Shown: positions 1-63,772, counted from the first letter of the whole stretch. The stretch: 63,772 nt of DNA, filler included, from Reclinomonas americana ATCC 50394 (GCA_048213135.1; 6 parts of 5 records of this genome joined end to end with filler, not necessarily neighbours in it); one strand, 5' to 3'. Notes: a model not told the origin generated them from the sequence alone. Translations and numbers: made by a program.

Positions 1-23
1 GAGAGAGACGTAGTCGTCGTCGT

Positions 24-70
<47 letters not shown>

Positions 71-125
71 TCCTCCTCTGTGGTGGTGGTGAAGGGTTGC
101 TCATCGCAGTTGTCTGTCATGTCAG

Positions 126-3100
126 AATCTGCGACCGCCGCTGGTGACACTGGTGGCGCGCTTCTTTGAGATGCGGCGTGAGCGCTCAGAGGCTGATGCG
201 TTTGCGGTGGCGCTGCATCGCATGTGCCAACCGGCGTCTCAGTCGACGTCGTCCACCGCTGCTGCGACTGCGGCTGCGGAGAGTGCTGCCGCCCGCTCGG
301 CCACCGTGCAGACGGCTGCTGTGGAGGCGCTGACTCGCTTGTCGACGGTGGTGGACGAGTTCCAGGCGCTGCGCAAGCTGTTTGTACAGCAGTCGGTGTT
401 GCGTCTTGTCGTGGTTGTCATGTGGAAGAAGGAGAAGAGTTGGGCGACTCATGTGTGTGTGTGTGTGTGCTGTGATGATGATGACAGTGGTGTTGCGTCT
501 GATTCAAGTTCGACGGCATCCAGTACGCGGTGAGTTCGTGTGCAGCTTCAATGACACCGACAGACAACTCACTTGCAGAATCCCTGTTTGTAGTGGCAAC
601 TCTGGTGCATCGTCGCGCAGCGCGGCTCGGTGTGTGTCGAGCGAGTGTCTCTTCGTGGACGCGTCTGCTGTCGCTCACTGAATGGGTGATTGTTGCGATG
701 CAGCGGAAACAACACAGGTGGAACCACTGTCACCATACAGACTTCGGGATCATCATCGTTGCGCTCATTTTTGACCATTGCGTCGCAACTGTTGCTCATC
801 TCCATATCCCTTGTGTTTGTTTAACCAGTGCACCGTCTAGCGTGCGGCATACGCAGTTGCGCAACAGTACGAGTGTCTACTGCTGCACGCTTTTGTGATT
901 CTCACGTGATGTTGTGCAGATCGTTGCCGCGAACGCCGTCCACTCCATCGTCGCTGTTGCGTTTTTCCCAGTCTCCCCTTACACAAGCCAGTTTATGTAT
1001 CTCTGCTGACGTGACTCTTTGCTTGTGCGACGCAGAGTCAACGATGGATACGCAACAACGTGCGTCTTGTCGATTCCCAGCTCGATTTTCACCGAATGTT
1101 GTACTCAAATCGTTGCGCAGTCCGCTGAGTGCCACCCCATCGGGATCAGCTCGATCCTTCCCGCCTCCACCACCGCCGCCACCACCGCTGCCACCACCGC
1201 CACCATTCATGTTCGGTAATGATCCGCTGGTGACGCTGCCATTGCCAGATCACATGTGAGTCGACGAGGTCGTCTCATGTCGCCCGTGCGGTCCGCTCAC
1301 TCGCGACTGTAATTGTGTGCAGTCGCTCGATTGCCAACATGCAACAAAACAGTGTCTCAATGAGGTTTTGCACGCTTGCCCACCGTGTCTGTCACCAACT
1401 CATCCGCTCTGCTGACCTCTCACCGCACACAGTTTTTCAAGCACACCGCTTCCACCACCCCCACCACTGCCCATGTCATTGTCGCAAACGTACGCTTGTT
1501 TCGACCGCGTCGAGTCTTGCGTGGACATTGTTGTGTGGCTCACTGGTCCGTTCGTTATTAGGTCATCACCGGCTCTTCGAAACACGCCACTTTCGTTGCG
1601 TCTCATCACGTTCATGTTGTACGCGCGTCTCTGTCTTCTCACTTCTTCTTGTGATTTGTCGCGCAGAACACCCCCGCCGAGCACAATGCCCGTGGTGTAC
1701 ACACCACTGCCGTCACCACACGCGAGGTGTGTGAAGTGCCATGCTTGCTGTTATTCACCCTCGTCACTCAATTGCGCGATTGTCTGAGTGCAGTCAGTTT
1801 GGTCCGGGTACCAGTGACACGCCGACCTCGCGGTCAGTGCCTGCGACTCCTCCTGCTGGGTGCGTCGTGTGCAACGCGCGCAGTGATATCTTGCCTCGGT
1901 GATGTTATTAACACACTGGTGGCATCGCAGTCTCCCGTTGCCACCGCCACTCCCACCACCACCACCGTCAACCATGTGTTCGTTGCCACTGCCGCCACCG
2001 CTGCTTCCGCCACCGCCACCGCCGCCCTCGTCGTTTTCCCCACCAGCGGTCACCTTGTTTCGTACCTTCCACCCCCCTGCCACACACTTTCATTCTTTCA
2101 TCTTGCTCACCTATCCACACTCGCAGCACGGCGGAGATGCCGGCATCGACAACCACATTGGTGACGACCTCATCGACGACCATTGATGGCTCCATTTTGA
2201 TTCGCGAGAGCAGGTGCGTGCGCCCTCTTGTTGTTGTTGCCGTCCCCGTACTGACATTCACACTTTTCCCCTCCAGTTCGATCACTGTGACAAACGAGAC
2301 TCCAAGGTACAGCCAGCTGCTCAACATGTATCTTGACTCACAAGAATCACTCACCCTCTCGTTGCAGGGAGACGGAAGAGAGCAGTCGTGCAGCCGCACA
2401 GGCGGAAGCAGATCGGTTTGTGTTGTCTCGGGAGCTCGTCGAGAGGTTGACCAGGTCATTCGTGCTCACGTGTTGTGTCGCAGATTGTTGCAGCAGCGGC
2501 GGCAAGCAGCAGCTCCCGTTCGACCAATGGTGGGACGCACAGCGAGGTGTGTGTTGCCGTGTCGCCTCCCGTCATTGCACTGTGCACGGAGGCTAATACA
2601 TGTCTGCAGCCGACCTCTGTCAGCCACAGCAGGATCAACGACAACTACGACGACAACTGTTACCCAGCCGAGGTAATTCGCTCTTCACCAGTGTTCGACT
2701 GCTGCGGTTCGTCACTCACTTGCACACAAACTAGCGGCGAGGCACCTCTATCCTCCCAACACGAGTCGTCGCCGCCACCACCGCCACCACCACAGCAGCG
2801 ACACCCCACGCCGTTTGACTCGTTTCGTGTTTTTCCGCTCGATCGCTCGCTTGCCTCTGTTTGTTGACTCGTCTCCTCCTCCTCCTATCAGAATCCTCTC
2901 GCACACGCCTCACTCGCCTCCACGAAATGCGAGTGGCGCACACCCGTCCATCGACTCACTGTTCAGGTACTCATTGTATGTGTTTCCTTTTGACACCTGT
3001 GGTCTGTGACCAACGAGATTTTCACGTCACGCAGCGCTCTGGAGCCAGGAAATGGGAGCGCCTTTGCCGAGCGTCTGGCACAGCTGATTGAAGGCACACT

Positions 3101-3829
3101 CAGCAACGACTACCACCCTGGCGGTGCGCTCTCCTGCAAATGGTCTTTCCTCCATTCTCGTTTTTCTCATCGCATCACTCGCGCAGAGCCCATTCCCGAC
3201 ACGGTTCTCGACGATTTCCTGGACATTGTGGTTGCCGAGCCGGTGGCTGAGAAGACCATCTTTGGATGTTGCGCTACGCGCGTGCTTACTCTGTGGTGCT
3301 TTCGTCGACCCTGACAGAACGGCGCCCTCGTATTTCTGTGCATGCAGTGTTCGACGAGCAACTCTTCGGTGGTGTCGACGGGGAAGATGTGGTGCGTGAG
3401 GACGACGGGAATGACGACGACGAGGAGGATTTCGACGACGGCCACATGACAGACGAGCCGACGTCGGATGGACCGGAGCCGGATCCCGAGTCGTCTCAGC
3501 CGAATGCTTCGCCAACGCTACGAAAACGCACTCGAGCCGAAGTGGAGGCCGACGAGCGGAAACTTGGCGAGGAAAAGAGCGGCGGTATATCGTGGACGGT
3601 GGACGAAAGCCCCCCGCAACGACCACGTCTGGACTTTGCTCAGCCGCCACCTCCACCACCACCTCCACCACCAGCCCCATCATCATCATCATCATCGTCG
3701 TCTGAGGCGTCGCCGCAGCTGCAGCAGATCGCTTCACAGCTGCAGGGCATGCGCAATGCCGATGTCCTCGCCTTTTTGCAGCGAAGCCGCGCCGCAACAG
3801 CAACGTCGACGTCTAGCAAGCCTTCATGA
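126..3829 (+). CDS. One or two uncharacterised multi-exon, proline-rich/acidic proteins (5'-partial)
   Basis: Coding-like segments (LTRLSTVVDEFQALRKLF; poly-Pro; VFDEQLFGGVDGEDVV...SSKPS*) separated by GT..AG intron-like stretches. No family motif recognised and exon structure not fully resolved. Confidence 0.4.
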
Positions 3830-3872
3830 CAACTCTCTGACATCTAAAAATAGTAACAACATTTGTTTAATC

Positions 3873-5042
3873 ATGTCGGGCGACGACGATGGTCGACCTC
3901 GTTTCGTGTCACAGCTGCTGGACCCCGCCGTCCGCACTGTGCTGGTGATTGGCTGCGGTGGTGGTTTCGACTTTGTGCACTCCACACTCCTCTTCCCGCT
4001 GCTGAAGAAGCACGGAAAGGCAATCGTGATTTGCAGCAACTCATTTGCCGATCTCGAGGCGCTGCATGTGGAGGGCGGTGGTGGTGGTGGCGATGATGAT
4101 GAGGGTGCACTCTTCATCCAGGACGGCGTGACCATCAAGCGGGTGACTGCGGAGACGCCGTGTGCACACAAGCATCTCTATAGTCCGGAAGTGCATCTGT
4201 GCGAGGTGCTCGACATCGAGTACCCCGACGACGCCCCCCACTCCCTGTACGCCCAGAATGCGCGGCACTTCTGCGTTCCGACGTTGCGAGCGTGGTTGCA
4301 GCGTGTGATTGCCAAGCACGCCGTCGATGCGATCTTGCTCGTCGACGGTGGCTCCGACTCGCTCATGAAGGGCGACGAGGACGGACTGGGAGATGTGATC
4401 GAAGACAGCGTGTCACTGCAGGCGGTGGCCTCGCTGCCAGACGATGTGTGCCCGGTCCGCGTGACGGTGAATGTCGGGCTCGGAGTCGATCGATACAATG
4501 GCGTCTCCGACGCGGCGTCGGTGAGTGTACTACTGCCGTGACGCTTCGAAGGCTATCTTGGCACTGAGTCGTCGATGCTTGTGCTTTTCTTCTTTCAGCT
4601 TCGCGCCGTGGCAGAACTGACCCGCGACGATGCATTCCTCGGCAGCATGAGCGTCGATCGCCGAGGCAAGGGTTTCGGATTGTACTCACGCGTTCTGGAA
4701 CACATGCACAATCGGCAATCGTTCCGCTCGGTGGTCGCCTGCTCCCTGGCGGCGTCCATTGACGGTGCATTCGGCAGCGACATGCGGCAACACCCGTTGC
4801 TGGCGGACGCCGACCGGCAGCGCCACCTCAACACGTTCATCTGGCCTCTCATGGCCATGCTGTGGGGGTTCGATGTTCGCGGCGTGGCGGCGCGCTCCCT
4901 GGTCACTCAGTGGATCACTGATTGCACCGATGTGCGATCGTGCCACTCCACACTCTACGCCAAACGCAAGACGCTGCGGGAGACTCGCGGCGTCGAAGAG
5001 CTGCCACGCCACGCCGACTTTGGATCCTCGTCGGATTGGTGA
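3873..5042 (+). CDS. DUF1152-family protein (2 exons; intron 4521-4598)
   Basis: Motifs VLVIGCGGGFDF and ILLVDGGSDSLMKGDEDGLG resemble DUF1152. A GTGAGT..TTTCAG intron joins the frames (DAAS|LRAVAEL). AATAAA follows at about 5055. Confidence 0.75.
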
Positions 5043-5249
5043 GCAACGAATTTCAATAAACAGTGCGCTGACCGACAATCCACTTGACGGCAGCCGATAT
5101 GCGCTCCGCTGCGGCTCGCATCTCCACGTGTGTCAGTGGGTGGTGCGTCACCACTCGGAATGCTCTGGTGCTGCCGCCGAGCGGGCTGATCAGAACTCCA
5201 ACTGCAGCCGAGGCCCGTGCCAGTTCGTCGACCGAGAACGGTGCCTGGG

Positions 5250-5288
<39 letters not shown>

Positions 5289-6119
5289 TCGTCGTCTACG
5301 ACGTCTACTAGTCGACCACACTACTACTAGTCGACCTACGTCGACCTAACGTTGTCGACTTAAATTTAGTTCGNNNNNNNNNNNNNNNNNNNNNNNNNNN
5401 NNNNNNNNNNNNNNNNNNNNNNNNNNNNNNNNNNNNNNNNNNNNNNNNNNNNNNNNNNNNNNNNNNNNNNNNNNNNNNNNNNNNNNNNNNNNNNNNNNNN
5501 NNNNNNNNNNNNNNNNNNNNNNNNNNNNNNNNNNNNNNNNNNNNNNNNNNNNNNNNNNNNNNNNNNNNNNNNNNNNNNNNNNNNNNNNNNNNNNNNNNNN
5601 NNNNNNNNNNNNNNNNNNNNNNNNNNNNNNNNNNNNNNNNNNNNNNNNNNNNNNNNNNNNNNNNNNNNNNNNNNNNNNNNNNNNNNNNNNNNNNNNNNNN
5701 NNNNNNNNNNNNNNNNNNNNNNNNNNNNNNNNNNNNNNNNNNNNNNNNNNNNNNNNNNNNNNNNNNNNNNNNNNNNNNNNNNNNNNNNNNNNNNNNNNNN
5801 NNNNNNNNNNNNNNNNNNNNNNNNNNNNNNNNNNNNNNNNNNNNNNNNNNNNNNNNNNNNNNNNNNNNNNNNNNNNNNNNNNNNNNNNNNNNNNNNNNNN
5901 NNNNNNNNNNNNNNNNNNNNNNNNNNNNNNNNNNNNNNNNNNNNNNNNNNNNNNNNNNNNNNNNNNNNNNNNNNNNNNNNNNNCGTCCGACGGGACGTCG
6001 ACGTACACGAACTACCGAACCTACGCGACGCCGACGGCCGTCGCGACGTCGTCGACGAGACGGTAGCGTGGGAGGAGGAGAGAGAGAGAGAGAGAGAGAG
6101 AGGACAGAAGCTGCTTCAG

Positions 6120-7613
6120 CTCATGCACACATCTATGCACTGCAACTGTGCATATTGCTGTTAAAACGCAACAGCATCTGCCACTCGGAAAAACACAATG
6201 TTGGTGGGCACACCGCCGGCTGTTGACAGCAATGCATCGTGAGCTCAACAGAGAGAGGAGAAAGAGAGAGCGACGTGCATGGACAACTCACGTGGAATGT
6301 GCTCTAGGAAGGGAATCATGGTCAGTAGCTTGGTCAACAGACGAGCATTCTCGTGATCCTCCTCCAGCCTCCACGTCTGCGAGAACACATGCACTGGTTG
6401 AGAAGGCACGGTCACAGATAGCCACGACGCCGCAGTGGATCCAAACCATTTGTCGCAAAGCCAGCAAACCGGCAGCAGCCAGGATGCCGGCCTGTCGCAT
6501 GCCACCACCGAGCGACTTGCGCACACGCCGCGCCTCGTAGATGAAGTCACGCGAGCCGACCACCACAGATCCCACAGGCGCACAGAGGCCTTTGGAGAGA
6601 CACAACGACACCGAGTCGGCACCGGCGGTCACCACGTGCACCGGCAGACCTGCAAAAAAACAGGATGAATCAACTAATTGTTGCAACAGTCCTCCTGCGC
6701 CCAGTGACCACGCACGAAGTGCGACAGCTGCGTTGAAGATGCGAGCGCCATCAATGTGGAACTTGAGTTGGTACTTTCGACACAGCTTCGCCACCTCCGC
6801 CGTGTACTCCACCGGCACCGCGACGCCACCGACGCCGGCCTGCAGAATCGAGTCCGTAAGCCCATCATTCCGCCCCCCATGTCCCCCCGTTCGCACGACG
6901 CAACATGCGTGGTCTCGACCGTCACCAGCGACGTGCGCGGACAGTGCGGATCGTCGTCACGGATCGCTTCGACAATGTCGGGCAGTGGCATAGTTCCGTC
7001 ACGTCGCACGTCAATCGGCCACGGATGCACACTGTGCGCCACCAGTCACCTACACAGCGAGAAACACACTGCAGCATTCCATGGACACCGAAGAAACGCA
7101 CCCGCCAAAGGCCGCAGCACTGCCGCCTTCCCATCGATAGATGTGCGACTGCCGACCGACAATCATCTCATCGCCACGTCGACAGTGCGCCAGCACAGAA
7201 CACACGTTTCCCATGGTCCCCGAGGGCACAAACAGACCAGCCTCCTTTCCCAGCATCTCCGCCGCTGCAGTTGCACGCATCAGCGACGCACTCAGACGGC
7301 GATCGGAATGCAAGAATTTACCGAGAGCCTCCAACTCATTCACCGTGGGATCCTCGCCGTACACATCATCGCCTGACACACACACACACACATTGAGAGT
7401 CTGACTCACTGTGCTCACTCACTCGCACAAGCAGCGCGCACCCACAGCTGCTGCGGCCATTGCACGTCGCATTTCCACTGTCGGCACTGTCACCGTGTCA
7501 CTGCGCAAGTCAATTATACTATTGGCAACACTGCTGCTGCTGCTGCTGCCACCTGCCGCAGTGGCAGCTGTGTACTGCCACCGCCGACCACACACTCTCC
7601 ACAGAGACAACAT
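6120..7613 (-). CDS. ltaE: Low-specificity L-threonine aldolase (PLP enzyme) with probable N-terminal targeting peptide; 3' end uncertain near gap
   Basis: Spliced motifs [81 protein letters not shown]. Confidence 0.93.
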
Positions 7614-7664
7614 CGCAGTCACTGTGTCCTGCGCGCGTGTGTGTGTGTCAGTGAGTGAGTGGCC

Positions 7665-10600
7665 ATGAGCGCAAGTGAAGCCGGTCCCTCTGTGCTGCCA
7701 GTGGAGCAGCACATGGACGAGGTGTTGGCCTCGGTGCGTGCGCGACGAGTGACGTGCATTCGAGGCGAGACTGGTTGCGGCAAGTCGTCGGTGGTGCCGC
7801 GACTCTTGTTGCAAGACTGGGATGCTGGTGTGCGCGCGCTTGCGAGTCTCCACTGTGGTGCCAGTAGAATGACATTGTGTGGAACAGGTGGCAATCGTCG
7901 TCGTGCCAACATCATCGTGACACAGCCGCGACGCATGGCTGCGGTGTCGTTGGCGCGACGAGTGGCTTCGCAGCTGGGCGAGGAGATTGGAGAGCGAGTT
8001 GCGCGTTGTGCGAATTGAGGGTAGGAAGGGAGTTGTCTCCTCTCTGAGCGTTTTCTCGGCAGGTTGGCTATTGCATCTCGCGCGAACGCGAGGTGGGCGA
8101 GCGCACGCAGCTTACGTTTGCCACTGTGGGCTGGTTCCTCCAGTTCCTCAGCCACCAGCCGCGCAATGTCGACAACTACACGCATGTGGTGTTGGACGAG
8201 GTCCACGAACGCGACTGCGATGCCGATCTGCTCAGTATGTTGTTGAAGGTGCGTCGGTGTTTTGCGTGTGTGTCTGTGTGATGGTGGCGCCAACTGACTG
8301 CATTGTGATGCGTGTCAGGTGTTGTTGCAGGAGCACAAGAAGGTTAAGCTGATCATCATGTCGGCCACGCTGCAGGGCGACCTGTTTTCGCAGTACTTTG
8401 CCGAGCTAAATGCGGACGGTGGGTGCGAGAGAGTTGACGGGAAGCGATGCGCGGCGTGCATTGTCTGTGCTGACAGCTGGGCACACCACACGCACATGCA
8501 CACAGGGAAACCATCGCCGGCAGTGTTTGTCGGCGTGCAGCGGTACCCGGTGCAGGAGTTGTTTGTCGAGGACTTGGCGGGTGTGATCCCGCGCTTTGGT
8601 GGACAGGGTCGTCGACTCGCACAGAATGTGGGCGACATGTTTAGTGGAGGCCGGGCACCCGCAGGCGCCGAAACCGCGGTCTCTGCCGCTGCTTCTGCCG
8701 CCGGCTCATCATCCCGAGTGGTCTGTGCAGTGCTTGCTGAATGATTCGTTGCGCTCAATCTCCACCTTCTCATCATTTGGCGCAGCGAGCCGACATTTTC
8801 CCTGCCACGTACCAGTTGGCGGTGCACACGATTGCGTGCGTGTCGCAGTCACAGACCAGCATTTTGGTGTTTCTTCCCGGTTCCGCAGAGATCCTGCAGC
8901 TGCAGACGGCACTGGAGGACTCGTTTGTGGGACTCTATGTGTCGGAGACGGGCGTGCAGTTGGAGGTGATTGCGACTCGCCGTGTGGAGTGCACACTGTG
9001 CATTAACTAAACTCGTGTTTCGCAGCTGCTGGTACTGCATTCGATGGTCTCGCGCGAGGACCAGGATCGCGCATTCGAGGAGGTTCCTGCCGGCTGCTGC
9101 AAAGTCATCCTGGCCACCAACATTGCCGAGAGCAGCATCACCCTTCCCGACGTCAGCTACGTTCTTGATTTTGGCTTGCATCGACACGTCGTGGTGAGTG
9201 TGTGATCGGTCGGTGCCCTCAGGTCTCACCAGGGTCGTGAGCTCACGCTCCACTCCACTCCACAGGTGGATCGCGAGAGGAAACACATGGCATGCTTGGT
9301 GAGCCGGCTTCCTTTCGCACATCATTTGTCACCCGCAGTTGCTCACTCAGTAGTGGTGCAGATCAAAACCTGGTGCAGTCGTGCATCCATGACGCAACGC
9401 AAGGGCCGTACTGGTCGACTGGCACCCGGTTCCTGTGTGCGCTTCATGACGCGGCAGTTTTTCGAGGAGTGCCTCACAGATTTTGATACGTTGTGTATTT
9501 TGCGCACCGCACTACCCATCACGCCATCCACCGTGCATCTCACAGTTGGCCGCGCAGTGCGGAGATGATTCGAGTGCCGCTGCAGCAGATTGTGCTGCGC
9601 GTGATGCTGCTGTTCCGGGCATTCGGCTCGCTCAAGTCGCTGCTTGCGCAAACGGTGGAGAGCCCACTGCCAGAGGACGTCGATTTTGCGCTGCGCGAGT
9701 TGTATCACGAGGGGGCCATCACGTCGGCCACCGAGGAGGCGCGAGTGACGTTGCGTATTATGCCGCATGCTCGCAGTCACTTTCTCTCTCTCTTTCTCAC
9801 TGGTGGTGCAGTGTGTTGGGCGAATTGGCGGCGCGCTTGCCAGTGGATTTGCAATTGTCGAAACTCGTTCTGCTTGGTCTCGCCATGGGCTGCGAGTGCG
9901 ATGCGGTGCGTTTTCACTGGCTGGCGTGCACGTCTCAATCCACCACTGGATACTCACTCGTGTGCTTGTGCGCAGCTGTGCATGGCCGCCGCACTGGCGT
10001 CGCAGGATTTGTTTCTGCAGCCATCGGCCCATTTCCTGGACCCGTACTCGCTGGCGCGGGAGATGGAGGCCAATCTGAAGAGTCGGATGCGATTCGACGG
10101 AGGCGTGTACAGCGAGGTGCAGTGCTCGTTGCAATGTGTTGGCCACGCTTGTTGATACGACCCTCTATAACTTGGAGGCCTCGCAGCCCATCATGTACCG
10201 CAACTTGTTGCGCTCATGGCTCGCCTCACCGCGCAGTCGTGCTTGGGCTCGCGACCGTTCCGTGTCGTTTGAGCGCATCAGCAACTGTCACTCTCTGGTG
10301 GCCGACATGGCCAACACACTTCTCACGTTCCTTCGAGAGCAACTACGGTCGGCGTCCGCCAGTGCCGCGTCTGCATCCTTCGAGATGCTGGAGGTGCTGT
10401 CCAAGCCGCCTCGTCGCAGCGGCGGTGGCGGTGGTGGCGGTGGTGGGGACAGTGACAGGCCGGCCACCAAGTTGTCCTTCCAGAACAATCCGATGGTGTT
10501 GCAGTTGCTGCTGGCCAGTGCCTTTTCGCCGTTTTTCGTGCACGGCAGAGTGCGCCGAGATGCAAAACTGGAGCGACTGGTGCGCGCGCGTGTGTGTGTG

Positions 10601-12779
10601 TGTGCCCTTCTCGCGTCGCCCTTTGATGAATTGCACACTCACAAAAGGTGTTTTCGTGCAGGCGTTGGAGGCCGGAATCGATCCGTCACGCACCATCAGC
10701 TGCGGGAGAGTACCCAAGTCACTACGCGATCCGCCAACGTACTTGGCCGCTCTCGAACGCATGAATGTTGTCTTCAACCAGGCCATCCCCGTTCGCGGTG
10801 ATGTGATGGTCTCCGAGTGCGCTGAACTGGCCGACGAGGCTGCTCTGTGGGGCGAATACGCTGACGCAGCAGGTGGCAGCAGCGCGAGCGGTCGGCGATC
10901 GGCAGCGTCGTTGCGTCTGCGAACTGAACGCGTGCCTGTCGCCAGTGTGGCTGTTACTTACCGCGAGCATGCACGGCACAGTGGCCTGGTGGAGCCCGTA
11001 GTACAAGACGTGCCGTTCTCTGGCAAGCTGTTGCGACAGCTGTTGGGTGGTCGCGGTGGGCGTCTGGAGCTGCCAGGTGGCCGCCGAGTTGTCGGCGATG
11101 ACGTTGCGTGCTGCCTGTGCAACACACGAGTCGTTTGTGTGCACGATGAATTCAAGATTTGCCTGCGTGTATGCGTGTGCGTGAGTNNNNNNNNNNNNNN
11201 NNNNNNNNNNNNNNNNNNNNNNNNNNNNNNNNNNNNNNNNNNNNNNNNNNNNNNNNNNNNNNNNNNNNNNNNNNNNNNNNNNNNNNNNNNNNNNNNNNNN
11301 NNNNNNNNNNNNNNNNNNNNNNNNNNNNNNNNNNNNNNNNNNNNNNNNNNNNNNNNNNNNNNNNNNNNNNNNNNNNNNNNNNNNNNNNNNNNNNNNNNNN
11401 NNNNNNNNNNNNNNNNNNNNNNNNNNNNNNNNNNNNNNNNNNNNNNNNNNNNNNNNNNNNNNNNNNNNNNNNNNNNNNNNNNNNNNNNNNNNNNNNNNNN
11501 NNNNNNNNNNNNNNNNNNNNNNNNNNNNNNNNNNNNNNNNNNNNNNNNNNNNNNNNNNNNNNNNNNNNNNNNNNNNNNNNNNNNNNNNNNNNNNNNNNNN
11601 NNNNNNNNNNNNNNNNNNNNNNNNNNNNNNNNNNNNNNNNNNNNNNNNNNNNNNNNNNNNNNNNNNNNNNNNNNNNNNNNNNNNNNNNNNNNNNNNNNNN
11701 NNNNNNNNNNNNNNNNNNNNNNNNNNNNNNNNNNNNNNNNNNNNNNNNNNNNNNNNNNNNNNNNNNNNNNNNNNNNNNNNNNNNNNNNNNNNNNNNNNNN
11801 NNNNNNNNNNNNNNNNNNNNNNNNNNNNNNNNNNNNNNNNNNNNNNNNNNNNNNNNNNNNNNNNNNNNNNNNNNNNNNNNNNNNNNNNNNNNNNNNNNNN
11901 NNNNNNNNNNNNNNNNNNNNNNNNNNNNNNNNNNNNNNNNNNNNNNNNNNNNNNNNNNNNNNNNNNNNNNNNNNNNNNNNNNNNNGCATGGTGGGTGAAC
12001 CGGTGTGTTGCTGGCAGATCACTGTAAGCGAGCGCACAATAACGCAGCATCATGTGACGGTGACACTCGGCAACGGGTCCGTTGCCGGCAAGGGCGACGG
12101 AAAGCCATACGGTGAGTGGCAGTCACTGATCGGTACAGGCGAGGCGCTTCTCCTTGACTCATCGTGCTTGTCAGCGGCGTTGCGCGAGGCCCTGGCCATG
12201 GCCATCACGTTCATCAAAGAGGGTGCCGACGCCGTCAACTTGCAGCTGCCGGCGGCCAATGGCACTGGTGAGACGCGAGTGGACCGTTTGCGCCTGTGTG
12301 GCGCCTCGTCCAAGTTCTCGGGCAAGCGGCCGAGCAAGGCGCTGAATGCCAAGATTCAGGAGATGCGAGCTGCGGATCGAGCGGAGCGTGACGCGGCCGA
12401 GGACGAGCGTATTCGGGCGGAGGAGGCGCAGCTGAATGCGCTGGTGCAGCAGAACAACCTCGGTGCTCTGCAAATCACCCCGTCCATGATAGAGGAGGGC
12501 AAGTGGCGAGTCACCATTGTGGTCGGCTTTGGGCGAGTGCTGGCCAAGACCGAGGGTCGCAAGATGCAGGCACGTGCTGCGGCCGTCCGCGAAGCCATTG
12601 CGGCTGTACGCAACGGTGGTGCGCCGCCACGTCCGCCATCTGCCAAGCCCAAGAAGCCGGCGGTGGACGACGATGACGAAGGCGATAGCAAGGCCAGCAG
12701 TAAGGGCAAGAAGGGCAACGCACCAGCAGCCGACAAGTCGGCAGCAGCGGGCGACGCCAGCAAAAAGAAGCGCAAGTAG
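7665..12779 (+). CDS. DEAH/RHA-family DExH RNA helicase, TDRD9/Spindle-E-like, with possible C-terminal dsRBD; multi-exon, internal gap
   Basis: GETGCGKS, TQPRRMAAVSLA, VLDEVHER, MSAT, LVFLPG, ATNIAESSIT, QRKGRTGR and an HA2-like LGELAARLPVDLQLSKLVLLG segment, joined by GT-AG introns. Confidence 0.9.
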
Positions 12780-13065
12780 AGTGGAGGATCCATCGTGTCA
12801 TAAACCTCTCTGTTTAACAGCACCTATCGTGCAAGACAAGCCCAAAGCACACACACACATACACAAATCACAAAACGAAAAAATCAAAACACACACACAC
12901 ACACACACACGCACAGCGTGACACCGATTTCACACACATACACATGCGAGCGGCTGTCAAAGCACATGCGACACGTGAGAGGACGCAAAGGAAAGAGAAG
13001 ACACTGCTGCGACATTCTGAACAGGAGAAAAAATGCAAGCGACAGGACAAAAAAGAGAAACAACA

Positions 13066-15000
13066 TCACATTGACGACGACCCTGCGCCACCAGCAAGCA
13101 TTGCTCGCATCTTCTGCGGTGACACCTTGACGCGAACGATGCAGTGCACCAAATCCTCCTCATCGATGTGCTCGTCCGAAAGGTGCGTGAGCAGTGTCAT
13201 TGCGCGGTCAAAGTTGGCCACAATCAGCTGCTTCTTGAAATACCGGAGGATGCCTGTGGTGTGCGTGGTAAGTCACTCATCCAAGTCTCATTCCTCAACA
13301 GCTTCAAACTGAACCGACCTAGTCCCACGCGACACAAGTACGGCAAGCCGTCGAGGAAGAACCGGTCCCAGATGCGGCAAATCACGTCGAGCGGCAACGA
13401 TCGACTGAAACATGTGAGGTACCTGTAGTGTTCTTCGTGTGAGCGACGAGAGAAAGAAAGAATACCTGCAACACATGATGATGATGATGTACGCAACCAC
13501 TCGATAATGTAGGTTGTTGTCTCCACGCCGATCTGCTTGAAGTGCTCAAACAGCTTTGGTAGTTGCTCTTCGAAAAAGAAGTCAAAGATGCGAGTGTGCT
13601 TCTCCAACTGTGCGGCGACGAGATAGGTGAGTGAGTAGTTGCGAGTCCGTCGCAGAGCTCTGTATCTCGCAGTGACACACACACACACATACCTCCTTCA
13701 TCTCCATGCGGAAATACGGCACAAAGTGGTACTTGCTCATCATGTTGGCCAGCACCACAAAAGCCTCGTACTCGTCCAGATGCAGCAGCAGCACAGCAGC
13801 CAGGTAGGACATGCCTTGCACGTAGCCAATGTCTGGTCTGTACGCCACGTACGTCTCCAGCAGCCTCCACAGCGGCTCATACATGGGACCGCCTTCTTGG
13901 AACAGGTTGAGAATGGGGAATGTGCGGGTCAAATCCATCATGATGATGCTTGCGCTGGCCTCTCGACTCGGACCGGTGGGCGACGGCATGGCGCCCGTCT
14001 GAGTGAAGCATGCAAGTGTGAGCCACTAATCGCTAGCAGCATCCAATCCTGGCCACACACCTCGCGATTTTCTCTTGCCTTGTCTCGCATGATAATGTAC
14101 AAGTCGTGCGTGATTTGCAATTCGTTGCCTGTTGTGCAAGTTTAGACTGCGAAGGCATTTCGCGAGATACTGACGACAGCAATCACGCACCGACAGCCAG
14201 CATCCATACTCGTCCACGCACAGATGGTGGCAAACCTTGCTTCCACAATCTCCGGACCTTGCGTGAGCGCTTCAGTTGCGGATCCCAGTTGGGAATGACT
14301 TCTGTTTTCCAGATTTCTGCCGCGTGAAGCATGAAGATTTCACGCTTCCGCATCCGCTCCTCGCGCTCCTTGGCGAGACGCTCCTCTGTTGTGCGTGTCC
14401 GAGAAGGAAAGCATGTGGGCGACAGAATCCTATCAAAGAACAATTGCAATACGCGGGGGGAGGTGGCGACGAACCCTTGCGTTGGAACTGCCGCTCCAAC
14501 TCCTTTTTCAGTTCGACGTGTCTCGTGTGTTCCTTTTCTGATTTCGGTGGAGCATCACTGATGTGGGTGGGAGGCGATTGTCAGCGACTGCGCGAGGCAG
14601 CAAGGAAAACAGAAAAGCTTGGAAAAAAGCACGCAACAGAGGTCGTGGGTTAATCGGCAAAATGGTGGACTCGGGTTGTGAGGGCGTCGTTGGCGCCTCT
14701 TCCTTGGCCTTCTTGAACAGGGAGGAGCTNNNNNNNNNNNNNNNNNNNNAACCACGAAAGTGAGTCTCGGCGCGATGAAGAGGAACTCTGTTGCATACGG
14801 CACACGCAACACGTCGCCTCCCGAGATGCGCGGCGAGACACCGACGCGCTTGATGTTTGGCCTGTACGACGGCGAGCTGCTACCAGCAACGCCACCAGGA
14901 GTTCGTGGAGCTGGGGCCGACGTGGAATGTCACTAATGCACGAGAGAGGGGCGGATCTGTGGCAGCGACGACAGCATGGAAGAGGAGGAGACAGCATTGA
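13066..15000 (-). CDS. TBC-domain RabGAP, TBC1D12/TBC1D14-like (start not resolved)
   Basis: LWKQGLPPSVRGRVW, IIMMDLTRTFP, YRPDIGYVQGMSY, EWYLTCFSRSLPLD, RIWDRFFLDG. Stop TGA at 13066-13068. Confidence 0.88.
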
Positions 15001-15814
15001 GGTGATGCAGCAGAGGGCATCATGATGACAAACACACACAAGAAAAACAAGGACGCACCACCCGTGCCACTGCCTGGATGACCCTCCTTCTCACGCCGCA
15101 ACAAAAAGAGACCGACTCAAGCAGAGAGTTGACGCGACAGTGGCAGCAGTAGTAGCAGCAGCTGGTTCACTGCAGCCACCACACACGTACACACAAATAT
15201 AGACGTGAGCACACATGTGCACAGACAGACAAGCTCAAGCAAAATTGAGGCATTCTTCCCGTGTCACACGAACATGCGCACTCTCACTCTGATCTACACT
15301 AGCGACGTGCCTGTGTCTGTCTCTCCCTGTGTGTGCGCGTGCGCGCGTGCGTGTGTGAAAGACACAACAAACAACGCGAGATTCAACATCAAAAAACCAT
15401 GACAGAGGGAGACAGAGGGACGTGACCAACAACCAACCAGATCACACACACATACATACATAGTAACACAATGTGTGTGCGAGGGAGAGAGGGAGAGGGA
15501 AGGCCAACTGTGGTACGGACGCACATGGCCGCGCGCCCAAGCACGCGCACACACACTCACACACACTCACTCACTCACGCACACGAGTGACACACGCACA
15601 AGAGAGACAGACAGAGACACACACACGTGCGCGCTTGGTGTCTGTGTGAGTCTCTCTGTGTAAGCGAGGCACACACCGTCGTCACGCGATGATGTCGTTT
15701 AATCCACGGTCTGCCTCGGTCAATCGATTGACGCATGATTGGCCACCGCGGCACCAGCATCGTTCAATCACAAATGTCGCCGACGTCCATCACTGGCCGT
15801 TGCGCGCTATTTCA

Positions 15815-18592
15815 ATGTCGACGACGACGACGACGACGGCCAAGGCGAAACGAGTTGCGTTTCATATTTTGTGCGCTGTGTATACGTGTTTGTGTTTCGC
15901 TCACAATGTGGTCGATCCAGCCGCGATCGGCGTCGACTGAGGTGCGGTGTTGGGCATCATTGATTGATCGCTCTTGTCGTCGACGAAGGTGATTGACTTG
16001 TGTTGTGTGTACGCAGCGACGACGTGGCGTTGGCGGAGATGCGGCCTTGTCGCCGTACAAGAACACATCGGTGCTTCGTGAAGTGCAGGCGGCTGCGTCA
16101 ATGCCGATTGCTGCTGCCGCTGCTACTGCAGCTGCGAGGCCGGCCAGCGCCGGTGGCAAGTCTCGCGCCTCTGCACGGTCTGTGTGTGTGTCGTTCCTAC
16201 AGTGCTGCGGGAGTGTTGCTCACTCGAAGTGACAAAGAGCGCTGATGATGTATCGCGGACCGGCTGCTCCCGATGTTCGTGTTCCGCGGAAGCCGCGAGC
16301 GGCCTCGCCTCCGGCACCGGTGCGTTCGTCGTCGCAAACCTCGTTGCGACGACTGTTCGAGCCGCCACCGCCGCCGAAGCAAGCACACATGCCACTGGTG
16401 ACAGCGAGCTCGTCGCGAGTTGCGTTTCCTGTTGTCGCGGCTTCATTTTTCCTCCATCGCATTGTGTTGTTGACGCACCGCCGGCCGGCCACAGTCGTTC
16501 CACAGCACCAGCAGCTCGGCCACAGACGACAGTGAGATTGCAGCACTGGTGCATGCCTTTCGTGCGACACGCGCCGCCACACAGGCGACCGCCGATGCCA
16601 CTCGTCGTCGATCGGAGCGAGCGGCCACTGCCGAGAGCATCAGCGTCCCAACACGGCGTCTACCGTCCGTGCGCCGATTCACGAGTGGCGATCAGAGTAT
16701 GCAGAGTTCGGGATCGGTGGCGACTGAAGTGTCGCCGACAAACTCCACATCTGCAGCGTCCAGTCGTGCCGCTGTGGCCTCGGCCGTCACATTTTCGTCA
16801 ACAACAGTCACCGCCACCACCACCACCACAACAACAATAACAGCGACGACGATGAAAGCGACGGCGACAGCAGTCAGCGAGTCGACGGAATCAGAGAAGC
16901 GAGTCGATGGCAAGAAAAAGTGAGTGGTTCTTTGCTTATGTCGTGAGACTCGGTGCTCATGATGCACACGCACAGATCGCGGCGAGAGGCTGCTCAGGCG
17001 CTCTCCATCGAAGTGGTATCACCGACGCAGGCACAGAAGCACGCACCGCATGTGTCCTCAGCAAATCCCGGCATCACAATCGCTGTTGTCGACAGTGATT
17101 CCACGCCGGTATGCTACTGTGCACCACCGAATTCAGTTTTGTTCTTCTGCGCACGTCAGCTGACTGCGTCTTCTTTGTGGCAGGTGTCTGCGGAGACTCC
17201 GATGATCATCCAGACACCACCACCATCATACACATTGTCGACGGTCACTGAAGCGCCATCGCTCTCCATCACAGTTGCGTCGACGGCGGGATTCATGTAA
17301 CTGCTTCCTCGTTGTCATACCAATTGCTCTTTACGTGCAGGGCATGCCATCGCAGCGCACACAGGTACCGCAGTCCACTGTGGTGGTACTACTCTCCCTT
17401 TGCGCGCACTCATCTGCGTTCGACGTGGTGCAGGGTCGTCGACAGTCGCTTTCGGTAGGCCCCAACGCACTCGGGCTTTTGTCGCCCTCATCACCCGGAG
17501 TTGCGTTTCACTGCGTGCCAAGCAGCGCGACCCTCGCACACACATTGACACTCTGCATGGGGGACGCAGAACGGAGGCACATCGGGACGCTTCAATCCAG
17601 ACTCGGCCCGATCGACAGCATCAGCGGTCGCCCAAGCGCGCCAAACGCACAGAACAGCGCGCATTCTGGACGAAAATGTGCGCACGTGGAGACGCAGAAA
17701 GACCTTCACAACCTCGCCGTCGTTGCTAATTTGGTTTAATGTGTGTGTGTGTGTGTGTGCAGTGGCAACCGGCCACCTTTACGCAAGAAGCACCGCTGGC
17801 GACGGTGATTACAGTGCGAGCGCGCGACCAGTCCATGCACGCCGCCGTCCCGCTCATGCTGGTGACCGCTGCCGACCTGCTGTTGAATTCCGCGAGTGCG
17901 ATTCCCGCCCCCTCGGCCAACAACATTCAGACCGACGACGACATTATGCGTGAGAATGTGATGAAGGACGCCATGCGTGCAGCAGCTGCGGCCGCCATGG
18001 CGTCCGCAGAGAGCCATTTGTTCCGCGTTCGCCGCGGATCAGTGATTGATCCAACGCAACAACGCCGTCTATCGATGGACGTTAGTCTGGTTCCCACACG
18101 TGTGCCGGCCGCCACCCTGCTGACGTCGTCGCATGCGGTCGACTTTGAGTGGCAGCAGTTTGCCGCCACACTACCACGCATGATACACGTGGACCTGGCA
18201 CGCTCCGAGGCACGAGTGTGGCGCTCACTTGACAAGAACGGCGAGTTCACCGTGTCGGTGCTTGGCGGTCACCAAGTACTGGCGTACGAGGTCGCGAGAC
18301 GGGTACGTGGTGGCAACATCGGCATCGCATTTGTCTCGCTCTGCCCCCCACTGCTGTTTCTGTTTCTGCAGACGGCCACGGATGGAGTAGACGGCGCCGG
18401 CGCCTTGCACGACATGGACTTTACATTTGCTCCACCGGCCACACTCAAGTGTCCCAGTATTGCCGGTGTGTGTGCATGTGTGCACTGTTCCACTTGTGAT
18501 CACACAATGCTCATCGTCGCGGCACAGATTGTCTCTTTGTCCTCGAGTGCAAAGTCGAGCGCATTGTGGAAGTCGATGAGAGATGGGAGATT
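15815..18592 (+). CDS. Uncharacterised multi-exon protein, 3'-truncated at gap
   Basis: Low-complexity N-terminal part, then a globular-looking segment (WQPATFTQEAPL...FEWQQFAATLPRMIHVDL...), with GT-AG introns. No stop before the Ns. Confidence 0.5.
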
Positions 18593-18612
18593 NNNNNNNN
18601 NNNNNNNNNNNN

Positions 18613-19586
18613 GCCAGTGCGCGCATCTCGTCGTCCGCCAGTCGGTCACGATCCTCCAGTCGCCGTTCGTCCTTCCAGCGTTGCATGCCGGCAGTGTGGA
18701 GCACAAGTTGGCGAGTGCGTTCGTCGACTTCCTCGTTGACTTTGCTTCGCTGGCCAGTGTACACGCGTGATTTCTGACCGGCGCACGGAGAGTGAGCGGC
18801 GCAACAAGACGCATGCATCGTCATCACACACACAGCGCACATACCACCAGTGTTGGCATGGCTTGACGCGCGGAATTTGGTGCGCTGATGTTGAGACTGC
18901 CGGTGGTCTGCACGCGCAAAAAGGCGGTGCGCGCGTTGCCAGACGACGGCGACACAGGACTCGATCGCCGACTCGGCTGCGTGCTGCTTGTCGCCGATGG
19001 TGCTTTCTGTTGTTGTTGTTGCTGCTGCTGCTTTTGAGTTTGCTGATGCTGTCCCGCGTGTTGCTGTGCGGTAATGGCCATATCCCGCGCACTGATACTG
19101 GCTGGTCGGTGGCCAGGAAAAGTGGATGACCGACCAGCAGCAGCAAGCCGGAGTGGCGGTACGACTTCGCTCCCACTCGCCACACCGCCATGCATCTCCA
19201 CGGACATGGTGGGCACAGAGAAATCCTCTGCCGTGACCATCATGTGCGGCGGCGACACAGGCAGCGACATGGAGGTGGTCATGGCGGCAACAGCCTCCCG
19301 AGCCGACAGCACCGCCGGACTGGGCGGTCGCGAGGCGTGGTGAGTGTGCAGATTGAGTGCCTTGTAGAGCCGATCCGCATGGCGCGGTGTCAGCATCTCC
19401 ACCTCCACCGACATGACCGAGTTCAAGTAGAAGCGACCTCTGTATCAGCAGCAGCATACAGTCAGTCACAGAGTGGTTGGTCGTCGTACTGGTGAGACAA
19501 CACACACAAGCACACACAAACCGTCGCACAAAGCACGGGGGCGAGCGTCCAACTGTGTGTGGTATAACATTGCACACCGACGCCTC
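18613..19586 (-). CDS. Coding fragment of unknown protein on a small contig
   Basis: RFYLNSVMSVEVEMLTPRHADRLYKAL... and KSRVYTGQRSKVNEEVDERTRQLVLH...DDEMRAL. Open at both gaps. Confidence 0.45.
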
Positions 19587-20264
19587 NNNNNNNNNNNNNN
19601 NNNNNNNNNNNNNNNNNNNNNNNNNNNNNNNNNNNNNNNNNNNNNNNNNNNNNNNNNNNNNNNNNNNNNNNNNNNNNNNNNNNNNNNNNNNNNNNNNNNN
19701 NNNNNNNNNNNNNNNNNNNNNNNNNNNNNNNNNNNNNNNNNNNNNNNNNNNNNNNNNNNNNNNNNNNNNNNNNNNNNNNNNNNNNNNNNNNNNNNNNNNN
19801 NNNNNNNNNNNNNNNNNNNNNNNNNNNNNNNNNNNNNNNNNNNNNNNNNNNNNNNNNNNNNNNNNNNNNNNNNNNNNNNNNNNNNNNNNNNNNNNNNNNN
19901 NNNNNNNNNNNNNNNNNNNNNNNNNNNNNNNNNNNNNNNNNNNNNNNNNNNNNNNNNNNNNNNNNNNNNNNNNNNNNNNNNNNNNNNNNNNNNNNNNNNN
20001 NNNNNNNNNNNNNNNNNNNNNNNNNNNNNNNNNNNNNNNNNNNNNNNNNNNNNNNNNNNNNNNNNNNNNNNNNNNNNNNNNNNNNNNNNNNNNNNNNNNN
20101 NNNNNNNNNNNNNNNNNNNNNNNNNNNNNNNNNNNNNNNNNNNNNNNNNNNNNNNNNNNNNNNNNNNNNNNNNNNNNNNNNNNNNNNNNNNNNNNNNNNN
20201 NNNNNNNNNNNTGTCCGCATAAATGATAAGACATGAAGCACCGCGAATTTATACTGTGCTGGTC

Positions 20265-22530
20265 TCAGAACAGGTCCAGCTGCTCAAAGAACGTCAGCAT
20301 GCCCTTGGCACGCATGTTCCACAACTTGATGCAGCGGTCCGCCGAACCAGTGGCCAACTGCACCATATGCACGTTAGCAAAGGCAGAGGAATGCGAGACA
20401 CCCACGGCACCAACTCACCACATGTTGATGTGTGGCAAATGCACAGTCATAAATGCCGCCGCCGTGAGCACGGAAACGTACCACTGGCTCACCCGTGGCC
20501 ACCGTGTGCACACTCATGTAGTTGTCGAGGCCGACGGTGAACATGAGTGAGTCCGTGAACTGTGAGAGCACGACGTGAACATCTTCTTGCACATTCAGCA
20601 ACGGGGGTGAGCATGCATAGCCAACATACCTCGATTCCGTGCACTGCGCCACTGTGCACATTGAAGGATCGAAGAATGGCATTGTTGAGGCGCCAATCGC
20701 GCAGCTGTGCACAGACATGCAGTGAGCGGCGAAGCACTCTCAACTGTGCCCTTTCCCTTTCAGTACGCACCTCGACAACACCATCGCACGACGATGAAGC
20801 AATCTGGTTGCCAGTGTCGGCGAGTTTCAGTTTCAACACTGAACTCGTGTGTCCTCGGTAGAGGCTCACACAGTGGCCACTCCGCATGTCCCAGATCTGC
20901 ATCAACGAGGTACTGCATGAACGCATACTCTTCCAGTGCAAACAATGGTTTGTGATCGCACCTTGACACGTCCGTCGTCTCCAGCCGTGGCCAACAACTC
21001 GCCGTCTGAGTTCGGCACAAAAGACGACGTGTAAATGTTCATGGAGTGCGCCGCCTCCAGTGTCGTGACCGCCTGAACACGAAAGGAAAAGAATTATGAG
21101 AAGGCACACAGCGTGCATGGGAGTCGATCGCCGTGCACACCTTGCCCGTCTCCACATCCTGCAAGTAGATGCGCCGGAAACCACCGTATGCAACCTGATT
21201 GCAATGCGTACTCCAGGCCACCGTGCGCAGACACTCGTTCGAGCGGCCAGTGAACGTTGCCATGCATTGCAACTGCATCCGGTTGGCATGTGAATCATAA
21301 CGCACATCCATGGATAACACAAACACATCGCACGTACTTCTCGAATGTTCCACACACGCATGGTGCCATCAGCCGATGCCGACGCCAGCAAATCACCTGC
21401 GCGTCAGTGATGAACACACTGCAACTGAACAAGAGCAGGGGAGAGCAGCAACAGCGCACCAGCAGAGTTGAAAGCAATGTGATGGATGGCCGCGGAATGC
21501 CCAGTGAATACGTGCAACTTCAATGCCTCCTGTGTTATAAAAGAAAAAATGAGTCACAGAGGGAGGAACAACGGAGATGACTGACAACGCACCTTGCCAG
21601 CTGTGCGACATTCAAATTGTGCCCATGATCAAGCAGTACATGCGTGAGTGATACGGAAAAAATGAACTCTTCAATGAGTAGTGAGTTCTGGGAAGCTCAC
21701 CAACATTCCACAGAATGATTTCTGCATACAAGACCATGAGCACGAGTAGCGAAACGTAGCACAAGACAGGCACGCTGCGCAACTCTCGTCATTGCCACCG
21801 GAGCACATGAAGACCTGATCGATGGGGTTGAAGGCCAGTGTGTACACAATGCCACCATCTGTAGAAAACGCGGCGTGAGCGCATGCTTGTCACGAGAAGT
21901 ACAGGGCCACACGCAACGTCCACGACATGTAGACATCAGCATGTCCTTTGGTGTAATGTGTGGTCTGGGCAGTGGATCGTCGGTCGCCATAAACGTCTGG
22001 TTGCGAAACATGCTGGAGCCGGCGGTGCCGACGACGGTTCGGTGAACCGTGGTGTCGGCTGACTCATCGAACCACACATGACTTGGTGAGCCGAGCTCCA
22101 TCCCTGGTGGGGCCAAAGAAAAAAACGATGAGCAAGACACGCCACATACAGAAGCACAGGTCAACAGACGCAGCAACACAGACCAGGAAGGTTGCAGGGA
22201 ATGTTGAACTCGGTTTCCGAGTCGGAGTCGTCGGTTGTCGACGATGCTGTTCCTGACGGCGACGACGACAAGAGAGCCGACTGTGGCACAAGACGATGAG
22301 TGCAACAGCACAGCAGCAACAAGCAGCATGGAGCACTCCACAAACATCGCCAGCTGGTGTTGCTGGCGGCAGCGATGGCGGCGACAGGACAATGCCAGTG
22401 GGTGGGCTCTTGATGGTGGAGGAGCGTGGCGATACCTTGGCCGACACGCATCGACTGGGTGTGTACTTGAGGAAGGCAACATCAGTTGACGCGCGGTCCA
22501 GGAACTGCACACGGTGCGGTGAGCGAGGCA
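20265..22530 (-). CDS. WD40-repeat protein (5' end near scaffold end)
   Basis: Repeated GH...WD-type units: SGGNDEKIILWN, LASASADGTMRVWN, IWDMRSGHCVSLYRGHTSSV, LATGSADRCIKLWN. Stop TGA at 20265-20267. Confidence 0.88.
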
Positions 22531-22649
22531 ATCGCGATGAGGGAATCAGCAGCAGTAAAAGCGTGCTAACGCACCGACTGGCTGTGAATCATGTCTTGCC
22601 CGGAANNNNNNNNNNNNNNNNNNNNNNNNNNNNNNNNNNNNNNNNNNNN

Positions 22650-22661
22650 TTAATTAATTAA
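22650..22661. other. Artificial scaffold linker TTAATTAATTAA in N padding (also 49179-49190, 58588-58599, 60631-60642, 62096-62107)
   Basis: The same all-frame-stop 12-mer, flanked by about 44 Ns each side, occurs five times. Confidence 0.97.
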
Positions 22662-22911
22662 NNNNNNNNNNNNNNNNNNNNNNNNNNNNNNNNNNNNNNN
22701 NNNNNTGTTTTTCTTTTACGCGCACGTGGTGGAGACGGAAGCAAGGTGGCACCGGAATACTATTTGCCGTGTTTGTGGATGTGCGTGCCGCTTGTTATTT
22801 TGTCGGTGTGAGGGAAAGGGAGATTGGGGGAAACGTCAAAGTGTACACACGCGATTCATGATATTGAAAGAGAAAGAGAGAGATAAACAACAATTTGTGT
22901 TTCTGCATGGC

Positions 22912-25176
22912 CTAACTTGCAGTCGGGTGGAGGGGTTGTCGCTTGGCGCGCTTGGAAAGGCCCACTCGCCGTGGACAACACAACAAGGAGGAGGTGACCG
23001 ACGTCGGCCCAGTGTTCTCCATGCCGAGATGCAAACCGCCAGGGGGTACCAGCCGTGGAACCTTGGCCATGGACAGCAGTTTGGATTTCGAGGCTGCTGG
23101 CCACAGTGAGCAAGAAATCAACAAGTAGCAAGGAAGACAACTCACCTCCACCCGATTCCGACAGCGACGGGAGAGCACGGATGCCGCCAGCTCGTCGAAT
23201 GGGTACCATTGGTGGCGCCAGAGGCGACTCGGGTGCGAAACCTCGCGGTGACAAGGCCATGGAGGAGGCGAGCGCGGTGGCCATTTCGTGGTGGTGGTGC
23301 ATGGAGTTGACCGTGGTCATCATCTCCAGCGAGAACGACGCCGCCGCCGATGCCGACAAGGAGGACGGCGACAATGCGTCGTCCATGGGCACGTCCACCG
23401 CCGTCTCTGCTGGTGACTCTGTTCGCGGCGGCGGCGGCGGTGGTGGCATCGAGGCTGGAGGCTTTTTCTTCTTTGGCGTCGCTCGTGACGGTGGTGGCGG
23501 TGGTGGCGGTGGTGGAGGCGCTGGTGAGGGAGGGAGAGGCAGCTGCTGTGGTGGAGGCTCGTCGAGTGGAACGGCCAACGTGTCCGAGCTCGCACTGCCT
23601 TTCTTCCCCGCCTGCACAAACACACATGCGTCAGCATACCAATCGCACATACGAGACGTGTGGCTCTCTTGCTGCGTCACCTTGCCACTCTTTCCCCTCT
23701 TCCCGCCCTTGCCGCCTCGTTTGCCACCGCCGCCATCCTGTAATGAAGACGGCACCTGTGCCGCATCTCCACTCTGCACAGAAGAGTGAGGGCCCGCACG
23801 AGCCATGTGCACATGATAATGATACACACACCTGATTAAACACGGAGGATAGACTCCTGGCCGCGGTAATGGGCATTCGAATAGCGCTCTTGAGAGGGAT
23901 GGCGGTCGCATGGTGTGGCGATTTCCGCATCGGCGGTGTAAACTGCAACAACTCGCCATCCGCACAATCGGCAAACACCACCCGCCGCTTCGGTGGTGGC
24001 GGCACAGCAGGCTCTGCTGCTGGCGCCACGTCCTCCTCCTCGGCTGCTAATGGCGGCAGAGGCGGAGGAGTTCGAGACAGCAGCGGTGGTGGGCGCGCCG
24101 GCTTATCCGGCGACACTGGTGGTGAGGGCGCATTCAACGCAGCCGCCAAATCCGCCACCGGCGACGGCGCCGACGAGCACACCGTCATCGCCTCGTCGTC
24201 ACCGTCATCACTCTCATCCTCGCGCTCCTCCTCTCGCGGCTCACCGACGCGAGGGGACTTCACCGCCGGCAGATTCGGCATCGAGCAAATGAGCTGCGAA
24301 GGAGACTCTGTGGTGGCGGCAAAGAGTGAGGCGAAAGCGCAAGACTGCACAGTCTGCTTGTGGGGCTGTCTGAATCCTCTCTGTCTGTTGCTCCCTGTCT
24401 CTGTCTGTCTGCGTGTAAGAGAACCTCTTGTGTGTGTCTCTCTCGGGTGCAAGCGTGTGTGAGAGAGAGACAGACAAGATGAAAGACAGACAGAGAGCAA
24501 CAAAAGAGAAGACTTGCTTCTCTCTCTCTCTGCATCTGTCTGCGTGTCAGAGTGCCCTTCCTCGTATCCCTCTTTCTCTTCTGTCTCTCTCTCGGGGACC
24601 AGTTGAGAGAGACAGGCAAGATGATAGACAGAGAGAGAGAGAGATGGAGACTGTTGGCCTGCTTCTCTCTCCCTCCCTCTCCCCCTTCTCTCTCTTCCCC
24701 CCCCTCACCAGACTCCGGCTGCGTCTGCAACTCCAACTCGACAAACGCCGCAGTCACTGGCGGCACCAACGGACCGACCAACCGCGGTGGCGGCAATGGC
24801 GGCAACGGCGGCAACAGCGGCATCATCATCAAATTCATCAGCAATGCATCATCAGACGAGCTCTCCTCCTCATCACTGCTGCTCATTGACAGCAAAGAAG
24901 GAGTCGGTCGTGGTCTCTTGAGTGTCGGCTGCACAGTGCACTCTGTCTCCATTTCCTCATCCACTGCGCGCTTGTGACCGCGACGATCGCCTGTGTGGGA
25001 GAGAGAGAGAGAGAAATGAGATGTGTGTGTGCGTGTGTCACACACAAAAGAGAGTGCGCGCGCACCAGTGTCATCTGGTTGGTCGACCTCCATGGCACTG
25101 TCACACAACACACAAGAAGTGAGCGCGCGCGCACACACACACACGAGTGCACAACAACACACCCTTCACTCTCCAT
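22912..25176 (-). CDS. Low-complexity Pro/acidic protein with C-terminal RAD51AP1-like motif
   Basis: Exons join in frame (QPES|ESPSQLICSMPNLP; SESGG|AASKSK). Ends RRVGLSKRAKRQPLHPTAS*. Confidence 0.6.
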
Positions 25177-25359
25177 CGCGAACGAGCGAGAGAGCGCGCG
25201 CGCACACACAACACACACACAACACAAACAAAAAGAGAGAGGAAAAGGGCGCGTGCACAGACGGTTCAAACGACAAACAGGGTTTGCTTGCGCTCGAGTT
25301 TGCGGGTGGCTCGCGCAAAAGGACATCGTCCCACACTTCGACGTTCTCGCACTTTGCAC

Positions 25360-26847
25360 ATGAGAGAATTGATCGTCGTCGCCTTCCTGCTCGCGCTCTG
25401 TGCATGCGTGCACACTGCGAGTGCCTCGTATGCGCAGATCAGTGACACGAACTTTCCGATTGGCACAGCAGCCACACCAGTGCGGAGAAATGCTCTGTGT
25501 GTGAGAGAAGAAAGACAGTCTCTCACTCTTGCTCTTGTGTGTGGGTGTCTTTCGCAGCTCTCCAGTGTGATCAACTGCTCTGTGCGTGGCACCAATGGCG
25601 AGCAGCAGGGCTTTTGCTGGATCTCTGTGCAAGGTGCAATGAGACGCACTGGTTCTTTGTCATGTCTTCCTCTCATGTTTGTGAGGCAGTGTCCAACATG
25701 AGCAACGACTGGCAAGTGTCTCTCTCGCCCGCATTTGGTGGCTCACCAGCCTTTACTTGCAATGTCGATCTGTGTGGCAACAATATCACGTTCACTGAGT
25801 GGGTCAATGTTGAGTCATTCTCCTCCTTCTCGGTTTTTTTTTTTTGCTGCGTTTGGTTGGTTGGTTGCTCATGGCGCGTGGTGAGTACGTAGGTCGGTAA
25901 CCCGGGCAACTATCGACTCACTGCGCAGTCGACCTCGGGTCAATCGACGAGCATCTCGATCAATGCCACGATCACCAATGGTGAGACAGTGTCAAGACGA
26001 CAAGTCCGTTCTGTGTGCACGCTGCAGTCAGCCACTGGAGGCTTGGATACTTCAGCATTCTCTCTTCTTCACCATATTGCCTGTTGCATGCTGCTCTCAT
26101 CCACTTGCCTGCAGCGTTCACTCTTCTTCTTCCTCTCTTCCGTTGCATGCTGCATCATCCTCTCCACTGTGCTGTTACTCTTGCTGCAATATCAACACAT
26201 TTCTCTCTCCTTCTTCGCTCCTCTTGTCCTTTTGCATGTTGCATTCATCCACCCCTCGCTCCAATCCTTCCGCGTTCTCTCTTCTTCTTCGATCCTCTCG
26301 TCCGCTGCATGTTGCATCCACCCAATCGCCTGTGTTGCTTCCTACGCTCGGATTCTCTCTTCTTCTTCGCCCTTTTGCCCATTGCATGCTGCGCCAATCC
26401 GCTCGCCTGTGCTGCTGCTAACGCTGCGACATCAACACATATTCTCTCTCTGCTCCTTCGCCCTCTTTGTTGTTGCATGTTGTATCCACCCAATCGCCTG
26501 TGTTGCTTCCGACGCTCGGATCTCTCTTCTTCTTCTCTCCCTCTCATCCGTTGCATGCCGTGTCCATTCACGAGCCTGTTCCTCTGATTTCTCACCACGC
26601 GCCCATCGCCTTCATCACCCCTCCGCCCTCGAAACTCCATTGCTCATCTCTCCTCTCCTCCCCCTCCTCTTCCCGTTCCCCTTTCCCCCTCTCCTCTCCC
26701 TCCGCAGAGGTCTGCTCGGTCCCCACTGGCAACCCAGTGCCTTCGGGCGTCGCGGCCTGCGGCTCCGGCAACTCGGCCGCCTCCGCCTCGCCCTCACTGC
26801 TCACCGGCTTTGCTTTTGTGCTGCTCACACTGCTCTTCTTCGCGTAG
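25360..26847 (+). CDS. Secreted, probably GPI-anchored small surface protein
   Basis: Signal peptide MRELIVVAFLLALCACVHTASA, Cys-containing beta-rich body, last exon 26708-26847 ending GNSAASASPSLLTGFAFVLLTLLFFA*. Long intron 25981-26707. Confidence 0.65.
26080..26570. repeat. Degenerate intronic minisatellite
   Basis: Recurrent GTTGCATGCTGC, and two copies of ATCCACCCAATCGCCTGTGTTGCTTCC(T/G)ACGCTCGGAT at about 26316 and 26484. Confidence 0.7.
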
Positions 26848-26956
26848 AAAGAATGAAAGAGAGAGAGAGCGCGCGTTGGAGTAAACAATGCATGTCGCAC
26901 GAAGTCGAACGCCTGTCCTCTCAAGTTCGGTTTCCTTCTTTCTCCACACGCGCTCG

Positions 26957-28278
26957 ATGAGTGCCTCTGGGGCTGCTGGAGGAGGAGGGGGAGGAGGCAG
27001 CAGTGGGACACCACGATCCGCCTTCGCAGCTCCTGTGGGCGTGGTCGGGTGGCTGGCGATCAATGTCGCCAGTGTGGTCGCTCTTGTCTTGCTCAACAAG
27101 CAGGTCTTCCTGTCGGGATTCACCCTTGGTCAGTGTGTGTGTGTGAGAGAGAGAGAGAGTGCGTCTCTTCCCTCTCCTCTCTCTCTCTCACACAGATGCG
27201 TGCACAGTGACGACATTGACATGTTTGCACTCGATTGTTGGAATGCTTCTCCTGGCCGTGTGCTATCTATGTGGAGGCTTCCCATTAAGCAGCATTGTAT
27301 GTGCCTCTGCGAGCCTCTGCGAGCCTCTGCCTCTTGTCTCTCTCTTTTACACAAGCTCATGCACAGCGATGGCAAACGGTACTGACAATGGCGATTGTGC
27401 AATCGAGCTCGATTCTCCTCGGCAACCTCAGTCTCGGGTACAACTCAGTCTCCTTTTACCAGGTCCCACATTCTCGCACCACACATCAGTGCACTTTACA
27501 TAACTCACCACGAGTCGTAGATTGTCAAGGTTCTCGTCACGCCGTGTATTGTTCTCTGCGAGTATGTGTGGCTCGGGAAGCGCTACTCTCGCGAGACACT
27601 CCTCTCACTGGTGGTGCTGTGCACGGGCGGCTTTGTGGCGGCCGCAAGTGACGTGGAGATCAACTTGGTGGGCACGCTGGTTGCGCTGGCCGGGCTGGCG
27701 GTCACCTCGTTTGGCTGGGTGGTTCGCTATCATCGTCGTCCTCCAGCTTGCGCTTCTCGTGCTCACTCGATCGCTCGCAGTCGCTGACCGAGATGCAGCG
27801 CTCGTTGACGTGTCACCCGCTGCAGTCGTTGTGGTACATCTCCTCTGCCATGTCGCTGGTGATGGCCATTGAGGTGCCGCTGGTCGACAATGTGGCCGCG
27901 CTTGCCTCGGTGAACGTGTCTTGGCCGCTGGCAGTTGCGTGCCCCACACTCACTGCCACGATCGTCGCCTCGCTTCGCGTGACACGTGCGCTCTTGCAGG
28001 CTGCCATTTTCGGCTCGTGCCTACTGGCCTTTGTCGTCAACATGTCGGCGTTTGTGGCGTCGAATGTCACCGGCGCACTGACCATGTCGGTGATTGGCTA
28101 CCTGAAGACCGCCTGCATCATGATGTGCGGCCTGGTGTTCTTTGGCGAGCAAACCTCCCCAAAACACATGACGGGAATGATCATCACTCTCGCCGGCCTC
28201 GCCTGGTACACCTACGCCCGCTCGCGATCAACTGACAGCGTCGTAAAACACGACGACAAGGCCGAAAAGGTCGAATAG
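26957..28278 (+). CDS. Nucleotide-sugar transporter, TPT/SLC35E3/plant UXT-URGT type
   Basis: Multi-TM protein with INVASVVALVLLNK, NLSLGYNSVSFYQIVKVLVTP and ALTMSVIGYLKT. Confidence 0.85.
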
Positions 28279-28406
28279 ACATAGACAATAAAGAGACTGT
28301 ATGTGTGTGTAAAAAAGGAGTCAGCCAGAGACAGACATGTTTTAAACAACAATCTTGTGCGCGTGGATGTGAGGGAAAATGCGTGCGAGAGGCGCAGAGG
28401 AGTGGC

Positions 28407-29155
28407 TCATTCGGCAGGCTTGGCCGCGTCGCGTGCGACCTTTTCGCGGAAGTACGCAATGGTGGCCTCGAGGCCATCACGGAGCGATACGCGCGGACCC
28501 TCCCAGCCAATCTTCTCGCGGGCAAGCGAAATGTCGGGCTTGCTGTCGGGGCGAAACGCATGGCGGTGAGTGCGCCACCCAACACGAACACAGACACACG
28601 CACAGATGAACTACAACATACCGGATGCGCGGATCGTCAGACGGCAGTGGCATGGTGACGACCGTGGACGCGGAGCTGGCAAACTCGCGGATCAGGTCGG
28701 CCATCTCGGCGATGGTGTGCTCCTCGGGGTTGCCGACGTTGCAGGGGCCGGGGAAGTCGCTCTCGCACAGCTTGTTCAGACCCTCGAGGAGGTCCGAGTA
28801 GAAGCAGAACGAGCGCGTCTGCGAGCCGTCACCGTACATGGTCAGCGGCTCGCCCTTGATGGCCTGCACGACAAAGTTGGAGATGATGCGGCCGTCTGCG
28901 AAGGAGGAAGTGTGGAAGGTGAGCACTTTCTGTTTTCTCCTCGCCCATGGCTCGTGAGAGATGCACAAACCATTGGGGTCCATGCGCGGGCCGTAGGTGT
29001 TGAAGATGCGAGCGACGCGCACCTCGACGCCACGCGAGCGCATAAAGTCGAACNNNNNNNNNNNNNNNNNNNNCTCTCGCTCTCTCTCTCTCTCTTCTTC
29101 TCTCTTCTCCTCTCTCTCCTTCTCTCTCTCTCTCTTCTCCTCTCTCTCCTTCTCT

Positions 29156-29201
<46 letters not shown>

Positions 29202-29725
29202 GCTCTCTCTCTCTTTCTCGTGCCCCCCTCTCTCTCTCGTGCCCTCCCCCCCTCTCTCTCTTTTGGAGGGAAACTGCTCACCCGTGTCACCGTGGCCGCA
29301 TCCAACGGCTGAATGACATCATAGTTGGCAAAGTGGAAGCGCTCTCCGCCCACACGCTGCGCCTCCTCCAGATTCTCCATGCATCCCGTAAACAGATTGT
29401 CAATGCAGTACACCTCATGTCCCTGTCGCAAAAGCAGATCGCACATGTGCGACCCGAGGAAGCCGGCTCCACCTGCACACAGAGGAAGACAGAAAGAGAG
29501 ATGAGAGTTGAGTGATGCAGAAAAAAGCTCGCATCATTCATCATCATTTGAGAATGCAATGCATGCTTGCGTGTGCATTCACTGCTTGACTGTCTATCAT
29601 CTTCACTCTCGCTCTCTCTTTGCGAGTATGGATTCTCTTGTGCATGTGCGTGCCTTTCTCACACACTTGCTCATCTTGATGCATGCACACACTCGCACAC
29701 ACTCACCAGTCACAAGGCACTTCAT
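28407..29725 (-). CDS. UXS1: UDP-glucuronate decarboxylase (UDP-xylose synthase), soluble type; middle lost in gap
   Basis: [83 protein letters not shown]. Confidence 0.93.
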
Positions 29726-29839
29726 ATCCTCTTCACTCGCTCTCTCACACACACACACACACACTCCTTCTCCTCGCGCACTAAGCCACGATGTGGATAA
29801 CGATGAACGCGAACCGAGGACGAGGACAACAAAACGACT

Positions 29840-32578
29840 TCACTTGCCACTCTGTTGTCGCAGCATGAGCTGCAGCGCAGAGCGTGGCGAATCCGGTGCC
29901 CCTGCTGAGCCTGCAGCAGCAGCAGCAACACCACCAGCGGGTGGAGTAACGGGTGCGGAGGCTGGAGAGGAGTTGGTGGAGGAAGAGTCGCCGCCTCCCA
30001 CGGGCGACGTCGGGGCCGAGCGCGAGGAGATGACGGCGGCGGCATCGGCGGCCGCTGCAGCGGCCGCTGCCTCGGCTTGAGCGCGCTGGCGCATGGCCTC
30101 GAGACGCGCCTTGTTCTTGGCTCGCCTGGTGCAGGAGAGTGAGGACAAAAAGTGGCATACATGCAGGCGAGGAATGGAGAACCTTTCGCGCAGTTCCTCC
30201 TCTTGCTGCTTGACCACGAACTTGCATTCTTCTCGCATCTCTCGCAGGTACGCTCGATTCAATCGTCGAATACGGAACATGGACTGTGTGGACGCTGGTC
30301 AGCGCGATCATTCAACATCTCGGCGTCATGTCCACTCACCTTCAAGAATGCGTGCTGATGATACTCGAGGTGAACGGCACGGTTGAGCCAGTGCATCATC
30401 TCACCCTGAGTGCGCTTCGACAGCAGCGTCTTTTCGTGGTGGCTGAGGAACGCCAGGCCGGCACGGAACAGGATTTTGGTGCCTGTGCCATCGAGTCAGT
30501 ACATCACAGCACACACGCGCGGTGTCGCCTTCTCGCGTGTGCGTACCTTCCGCAAACAGACAGTCCCACACACGCAGCGACGTCTGCACGGGAAACACGT
30601 CCACAAACAGGCGCAGGAACCAGCCCGTGGTGAACATGCTGGTGGAGATATCGAGCGTCCGCAAGTGCTCGTACACGCTCGGTAGTTTGCGCTCGACACA
30701 TCGCTCAAACACCTCTTGCTCCACGCGCAGACCCTGCAGGTTCTTGGAGTAGAACTGCGCCGGCAGAATATCTGTGTGCGGGGCCGACATGGTTGAGGAA
30801 GAAAAAGCCAGTGCGTCCATCGTCGCACTGCACCGTACCTTCAATCATGGTCACCAGCGTCCAAAACGCGTGCTCCTCGGGCATGAAGATGAGCAGCGTG
30901 CCGGTGATGAAATTCAAGCTCTGTGTGTAGCCCAGTGCCGGGTTGCGCCAGCAGAACGCTCGCAGCACACGTCGCAGACTTGTGAGACCGCGCATGGCCA
31001 GCAGCGCATCGTCCGACGAATTCAGTGCACGCTGCCGCTGCCGTGGCGTGGGAATGAGTCCCTGCGCCGAAGGCGATGCACGTGCCGAATTCGTTGCTGG
31101 CGACGACCGGCCGCTGCTGGCCCCCGCAGCAGCTGCAGATACCGATGACATTGTCCCACGTGGAGAGGCACCACTACTCGCCGCCGCCGCTGCTGCGGCT
31201 GCTGCCGGTGACAGGGTGGCTGGCGAGGGAGTCTGCGACTCGCGACCCATTGACGGCGACATTATGCGTACAGGTCGCATCGACGCCGTGTGTACCACGG
31301 CCACCTCGTCCTGGCGCAAAATCGAAGCATTGTACAGCGGATGGTCGGGGAATGTGCGCTCAAGGTCCTGTAGATGCATCGTGAATGGCGAGGAGAAGGA
31401 AAGGTGGAAAGGAGAGTAGCGCACCATGTCGATCTCTTCATCAAAAGGTGCGTCGACGCCGGCGTGTCTCTCCAGCACGGCATCGTAGTAGCCCTCGTTG
31501 TCTTCCATGTGCGTGCGCGCACCACAGATCTCGAACCACACCTGCGCGAGAGTAAGCACCAACCGTGGCCGTCACTGCCATGATTCATCATCCTCCGCGT
31601 ACCTTGCCGCGATAATGATTAGGAATGCCCTTGCGGACAAGTCGCCGAACTTTCTTTTGCTGCTCGTGCAGGTACGCGGCGCTGCAGGATGTTCCCTGCG
31701 GCCCAAACAAGTCGCGCCACCTGCACACAGCGAACGGAACGAGTGAGCAGGCAGCAAGGGTACGCCCACCCAAACACACGCGGAGAGACCGACCTGGGGG
31801 TCGCTCGCTGCAGCTTCTCCCGATAGAACATGGCGCTCTCCTCCTCCAGTGTCGCCACCAGCGCCTCCTCTCGCATGACCTCCTCATCGACCTCCTCGTA
31901 CTCCAACGAGTCGTCGTCGCCATCCATCAACGCAGCAACAGCCGCCGCCGCCGCTGATGCAGCAGCCGCTGATGGAGGAGGCGGAGGAATAGAAGTCGCT
32001 TCCCCACCCGCCGCAGTCTCCTCGTCGCTGTCATCATCCTCCTCAGAATCATCATCATCATCATTACCATCGTCGTCGCCATCCTCCTCATCCTCCTCAT
32101 CGTAATCGCTGTCCTCCTCGCCATCACTATCTCCTCCTCGCCTTCTCCTCCTCCTTCTCCGCTTCTTCTTCTTCTCCAACTGCTGCTGCTGTTGCTGCTG
32201 CTGTTGCTGTTGTTGTTGCAACTCGCGCTCCCTCTCCACCTGCTGCTGTATCTGCAACTGCCGCTGCTGTCGTCGCATTGCTGCCACCTGATGCTCATGC
32301 CAGCGCGACCGGGCAAACACGCGCGGAAATCCACACATGGGATCCACCCACAGACGCTCGCGATCCTCCTGTGTCACCCCGAGCATGCTGGGCGTCCACA
32401 GCACCTCGCGCTGACTGCTGCTCACTGGCATCTCACTCTCCACTTGTTGTTGTTGTTGTTGTTGTTGCTGTTGTTGGTGGTGTTGCTTCTCTTGTGAGAG
32501 CACCACAGCACCGAGCATGCCTGCGCCCACACCAGCAGCGGCCACCACTGCCGAGGAGCCAAACCCGGCGCGACTCAT
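29840..32578 (-). CDS. TBC-domain RabGAP (GRTP1/TBC1D2-like) with long low-complexity N-terminus
   Basis: VRRLVRKGIPNHYRGKVWFEICGA, DLERTFPDHP, GYTQSLNF, GWFLRLFVDVFP, LRVWDCLFAEG. Confidence 0.88.
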
Positions 32579-32672
32579 GTGCGCGCGTGTGTGTGTTTGT
32601 CTGCGAGGCAATACTCGCGCGTTCGCCCTCTTGTCTCGTGATTGTCTCTCTCTTCTTCGCGCACACACACGC

Positions 32673-34391
32673 ATGAGTGGCGCACCCTTCAGCGATGAGC
32701 AGATGGCCACTGTGCGCCTGCTCAACTACATCTTCTGCACGATCTCCATTGTCGGGTTCCGTCACTCCCCTTCCCCTCTCCACACATCACACATCACTCA
32801 CTCTCCCCCGACGCACACAGGTCACTGTTCATCATTGCCTGCTTCCTGGCCTACTCGAACCTGCGGGAACACTTCTCTGTGCGACTTGTGGTGTTCCTGA
32901 GCATTGCGGATCTGTTTAGCTACGCCAGCACGTACTTGGGATCGCCGACTGAGGCCGGCGATGTGCTGTGTCAGCTGCAGGGCTTCTCGTTGGATGTGTT
33001 TCAGTTGTCGTCGGTGCTGTGGACGTCGTGCATTGCAGTGGCGCTATTCACGGGCATGATGTGGCCGCGGGAGACCTATGTGCGCCGCGAACCGGTTTGT
33101 ATGACGATCGACACGCAGGAAAGAGTGAGGAACAAAGGCCCACCACTCGTGCGTCGATGCAGGTGTTCCACTTTGTCTCGTGGGGCATTCCGCTGATCTT
33201 TGGCATTGTCGGCCTGTCGATGGGGCTGTATGGGCCGACGTCGGGAGCGTGGTGCTGGATTCAGGAGAAGAAGCTGCGCATCACCAACTTTTATGTGCCG
33301 CTGTGGATCTGCATGGCGTTCAACTTTACGCTGTACGCCATCATGTTTCGCACTATGCGAGCGGTGATTATGAGCGCCGAGACGTCGTCGGCACGCTACA
33401 AGCGCAATCAGCGACTCATGATTCAGCGTCTCTTCCTGTACCCTGTGCGTCCTCCTTCTCCACCTCTTGCGTGTCGCCGGCCCCTGTGCTCATCGTTTGT
33501 CTTGCACAGCTCATCATGCTGGTGGTGTGGCTTGTGCCGTCCATCAACCGCGTGGTCACGCTGTTCACCGACGAGCTGATCTATGGCCTGTACTGCGCGC
33601 ACGTGGTGTTCTCGCGGCTGCAGGTGCGCTGCAGTCTCTCAACACACACACACATTCGAGACTCACACCCGCGTTTGTGCTCGCAGGGCTTGCTGAATGC
33701 GCTCGTGTACGGTCTGAATGGAGTGGTACTGAAGAACCTGCGCGGCACCTTCCGTCGCTGCTGCCACGGCAAGCAGGCAGCACGTCGCCCGGCTCCAGCC
33801 GCACCGGGTGGCGTCTTGTCGATCAATTCTTCCGAGGGCGACGATGTTGCAGAGATGGACTCGGAGGCGGATTTCGAGGCGCTGGCCGGTGGCGATATCG
33901 ATGGCGCGTCAACGGGTGGTGACGTGCGCATGAAGGACATGAGCGAGGCGGCTGTTGGTCGCATTCGTGGCGCCCCACTGTACAAGTCGGAGTGGGAGGG
34001 CGATGTGTCGGACGACGATGAGAAGGCAGGTGGAGAGAAGGATGGTGCCGCTGCTGCCGCTCCACGGGGTACGCCGTCGCCGGCCAGCTCACAGTCCAGT
34101 GGCATTGCCGCCGCCGCAAGGCTGCCGCACACGAGTCGCGGGTATTCGGCACGGTCCTACGATCACCGCACACATCGACCGAGTGCTGGCCCTGCTGCTG
34201 CTGCAGCCGCCGCCACCGTTGCCGCAGCGGCCGCCGCTGGCGACGAGGGTGGAGGTGGTGGAGGGCCCGCGGAAATGTCGGACTCGTTCATGTTGCGTCA
34301 AATGGCCGAGGCTGCGTCGTTCAGCAGACCACTACCGCTGCCACCAGCCGGACCAGGTCCAGCCCGCGGCGCACCTCATGCTCCCAGATGA
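32673..34391 (+). CDS. 7-TM GPCR, cAMP-receptor-like/GCR1 family
   Basis: RLVVFLSIADL, LCQLQGF, SSVLWTSCIA, GAWCWI, FYVPLW, RLFLYP, QGLLNALVYG, followed by a long cytoplasmic tail. Confidence 0.88.
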
Positions 34392-34433
34392 CGACCACTA
34401 ATGATTAAAAAGAACAATCCTTTGGTAGATGCT

Positions 34434-35238
34434 TTACCACCATCGCTTGGGATATGCACGGTGCGGACACGAGTTGTGCAGCAGCACGGCCAGCACCACC
34501 AACAGCGTGGCCGAGGTCCCCACCGGCGCCACAGGGTACAACCAGCCACTGTCGCCTGCAGCGCCCAACGAGGCCAGCAGTGCCGTGGCCACGGCCGGCG
34601 GGTGCACTGTGGAGGTCATCATCTGCACGGCCACCGCCAGTGCCACGCCCGTCGGCGCCGCCAACACTGGCGCAATCGGCAGCACCGTCGCCGCCACAAA
34701 AACGCCCACCAGGGCCGACAACATCTGTCCGCCAATCACACTCCGCGGCTGCGCAAATGGCGACTCGGGCAGGCCGTACACCAGTGCCGCCGAGGCGCCA
34801 ATTGATCCGACCAGCGCCACCGACGGCATGTCCAACTGGAAATGCATGACTGACAGAGTGCCGACCGCCAGGAAGCTTGCTGTTTGTTGGGTTTTCCGCA
34901 CAGGATGTGTGGGCACAGGGCGAGCATGGTCCCTCGTCTCACCTCACTCAGGACTCACCTGCGGCGGGCCCGGCAATCTGCTTCCAGGAGAGTGGAGGAG
35001 CGGGTGGTGGCGCGGGAGTTGGTGCGCGTGACGTGGCAAGAGCCTTGTTGGTCACTCGTGAGAGCCAGGAGGATGCTACTGCTGGAGGTGGTGCTGCTGA
35101 GGGAGAAGGAGAAGATGCGGAAGATGCGGAAGATGATGACGATGAGGAGGAAGAGGAGGAAGAGAAGAGGGTTCTGCACAGCCTCCAAGGCCAATGTGGT
35201 GATGGAGGGAGAGCGAGCGTGCGGCGAAGGATCTGCAT
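34434..35238 (-). CDS. HPP-family membrane protein with probable N-terminal transit peptide
   Basis: GSIGASAALVYGLPESPFAQPRSVIGG and TVHPPAVATAL. Ser-rich N-terminus MQILRRTLA. Confidence 0.85.
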
Positions 35239-35298
35239 GTTTCTCTCTCTCTCTCTCTGCGGTGGGACGAACATACGGAAACATCATTGCATTTTTAC

Positions 35299-37048
35299 TT
35301 AGTCCGGTGGGTGAGGGCTTGGTGGGTACACGAACGCGGCGTCGAGGTCCTCCACGATGCCGAGTCGAGATCGCGGACGTCTGTTTACAAAGAGTGAGAC
35401 AAGCTGCGATCAGCCGCATGCTCACAATGAGCGATCGCAACTCGGGTTCCGGTGGCCGACTCGGCTCAACCTCCGGCAGGCCACTGGCACGCCGGGCAGC
35501 TCGCTGCTTGGCATGCTCCTGTTCCACAAGCAACATGGACTCGGCGGCTTCGTAGTCGAGACCGGCAGCAAACTCCTCCTTCAGCGCCGACAGACTCTCC
35601 GCACGATCAAAGAGAAACTGCGACACTGAGTCAGGCCTCTCTCCCTTCATCCCTCTCCCTCTCCCTCTCTGCTTCGATGGATCGTACCTGCGAGGTGAGC
35701 AAACCGTACGAGTCGTGCGCCACATCGTAGTCCGCCACGGCATCAGTGTGTCGGCCCATCAGCGCATACAACGATCCACGCGTGTGGAACACCTCGCCGT
35801 GCGGAACCACCGTCAGGTGATCGAACAGCGCCCCATCGTACAGATCGAGCAGCGCATTCAGTGTGCCGAGGCACTTGTCCAGCTGTTGCACTTTGAGGTA
35901 GACGAGTGCCAACAGGTACACCGTGTTGCCGGCGTCGATCCACTCGGCCTTGGAGAGAGTCAGCGGTGCGCCTTCGACGCGCGCACGCTGCTGTGCAATC
36001 GAGACGGGATAGGAGGGAGCGCGTTGCGGCCGAGGTGGCGACGGCGACGGCTGCTCCTGCGGATCCAGCTCACGAAATCTAGCATCCTCACGGCTGAAGA
36101 TTTGCGGTGGCGATCCGGGTCGTTGCGCTCCAGTCGGGAGCGTCACATACGTCTGCCCCGGCACGTATTCAGGGACAACAACACGACAAGGACATCAACA
36201 CAACCCTACAGACCGGCAGGTTCGGCGACGCTGGTTGCTTCTGCGCGGGAGCGAGGCCAGAGCGTTGGGGCGAGCCGGGAGACGTGGGCGACGGTGCCTT
36301 CTCCTCCAGCATGTGCGGCGGCACATACGGCTCCCGATCGTCCGAGATGAACTCCAGCAAGTACGTGTTGAGATCGTCAATGGCCAGCGCAAACTCCTGT
36401 CGCTGGAGGCGAAAGATGGCGCGCTGGTTGCACCACCCATTGAGCACGCGCACTCGCAGAGAGAACAAGTGACATGCTGCGAACCTGTCGCCACACTTCT
36501 CGTCGTTCCGGGTGCAACAACACAGCGCAATCAAAGTCCATGGCCGCTCGCTGACTGTCTCCCTACACAACGATGCTCAGTGAATGGGACTGGCTCTTCT
36601 GCAGGTGCAGGAGAGAGACAGAAGGTCTCTCACCAATCGCTCCAACGCACAACCGCGGGTCAGCAGCGCATGCACATTGTCTTCTTCCGACTCCAGGGCC
36701 TTGGAGGCCGATCCCACTGCTCGTTCGTGCTGGCCTGCGTACGCACAGAGAGAAGGAGGAAGAGTGCAAAGAGAGAGAAGAGAGCGAGAGCGCAATCAAT
36801 GGCCAATGATCGTCCGATGCTGTATCATCCACTCCCTCCCTCTTTCTCTCTCACCCATGCGATGAAACACAATGGCGCGGTTGGTGAGGGCAGAGACATC
36901 ACTGGGGTTGCGCTGCAGGTGCTCGTTGTAGAAGCGGAGAGAGATCTCCAGTTGACCCTGCCGCAACGCTGATGGTGTTCCCGGGTGTGTGAGAGAAAGG
37001 TGTGAGTGGTGAGAGAGACATGCTGTATGTCAGTACACGTGCGTACCA
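35299..37048 (-). CDS. TPR-repeat protein
   Basis: ALTNRAIVFHRM, ALLTRGCALERL, VFHTRGSLYALMGRHTDAVADY. A donor at 35441 gives a last exon ending SPHPPD*. Confidence 0.75.
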
Positions 37049-37217
37049 TTGTCGGCCAGTCGTACCTCCATCGGTGCGACTCTTTCTGGTGATGCGATGT
37101 CATGCATGACGATGACATGAACGACGTTCGTGTTTCATTCCCATTCACGACGTTGGCTGTCTGGAAGTGAAAGCACCGGCGACGCAGAGGTGCGTGTGTT
37201 GTATATGCGTGTGTGTC

Positions 37218-40200
37218 TTAGAAGAGCGACAGCGACTTCTTCTTCTCGTCACGTCTCCACTTTGGCAGCTTTGCAAAGTCGGCACGACTCGAGCCAAAGA
37301 GACGGTCAAAGTCGGCATCCTGTGCAAAAGAGAAAAGTGAGCAGGGGCCAGGAGAAGTGGAGTGAACGCCATGCGCCTCACCGACAAGTACAGCTCGCGG
37401 CACGAAGGATCGACACCAGCCGGAGTCTCAGCGCCGGCTTTCAGCAGCTCGTACGCAATCGGACCAGTCTGGGCCGGGGTCTGCAGTGGCGCGCAAAGTG
37501 ATGAGCGTTGCACACAGGAAGAGAGATGACAAGGTGCAACAGTCGATGGACCTTGAATCCACCACCGGGGGCCGCAGCCGGGGATGCCGGCGCTGCAGCA
37601 GACGGGAAGCTGCCAGAGGCCGCGGCGGCAGCGACAGCCGGAGACGCAGGCGCATGCTTCAGCTGCACTGCCGGAGAGGCGGGTGCTGGTGCTGCCGCTG
37701 CAGCGGGCTTTGGCGGCGGAGCGTGCAACTGCACTGACGGAGCCGCACTGCTGCTGCTTCCGCTGCCGCTGCCACTGCCACTGCCCGAGGAGCTGGCGGC
37801 CTTGGCGGCGAACGGATCGACCCATTGCTGCAGAGTTTTTGTTGGTGAGAAGGAAGACAACATGGCCGAGCAAGAAGCTGCAGTGAGCCAAGAAATGAAC
37901 GAACCGGGCGGTCGTACTTCCAGTCCAGGAAGTTGGAGGTGAACGGCACAGTCTCGTGACCGGCGTGCACAGTGACCGTCGTCACTGAGCGAGAGCAAAA
38001 GTGAGTCGACAGTAAAACAGCCAAGAGCTTGACCCTACTATCCCAATCACAGACCTCGCTCACGGCCGCTGAGAGCCAGGTACTTCTCCACAGTCTCGTT
38101 TGCGGCCTTGATCTCGGCAGCGTTGCTGGTGGAACCGATCCACACAAAGACCGTGTTCCACGCATCGAGCAGCATCACATCGTCGTCGGCAAGGTCGTCC
38201 TGCGTGAAGTTCGGGATCTCCTCCGCCTGGCTCACAGCATGAGAACGACATTGGCGTGTGTGCCGTGTGTTAGTGTGTGCATTCACGCGCACAGACCTTC
38301 ATGGCGCCGTACTTGTTCGTGATGTGGAAGAGGCGCGGCTCGTGCTCACCCTCCACCGACTTGCCCGTCGGGTACTCGGCATGTCCGCCGAGAATCGCCC
38401 AGAACTCCTCCGACTCAGCACCCTCCGCCACATGCACCACCGAGCGGCCGGCAGCCAGACGGCTGGCCACCGCCTCGCCAGCTCGCTGCTCGGTCGTCGA
38501 GGTCAGCAGGCCGTTCCAGATGTACATGGTGCCGGGCACTTGCACGAGGAAGGTGTCGCCAGAGTTCAGGTTGCTGGCACGCTGCGAGGTGTGTACTGTC
38601 TCAGATCAGAAACAAGCACGCACAACATACACACGCGCACAAGAGCAAGGAGACGCAACAGCTGTGATCTGGTGGACGCGAGTGGCGTCGGCATCGTTGC
38701 CGCGAATGCGGAACAGCGCAATGCCGTTGGGGTCGTACTGCTCGCCGGCCAACTCGGCACCGTTGCTGAAGCCCGACGGCGAGCCGCCCTGCAGCACCAC
38801 GAACTGGCCGTGGAAAATGCGGATAAAGTGGCGCGGCTCCTTGCCTTGTGTCACGCGGACCTGCGTAGCGTGTCCGCCCATGGAGTTGTCGAGCTCCACC
38901 GTCAGTGCAGCCGCAGCGCCTTGCTCGTCCTTTGTGTGGGAGAGTCAGCATGAAGGAGGGCGCGAGATGCGAGAGTGCAGAGGCAGGCTACCTTGGAGCT
39001 GTACTGGCCCAGCCAGTAGTAAATGACAGTCTCCTCACGGTTGCGGACGCGGTAGCGGTACACGACAATGTACGAGTCGCCTGCACGACAGAATGAGGAG
39101 AAGCACTACCAGAAAACACCATTTCAAGCACATACCCGAGTAGAAGGTGCCGTACTCGGACTTGGGCAGCGGCTGCTTGGCGAAGCGCTCAATGCGGAAC
39201 ACCTGCTTGCATCGCCATGAGCACGAGGACAAGAATAAGACAAGGCTGTGCGTAGAAAAACAAACCTCGACATTGCCAGCGCCGTCGTCAAAGTCCTTGG
39301 CAGCGTACTCGGACTGCGCAGTGCCGGCGAGCAGGGCATCGACCTGTGCATGCACACGATCATCAGCATCCTCGTTCCCCTTCAAATGCACTCCGATTCA
39401 TCCCGGATACACACCTGGATCTGAGCCTCCTCACGCGACGCCGCGGCAGTGGCGCGAATGTCGGCCGGTGCCACGACGCGGAACTTCCACGACGGGAACT
39501 TGGCGCGGAAGCGCTCCTCCTCGTGGCCGCTCTGCTGGCGGGTGATGGCCGTCCACGTGGGGCGACCCTGCGAGTTCAGGAAGTTCTGCACGCCCACAAG
39601 AGACACTGGTGAGTCGCAAGCAAACAAACGATGCTTGACTGCAACATAGTGATGGTCATGAAACGACACAAACCGTGGCCATAGTCATGCTGTTGCGCTT
39701 CTCCTCCGCCGACGCACCCTTGCCGACCCACACAAAGATCTCCGAGCCAGCATCGAGCACAAACGCATCGTTGTCTGCTGGACAACACACCGCGATGAGA
39801 GATGTGGCAAACACACTTGCACACACACGCATGCGCCCACCGTCCAGCGACTGCTGCGTAAAGTTCGGGATCTCGACCAGCGCCGCGACATTGCCCTCGG
39901 GCACACTGGCGACAACAAATCAGCCACAGTGCGCACATCCGAGGCCAACACCGCCACTCACCGGTACAGCTTGGCGGTCTGCGCACGCTCATGAGCCTGA
40001 TCGTCGCCACCAGCCGCCGCCGGCTTCACATCACGCGGGCTGCCGCCCAGCACATGCCAAAACTCCGAGTCGCTGTCGCCCTCGCCCACAATGATAATCT
40101 CGGCCTTGCCGTGGCGCTCCTCATTGCGAATGTACTCGGCGCTCTGCGTGACCTTGATGCGCTCCTTGCGGTTGGCCTCGGCGCCGACCCACACAAACAG

Positions 40201-40957
40201 GCGCTCGCCCGCATCGAGAATGAACGCATCGCCGTGGTTCAACGAGCCCGCGCCCAGCTGCACCTGCGTGAGACGCGGAGCCGCCGCGCCCTTGACCTGG
40301 AACAGTCGCGGCTGGTACGCCTTGGGATCGACGTGACGGAAGCCCGACTCGAAGCCACCCTGCTCGTAGCGCACACCCGCGGGCTTGAAGAGACCCAGGA
40401 AGGCCGCCGACTCGTGGTTTTGCACCTATGCACATGGATGCTCTCCTCAGTACACCTCTCTCTCTCTCTCTCTTGTCACAGTGTGTGTGTGCAAGAGACT
40501 GACCTCGCGGTGTTGCGTGGGAGAGCCTCCCAGGGACTCGTCCAACTCGCAGGCCTTGATGGCTGCAGTGCCGGCCTCATCTTGCGAGGTGTCCGCGCCC
40601 AGCCAGAAGTAGATGTGCCAGTCGCGGCGACTGCCCACCAGGCGTGTCTGTACACAAGAAAGAACGAGTGTACGTGTGTGTAACACGTGTGTGTTTCTCC
40701 GACATGAGCCATGTCTCACGCATATGAGAGACAAGTCGCAAACCTGCAACACAATGTAGCTGTCGCCGGCGAAGAAGTGACCGTGGTCTTCGCGTGGGAC
40801 GCGCTCCGCTGCAAAGTTGTGGATGCGCCACACCTGTGTTATTGAAAGAAGAGAGACAGACAGGCAGCAATGAGCATATGCAAGGAGAGTGTGAGGCAAG
40901 GGAAGGATAACGTGCCTCGAGGCCCTCGCGCTGTCCGGCACCACTGAACTCAGCCAT
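37218..40957 (-). CDS. Villin (six gelsolin domains, Ala/Pro linker, headpiece)
   Basis: VWRIHNF..HGHFFAGDSYIVL, IYFWLGADTSQDEAGTAA, PRLFQVKG, LNHGDAFILD, FTQDDLADDDVMLLD, and C-terminal KLPKWRRDEKKKSLSLF*. Confidence 0.95.
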
Positions 40958-41055
40958 GTGAACGCGTGTAAAGAGAAAGTTAAGTGATAAAACGATAATG
41001 AGGACAAAGCTTTGTCACAGTTCATTTCCCCACCACCCTTGCTTATCCCCCCATT

Positions 41056-42798
41056 TCACAAGGCGGTGCCACGCTCGAGATTTTCCTTGATCGGCGCCGT
41101 GTACTTGTCGTAGTAGCGCGAGAGCGTCTTGTTGAACTTGCGGTTCTGGTCGTTGATGTAGGTGACGTCCTCGTCCTCGTACACCTGGCGGCGGCGGCTC
41201 CACGGGCGACCACTGTCATAATCAACAAGAAGTGAGCAGACGGGCACTGGCTGCTGGTGCACCTTCATCTTGGAAACGCAACGCCTTGGTGAGATCCTGA
41301 ATGAGGTACTCGACGCGCTCCGGCTTCACCTCGCCCTTGCCGCCATAGTGCATCGAGTCCACATCGCGATACAGCTCATCGTCGGGCTTCTCGGCCTTGG
41401 CGACCTCGTAGCCCTCCACGTCCAGTGGCGCCTGTNNNNNNNNNNNNNNNNNNNNNNNNNNNNNNNNNNNNNNNNNNNNNNNNNNNNNNNNNNNNNNNNN
41501 NNNNNNNNNNNNNNNNNNNNNNNNNNNNNNNNNNNNNNNNNNNNNNNNNNNNNNNNNNNNNNNNNNNNNNNNNNNNNNNNNNNNNNNNNNNNNNNNNNNN
41601 NNNNNNNNNNNNNNNNNNNNNNNNNNNNNNNNNNNNNNNNNNNNNNNNNNNNNNNNNNNNNNNNNNNNNNNNNNNNNNNNNNNNNNNNNNNNNNNNNNNN
41701 NNNNNNNNNNNTCTCTCTGTGGGCCTCTCCCCCTGCTGTCATGCTCATCCATTCTCTACAGCAAAAATCACGCAAGCTGAATCGCGACGCGGTGAAGAGC
41801 GAGGAGATGAACAAGTTGCACGGGAAGAAGGGCGGGCGCGGGAGGAGACCGCCGCCCTCTGGCGAGGACGATGGCGAGGATGGGCCGCAGACCGGCAGCA
41901 AGGAGGAGAAGTGGATGCAGGCGACGGCAGAGCAGGCGGAGATGTGGGAGAAGAAGCAGCAGAAGAAGCACAAGCGCGCGGCGTCCAACTCGATGGAGAG
42001 TTGCGTTTTCCATCATCGTTCTTGGTTCTTTTCCTCGCCAGCTTGCTCACGTTTTGCTGGTGTGCAGGGTTCACGGTGGAGGGCACATATCGCGCGTACA
42101 AGAAGCGCATCTCNNNNNNNNNNNNNNNNNNNNNNNNNNNNNNNNNNNNNNNNNNNNNNNNNNNNNNNNNNNNNNNNNNNNNNNNNNNNNNNNNNNNNNN
42201 NNNNNNNNNNNNNNNNNNNNNNNNNNNNNNNNNNNNNNNNNNNNNNNNNNNNNNNNNNNNNNNNNNNNNNNNNNNNNNNNNNNNNNNNNNNNNNNNNNNN
42301 NNNNNNNNNNNNNNNNNNNNNNNNNNNNNNNNNNNNNNNGCACGCAACAATCTTCATCTTGATCTCAAACAGACGCTTCTGTGTCGGTGTCATTTGCAGG
42401 TACTCGTCGGTGCTCTTGTAGTTCTCCATGTCAAACGTCGCTGGCTCCTCTGGATCCAAGCCCAGCTCCTCTTTTCTCTTGAGCTCCTGCTCATGCACCC
42501 ATGAGCAACAACAACAACTCATTGTGCGCGGGTGACACACTCACCTGCTTTCTCTCCTCGCGTCTCCAGTCGACCTCGGCCTCATCATACGAAATCGGCA
42601 TGTTCTCCTCCAGCACACGCAAACGTGCTGCGCGCTCTGCTGTTGACTCACCAAAGTACGTCACCGGTTGCCCTGTGTGTGCGTGTGAGAGAGAGAGTGT
42701 GTGTGAGTCGACAACGGACTTGACGCTCAAATCACTGTCTGTGAGAGAGTACCTCGCAACCTCAGTCGCTGTATGACCTCGTCCTCAGACAACTCCAT
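41056..42798 (-). CDS. SYF2: Pre-mRNA splicing factor SYF2 with N-terminal PRP4/SFM-like segment; middle exons (41762-42113) lie on the + strand
   Basis: KRLFEIKMKI|QKSRKLNRDAV, YRAYKKR, and C-terminus YINDQNRKFNKTLSRYYDKYTAPIKENLERGTAL*. Confidence 0.9.
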
Positions 42799-42943
42799 GA
42801 TGAGCGCGCGCGCTTGTGCTTCGTTGAGTGCGTGTGTGTGCGAGAGAGACAAAGGACAAAAGCAACGTCCTGGTCGCTCCTTTCGCCTCTGCTCGCCTCC
42901 GTCCGTCCTTGTTTTGTTCGCCTGCGTGGTTGCGTGAGAGGAG

Positions 42944-43168
42944 ATGGTGTTTGGCAGTTACGACGGGTGGCGCAAGACGGGAGCGATTTCACGGGGCGCC
43001 AACCTGCGCGCCATGTTTCCGGGCATTGCTATCGGCACTGGCCTCTTCCTCACGTACTGGGCCTACGAGACGGTGACGGCCGGTTCATCACATGGTCACC
43101 ACGATCATCACCATCATCATGCACCTGCAGCAGCAGCAGAGGGCCACAAGGCAGAGGAGAAGCATTGA
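42944..43168 (+). CDS. NDUFB3: Complex I subunit B12 (NDUFB3)-like, single exon, His-rich tail
   Basis: DGWRK...NLRAMFPGIAIGTGLFLTYWAYE matches the B12 pattern (WR...R..FPG.G.G...F..Y..E). Confidence 0.75.
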   Translation: MVFGSYDGWRKTGAISRGANLRAMFPGIAIGTGLFLTYWAYETVTAGSSHGHHDHHHHHAPAAAAEGHKAEEKH

Positions 43169-43341
43169 GAGTTGCGCTGTGTGTGAGTGCGTGTGTGTGT
43201 GTGTGCGCGTTGGTGGTGCTGACGCGGTGTGTCTGTGCGTGCGCAGGAGAGTTGTGACTGACGACTGTCTCGGTGTTGCGGGCAGAATGAATGTCGCTTT
43301 GTGTGTGCATCTCTCGCTTTGTACATTGATGGCTTGTAGAT

Positions 43342-46300
43342 TCACACCATGGCTTCTGGCTGCTCGCCACTGTCTTTTGCGTGTTTCGCTCTCTTTTGCA
43401 GCGGTTCCCCTGTTTCGGCGTCGCTGGGAGCTGCAGAAGAGGCTGTGCTCTCCGTCTCGTCCATGGCTGACGACAGCGAGCGTTTGCGGGCGATTGTGTG
43501 TGGATCGCCCAGTGGCAGGTGGTCGCCGCGAATGGTGTTGGGGGATCGGCGGGGTGGTGAGTTTGGCGCAGAGGAGGCGGCGGCGGCGGCGGACTGTGTA
43601 TGTGTGTGAGCGGCGAGAAGGGATGCGTTGCGGCGATGCAGGATCATTGCTGCTCACCGCGGCCTCAGAGTCGTGGTGCTGCAAGTCGAGTGGTGGTGAC
43701 TGCTGTGACGACAGCACCAGTCCTCCAGCACTTGCGTGGCTCTTGTCCTACATGGCACCATGAGTGGGGGAACATGCGATGCAGCAAGGGATGAGTCGAT
43801 AGACGACGCACCCGACTCTCGCGAGGGGAAACGAATCCCGATGCCTGTGTTGGCGCGCAGTGAGTGTCGAACAGCAGGGGACGCACGCATGCTGGGTGTT
43901 GTGCACACTCACCATGTCCAGTGACGAGTCGGTAAGTGAATTGGTCAGCGGCTGCGAGTGGACGGACGGGTGTGAGTGAGCGGATGGAGAATCGAATGCC
44001 CATGACGGAAACCAACCTGGGAGTCGGGAAGCGACATTGTCGGCTCTTCCATCACGTGATCCTTGTCAACATGGCGCGGGCGGATCAACTGCAGAAAGGT
44101 GGTCAGGGCATATCAGCACGCGACACCGCATGCCACACGAGACACAACTGGTTGCGAGGAGTAGTCCTCGGTGCTATCCGACGTGCCCATTAGCGCCTTC
44201 AGGCCAGACGGCAGGTCATCGAGCGACTGCGACAACTGATCGACCATGCGCGATGCTGGTTCGGCCGGTTTGGCCCACTGCACACACACACATAAGTTGG
44301 GTTAGCGTCGGCTACACCACAACACGCCTGCAGCTCCACGACAGCAAGCTAACCGTGTGCTCGGGTGTCGGGGCATTGGTCTCGAAACGCACCGTCTGCC
44401 ACATAAGTGAGACCCGTGCCAACCACAACCATCTCTTTCCTTCAACAACACACCTTGTCCCGAATGCCGGCACCTGCAGCCGCAGTTGGTATCGCCGAAG
44501 ACACATGCGAGTCAGCGGCGGCCGTCGGCGTGGTTGTTGTCGTCGTTGGTAATGAGTGGCGAATGGCCGATCGCTTCGCAGCGGCCAGCGCAGTACCACT
44601 CGCCGCCGAGCTCTGCACGCACACACGCACAGGTCAATCGGCTGTCTGTGCATTCCACCAATAGAGAGGGGACGACAAACCGCGGTAGCCGGTGGTGTGT
44701 TCTTTGGCTTCTTCTTTCCCATGCCCGTGAGTTTGTCACGGGCAAACAGCCGGACGACGGGTGAGAAGGCGAACTCGACACCCGTGAAGCCGTCCATGAC
44801 CATCACCACCAGACAGAGATGCTCGGCGTAGCCGGTGATCTTGAACTGGAACGACACCCGGTTGGGCGACGGCGATGATGAGCTGGCAAAGCGGCGAGCC
44901 ATGGTGCTGACATTGCGAATAGTGCCATTGCGTGCCCGCCACGCGAAACAGTGCCCGCCCGACGGCATCTCCTCCAGCAATTGCTGCACGCGGACAGAGT
45001 GAGTGGGTGGAGTGAACAGAACATGCAGCACGGCCATTCTACCTCGGTGGAGTAGTCGTACAAGCGCACGGCGGCAATGTGGGAGCGCAGCTTGGCTTCC
45101 GGGACACCCTGAATGGCGACATCCAGCACATACAGGCGGGTGCGTGCCAGCAATCGCGGGCACTGATTGTAGACCAGGAGACTCTCGCGCTTCGGTCGCA
45201 TCTGTGCGTAAAGAGTGAAGCCCGAGTTGGTTCGCATGGCCGCCTCGACTGGTGACATCTGCACACATCACCAGTCAGGTCTCCGAGAAGCAGAAGATGG
45301 AACACACGCGTGCACGCAACTGCAAACAGTGACGAGGACCAAAACGGCCGATAGTGGTGCAGGCTGAAAAGGCATTTCGAGACCAGATCCGCGCCGCGAA
45401 TGTTGTCGACCTGCACGACGAGTCAGCGAGCCGTGTGACGCACGCACGCAGACATAGGAAGGCTCACGCAACAGAATGAAGCAACTTGTCGAGTTCCTTT
45501 TCTACAGTGGTCGCACCCTGCGCCAGACCCTTGCGCAGCGACTGCAGCTTGGTGGCCAGTCGCACGAGAGAGACAGGCACCTGCACGGGGGGGAATCGAG
45601 TTACCGACCTGGAGGCAAACAAGCAAACACTGGGGGACGACGCAACATTGCGCGACTCTTTGAGCTTGTCCTTGTCGAAATGGTGCAAGCCGAATCCGTT
45701 GAAGAGAGCCCGCACTGTGGCGTCGTCGGTGTGAGTGCTGTGAGAGAGGAATACAAAGAGAGAGAGAGAGAGAGAGGCAACGGTGGCACGCAACTGTATC
45801 CAATGGATTTGCTGCGGAAATTGTCGCGCAGCCACACGGCCTCCTGCTCACGCATCATGAGTACACAGTGAATCGCAGGCACTGCGTTGCATCGCTGCAT
45901 TCGACGCAACTTCTGCTCCATCAGAGATTACACACTTGGGAACGTGGACAATGTCCCAGTACGCCCACGCCGCTTGACCAACCTGTCATAGCACACAACA
46001 GTGAGGGGAAGAGACACGTCACATCAGAGGAGAAGAGACNNNNNNNNNNNNNNNNNNNNNNNNNNNNNNNNNNNNNNNNNNNNNNNNNNNNNNNNNNNNN
46101 NNNNNNNNNNNNNNNNNNNNNNNNNNNNNNNNNNNNNNNNNNNNNNNNNNNNNNNNNNNNNNNNNNNNNNNNNNNNNNNNNNNNNNNNNNNNNNNNNNNN
46201 NNNNNNNNNNNNNNNNNNNNNNNNNNNNNNNNNNNNNNNNNNNNNNNNNNNNNNNNNNNNNNNNNNNNNNNNNNNNNNNNNNNNNNNNNNNNNNNNNNNN

Positions 46301-48449
46301 NNNNNNNNNNNNNNNNNNNNNNNNNNNNNNNNNNNNNNNNNNNNNNNNNNNNNNNNNNNNNNNNNNNNNNNNNNNNNNNNNNNNNNNNNNNNNNNNNNNN
46401 NNNNNNNNNNNNNNNNNNNNNNNNNNNNNNNNNNNNNNNNNNNNNNNNNNNNNNNNNNNNNNNNNNNNNNNNNNNNNNNNNNNNNNNNNNNNNNNNNNNN
46501 NNNNNNNNNNNNNNNNNNNNNNNNNNNNNNNNNNNNNNNNNNNNNNNNNNNNNNNNNNNNNNNNNNNNNNNNNNNNNNNNNNNNNNNNNNNNNNNNNNNN
46601 NNNNNNNNNNNNNNNNNNNNNNNNNNNNNNNNNNNNNNNNNNNNNNNNNNNNNNNNNNNNNNNNNNNNNNNNNNNNNNNNNNNNNNNNNNNNNNNNNNNN
46701 NNNNNNNNNNNNNNNNNNNNNNNNNNNNNNNNNNNNNNNNNNNNNNNNNNNNNNNNNNNNNNNNNNNNNNNNNNNNNNNNNNNNNNNNNNNNNNNNNNNN
46801 NNNNNNNNGTACCTTGGTGACGATTGGTCTGGATTCGTTTGGCAGTCGACGCGCAGCCAGCAACTGCGTCCGTGCATCCGACATCTGGCGAAACGCATCA
46901 GGAGGCTGCATTCACACACACACACACCTCTGTCCATGCATACCTCAGGTAGTGCAGCATTGCGTTGCAAGGCGTCGAGATCGGGAAGTGAGAGGAACCA
47001 ACTCTGGCCCTGATTCAGCAGCAAAACATGATTACAAGTGGAAAGAAGAAGAAGAAGAAGGAAAGAGCCAATGACACACCGCATTGGAGCTTCCGCTACT
47101 GCCGCCGCCACCACCGCCAGTCATGGTCTGCACTCGTGTGTTGTGTAAGACCGTGGTCGACGTCGGAGAAACAAAAGAACACAATCGAACAAACCTCGTC
47201 ACCCGGCGGCACCGGCGACACATCGTCATCGTCGTCCTCATCGTCTTCATCCTCCTCGTCCTCGTACTCGTGGCCTCGGTCGTCGTCGCCGTCGCCATCA
47301 GCTGGCGGAACTGGTGTCTCATCACGCTCGCTGCCACTCGACGAACTCAGCATCTCGGACGACGTCGACAAGTGCTGTCATAGGCGCAGGTGAGTGATTG
47401 TAGCCAGACGCATTGCAGCGTGTCACGCACACACCGAATCGGGGTCAATTATTATACGAGCAGCGATCGTCGTCGTCGTCGTTGTCGTCGTGGTCGATGT
47501 CGACCTCGACGAGGACCGCCCAGCAGACTGCCGACCTCGCGACGCAGGTGCCGCCAGTGGTGGTGGTGGCGGTGGCACGGGTGCAGCAGACGCCGACGGC
47601 TGTTGGAGCGAGGTGAGTCGATATGAGAGAGAGAGTGAAGACACGCAGTGGCGTCCGTGACAAACCCGTCGCCGAGACTTGGTCGGTGCTGGGTACAGCA
47701 TGGGTGCAGACCGCGGCTTGAGTGGTGGCGGCTTGGCGACACCGGAAGTGGTGCTGTCGTATTTTTTTGTGAGGACGGGCGGAAATCACAACGCATGACG
47801 ATACGGCGCAACTTGCGACTCGCGTGATTGCTCCGTCTGCCGCGCTGCACTGATTTGCTGGCAGCAGTGGTGCCGTGGCTGGCGGCAGACGGCGTCGTGG
47901 TGGCGAGAGAGGCGAGGAGAGCAGCAAACTTGTGCATCTCGGGATCGACAGCAGTGGCTGCATGCACATCACTACTGTTCAGCACTCGCAACTCACGCAG
48001 CGACACAACAACAACAACCGCGCACAGACGCAACGACTGTCGCCGTCCATGGAGGAGCCATCGCTCTCCATACCATCGTCATCTTCCTCCGCCTCGTCAT
48101 CGTCATCGACAGCCTCATGACGGTCACCGTCGTCGCTGTCGACATCCTCCACTTCTTCTGCGTGATCGTCCACACGCATCGATCGCCCTCTCGATCGATG
48201 CCCACTCCCCTGTTGCTGCTGCTGTGGCACACGGCGAGCACCACTGTGGTGGTGATGGTGTTGATGCAGCGCAGTCATGGCTGTGTGTGGGTGGAGAGAA
48301 GGGGAGAGAAGGGAGCGCGGGAGAATGAGATGACAAGGAAATATGCACAAGGCATACACACACACGCGCGCGCAACTTGCGGAGGAGGCGACAGTGGTGC
48401 TGGTGCGCAGCGACGATGGAGGCGGTTGTGCCCAGGTTTCCATCTGCAT
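43342..48449 (-). CDS. Large uncharacterised multi-exon protein (possibly more than one gene), internal gap
   Basis: Acidic/His-rich N-terminal exons and globular exons (RLYVLDVAIQGV...VSFQFKITGYAEHLCLVVMVMD..FSPVVRLFARDKLTGMGKKKPK) bounded by GT-AG introns. Confidence 0.5.
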
Positions 48450-48838
48450 CGTGTGTGTGAGTGTGTGTGAGTGCAAAATTTCTTATCAATCACCTCGCAC
48501 ACACGCACACATGAGCGACCAAGAGGGACTCCCGAGACAGAGCACAATGAAGGAGAGGAAGAGAGAGAGAGAGAGAGCGCGCGTGTGTGTGAGAGGGAGA
48601 GAGGGTGTGTGCGTTGAGAGGAAATGGCCGACTGAGAAACACACACAGAGGGACAAGACGCGCCCCACTCGCTCGCACACACAAGCACACACGTGGTTCC
48701 CTCGCGACACACACCGTGCGAAGAGAAAGCGCGCGCACACTCTCCTCTGTTTCACACACAGGTTTGTGATCGAAAGCGGGTTGCTCGCGCAATGCGATCT
48801 GTCCATGTGGAACGTTGCTTTGTCGCGAGTGACGAGAA

Positions 48839-49134
48839 ATGTCGGGTCCTCCTCCGACACTGGCGGGCCCTCCCAAGTCATTATCGTCGCCACCCACTCG
48901 CAAAGCACCACAACCACCCATGGACTCGGGAGTTACATTACCAGCACTTCCTGAGGTGCTGGAGGCACGGGAAAAGGGAGAAAAGGAGAGAAGAGACACT
49001 GATTGTGTGCGTGTGTGTGTGTGTGTGTGCGTGCGTGTGTGCGTGTGTGTGTGCAACAGGCACGAGCGCCGCCTGTGGCGAGCGATCCCGAGTTGGCACG
49101 AGTGATGAAGATGTTTGATGTGGAGGTGGAGAGG
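48839..49134 (+). CDS. 5' fragment of unknown protein, truncated by scaffold end
   Basis: MSGPPPTLAG...ALPE|ARAPPVASDPELARVMKMFDVEVE, with a (GT)n-containing intron. Confidence 0.35.
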
Positions 49135-49234
49135 NNNNNNNNNNNNNNNNNNNNNNNNNNNNNNNNNNNNNNNNNNNNTTAATTAATTAANNNNNNNNNN
49201 NNNNNNNNNNNNNNNNNNNNNNNNNNNNNNNNNN

Positions 49235-49420
49235 AAGAGGGGAGGAAGGGGAAGAGTGGAAGACAGGAGAGGAGAGAGCAGAGAGGAAAGGGAGAGAGAA
49301 AGGGAGAGAGAAAGGGAGAGAGAAAGAGAGGAGAGAGGAGAGGAAAAAGGAAGAGGAGAGAGCAGAGAGGAAAGGGAGAGAGAAAGGGAGAGAGAAAGAG
49401 AGGAGAGAGGAGAGGAAGAG
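49235..49420. repeat. Almost pure-purine tandem repeat
   Basis: Near-identical GAGGAGAGAGCAGAGAGGAAAGGGAGAGAGAAAGGG.. units repeated. Probably intronic. Confidence 0.7.
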
Positions 49421-49500
49421 TGCGTAAGGACGTTGCAGCTGGAATGCAACAGCAGCGCATGCTATCATCACGTTCTCTCTTCCTCATGTACGCGACTCAC

Positions 49501-49860
49501 CGTTGCGCACCACCAGCAACGTCCTCGCCGTGCCATTGCATTCGACCTCCACCCGCACCTCGCGCAGTCGCACACCATCCACAGCAAACACCAAGCGACG
49601 ACCATCGTCGTCCACACGAATCACCGAGGTACCATCAACTACGCGACACGCAGACACCGCCGAAGCAACGTTGCTGCTGCTGCTGCTGTGAAGCACGCCA
49701 ATGACAGCACCGCGAGTGGAGGGCGGCATGTAGGTGGACGGGATGAGAGACAGCGGCGGGAGTGCAACGTCGATCGGTTTCTCATGGCCACCACCTGCGT
49801 GCACAAGAGTCAGAAGCAGGAAGACGGAGTAGAGGGCGGTGCACACAAAGCGAGACAGTG
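49501..49860 (-). CDS. Exon of unknown, possibly secreted protein
   Basis: Hydrophobic stretch ALYSVFLLLTLVHA, then a beta-rich segment ending at a GTGAGT donor at about 49500. Confidence 0.35.
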
Positions 49861-50911
49861 TGTGTGAGTGAGAGAGAGGGATGGAGAGGAGGCGAGCTGT
49901 GAAACTGCATGCATGATGCGCAGCACAAAATACAGGAAAAATCATCAGCAGAAAGGTATCGCGCGTGCGCTTGTGTAAGACACGCAGCGTTGTGTTCTCT
50001 GTGCGACGACATGACCCTCCACGAGGGCGACTCTTCACGCACACGCACAAGGAGAAAAAGAAGTGTGTCTCTTGACAGAGATGCGCACACCAGTGAACGC
50101 AACACAAGCGGCAGAGCGCGCAGTCACACGCACACACTGCTGCACGCGCAACAGCACACTCACACACACGCACACACGCGCTTGCAAAGAAGACAGGAAA
50201 CCCTTTGTGTGACTCCGTCGACGGGATAACTCAAGTTGGCTCGGAGGAGACACAAGCGTGACGGAGCAACANNNNNNNNNNNNNNNNNNNNNNNNNNNNN
50301 NNNNNNNNNNNNNNNNNNNNNNNNNNNNNNNNNNNNNNNNNNNNNNNNNNNNNNNNNNNNNNNNNNNNNNNNNNNNNNNNNNNNNNNNNNNNNNNNNNNN
50401 NNNNNNNNNNNNNNNNNNNNNNNNNNNNNNNNNNNNNNNNNNNNNNNNNNNNNNNNNNNNNNNNNNNNNNNNNNNNNNNNNNNNNNNNNNNNNNNNNNNN
50501 NNNNNNNNNNNNNNNNNNNNNNNNNNNNNNNNNNNNNNNNNNNNNNNNNNNNNNNNNNNNNNNNNNNNNNNNNNNNNNNNNNNNNNNNNNNNNNNNNNNN
50601 NNNNNNNNNNNNNNNNNNNNNNNNNNNNNNNNNNNNNNNNNNNNNNNNNNNNNNNNNNNNNNNNNNNNNNNNNNNNNNNNNNNNNNNNNNNNNNNNNNNN
50701 NNNNNNNNNNNNNNNNNNNNNNNNNNNNNNNNNNNNNNNNNNNNNNNNNNNNNNNNNNNNNNNNNNNNNNNNNNNNNNNNNNNNNNNNNNNNNNNNNNNN
50801 NNNNNNNNNNNNNNNNNNNNNNNNNNNNNNNNNNNNNNNNNNNNNNNNNNNNNNNNNNNNNNNNNNNNNNNNNNNNNNNNNNNNNNCACACTCACTCACA
50901 AAGAGTCGCAC

Positions 50912-51049
50912 CTGCTGCACTGCACCACTGGTGACATCCGCAATGGAGGTCGAGGGCACTCGCAGCGCCGGGTTGCCCATGAGCACCAGTCGACGAATGT
51001 GACCGCCGTGGCGGAGCAGACCTTGAATCGCGCGGCCAGCAGATGACAT
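50912..51049 (-). CDS. PDF: Peptide deformylase, first exon (remainder in gap)
   Basis: MSSAGRAIQGLLRH..IRRLVLMGNPALRVPSTSI resembles the PDF N-terminal I..lG.P.LR motif after a short transit-like peptide. Catalytic motifs are not visible. Confidence 0.6.
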
Positions 51050-51656
51050 GCGTGCGGTCGCAAGAAGAAGTGGGGAGGATTGAATGAAAGACAGACGCAA
51101 AGACAGACGCGCGCGACGTTCCACCCAACTCATGAACTTGAGCTTGATGTACTGTTCTACGACGAAGACACAGCTAAGTGGCTTATCCACAGGCACTGTG
51201 CACAGCTGCAGATCACAGCTGCAATTGCGCATGCTTGCTCGACGTTGACGCGATCGATATCGCGAATTCGAAATCGCTGCAAGCTTCCGATCGCATGGAT
51301 CTAGCGGTAACCTTGACGGCCGCCTCAACACTCCACTCAAGTAGCTTTCATCTGCTGGGGTGACGGCCTTCAAAGGCGACAGCTGCAAGCGATCGACGTC
51401 GATATCGAAGGACACATCATTCTTGATTATTCCGAGAGCGAACGGACCGGCCTTGTTGTTTTCATCTGCCCTGCTGCTTGCGTTGTTGATACTCTGGAGG
51501 TGCTTGACACGCGCGAAACAGCTTGCTGTTGATGAATGCGGACACGCATCAAATTGCGGTGCACACGACCGACGGAAGGAGTCACCCATCATCGCGACAC
51601 GAAACAAACAGCACACACTCACACACACACACACACACACTTTTTCTTCTCGCACC

Positions 51657-51787
51657 ATGGCACTCTCACTGCGCGTTGCATTCGCGCTTTTGGTGTGCAC
51701 ACTGGTGCTCTTACTGCAGCACACAGAGGCACACGCAGAAGAAGAAGATATCGATACCTTCTCCGATTTGACGACCGAGGATACCCG
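51657..51787 (+). CDS. 5' fragment of secreted protein, truncated by gap
   Basis: Signal peptide MALSLRVAFALLVCTLVLLLQHTEAHA followed by an acidic stretch. Confidence 0.5.
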
Positions 51788-51860
51788 NNNNNNNNNNNNN
51801 NNNNNNNNNNNNNNNNNNNNNNNNNGCGAGCGTCCCATCACTCTCCAACGAACACCAAAC

Positions 51861-53713
51861 ATGAGCGCGAAAGACAGCGAGGTATCTGCGTGCATGCGTG
51901 CAAGCACACACGCAAGGTCCCTCACTCTTTGTCTGCACACCACAGTCCGCCGCTGTTCGGCGTCGCGGAATGCCCACCTCCTCCTCTTCTTCCGCCTCCG
52001 ACGAACAACAAGCCGCCTCTCCTCTTCTCAAGCCCTCCGCCTCCTCTGCCTCTCTCGCCTCGCGCTCTCAGCGTCGCCGATTGGTTCTCATCGCACTCGG
52101 CGTCACATGCACTGTGCTCCTCGCATTGTACCTGCTCACCCCAATGGCCGAGGCCGGACTTGGCTTCAAGTCCAAGATCATGTGCTCGGCGCTCTTTGTG
52201 TCACAGCGTCCGCGGGCGCACATTGAGGCGCGCGAGCTCAACTCGTCGCGCAGTCCGCTGCTGGCACTCATGCAGACCACAGTGGACGAGGAAGCAGGCA
52301 CAGTGACCTCGTCGATGCTCTTTGGCTTGTTGTCGGTGACTGCGGCGTATCGCCCGGGTGTCGGGTGCACGCTGGTGCACCCTCGTGGAGCGGCGGTGCA
52401 TACGCTGCATCCTGTCGGAGCTCCGGTGACTGGGCTTGCGGATGAAGAAGACAGCAGTGGACTGGATCTGCAGACGGACATTGATCCGCGCGTGCAGAGT
52501 GTTGTGGACGAGTACATGGCCGATTTCATGCAGCAGCGGCACACGCGAGCGGTGGTGGTGGTAAGGGCCGGTGGGCGTGTGATTGCGGAGAGCTACGGCG
52601 ACTCTTTTTCGTCCAAGAACCGCCATCAGGGGTGGTCGATGAACAAGTCGGTGGTGCATGCGCTCATTGGCATCCTGGTGCGCGAGGGCAAGCTGCTTCC
52701 GGAGCAACCGGCTCCGGTGCCCGAGTGGCACGAGAAGCCAGACGATCCGCGCGCCAGCATCACCGTGGAGCATCTGCTGCGCATGTCGTCAGGCATTCAG
52801 TTTGAGGAGAAGTACTATCCCCCGTCACAGTTTCGTGGCCAGTTCCCGCGTGTCGTCGCTCGCTCTCCCTCACTCCCCCTCACCATACGCAGCGTCACCG
52901 ACATGCTGTTTCGCTCGCCGTCGGCCGCCGCCTACGTGGCTCAGCTGCCGTTGGAGGGCGAGCCGGGCTCTGTGTGGTACTACAGCAGCGGCAGCACGAA
53001 TTTGCTGGCGCGCATCTTTGGCGACATGGTGCGGGAGATGGGCGAGGATCCGGTGACGTTTGCGCACCGTGAACTGTTTGCACCGCTCGGCATGTGGTCC
53101 ATGGTGGCCGAGGTCGACGCGCACGGAGATTTGGTCTCGTCGTCGTTTGGGTGAGATTTCGGGGAAGGGGTTAACTTTTGTGGGTTGTGGGTGCTCAGTT
53201 TATTTTGTGCAGACATGCTACGGCACGCGACTGGGCGCGATTCGGCTTGCTGTACCTGCACGGTGGTGTGCACTGGCAGACCGGACAGCGCATTCTGCCC
53301 GAGGTGCGTTGCGGTTGCTGGCCAGCGTAATGAGTGTCATTCATGATGCCTGAGTGCAGGGGTGGGCGGAACACGGCTGTCGGCTCACGCCAGCGAGTCG
53401 TGGCCGGTACGGCGCGCAGTGGTGGCTGAACAATCCGACCAACGATCCCGACGGCGTCGCCATGTACCCACTGTTGCCGCGGTCGGCTTGCTTCGCCTCG
53501 GGGTTCGAGGAGCAAAAGGTCGGCGTGCGTCCAGTGGCACACACACACACGGGAATTGAGCTCACGCGCATGTTTTGTGTGTTGCAACAACAGGTCATTG
53601 TGTTGCCGGAGCAGCAGCTGGTGATTGTGCGACTTGGATACACACCGGACGAGCCTGTGGCGGAGATCAATTCACTCGGCGGTGCTCTGGTGGCTGCCGC
53701 GGCGTCTTCGTGA
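51861..53713 (+). CDS. Class C beta-lactamase/serine hydrolase family protein with N-terminal membrane anchor
   Basis: SxxK (WSMNKS), ITVEHLLRMSSG, WYYSSGSTNLL, ELFAPLGM, HATARDWARFG, GFEEQK|VIVLPEQQLVIVRLG. Five GT-AG introns. Confidence 0.9.
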
Positions 53714-54821
53714 TTTGGTGTTTACTTTTGTCTCTTTTTTGGTACGCCACAAGCAATGAAAAGATAATACGCACGCCTCCCGAGTCCATTGTCGCTGTTC
53801 CCTGCTACAGTATCGAGCAGAAGCCTCTCGATTTTGGTCTCGGGTTTACCACGGGTGAGCGGATGACCTGCGTGTCAAGGGGAGGGAGGCAGAGTGAGTG
53901 AAAGGGAAAGGGGAGGGAGGGGAGGCGAAAAGCAAGAGCGGGAGTACGGGGGGGGGGGGGGGGGGGTAGGGGGGGTTAAGGTTAGTAGGNNNNNNNNNNN
54001 NNNNNNNNNNNNNNNNNNNNNNNNNNNNNNNNNNNNNNNNNNNNNNNNNNNNNNNNNNNNNNNNNNNNNNNNNNNNNNNNNNNNNNNNNNNNNNNNNNNN
54101 NNNNNNNNNNNNNNNNNNNNNNNNNNNNNNNNNNNNNNNNNNNNNNNNNNNNNNNNNNNNNNNNNNNNNNNNNNNNNNNNNNNNNNNNNNNNNNNNNNNN
54201 NNNNNNNNNNNNNNNNNNNNNNNNNNNNNNNNNNNNNNNNNNNNNNNNNNNNNNNNNNNNNNNNNNNNNNNNNNNNNNNNNNNNNNNNNNNNNNNNNNNN
54301 NNNNNNNNNNNNNNNNNNNNNNNNNNNNNNNNNNNNNNNNNNNNNNNNNNNNNNNNNNNNNNNNNNNNNNNNNNNNNNNNNNNNNNNNNNNNNNNNNNNN
54401 NNNNNNNNNNNNNNNNNNNNNNNNNNNNNNNNNNNNNNNNNNNNNNNNNNNNNNNNNNNNNNNNNNNNNNNNNNNNNNNNNNNNNNNNNNNNNNNNNNNN
54501 NNNNNNNNNNNNNNNNGGGGGGAGGGGGGTTTAATTGAGATCGTAGCAAGAGAAGAGACACATACAGGGAAAGAGAGTGAGAGAGAGAGAGAGAGAATCA
54601 GAAGAGAGGAGGAAGAGCAGTAACTGGTCATGGACAGGGAGGGAGAGAGAGAAACAGAGAGAGAGAGAGAGAGAGAGACAGTGCGTGGTAGACAGAGAGA
54701 GTAAGTCGGGGAGCACATGTGAAAACACAGTAGAGGCAGAGTGATGGAGAACGAAGACGATGAAAGTAGAAACACTTAAGAAAAGCACGCATAAGAGTTC
54801 CATGATTGACCCACGCACGTA

Positions 54822-57353
54822 CCGCTGTCATCGCTGCCGTGAACACCTCCTGCACGTTGAGGCGCGTCTTGGCGCTGCACTCCATGTATCGTGTGGCACC
54901 GATTTCCAGCGCCAGCTCCTCGCCTTCCCTGGTGGAGATGCATTGTGGGTTCTGCTTGTTGGCCTCGCGGAGATCCCACTTGGTGCCGACGAGGATGACT
55001 GGCGAAGCGGGCGTGAGCGGGGGGAGCGAGAGGAAGAGTGTGGAGAGAATGGAGACACGAACCGTGTGTATTCGGAGCAAAGTGACGGACCTCGCGGATC
55101 CATAGCCGACGCACGTTGTCGAATGATTGACGGTTGCAGAGGCTGTGCGCGGCAGTGAGTGCGACTAAAAGAGAGAAAAAGAGAAAGAAAGAGAGACGGA
55201 GGCAAGAAGTAGGAGAAAGCTTGAGGAAATGCGAGAGAGCGAGAGGGGGAAAGAAATGGAGAGACAAACACGGAGGAGCACAGACACACGCAACACGGAT
55301 CCAGAGTGCTGGGAGGTAAGAGGAACCGACAACAGGAGAGAGAGCGTGAGAACTGGAGAGCGACAACGAGAATGAGAAGCACAACTTTGCAGATTTTATA
55401 CACAACGAAGAGCGAGAAAGGGAGAGTGCGAAAGAGACGAAAGGAACGAAGAGATAAAGCAACACGTGCACGGATACAGAGCGCCAAGATCCGAAAGAGA
55501 GGGTCCGAGCGAGAACTCGAGGGGAAAGACGAAAGAACAACGAAGGAGCAACAGAGAAAGCGACAGGAAGAGACAGAGAGACTGAGCAGCACAACTTTGC
55601 AGATTAAAACACAACGAAGCAACAAAAAGAAAGAAAGAGACAGAGAGATGGACGGAAAGGAACAGAGAGATTAGTNNNNNNNNNNNNNNNNNNNNNNNNN
55701 NNNNNNNNNNNNNNNNNNNNNNNNNNNNNNNNNNNNNNNNNNNNNNNNNNNNNNNNNNNNNNNNNNNNNNNNNNNNNNNNNNNNNNNNNNNNNNNNNNNN
55801 NNNNNNNNNNNNNNNNNNNNNNNNNNNNNNNNNNNNNNNNNNNNNNNNNNNNNNNNNNNNNNNNNNNNNNNNNNNNNNNNNNNNNNNNNNNNNNNNNNNN
55901 NNATTGCTTGATCTCTCTGTTCCTTTCCGTCTCTGTCCCATCTCTCTGTCTCTTCTTTCTTTTTGTTGCTTCACTGTGTTATAATCTGCAAGGTTGTGCT
56001 TCTCAGTCTCTCTCTCTCTCTCTGTTGCTTGCTCCTTCGTTGTTCTTTGGTCTTCTCGCTCGGACCCTCTCTGTTGAATCCTTGCCACGGTTATTNNNNN
56101 NNNNNNNNNNNNNNNNNNNNNNNNNNNNNNNNNNNNNNNNNNNNNNNNNNNNNNNNNNNNNNNNNNNNNNNNNNNNNNNNNNNNNNNNNNNNNNNNNNNN
56201 NNNNNNNNNNNNNNNNNNNNNNNNNNNNNNNNNNNNNNNNNNNNNNNNNNNNNNNNNNNNNNNNNNNNNNNNNNNNNNNNNNNNNNNNNNNNNNNNNNNN
56301 NNNNNNNNNNNNNNNNNNNNNNNNNNNNNNNNNNNNNNNNNNNNNNNNNNNNNNNNNNNNNNNNNNNNNNNNNNNNNNNNNNNNNNNNNNNNNNNNNNNN
56401 NNNNNNNNNNNNNNNAACCGTGGCAAGGATTCAACAGAGAGGGTCCGAGCGAGAACTTGAGAGAGAACTTTAAAGAACAACGAAGCAGCAAGCAACAGAG
56501 AGAGAGAGAGAGACCTTTGGCCTCTTCCCTCACCTGAACGCAATCAAAAACGCATTGGTGCCGGGATACGCCAACTGTCGCAGCCGCTCATACTCATCCT
56601 GCACACAAAACAGAGTCAAACCACCACCTCAAAAAAACATGAAGAAAACAAAGCACAAAGAAGACGAAACCTGGCCCGCAGTGTCGACCAAATCTACTCT
56701 CACGCCAATCAGTGATCCTCCTTACAAACAAACACGCCACTTGCAAGACGCAACTCAGAGTCATTTCTTGGCCCTCGCCCACGTTCAGAGTCACTTGATA
56801 TGCGTCGACTGAGAGAGAAGAGAAGAAGAAGAAGAGAAAGAGATCTCTGAGTGAGACGAGGGCAGCCATTGGACACTCTCTTCTCTCTCTTTCTCTCTCA
56901 CACATTACGCAACAGACAGTCGGAACCTGTGTGTGTGTGTTCGATGCATATCAGACACGAGTGCACTCACACACGAGAGAATGACACTGTGAAAAACGCA
57001 ACCCAATCCTCTGGAAACTCGTTCTTGACTACACAACAGAGAGAGCGACAGAGAGTGAGAAGCCGTGTTCAAGGAGTGAGCGCGATATGTTCCGCACTCA
57101 CTGTACGTCATGACCTGAGTGTGAGAGAGAGAGAGTGAGTGAGAGTGTGTGAGTGTGTGTGAGGGAGGGAGGTGCACGCACCAGTGACGTCTTTCCAGCG
57201 CCTCCATCGCCCACGATCTTTGCGTGTGACAGTGTGTGAGTGTGAGAGAGTGGACGATAAGAACATGAGTGTGTGTCCTCTTTTACGCACCACACATTTG
57301 ATTACAGCAGGAACGACGTCTTTTGAGGGCGACGCGGGTGCAGCCGCGCTCAT
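54822..57353 (-). CDS. Rho/Rac-family small GTPase, micro-exon rich; last exon not seen
   Basis: Spliced sequence IKCV|IVGDGGAGKTSL|VMTY|IKNEFPEDW|VPTV|FDAY..N|LVDTAGQ|DEYERLRQLAYPGT..., VILVGTKWDLR, YMECSAKT. Confidence 0.92.
55370..56510. repeat. About 210-nt unit tandem repeat in a Rho GTPase intron, one copy inverted
   Basis: AGCACAACTTTGCAGATT at about 55378 and 55588. GAGAGGGTCCGAGCGAGAAC at about 55497 and 56437. Reverse-complement copy at 55903-56095. Confidence 0.75.
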
Positions 57354-58053
57354 TGTGAAGAGGAAACAAATAATAGGTGTGGTGCGGACAAGATTGTCAG
57401 AAACCCGGCAAACCCGGCGGACATTCGAGAACAATGGTGGCAAAGAGCCCCTAGCACGATGTTGTCCTGACTGCGCAGCTGTATACCGCGAGGTTTGAGG
57501 TGTCTTGTCTGTTTGCTGTCGGAATTCTTGCAAATGTCACGTACTCGAATTCTTCTTCATTTCGTCAATGACGATCGATATCCTTGTTCGGCTCAGAGAG
57601 CAAACACAGGAAAGCCTGCCGATGCCCTCAAGACTGGCCGGTGTATTGTGTCGATGTGTTGGACTTGGTCTTCAAGACGGCTGTGGCTTATTTGCGGGTG
57701 AGTGAGTTGCACTTGTTGGTGACCACTTGGTCCTTGGCGCAAACGTCTCCCCAAGACACGGCTCATGACGTCTGGAACACAGTTAGCTCCAGTGCGCGGC
57801 TTCGATTTGGGGTTCTGGCTGCGCGACCGACGTCGGTATCGATATCGCGACGTCGATTGTCATGACTGGATTGCTCTGAATCTTCCACTGCGCCAACGAG
57901 GCGATAGTAAAATTCACTGGTCCGCGTATCCACTTCCCTGCACTCCACTGTCACAGCCGGCCTCATTTCCCGTGCAGGACGCGGAACCTCGAAGTTGCTC
58001 ATTTTGGTTTGTCTTTGATTTTGTGCGTTACACACACAACGCGACAAGCACTC

Positions 58054-58458
58054 ATGCGCCTGAGCACGCTGCTCTTTCTTGTGGCGTGCATCTCATGTGC
58101 AGCCTTGCTCTGCCACGCTCAGCTCTCCTTCTTCCGGGTGCGACATTGCGTCACAAACACACACACACACAGAGACACAGACGCACCTGCTCTCTCTCTC
58201 TCTTCCACACTCAGTGAGACACACACACACATACAGAGAGAGAGAGAGAGAGAGAGATGCATAGTCACAGGAGTTTGTCCTTTTTTTCAGTTGAGAAGGG
58301 TGGCATGCATGATCAGAATGCCACGTGGCTCATTTTCGCTGTCGTGCTCGCTCCAGCGGAGTGTTCTCTCCGGAACTGTCGACGACTGCTGCACGGACAT
58401 TGAGAGTGTAGACGATGCTAATGATAAGGAGATGACAGGCGTGCTGGCGGAGTTGGCG
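58054..58458 (+). CDS. ERO1: ER oxidoreductin 1, first two exons
   Basis: Signal peptide, then LSGTVDDCCTDIESVDDAN..LAEL, which matches the ERO1 N-terminal G.vDDC.Cd.e.vd..N motif. Confidence 0.75.
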
Positions 58459-58697
58459 GTGAGTCAAACTCCCTCTCTCTTGCTTGCATGCATCAGTGAC
58501 CGACTTCTAATGCTCATCGCGCTCTCTTTCTCCCTCCCCACTCNNNNNNNNNNNNNNNNNNNNNNNNNNNNNNNNNNNNNNNNNNNNTTAATTAATTAAN
58601 NNNNNNNNNNNNNNNNNNNNNNNNNNNNNNNNNNNNNNNNNNNTGGTGGTATGAGGGGCTGCAACACACAAACGCACACATTGATACAAGTGCACAC

Positions 58698-59553
58698 CAG
58701 CGCCTTGCTGCCGAATATCCGCTTCAGCTCGCCGGAAGGATCGAGCAGTGCAGTGTTCACGGCCAGCAGTGCATCGACCGCGTCGTAAAACTCCCCGCTT
58801 CCTGCAGAGGACGCCGCGGAGGGCGCGGATGCCGATCCACTGGCACCCTCGCTCACCGCCAGTTTGGCCATCTCTCTGTTGGGAGGGGGTGAGGTGAAAG
58901 AAGGGAGAAGGGAGAAGGCGAAGGGAGGGGGAGAGTGCAGAAGGGTGAAGGAAGAAAGGGAGCGAGTGGCAAGACCAAGATCCACGCGCTGCACAATGAC
59001 AACTCAACTCCAAGAACGCTTCATCCTCATCGATCGGTTCACCGTCAGCCGTCGCAGTGGGCAACGGCGCCGCCACCGCTGCCTTCTTTACCTTGCCCTT
59101 GCCCTTGTTCTTGTTCTTCTTCTTCTTGCTGCTGCTCTTCTGCTGCGTCGTTGCTGTCGTTGGCGCTGGTTGCTGCTGCACAGGCTCCCGACGCAACGCA
59201 TCGGCCACCGGCATATCATCATCGTCGTCATCGTCATCATCGTCGTCATCTTCCTCCTCCTCACGCCGCTGCAACTCACCATCAGAGCCGCAAATAGTCG
59301 CCAATCACCATGCATGCACACAAACCTGACCAAATCGCACCACGCGAACCACCTCTTCTCCCTCGTCATCATCGCTGCCAGGAGCAGCGCGTCTCACAGG
59401 CGGCGGACGCATCACACGCATTCCCATGTCATCATCATCTTCATCATCTTCATCATCATCACCAGCTGCGCGCTTGCTCTTTGCCTTGCTCATGGCCAGA
59501 GACAGCGCAGGATCATCCTCGCCACGGAGCTTCCTCAGTGCGCGACGCGACAT
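58698..59553 (-). CDS. TCF25: TCF25/Nulp1 (Rqc1) homolog, 5' part
   Basis: Starts MSRRALRKLRGE. Basic KKKKNKNKGK tract. LLAVNTALLDPSGELKRIFGSKAL. Confidence 0.8.
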
Positions 59554-59593
59554 CGTGAAAGTGGACAATGCGCGAGACAGACGAGGCTCGCGG

Positions 59594-59883
59594 GGACTTA
59601 ACTGGCAAGCAAGGCAATCCCCGGAGCGGTGCGGCGCGCGCGTGGAAGGGCATCATCATCACGAATGAGCGACGTTGTCTGTCTCAACACAGAGGCACCC
59701 ACGTTTGCAGCTGCATTTCGGAGTGGACAATACCGGTTCTTCGAGCCGCGTTCGTTGGCGTAAAAGAGAGGTCGCTGCCAGTGCTGCAAACACTGCATTC
59801 GCTTGCTAACAGAGTGCTTGCTGAAATCCCCTGGCGATGGGTTTGCTTGCCATCAAAGTGGACAGTGGCTCGCGCTACTTTCC
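59594..59883 (+). ncRNA. Candidate structured ncRNA with some U1 snRNA-like hallmarks (unverified)
   Basis: 5' ACTTAACTGG. A 10-bp closing helix 59603-59612/59843-59852. ATCACGAA loop at 59658-59665. Several hairpins with G-U pairs favouring the + strand. No clear Sm site. Confidence 0.3.
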
Positions 59884-59918
59884 TAAAGAGGCAATTGTTT
59901 GTGTCGATTGAGAACGCG

Positions 59919-60536
59919 ATGGCAGTGCGACATGCGGATGCCGGCGGCCGCGCCTCCAAGTTCCTCAAGACGGAGAAGATTGGTGAGGGCACCTATGGTG
60001 TGGTGTACAAGGCAAGAAATGAGGTGCGTGCTTGTTTGTGATCGCACACTCGGGACACGCACGCGCTCACCTTGTTTGTGTGTGTGTGTGCTCTTTGTCT
60101 CTCTCTGTGTGCTGATAGGAGACTGGTGAGTACGCGGCACTAAAGCGCATTCGACTGGAGTCCGAAGAAGAAGGTTTGCCGAGGCACTTTGGTCGACTGC
60201 CTTTTCACTCTTTCTCTCACACACTCTCTTCCTCTCTCCCTTACACACACACACACACACTCGTAGGGGTACCATGCACGGCCATTCGAGAGATTGCTCT
60301 GTTGCGCGAATTGAAGCACCCGAACATTGTGCGGTGCGTGCCACCATCCATTGGTTGTCTCTCTGTCTCTTGTGTTGTCTCTGACACTCTCTCTGTGTGT
60401 GCCTCTGTGTGTGCGCAGGTTGCACGATGTGATTCACACGGACAAGAAGTTGACACTGGTGTTCGAGTTCCTCGACTATGATCTGAAAAAATTCTTGGAT
60501 ATGCACGAGGGCGACTTGCCACCACACATTATCAAG
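59919..60536 (+). CDS. Cyclin-dependent kinase, CDK5-like (PCTAIRE helix), 5' part
   Basis: [68 protein letters not shown]. Confidence 0.92.
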
Positions 60537-61076
60537 GTGTGTGAGAGAGACAAGGGTCTTCTCTGTCTTCTGCTGCTGACATTTGCNNNNNNNNNNNNNN
60601 NNNNNNNNNNNNNNNNNNNNNNNNNNNNNNTTAATTAATTAANNNNNNNNNNNNNNNNNNNNNNNNNNNNNNNNNNNNNNNNNNNNAGAGAGAGAGAGAG
60701 AGAGAGAGAGAAGGAGAGGGAATAGGGTGAGAGAGAGAGAGAAGGAGAGAGAATGTGATCGAGACAAGTGATCTGACGCGTGTCACCATCGCAAATGCAC
60801 ACACGCACACATACGCACTCACCCTCTGCTGCCAGATCGTTAAACAACAGCTGCACGCACGCATACACAAGCACAAACACAGACACAGACACAAGCACAA
60901 AAGATGATCGACATCACATCAGTTGCCACTCATTCATCTCACACGCGCACACTGAGAGCAGAGAGACACACGCACCGGTCTCCTCGTCGCCATCACTCGC
61001 GCTCTTCACTCACTCACACACACAAGCAGAAAGGGTCTACGAAATAACGAAATTGAGAAACCGTTTTCATTTCAGC

Positions 61077-61652
61077 TCACTCGGCCTTCTTGGCAGCATC
61101 GTCTTGCAGGCGCGGGACCTCGGCCGGAGGCGCCAGTGTGCTGTACAGCGTGGCGCACACAAAGGAGATTGCCGTCCAGAATGCAGTGCCCCACAGCCGC
61201 TGCGCTTCGGCCTTGTAAAGGTAGTTGTACGGCAGAATGAGGCCCATCAGCAGCTGGCCAGTTGCAATCGACATGCACAGGCTCTGCGCGCGATGCACGT
61301 GTGAGAGGCACTCTGCTTCTCTCTTGTATAGTGGACGGGGCGACTCACCCGACGCCAGCGCGTGGACAGCGACAGGAACGGCCACTGGACCGCGCACACG
61401 GCAAAGATGCTGCGAGGAAGGGGGTGGAGTGAGGAAGGCATGCAATGTGAGGGCGGAAAGAAGACGGCGCACCGGAACAGCGTCTCCAAGTGGGCAATGG
61501 ACTCGGGCGGCGGCGGGATGACCCAGTAGGCCGCCATCTGGCCCGCCGGATTGTAAGCAAAGAGGAAGGCGGTGAAGATATTGAGGGTGAACTGGCCCAT
61601 CAGCACTTTGCGACCGGGACTCGGCTGGTTCGGCAGGGCGCCGCTAAAGTCA
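61077..61652 (-). CDS. Small multi-pass membrane protein of unknown family, 3' exons
   Basis: Hydrophobic segments (QFTLNIFTAFLFAY; IFAVCAVQWPFL; LLMGLILPY; FWTAISFVCATLY) joined by GT-AG introns. Ends DDAAKKAE*. Confidence 0.55.
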
Positions 61653-61930
61653 CCTGTGGGAAGCAAATGGGTGAGGGGAGAGGGAGGGGGAGAGGGAGGA
61701 GGAAAGGGAGGAGAAGGAAGAGAAACGAAGGAGTTAGAGTACGAGCAATGGAGGCAACGCAAGGGAGAGGAAGAGAAAGAGTGAGCGACAGAGCGCGATG
61801 TGGGTTGGGCAGGAGCATGTGAAAACGAAGGAGGCAGACCCAGCAATAGCTGACGGTAAGAGAATGACACAGAGCAAAATAACAGGGAGAAGGAAACAAT
61901 GAAGCAGCGAGAGCCAGCAACAGACTGACG

Positions 61931-61967
<37 letters not shown>

Positions 61968-62225
61968 GACGACGAGAAGGAGAGAGAGAAGAGGAGAGAG
62001 AGAGAGGAGTGGCGGGTAGGGGTAGGAGGAGAGACGAAGACGGAGACGGAGNNNNNNNNNNNNNNNNNNNNNNNNNNNNNNNNNNNNNNNNNNNNTTAAT
62101 TAATTAANNNNNNNNNNNNNNNNNNNNNNNNNNNNNNNNNNNNNNNNNNNNACTGCTTCCCTGCTACCTCTTTTCCATTGTGCGCAACGCGGCTATTTGC
62201 ATATTGGAAATCGACGCTAGCAAAC

Positions 62226-63294
62226 TCACTCAGTCATCTTGGCGTTGTCCGAGGGGAGCATCGGCGGCAGCGGCGGCAACGTTAGAGGAGGGGGCGGGGG
62301 TGGAAGCTGAGATGACCCACCGTCGCTGGAGACCGCGGGCGGCGGGAACAGATGGAAGTTTACGGCAGACGGAGCACCCACAGCGCCGGTAGCCGACAAG
62401 TTGAAAAGGTTGGCCACCGAGGAGCCATCGGCTGAGCTCGGGGGCAGTGGCAGCGGGAGTGGCACCGGATTGCTGTGGCGCGAGGCCGAGCGCAGAGCCG
62501 TGAGCTCCGCCTCGGAGGGCCGCTCGCGCTTGGCGCGGTGGCCCTTCAACACACAGTGGAGAGGCACTCTGTCGAAAAATAACACGATGAGCGACATGGA
62601 AAGAGAGGGAGAGAGAGTGACAATCAATTCTCTCTCACCGAGTGCCGGCCTTGGTCACCAGCAGCACGTGCGCCGAGACGCGGCGCGTGAAACCATCGGC
62701 CTGCCACATGACCGCATAAAAGCCCGGCGGCTGGTCCTGCAGCAGCGTGTACGACTCGTTGCCGTCGAGGGGCACCACACGATCAATCGTGGTCTCGTCC
62801 TCGGTGTTGCCGCCCTGCAGGCGGAACGGCCGCGAGATGCGCATGGTATCCTGCTCGTCTTGCCCGCGCTTGCGATGCTTGATCCACTGCGTGCCGTCAC
62901 GCTGCGCGCGCGCACACACACAGGAGATGTGAGCTCCACAAGTCGCAACAACCACCATTCATCTCAAAGAAGACACACCTTGCGCGGCAGCTCACAGCCG
63001 GCCTGATCGACAATCGACACATTCAACGCCGGCGCATAGATGGCCGCCGAGTGATCCACGCCCGGCGACGAGTGCGACGCCGACGCCTGCGACGCGGTGC
63101 GCTTTCTCCGCGACGCCGTGCCACCTCGCGACGGTGTATGTGCCGCCGCCGCAGCCGCCGCCGCCGCCGCCGCATTCGTCGACGACAACGCGCCCGCCTG
63201 CGCCAGCTGCAAGACAAGGCCGCCGCCGGCAACGACGACGCCCCCGCCTGTCCCTGCGCAGCCGCAGCCGCAGCCGCCGCCGCACCTCCCGGCG

Positions 63295-63327
<33 letters not shown>

Positions 63328-63760
63328 GGAGCAACAGCGCCAAGTACGCGGAGAACAAGCTGGCCGGGTTCACCGCAGGCGCAGCTGCTGGTGCCGCGCT
63401 GCCGTCTGCGGGTGGCGGGGGCGGTGGTGGTGGCGGCGGCAGTCCGTTCTCTGGCAGTGAGATGGTGGTGGTGGGCGCTGCGGCCGAGCCCTCCATCATC
63501 ACCAGCGGTGGGAGCGGTGGTGGCGGTGGTGGTGGTGGCGGTGGTGGCGGCGGTGGAGGCGGCGGAGGAGGAGGAGGCGGTGGCAACTCCATCATGGAGG
63601 TGTCAGGGTCGGCCAAGCGCGCGCGTTTGCGCGCAGGTTCCAAGTCATCCTCGTCCCCGTCGTCGTCATCGTCGTCGTCGTCGTCAGCAGTGGAGTCGCC
63701 GTCGACAATGGGCGGCTTTTCGAGTGGCGGCAGGTCGGAGTCAGAGGCAGAAGTGTCCAT
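62226..63760 (-). CDS. Uncharacterised Pro/Gln/Ala-rich, probably nuclear protein
   Basis: Acidic tract, RKRAR and RRKR NLS-like motifs, poly-P/Q, and globular exons (YAPALNVSIVDQAG; PPGFYAVMWQADG). Confidence 0.5.
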
Positions 63761-63772
63761 GGACAGAGGACA

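Follow-up and report, generated by a model that had tools for sequence, protein, structure and literature searches.

How are intron starts read at a locus where so many of them begin with the same unusual heptamer? The window (the whole stretch of DNA that was analysed, 63,772 nucleotides with filler included) is intron-rich; its introns are short, with a median of 68 nt, and its genes mix 5' splice sites of two kinds. The ordinary (N-type) sites have the consensus G/GTNNG[T/C], with GTGCGT as the commonest form, the slash marking the exon-intron boundary; the second kind (S-type) has the consensus A/GTTGCGT and the general form GTT-NN-G[T/C]. GTTGCGT donors are rare in other organisms, which suggests an unusual reading of intron starts here. 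All junctions in the window rest on predicted gene models and protein homology.

The heptamer is far more frequent than expected. There are 41 copies of GTTGCGT on both strands of the window, against a mean of 13.89 in 100 dinucleotide-preserving shuffles (sd 3.15, largest 20, none of the 100 reaching 41) and a third-order Markov expectation of 13.8. A self-trained gene finder, in which any GT was allowed as donor and no donor motif was learned (the donor-blind pass), called 173 introns in the window; a second, donor-aware pass was also run. The first three intron bases in the donor-blind set were GTT in 67, GTG in 67, GTC in 21 and GTA in 18, and the top donor heptamer was GTTGCGT (19 of 173). 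Nineteen of the 41 copies were called as donors, compared with 173 of the 7,749 GT sites overall (binomial p = 6e-21), and strict GTTNNGT donors numbered 25 of 173 against 2.5 expected from all GT sites (p = 1e-17). With S-type donors defined as GTTNNG[T/C] and N-type donors as GTNNG[T/C], the donor-blind set contains 31 and 75, respectively; thus S-type introns are 18% of all donor-blind introns and 29% (31/106) of those with a recognisable core, and they are present beside N-type introns in 19 of the 28 gene models. The earlier note had claimed that such donors are used routinely, and this is supported: S-type GT-AG introns probably account for about one fifth of the introns in the window.

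Eight S-type junctions are exactly confirmed by conserved proteins, four in a Rho GTPase and one each in a threonine aldolase, a DEAH helicase, a TBC domain and a serine hydrolase:

56927..57002, minus strand: S-type intron, Rho-family GTPase gene, 76 nt, tgg/GTTGCGT, called by both passes
56809..56913, minus strand: S-type intron, Rho gene, 105 nt, tct/GTTGCGT, after a 13-nt microexon (56926..56914)
56694..56754, minus strand: S-type intron, Rho gene, 61 nt, tga/GTTGCGT, both passes
56599..56670, minus strand: S-type intron, Rho gene, 72 nt, cag/GTTTCGT, both passes
6840..6904, minus strand: S-type intron, threonine aldolase gene, 65 nt, cat/GTTGCGT
7998..8062, plus strand: S-type intron, DEAH-box helicase gene, 65 nt, cga/GTTGCGC
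13423..13497, minus strand: S-type intron, RabGAP-TBC gene, 75 nt, gtg/GTTGCGT, called by neither pass
52830..52892, plus strand: S-type intron, beta-lactamase-like serine hydrolase gene, 63 nt, aca/GTTTCGT, in frame and stop-free

All eight are GT...AG, there is no alternative in-frame GT at any of them, and no residue is lost or gained. In the Rho gene, the spliced product at 57002 (...FPEDW/VPTV...) aligns gap-free to homologues P0122 and P0121, the one at 56754 (...QEMTL/NLVDTAGQ) to P0122, and the one at 56670 (DTAGQ/DEYERLR) to P0121 and P0122. The junction T/TC at 56913 restores the Phe of PTVFD, a motif common to P0122 and P0121, and shifting the cut by one base gives Cys instead. This is the only junction at which the cut is fixed to the base, and it lies in front of GT; at 6904, 7998, 56670, 57002 and 13497 the next exon starts with G, so that a cut one base later would look identical. 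The exon upstream of the 6904 intron matches Pfam Beta_elim_lyase 97-138 to its last residue and the downstream exon, from its residue 3, matches 141-179, thus the profile is continuous at 138/139. The exons flanking the 7998 intron are numbered consecutively in the helicase structures 9nhs_G (206/207), 5d0u_A (116/117) and 3kx2_B (171/172), and further consecutive matches are 6id1_V (216/217), 5mq0_V (559/560) and 5yzg_Z (608/609). At 13497, Pfam RabGAP-TBC 135-168 corresponds to residues 2-35 of the upstream exon and 172-205 to residues 2-34 of the downstream exon; the split codon TG/G encodes Trp, and the profile is unbroken across the junction. Excising the 52830 intron improves the alignment score in 40 of 40 homologues (median +25), and homologue P0001 is gapped exactly at this intron.

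The remaining sites come from the gene models, with homology of varying strength:

41213..41282, minus strand: S-type intron, SYF2 gene, 70 nt, ggc/GTTGCGT, weakly supported
42000..42067, plus strand: S-type intron, inverted middle piece of the SYF2 gene, 68 nt, aga/GTTGCGT, both passes
9750..9811, plus strand: S-type intron, DEAH helicase gene, 62 nt, gac/GTTGCGT, both passes
9490..9557, plus strand: S-type intron, DEAH helicase gene, 68 nt, tac/GTTGTGT, donor-aware pass only
1595..1666, plus strand: S-type intron, 72 nt, GTTGCGT, both passes
2057..2126, plus strand: S-type intron, 70 nt, GTTTCGT, both passes
2822..2891, plus strand: S-type intron, 70 nt, GTTTCGT, both passes
3268..3347, plus strand: S-type intron, 80 nt, GTTGCGC, both passes
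14588..14637, minus strand: S-type intron, 50 nt, GTTGCGT, both passes
15854..15920, plus strand: S-type intron, 67 nt, cga/GTTGCGT, both passes
16419..16494, plus strand: S-type intron, 76 nt, cga/GTTGCGT, both passes
17274..17340, plus strand: S-type intron, 67 nt, aca/GTTGCGT, both passes
17500..17569, plus strand: S-type intron, 70 nt, gga/GTTGCGT, both passes
21722..21783, minus strand: S-type intron, WD40 gene, 62 nt, aga/GTTGCGC, both passes
21859..21917, minus strand: S-type intron, WD40 gene, 59 nt, gac/GTTGCGT, donor-aware pass only
27934..27999, plus strand: S-type intron, TPT/EamA transporter gene, 66 nt, gca/GTTGCGT, both passes
32756..32820, plus strand: S-type intron, GPCR gene, 65 nt, GTTCCGT, both passes
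38582..38659, minus strand: probable S-type intron, villin-like gene, gct/GTTGCGT, donor-aware pass, acceptor uncertain (38600 or 38582)
44089..44148, minus strand: S-type intron, 60 nt, GTTGTGT, both passes
45259..45320, minus strand: S-type intron, 62 nt, gca/GTTGCGT, both passes, in a run of GTTGCGT donors in one gene
45411..45472, minus strand: S-type intron, 62 nt, tct/GTTGCGT, both passes
45581..45646, minus strand: S-type intron, 66 nt, aat/GTTGCGT, both passes
45715..45794, minus strand: S-type intron, 80 nt, aca/GTTGCGT, donor-aware pass only
47958..48034, minus strand: S-type intron, 77 nt, gtc/GTTGCGT, both passes
48281..48376, minus strand: S-type intron, 96 nt, GTTGCGC, both passes
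55165..55294, minus strand: S-type intron, 130 nt, cgt/GTTGCGT, both passes, length equal to the model ceiling and acceptor uncertain
35381..35441, minus strand: GTTG site, TPR gene, 61 nt, cga/GTTGCGA, both passes, one mismatch from the consensus and outside the S-type definition (A at +7, not T or C)

In the SYF2 gene, the 41282 intron is the top of 12 stop-free GT..AG combinations scored against five SYF2 homologues (171.0; best other donor, 160.2), and its downstream exon matches Pfam SYF2 112-154; the score of the 42000 intron ties with alternatives at 63.6. The exon downstream of 9750 weakly matches the helicase HA2 region and the upstream exon is without a PDB match, and the exon downstream of 27934 matches Pfam TPT 224-290 with no match upstream. 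The donor-blind alternative to 9490 is a GT at 9469 with the same acceptor, and that to 21917 is an in-frame GT 9 nt upstream. At 38659 the homology score (363.1) is tied with that of a GTCCACC..GAG alternative (364.6).

All 23 GTTG and GTTTG sites listed in the earlier note carry the letters given for them. Of the 21 GTTG sites, the donor-blind pass placed 14 exactly and the donor-aware pass 17. Neither pass called 13497, 42348, 25809 and 59008; the unbroken Pfam profile still confirms the first, the site at 42348 meets an N gap, and the GTTGAGT sites 25809 and 59008 are without support. The two approximately placed GTTTG sites have the right letters but start at 39673 and 40743 (not 39675 and 40744), and these donors do not belong to a shifted class: they fit the ordinary GTNNGT pattern, with G occupying both +5 and -1. 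At least a dozen class members had been missed, e.g., 1595, 6904, 17274, 45320, 45472, 45646 and 48034, and the GTTTCGT sites 2057, 2822, 52830 and 56670.

The two donor classes differ in core and exon context. Ordinary donors had been described as mostly GTGCGT or GTGAGT; in the donor-aware set only 30 of the 108 have either form, the real consensus being GTNNGT, mostly GTGNGT. The S-type core at +4 to +7 is G in 81%, C in 90%, G in 100% and T in 81%, with A at +5 in 0%, and the information at +4 and +5 is 1.2 to 1.5 bits, against 0.3 to 0.4 at the matching ordinary positions. A GC core is found in 23 of 31 S-type and 22 of 75 N-type donors (p = 3e-5), and the ratio of GTTGCG to GTTGAG is 31:0, compared with 29:19 for GTGCG to GTGAGT-type. 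Of the two cores named in the earlier note, GCGT is present in nearly all S-type donors and GAGT in none; GTTGAGT, with 4 copies against 6.2 expected and 0 called donors, drops out of the class. Given the GC bias of the core and the lack of A at +5, the S-type class is not merely the ordinary donor set shifted by one. Its one-mismatch variants GTTTCGT, GTTGTGT and GTTGCGC mirror the ordinary GTTCGT, GTGTGT and GTGCGC.

The extra base is always T: GTAGCGT, GTCGCGT and GTGGCGT have 4, 12 and 17 copies with 0 of 33 called as donors, against 19 to 25 called donors among the 41 copies with T at +3, so only T is tolerated there. On the exon side, G at -1 is found in 4 of 31 S-type and 60 of 75 N-type donors (Fisher p = 1.2e-10); at 13% it is below base composition in the S-type, compared with 80% in the N-type. 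A takes 14 of 31 S-type -1 positions (45%), close to its share at -2 of ordinary donors (47%). The observation that the -1 base is usually not G and often A is thus upheld, and so is the description of GTTG donors as the usual donor displaced by one, with T obligatory at +3, -1 G lost and the slid exon context fitting. Scored against the ordinary context slid by one, the exon sequence at S-type donors has a log-likelihood of -127.8, compared with -164.6 when the register is left unchanged. A uniform model does almost as well as the slid one (-128.9), the information coming chiefly from G being lost and A gained at -1.

In other respects the introns are alike. Median length is 68 nt in S-type and N-type, and a branch-like CTSAY motif, scored as CT[C/G/A]A[C/T] for both classes, lies in the last 45 nt of 23 of 38 S-type (61%) and 65 of 93 ordinary introns (70%); its median distance from the 3' end is 17 nt in both. 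The pyrimidine fraction between -18 and -4 is 0.61 and 0.58, and the 3' end is CAG in 34 of 38 and 83 of 93, respectively. Blastn of the 131 introns without their first 8 bases found no sequence families among them, only microsatellite matches in both classes. The S-type introns have the properties of U2-type GT-AG introns: GT-AG ends (GT start and AG end of the calls being imposed by the finder's construction), protein continuity at the eight confirmed junctions, and a branch-like motif with a pyrimidine tract. The single TATCCTT-like site in the window is a GC-AG intron.

The RNA that reads ordinary donors is U1 snRNA. We propose, with a probability of roughly 0.55, that on S-type sites the U1 pairing moves one base downstream, with cleavage still before GU. 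In this shifted register, the intron +1 G would take the place of the exon -1 G, the +2 U would be the single mismatch of the duplex, the +3 U and the GCGU core would take the places of the +2 U and the +3 to +6 core, and the exon -1 base would occupy the usual -2 place. Cleavage would stay in front of GU because later spliceosome steps need GU. The T-only extra base, the loss of -1 G and the slid exon context favour such a putative +1-shifted register over a bulged U. More tentatively, and at odds that we put below even, the partner arm could be complementary to UGCGU and differ from the textbook U1 arm at positions 5 and 6, since C is demanded at +5 and A never occurs. In nearest-neighbour models, the textbook arm gives a shifted duplex of only -1.8 kcal/mol and favours the unseen GAGU form, and a G,C arm gives -7.6 kcal/mol, within the ordinary-site range. 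Thus the GCGT-not-GAGT core is not predicted by the textbook arm. Among ordinary donors of the donor-blind set, GTGAGT makes up 4 of 15 without -1 G and 2 of 60 with it, an excess that would fit the textbook arm and speak against an altered one; with 3/18 and 8/75, the donor-aware set shows less of this trend.

The strongest rival, which we consider improbable though worth weighing, keeps the same U1 in its normal register at +1 G and +2 U, with one U (+2 or +3) flipped out so that GCGU pairs as +3 to +6. The extra base is always T beside the +2 T, as U slippage would give, and the register is documented for human sites in the available text of PMC4856993. All the duplex models that were tried also rate the bulged duplex with -1 G above the shifted one in stability (-11.9 vs -7.6), and three of the eight homology-validated sites have -1 G. 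But an exon kept in register should retain -1 G at the ordinary level, and it is lost across the S-type class as A rises; keeping the register unshifted costs 37 log-likelihood units; and an A, C or G bulge is never used. As -1 G is depleted although the bulged duplex that has it is the most stable, duplex stability alone does not explain the data.

Somewhat less probable again is a second U1-like snRNA with an arm complementary to GUUGCGU, which would serve the S-type sites and leave the rest to standard U1. The strict S-type consensus at +4 and +5 and the core ratio, by which the class is more than a displaced copy of the ordinary donors, agree with this, as does the GC core that a textbook arm would not select, and the two U1 genes with different 5' ends of Sulcionema specki offer a precedent (PMC12621601, section 8). 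However, no snRNA gene of any kind was found within the window, and the -1 A, which a shift of the same arm predicts, is not needed by a separate arm. Both classes also share length and 3' signals, are mixed in single genes and even flank one 13-nt microexon, and the S-type variants mirror the ordinary ones.

Common descent from an introner with a GTTGCGT end, rather than recognition, could give a strict consensus and clusters (five S-type introns in 43342-45858 and five in 15815-18770), and the text available from PMC3879977 describes introner families with family-specific donors in Micromonas; yet beyond the first 8 bases the S-type introns are alike only in microsatellites, their lengths and 3' signals are those of ordinary introns, and they also lie in old conserved genes, inside invariant motifs, so this origin is very unlikely. 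Equally remote is an artefact, in which GTTGCGT would be a motif of introns or exons lying close to true donors, and both the gene models and the earlier note would have misplaced the junctions: an initial naive gene finder gave noisy calls, neither class accommodates 90 of the 173 donor-blind donors, many of them probably wrong, and homology does not part 38659 and 42000 from their alternatives, but at eight junctions the numbering of a profile or homologue sets the boundary and there is no other in-frame GT, and the enrichment at donor-blind donors is strong.

How does the proposed shifted reading compare with known systems? U12-type introns are read by their own snRNA and have extended minor-class donor and branch motifs. 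Like them, the S-type is a second class whose 5' consensus is longer and stricter than that of the main one; a U12-type identity is rejected, as GTTGCGT is unlike the minor-class donor and the introns have main-class branch and 3' signals. Minor introns are 0.36% in humans (PMC4856993, as far as its available text goes). S-type introns are far more abundant.

Variant U1 snRNAs are known in humans. In the diplonemid S. specki there is likewise more than one 5' splice site-reading arm in one genome, but section 8 of PMC12621601 ties no separate donor class to the variant. In Ostreococcus, donors are GTGCGTG outside chromosome 2 and GTRNGT on it, and Micromonas has canonical AG/GTGCGT, BOC1 introns and introner families; the authors ask, in the parts of PMC2483917 and PMC3879977 available, whether snRNAs changed to match the donor classes. 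The window resembles these algae in having a GC-rich ordinary AG/GTGCGT beside more than one donor class. Their classes are split by chromosome region, base composition or repeat family, whereas those here are mixed within genes, equal in length and 3' signals, and set apart only by being displaced by one base. An introner-like identity is rejected, because members should share sequence along the intron and only the microsatellite matches were found.

Mammalian bulge +3 (or +2) sites, described in the same available part of PMC4856993, also have one extra nucleotide between GU and the core, and a U beside the +2 U may bulge; in contrast to them, where the exon is in normal register, -1 G is lost here and the extra base is only T. 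The closest likeness is with the mammalian shifted-register "atypical" 5' splice sites, in which, according to that text, all 5' splice site/U1 pairs are displaced by one position (originally reported in 2009, its ref. 10; the bulge register in 2012, its ref. 16). In both, a U at +3 comes after the GU and moves the consensus core along by one base, and the last base of the exon takes the -2 preference (A). Mammalian cleavage stays at GU; here such a cut is fixed to the base at 56913 and is compatible with the other confirmed junctions, several of which are ambiguous. The core here is GCGU, unlike the mammalian one, and A at +5 is never seen. Human shifted pairing was demonstrated by suppressor U1 experiments, and the pairing here is deduced from sequence statistics. 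All validated human noncanonical registers together are estimated at 1.5% of 5' splice sites (PMC4856993); here a single type of this sort accounts for 18 to 29% of the introns predicted. The S-type donors would thus be a variant of the known shifted-donor type, probably unusual in their frequency and their GCGT core.

Our analysis shows that the introns starting with GTTNNG(T/C), here called S-type (consensus A/GTTGCGT, the slash marking the cut), are main-type GT-AG introns, whose donor resembles an ordinary donor (N-type, GTNNG(T/C)) displaced by one base. All results rest on the window DNA, on protein homology and on gene models derived from that DNA, and the sample is a single 64-kb window, in which the S-type class comprises 31 to 38 introns. 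The window holds 63,772 bases, 5,532 of them N in 24 runs, and has a G+C content of about 57% outside the gaps. On its two strands GTTGCGT occurs 41 times; 100 dinucleotide-preserving shuffles give an expectation of 13.89 ± 3.15 and reach 20 at most, and a third-order Markov model predicts 13.8. Downstream of most copies, at a distance of 50 to 110 bases, lies a pyrimidine-rich stretch ending in CAG. An earlier note on this DNA had listed 21 GTTG sites and two approximate GTTTG sites, and the letters are as it stated at all 23 coordinates; the two GTTTG starts lie in fact at 39673 and 40743, and they are no members of the class but ordinary GTNNGT sites with G at -1.

For the donor census, the gene finder must not presuppose the class under test; thus, a self-training Viterbi finder was used in which every GT is a possible donor at equal cost. 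It learns only coding statistics, the last 22 intron bases, intron length and the composition of the intron interior, the first 8 intron bases being excluded from the training of the latter. An earlier version with uniform signals, which lacked those at the 3' end, was discarded for its noise (99 introns, many longer than 200 nt). The donor-blind pass called 173 introns of 45 to 130 nt, with GTT at 67 donors, GTG at 67, GTC at 21 and GTA at 18, and the top donor heptamer was GTTGCGT, with 19. This means that 19 of the 41 GTTGCGT copies were called as donors, compared with 173 of all 7,749 GT sites (p = 6e-21). Of the 173 donors, 25 are strict GTTNNGT without G at +5, against 2.5 predicted from all GT sites (p = 1e-17), whereas GT(A/C/G)NNGT donors number 5 against 7.5 expected. 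The extra base is T only: GTAGCGT, GTCGCGT and GTGGCGT have 4, 12 and 17 copies in the window, and none is a called donor.

When T or C is allowed as the last core base, the donor-blind calls divide into 75 N-type and 31 S-type introns, and the 67 in neither class are probably in many cases misplaced. A donor-aware pass, which learns a two-component donor model, called 164 introns, of which 93 are N-type and 38 S-type (GTTGCGT 25, GTTGCGC 5, GTTTCGT 4, GTTGTGT 2, GTTCCGT 1, GTTTTGT 1). S-type introns thus account for 18% of what the donor-blind pass called and 23% of what the donor-aware pass called; among calls whose core is recognisable, the share is 29%. They stand beside N-type introns in 19 of the 28 gene models. 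Fourteen of the 21 GTTG sites were called in the donor-blind pass and 17 in the donor-aware pass, leaving out 13497, 42348, 25809 and 59008; 13497 was missed by both passes yet is validated by homology, 42348 runs into a gap, and the two GTTGAGT sites (25809 and 59008), which had been counted as class members, find support in neither pass, and GTTGAGT does not belong to the class. The statement that most donors are GTGCGT or GTGAGT was also too strong, as these two account for 30 of 108 in the donor-aware pass.

Conserved proteins fix eight S-type junctions. Genes and features named here and below are as follows.

57353..56534, minus strand: Rho-family GTPase gene
56914-56926, minus strand: 13-base microexon of the Rho gene, between the donors at 57002 and 56913, encoding VPTV plus one base, with GTTGCGT-type introns on both sides
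42486..41057, minus strand: SYF2 gene
41712-42113, plus strand: middle part of the SYF2 gene, bounded by an N run on either side and read on the strand opposite to the 5' and 3' parts
40834-40915, minus strand: first intron of a villin-like gene, GC-AG (gag/GCACGT...ACACAG/gtg), 82 nt
52144-53713, plus strand: beta-lactamase-like serine hydrolase gene with three predicted spliceosomal introns, one confirmed by homology
59919-60630, plus strand: cyclin-dependent kinase gene with a PCTAIRE instead of a PSTAIRE motif, running into a linker after four exons
22606-22705, 49135-49234, 58544-58643, 60587-60686 and 62052-62151: five identical 100-base joiners, in which TTAATTAATTAA is flanked by 44 N on each side, a linker carrying stop codons in every one of the six frames

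In the Rho gene, four of the eight donors are S-type, and the spliced product, IVGDGGAGKTSLVMTYIKNEFPEDW/VPTV/FDAYQVTLNVGEGQEMTL/NLVDTAGQ/DEYERLR (slashes at junctions), aligns without gaps over the junctions to the homologues P0122 and P0121. At 56913 (intron starts are given as the first intron base), the junction T/TC is the Phe codon of PTVFD and moving the cut one base on would yield Cys; thus, cleavage is fixed in front of the GT. At 6904, in a threonine aldolase gene, the flanking exons match residues 97-138 and, from residue 3, 141-179 of Pfam Beta_elim_lyase; at 7998 (GTTGCGC), in a DEAH helicase gene, both exons match the same solved helicases, at least six of them, and the residue numbering runs on from one exon to the next; and at 13497, in a TBC gene, the exons match RabGAP-TBC 135-168 and 172-205 with a split Trp codon between them. 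The in-frame 63-base segment at 52830 (GTTTCGT), in the beta-lactamase-like gene, is missing from 40 of 40 homologues. In SYF2, the S-type junction at 41282 is the best of 12 options by a narrow margin (171 vs 160). Several S-type junctions were placed a few codons off by the donor-blind models. At 38659 and 42000, the homology comparison did not separate the S-type donor from its alternatives; in a PDB search with the exon pair around 9750, the downstream exon gave a weak helicase HA2 match and the upstream exon none, and the exons upstream of 27934, 21783 and 41282 had no match in Pfam.

Several features of these genes and of the assembly are recorded here in their own right. The best match of the Rho exon is Diplonema papillatum (52%), the SYF2 exon matches fungi at 59 to 67%, and the best matches of the villin exon are crustaceans, Fabomonas and a jellyfish at 41 to 42% identity. 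A U12-like reading of GTTATCCTT at 40911 on the minus strand, in the villin-like gene, was ruled out: among all GT/GC..AG options, scored against 40 villin/gelsolin homologues, the GC-AG intron 40915..40834 is the best (111.5 vs 99.8 and 73.0), and the TATCCTT-like letters inside it are a coincidence and no minor-class donor. The relatives that the protein search gave for the beta-lactamase-like gene are all bacterial or metagenomic, at no more than 44% identity; the gene may be an old bacterial acquisition. The middle part of SYF2 is most simply a small contig placed inverted in the scaffold. The six-frame-stop joiners indicate a scaffold stitched from contigs, the other N runs being sized gaps. 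The most frequent 7-mers in the window are (GA)n and (GT)n microsatellites, reaching 287 and 232 counts, and a large number of these microsatellites sit within introns.

Apart from the donor, S-type introns are built like N-type introns. The median length is 68 nt in both, a branch-like CT(C/G/A)A(C/T) is present in 61% of S-type and 70% of N-type introns, its median distance to the 3' end being 17 nt in both, and the CAG end and the base after the acceptor are alike. With the donor removed, S-type introns share no mutual similarity except microsatellites. The difference lies in the donor and the exon bases before it. As the earlier note had described, G is mostly lacking at -1 (4 of 31 S-type vs 60 of 75 N-type; p = 1.2e-10), and A is often found there, in 45% of S-type donors, as it is at -2 in 47% of N-type donors. 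Scored against the N-type profile, the S-type exon triplet has a log-likelihood of -164.6 in the same register and -127.8 after the profile is slid by one base, and a uniform model gives -128.9, which means that the ordinary exon signal is lost and that the residual A at -1 falls where the slid profile predicts. A shifted GCGT/GAGT core at +4 to +7 had also been proposed. The GC core is indeed enriched (23 of 31 S-type vs 22 of 75 N-type; p = 3e-5), but the GAGT form is absent: in the donor-aware pass GTTGCG and GTTGAG stand at 31:0, compared with 29:19 for GTGCG and GTGAG (p = 2e-5). The S-type core is also the stricter one, with G in 81% at +4, C in 90% at +5 and A at neither, whereas the matching N-type positions have G in 59%, then T, C and A in 44%, 37% and 13%. 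Ordinary donors are unusual too: GTAAGT is absent from the 164 to 173 predicted introns, A stands at +3 in only 10 to 12% of them and a pyrimidine at +4 in about 80%, and the acceptor is nearly always CAG, with G or A before it.

The 5' arm of U1 recognises the 5' splice site by pairing with its positions -3 to +6, and few contacts between RNAs are as conserved in eukaryotes. In human cells, a shifted register and a register with a bulge at +3 (or +2) both exist (PMC4856993, in excerpt). From the known pairing and these two registers we infer that, most likely, the arm that reads N-type donors would pair with S-type donors one base downstream. With the textbook arm, the computed duplex reaches -1.8 kcal/mol for the S-type consensus and -4.1 for GUUGAGU, which is preferred yet never used; these values are at odds with a simple shift. 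From the strict GCGU core one would predict either that the U1 arm is altered or that there is a second one. With a hypothetical U1 5' arm in which G faces +4 and C faces +3, the computed values would be -7.6 for the S-type duplex in the shifted register and -15.7 for GUGCGU; such an arm would also explain why GTAAGT is missing and why ordinary donors prefer a pyrimidine at +4. We tentatively propose, with a probability of about one in four, a re-tuning in this lineage of the RNA by which intron starts are recognised: either the U1 arm changed at the two positions facing +3/+4 to pair with UGCGU, or a second U1-like snRNA serves GUUGCGU. An arm pairing with UGCGU would make the one-base-shifted helix strong enough for a fifth of the introns.

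A dedicated second U1 serving the S-type donors is possible, and S. specki, with two U1 genes that differ in their 5' ends, provides a precedent (PMC12621601, in excerpt). Rfam returned 0 matches in the window at the gathering score, and at E <= 1 four sub-threshold microRNA/sRNA chance matches and zero snRNA. A bulged U would leave the register of the exon unchanged, and it is less favoured than the shift because G is avoided at -1 and the extra base is always T; the bulged duplex with -1 G is computed to be still more stable than the shifted one, and its avoidance counts against any pure stability model.

If an altered arm or a second snRNA is true, it would be a lineage-specific change in a step of RNA-RNA recognition that ranks among the most conserved in eukaryotes. 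A genome with a one-base-displaced donor of strict consensus at about one intron in five would show how far the register can move with cleavage still exact, and which later contacts (U6, U5, Prp8) set the cut position. For annotation, finders trained on GTNNGT-type donors will misannotate a fifth of the introns here.

In the literature searched, with its limited coverage, no description of a GTTGCGT/GUUGCGU donor class was found. Diplonemid genomes have (G)/GTATG donors (PMC12621601, in excerpt). Genomes with two donor populations occur in the Mamiellophyceae, where, in the excerpts of PMC2483917 and PMC3879977, the classes are kept apart by region or repeat family, whereas here they are mixed in genes. 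The closest known system is the mammalian shifted-register 5' splice site, and all validated noncanonical registers together are estimated at about 1.5% of human 5' splice sites (PMC4856993, in excerpt). Shifted and bulged registers are rare exceptions in mammals, whereas here the S-type start is in routine use, at about one intron in five.
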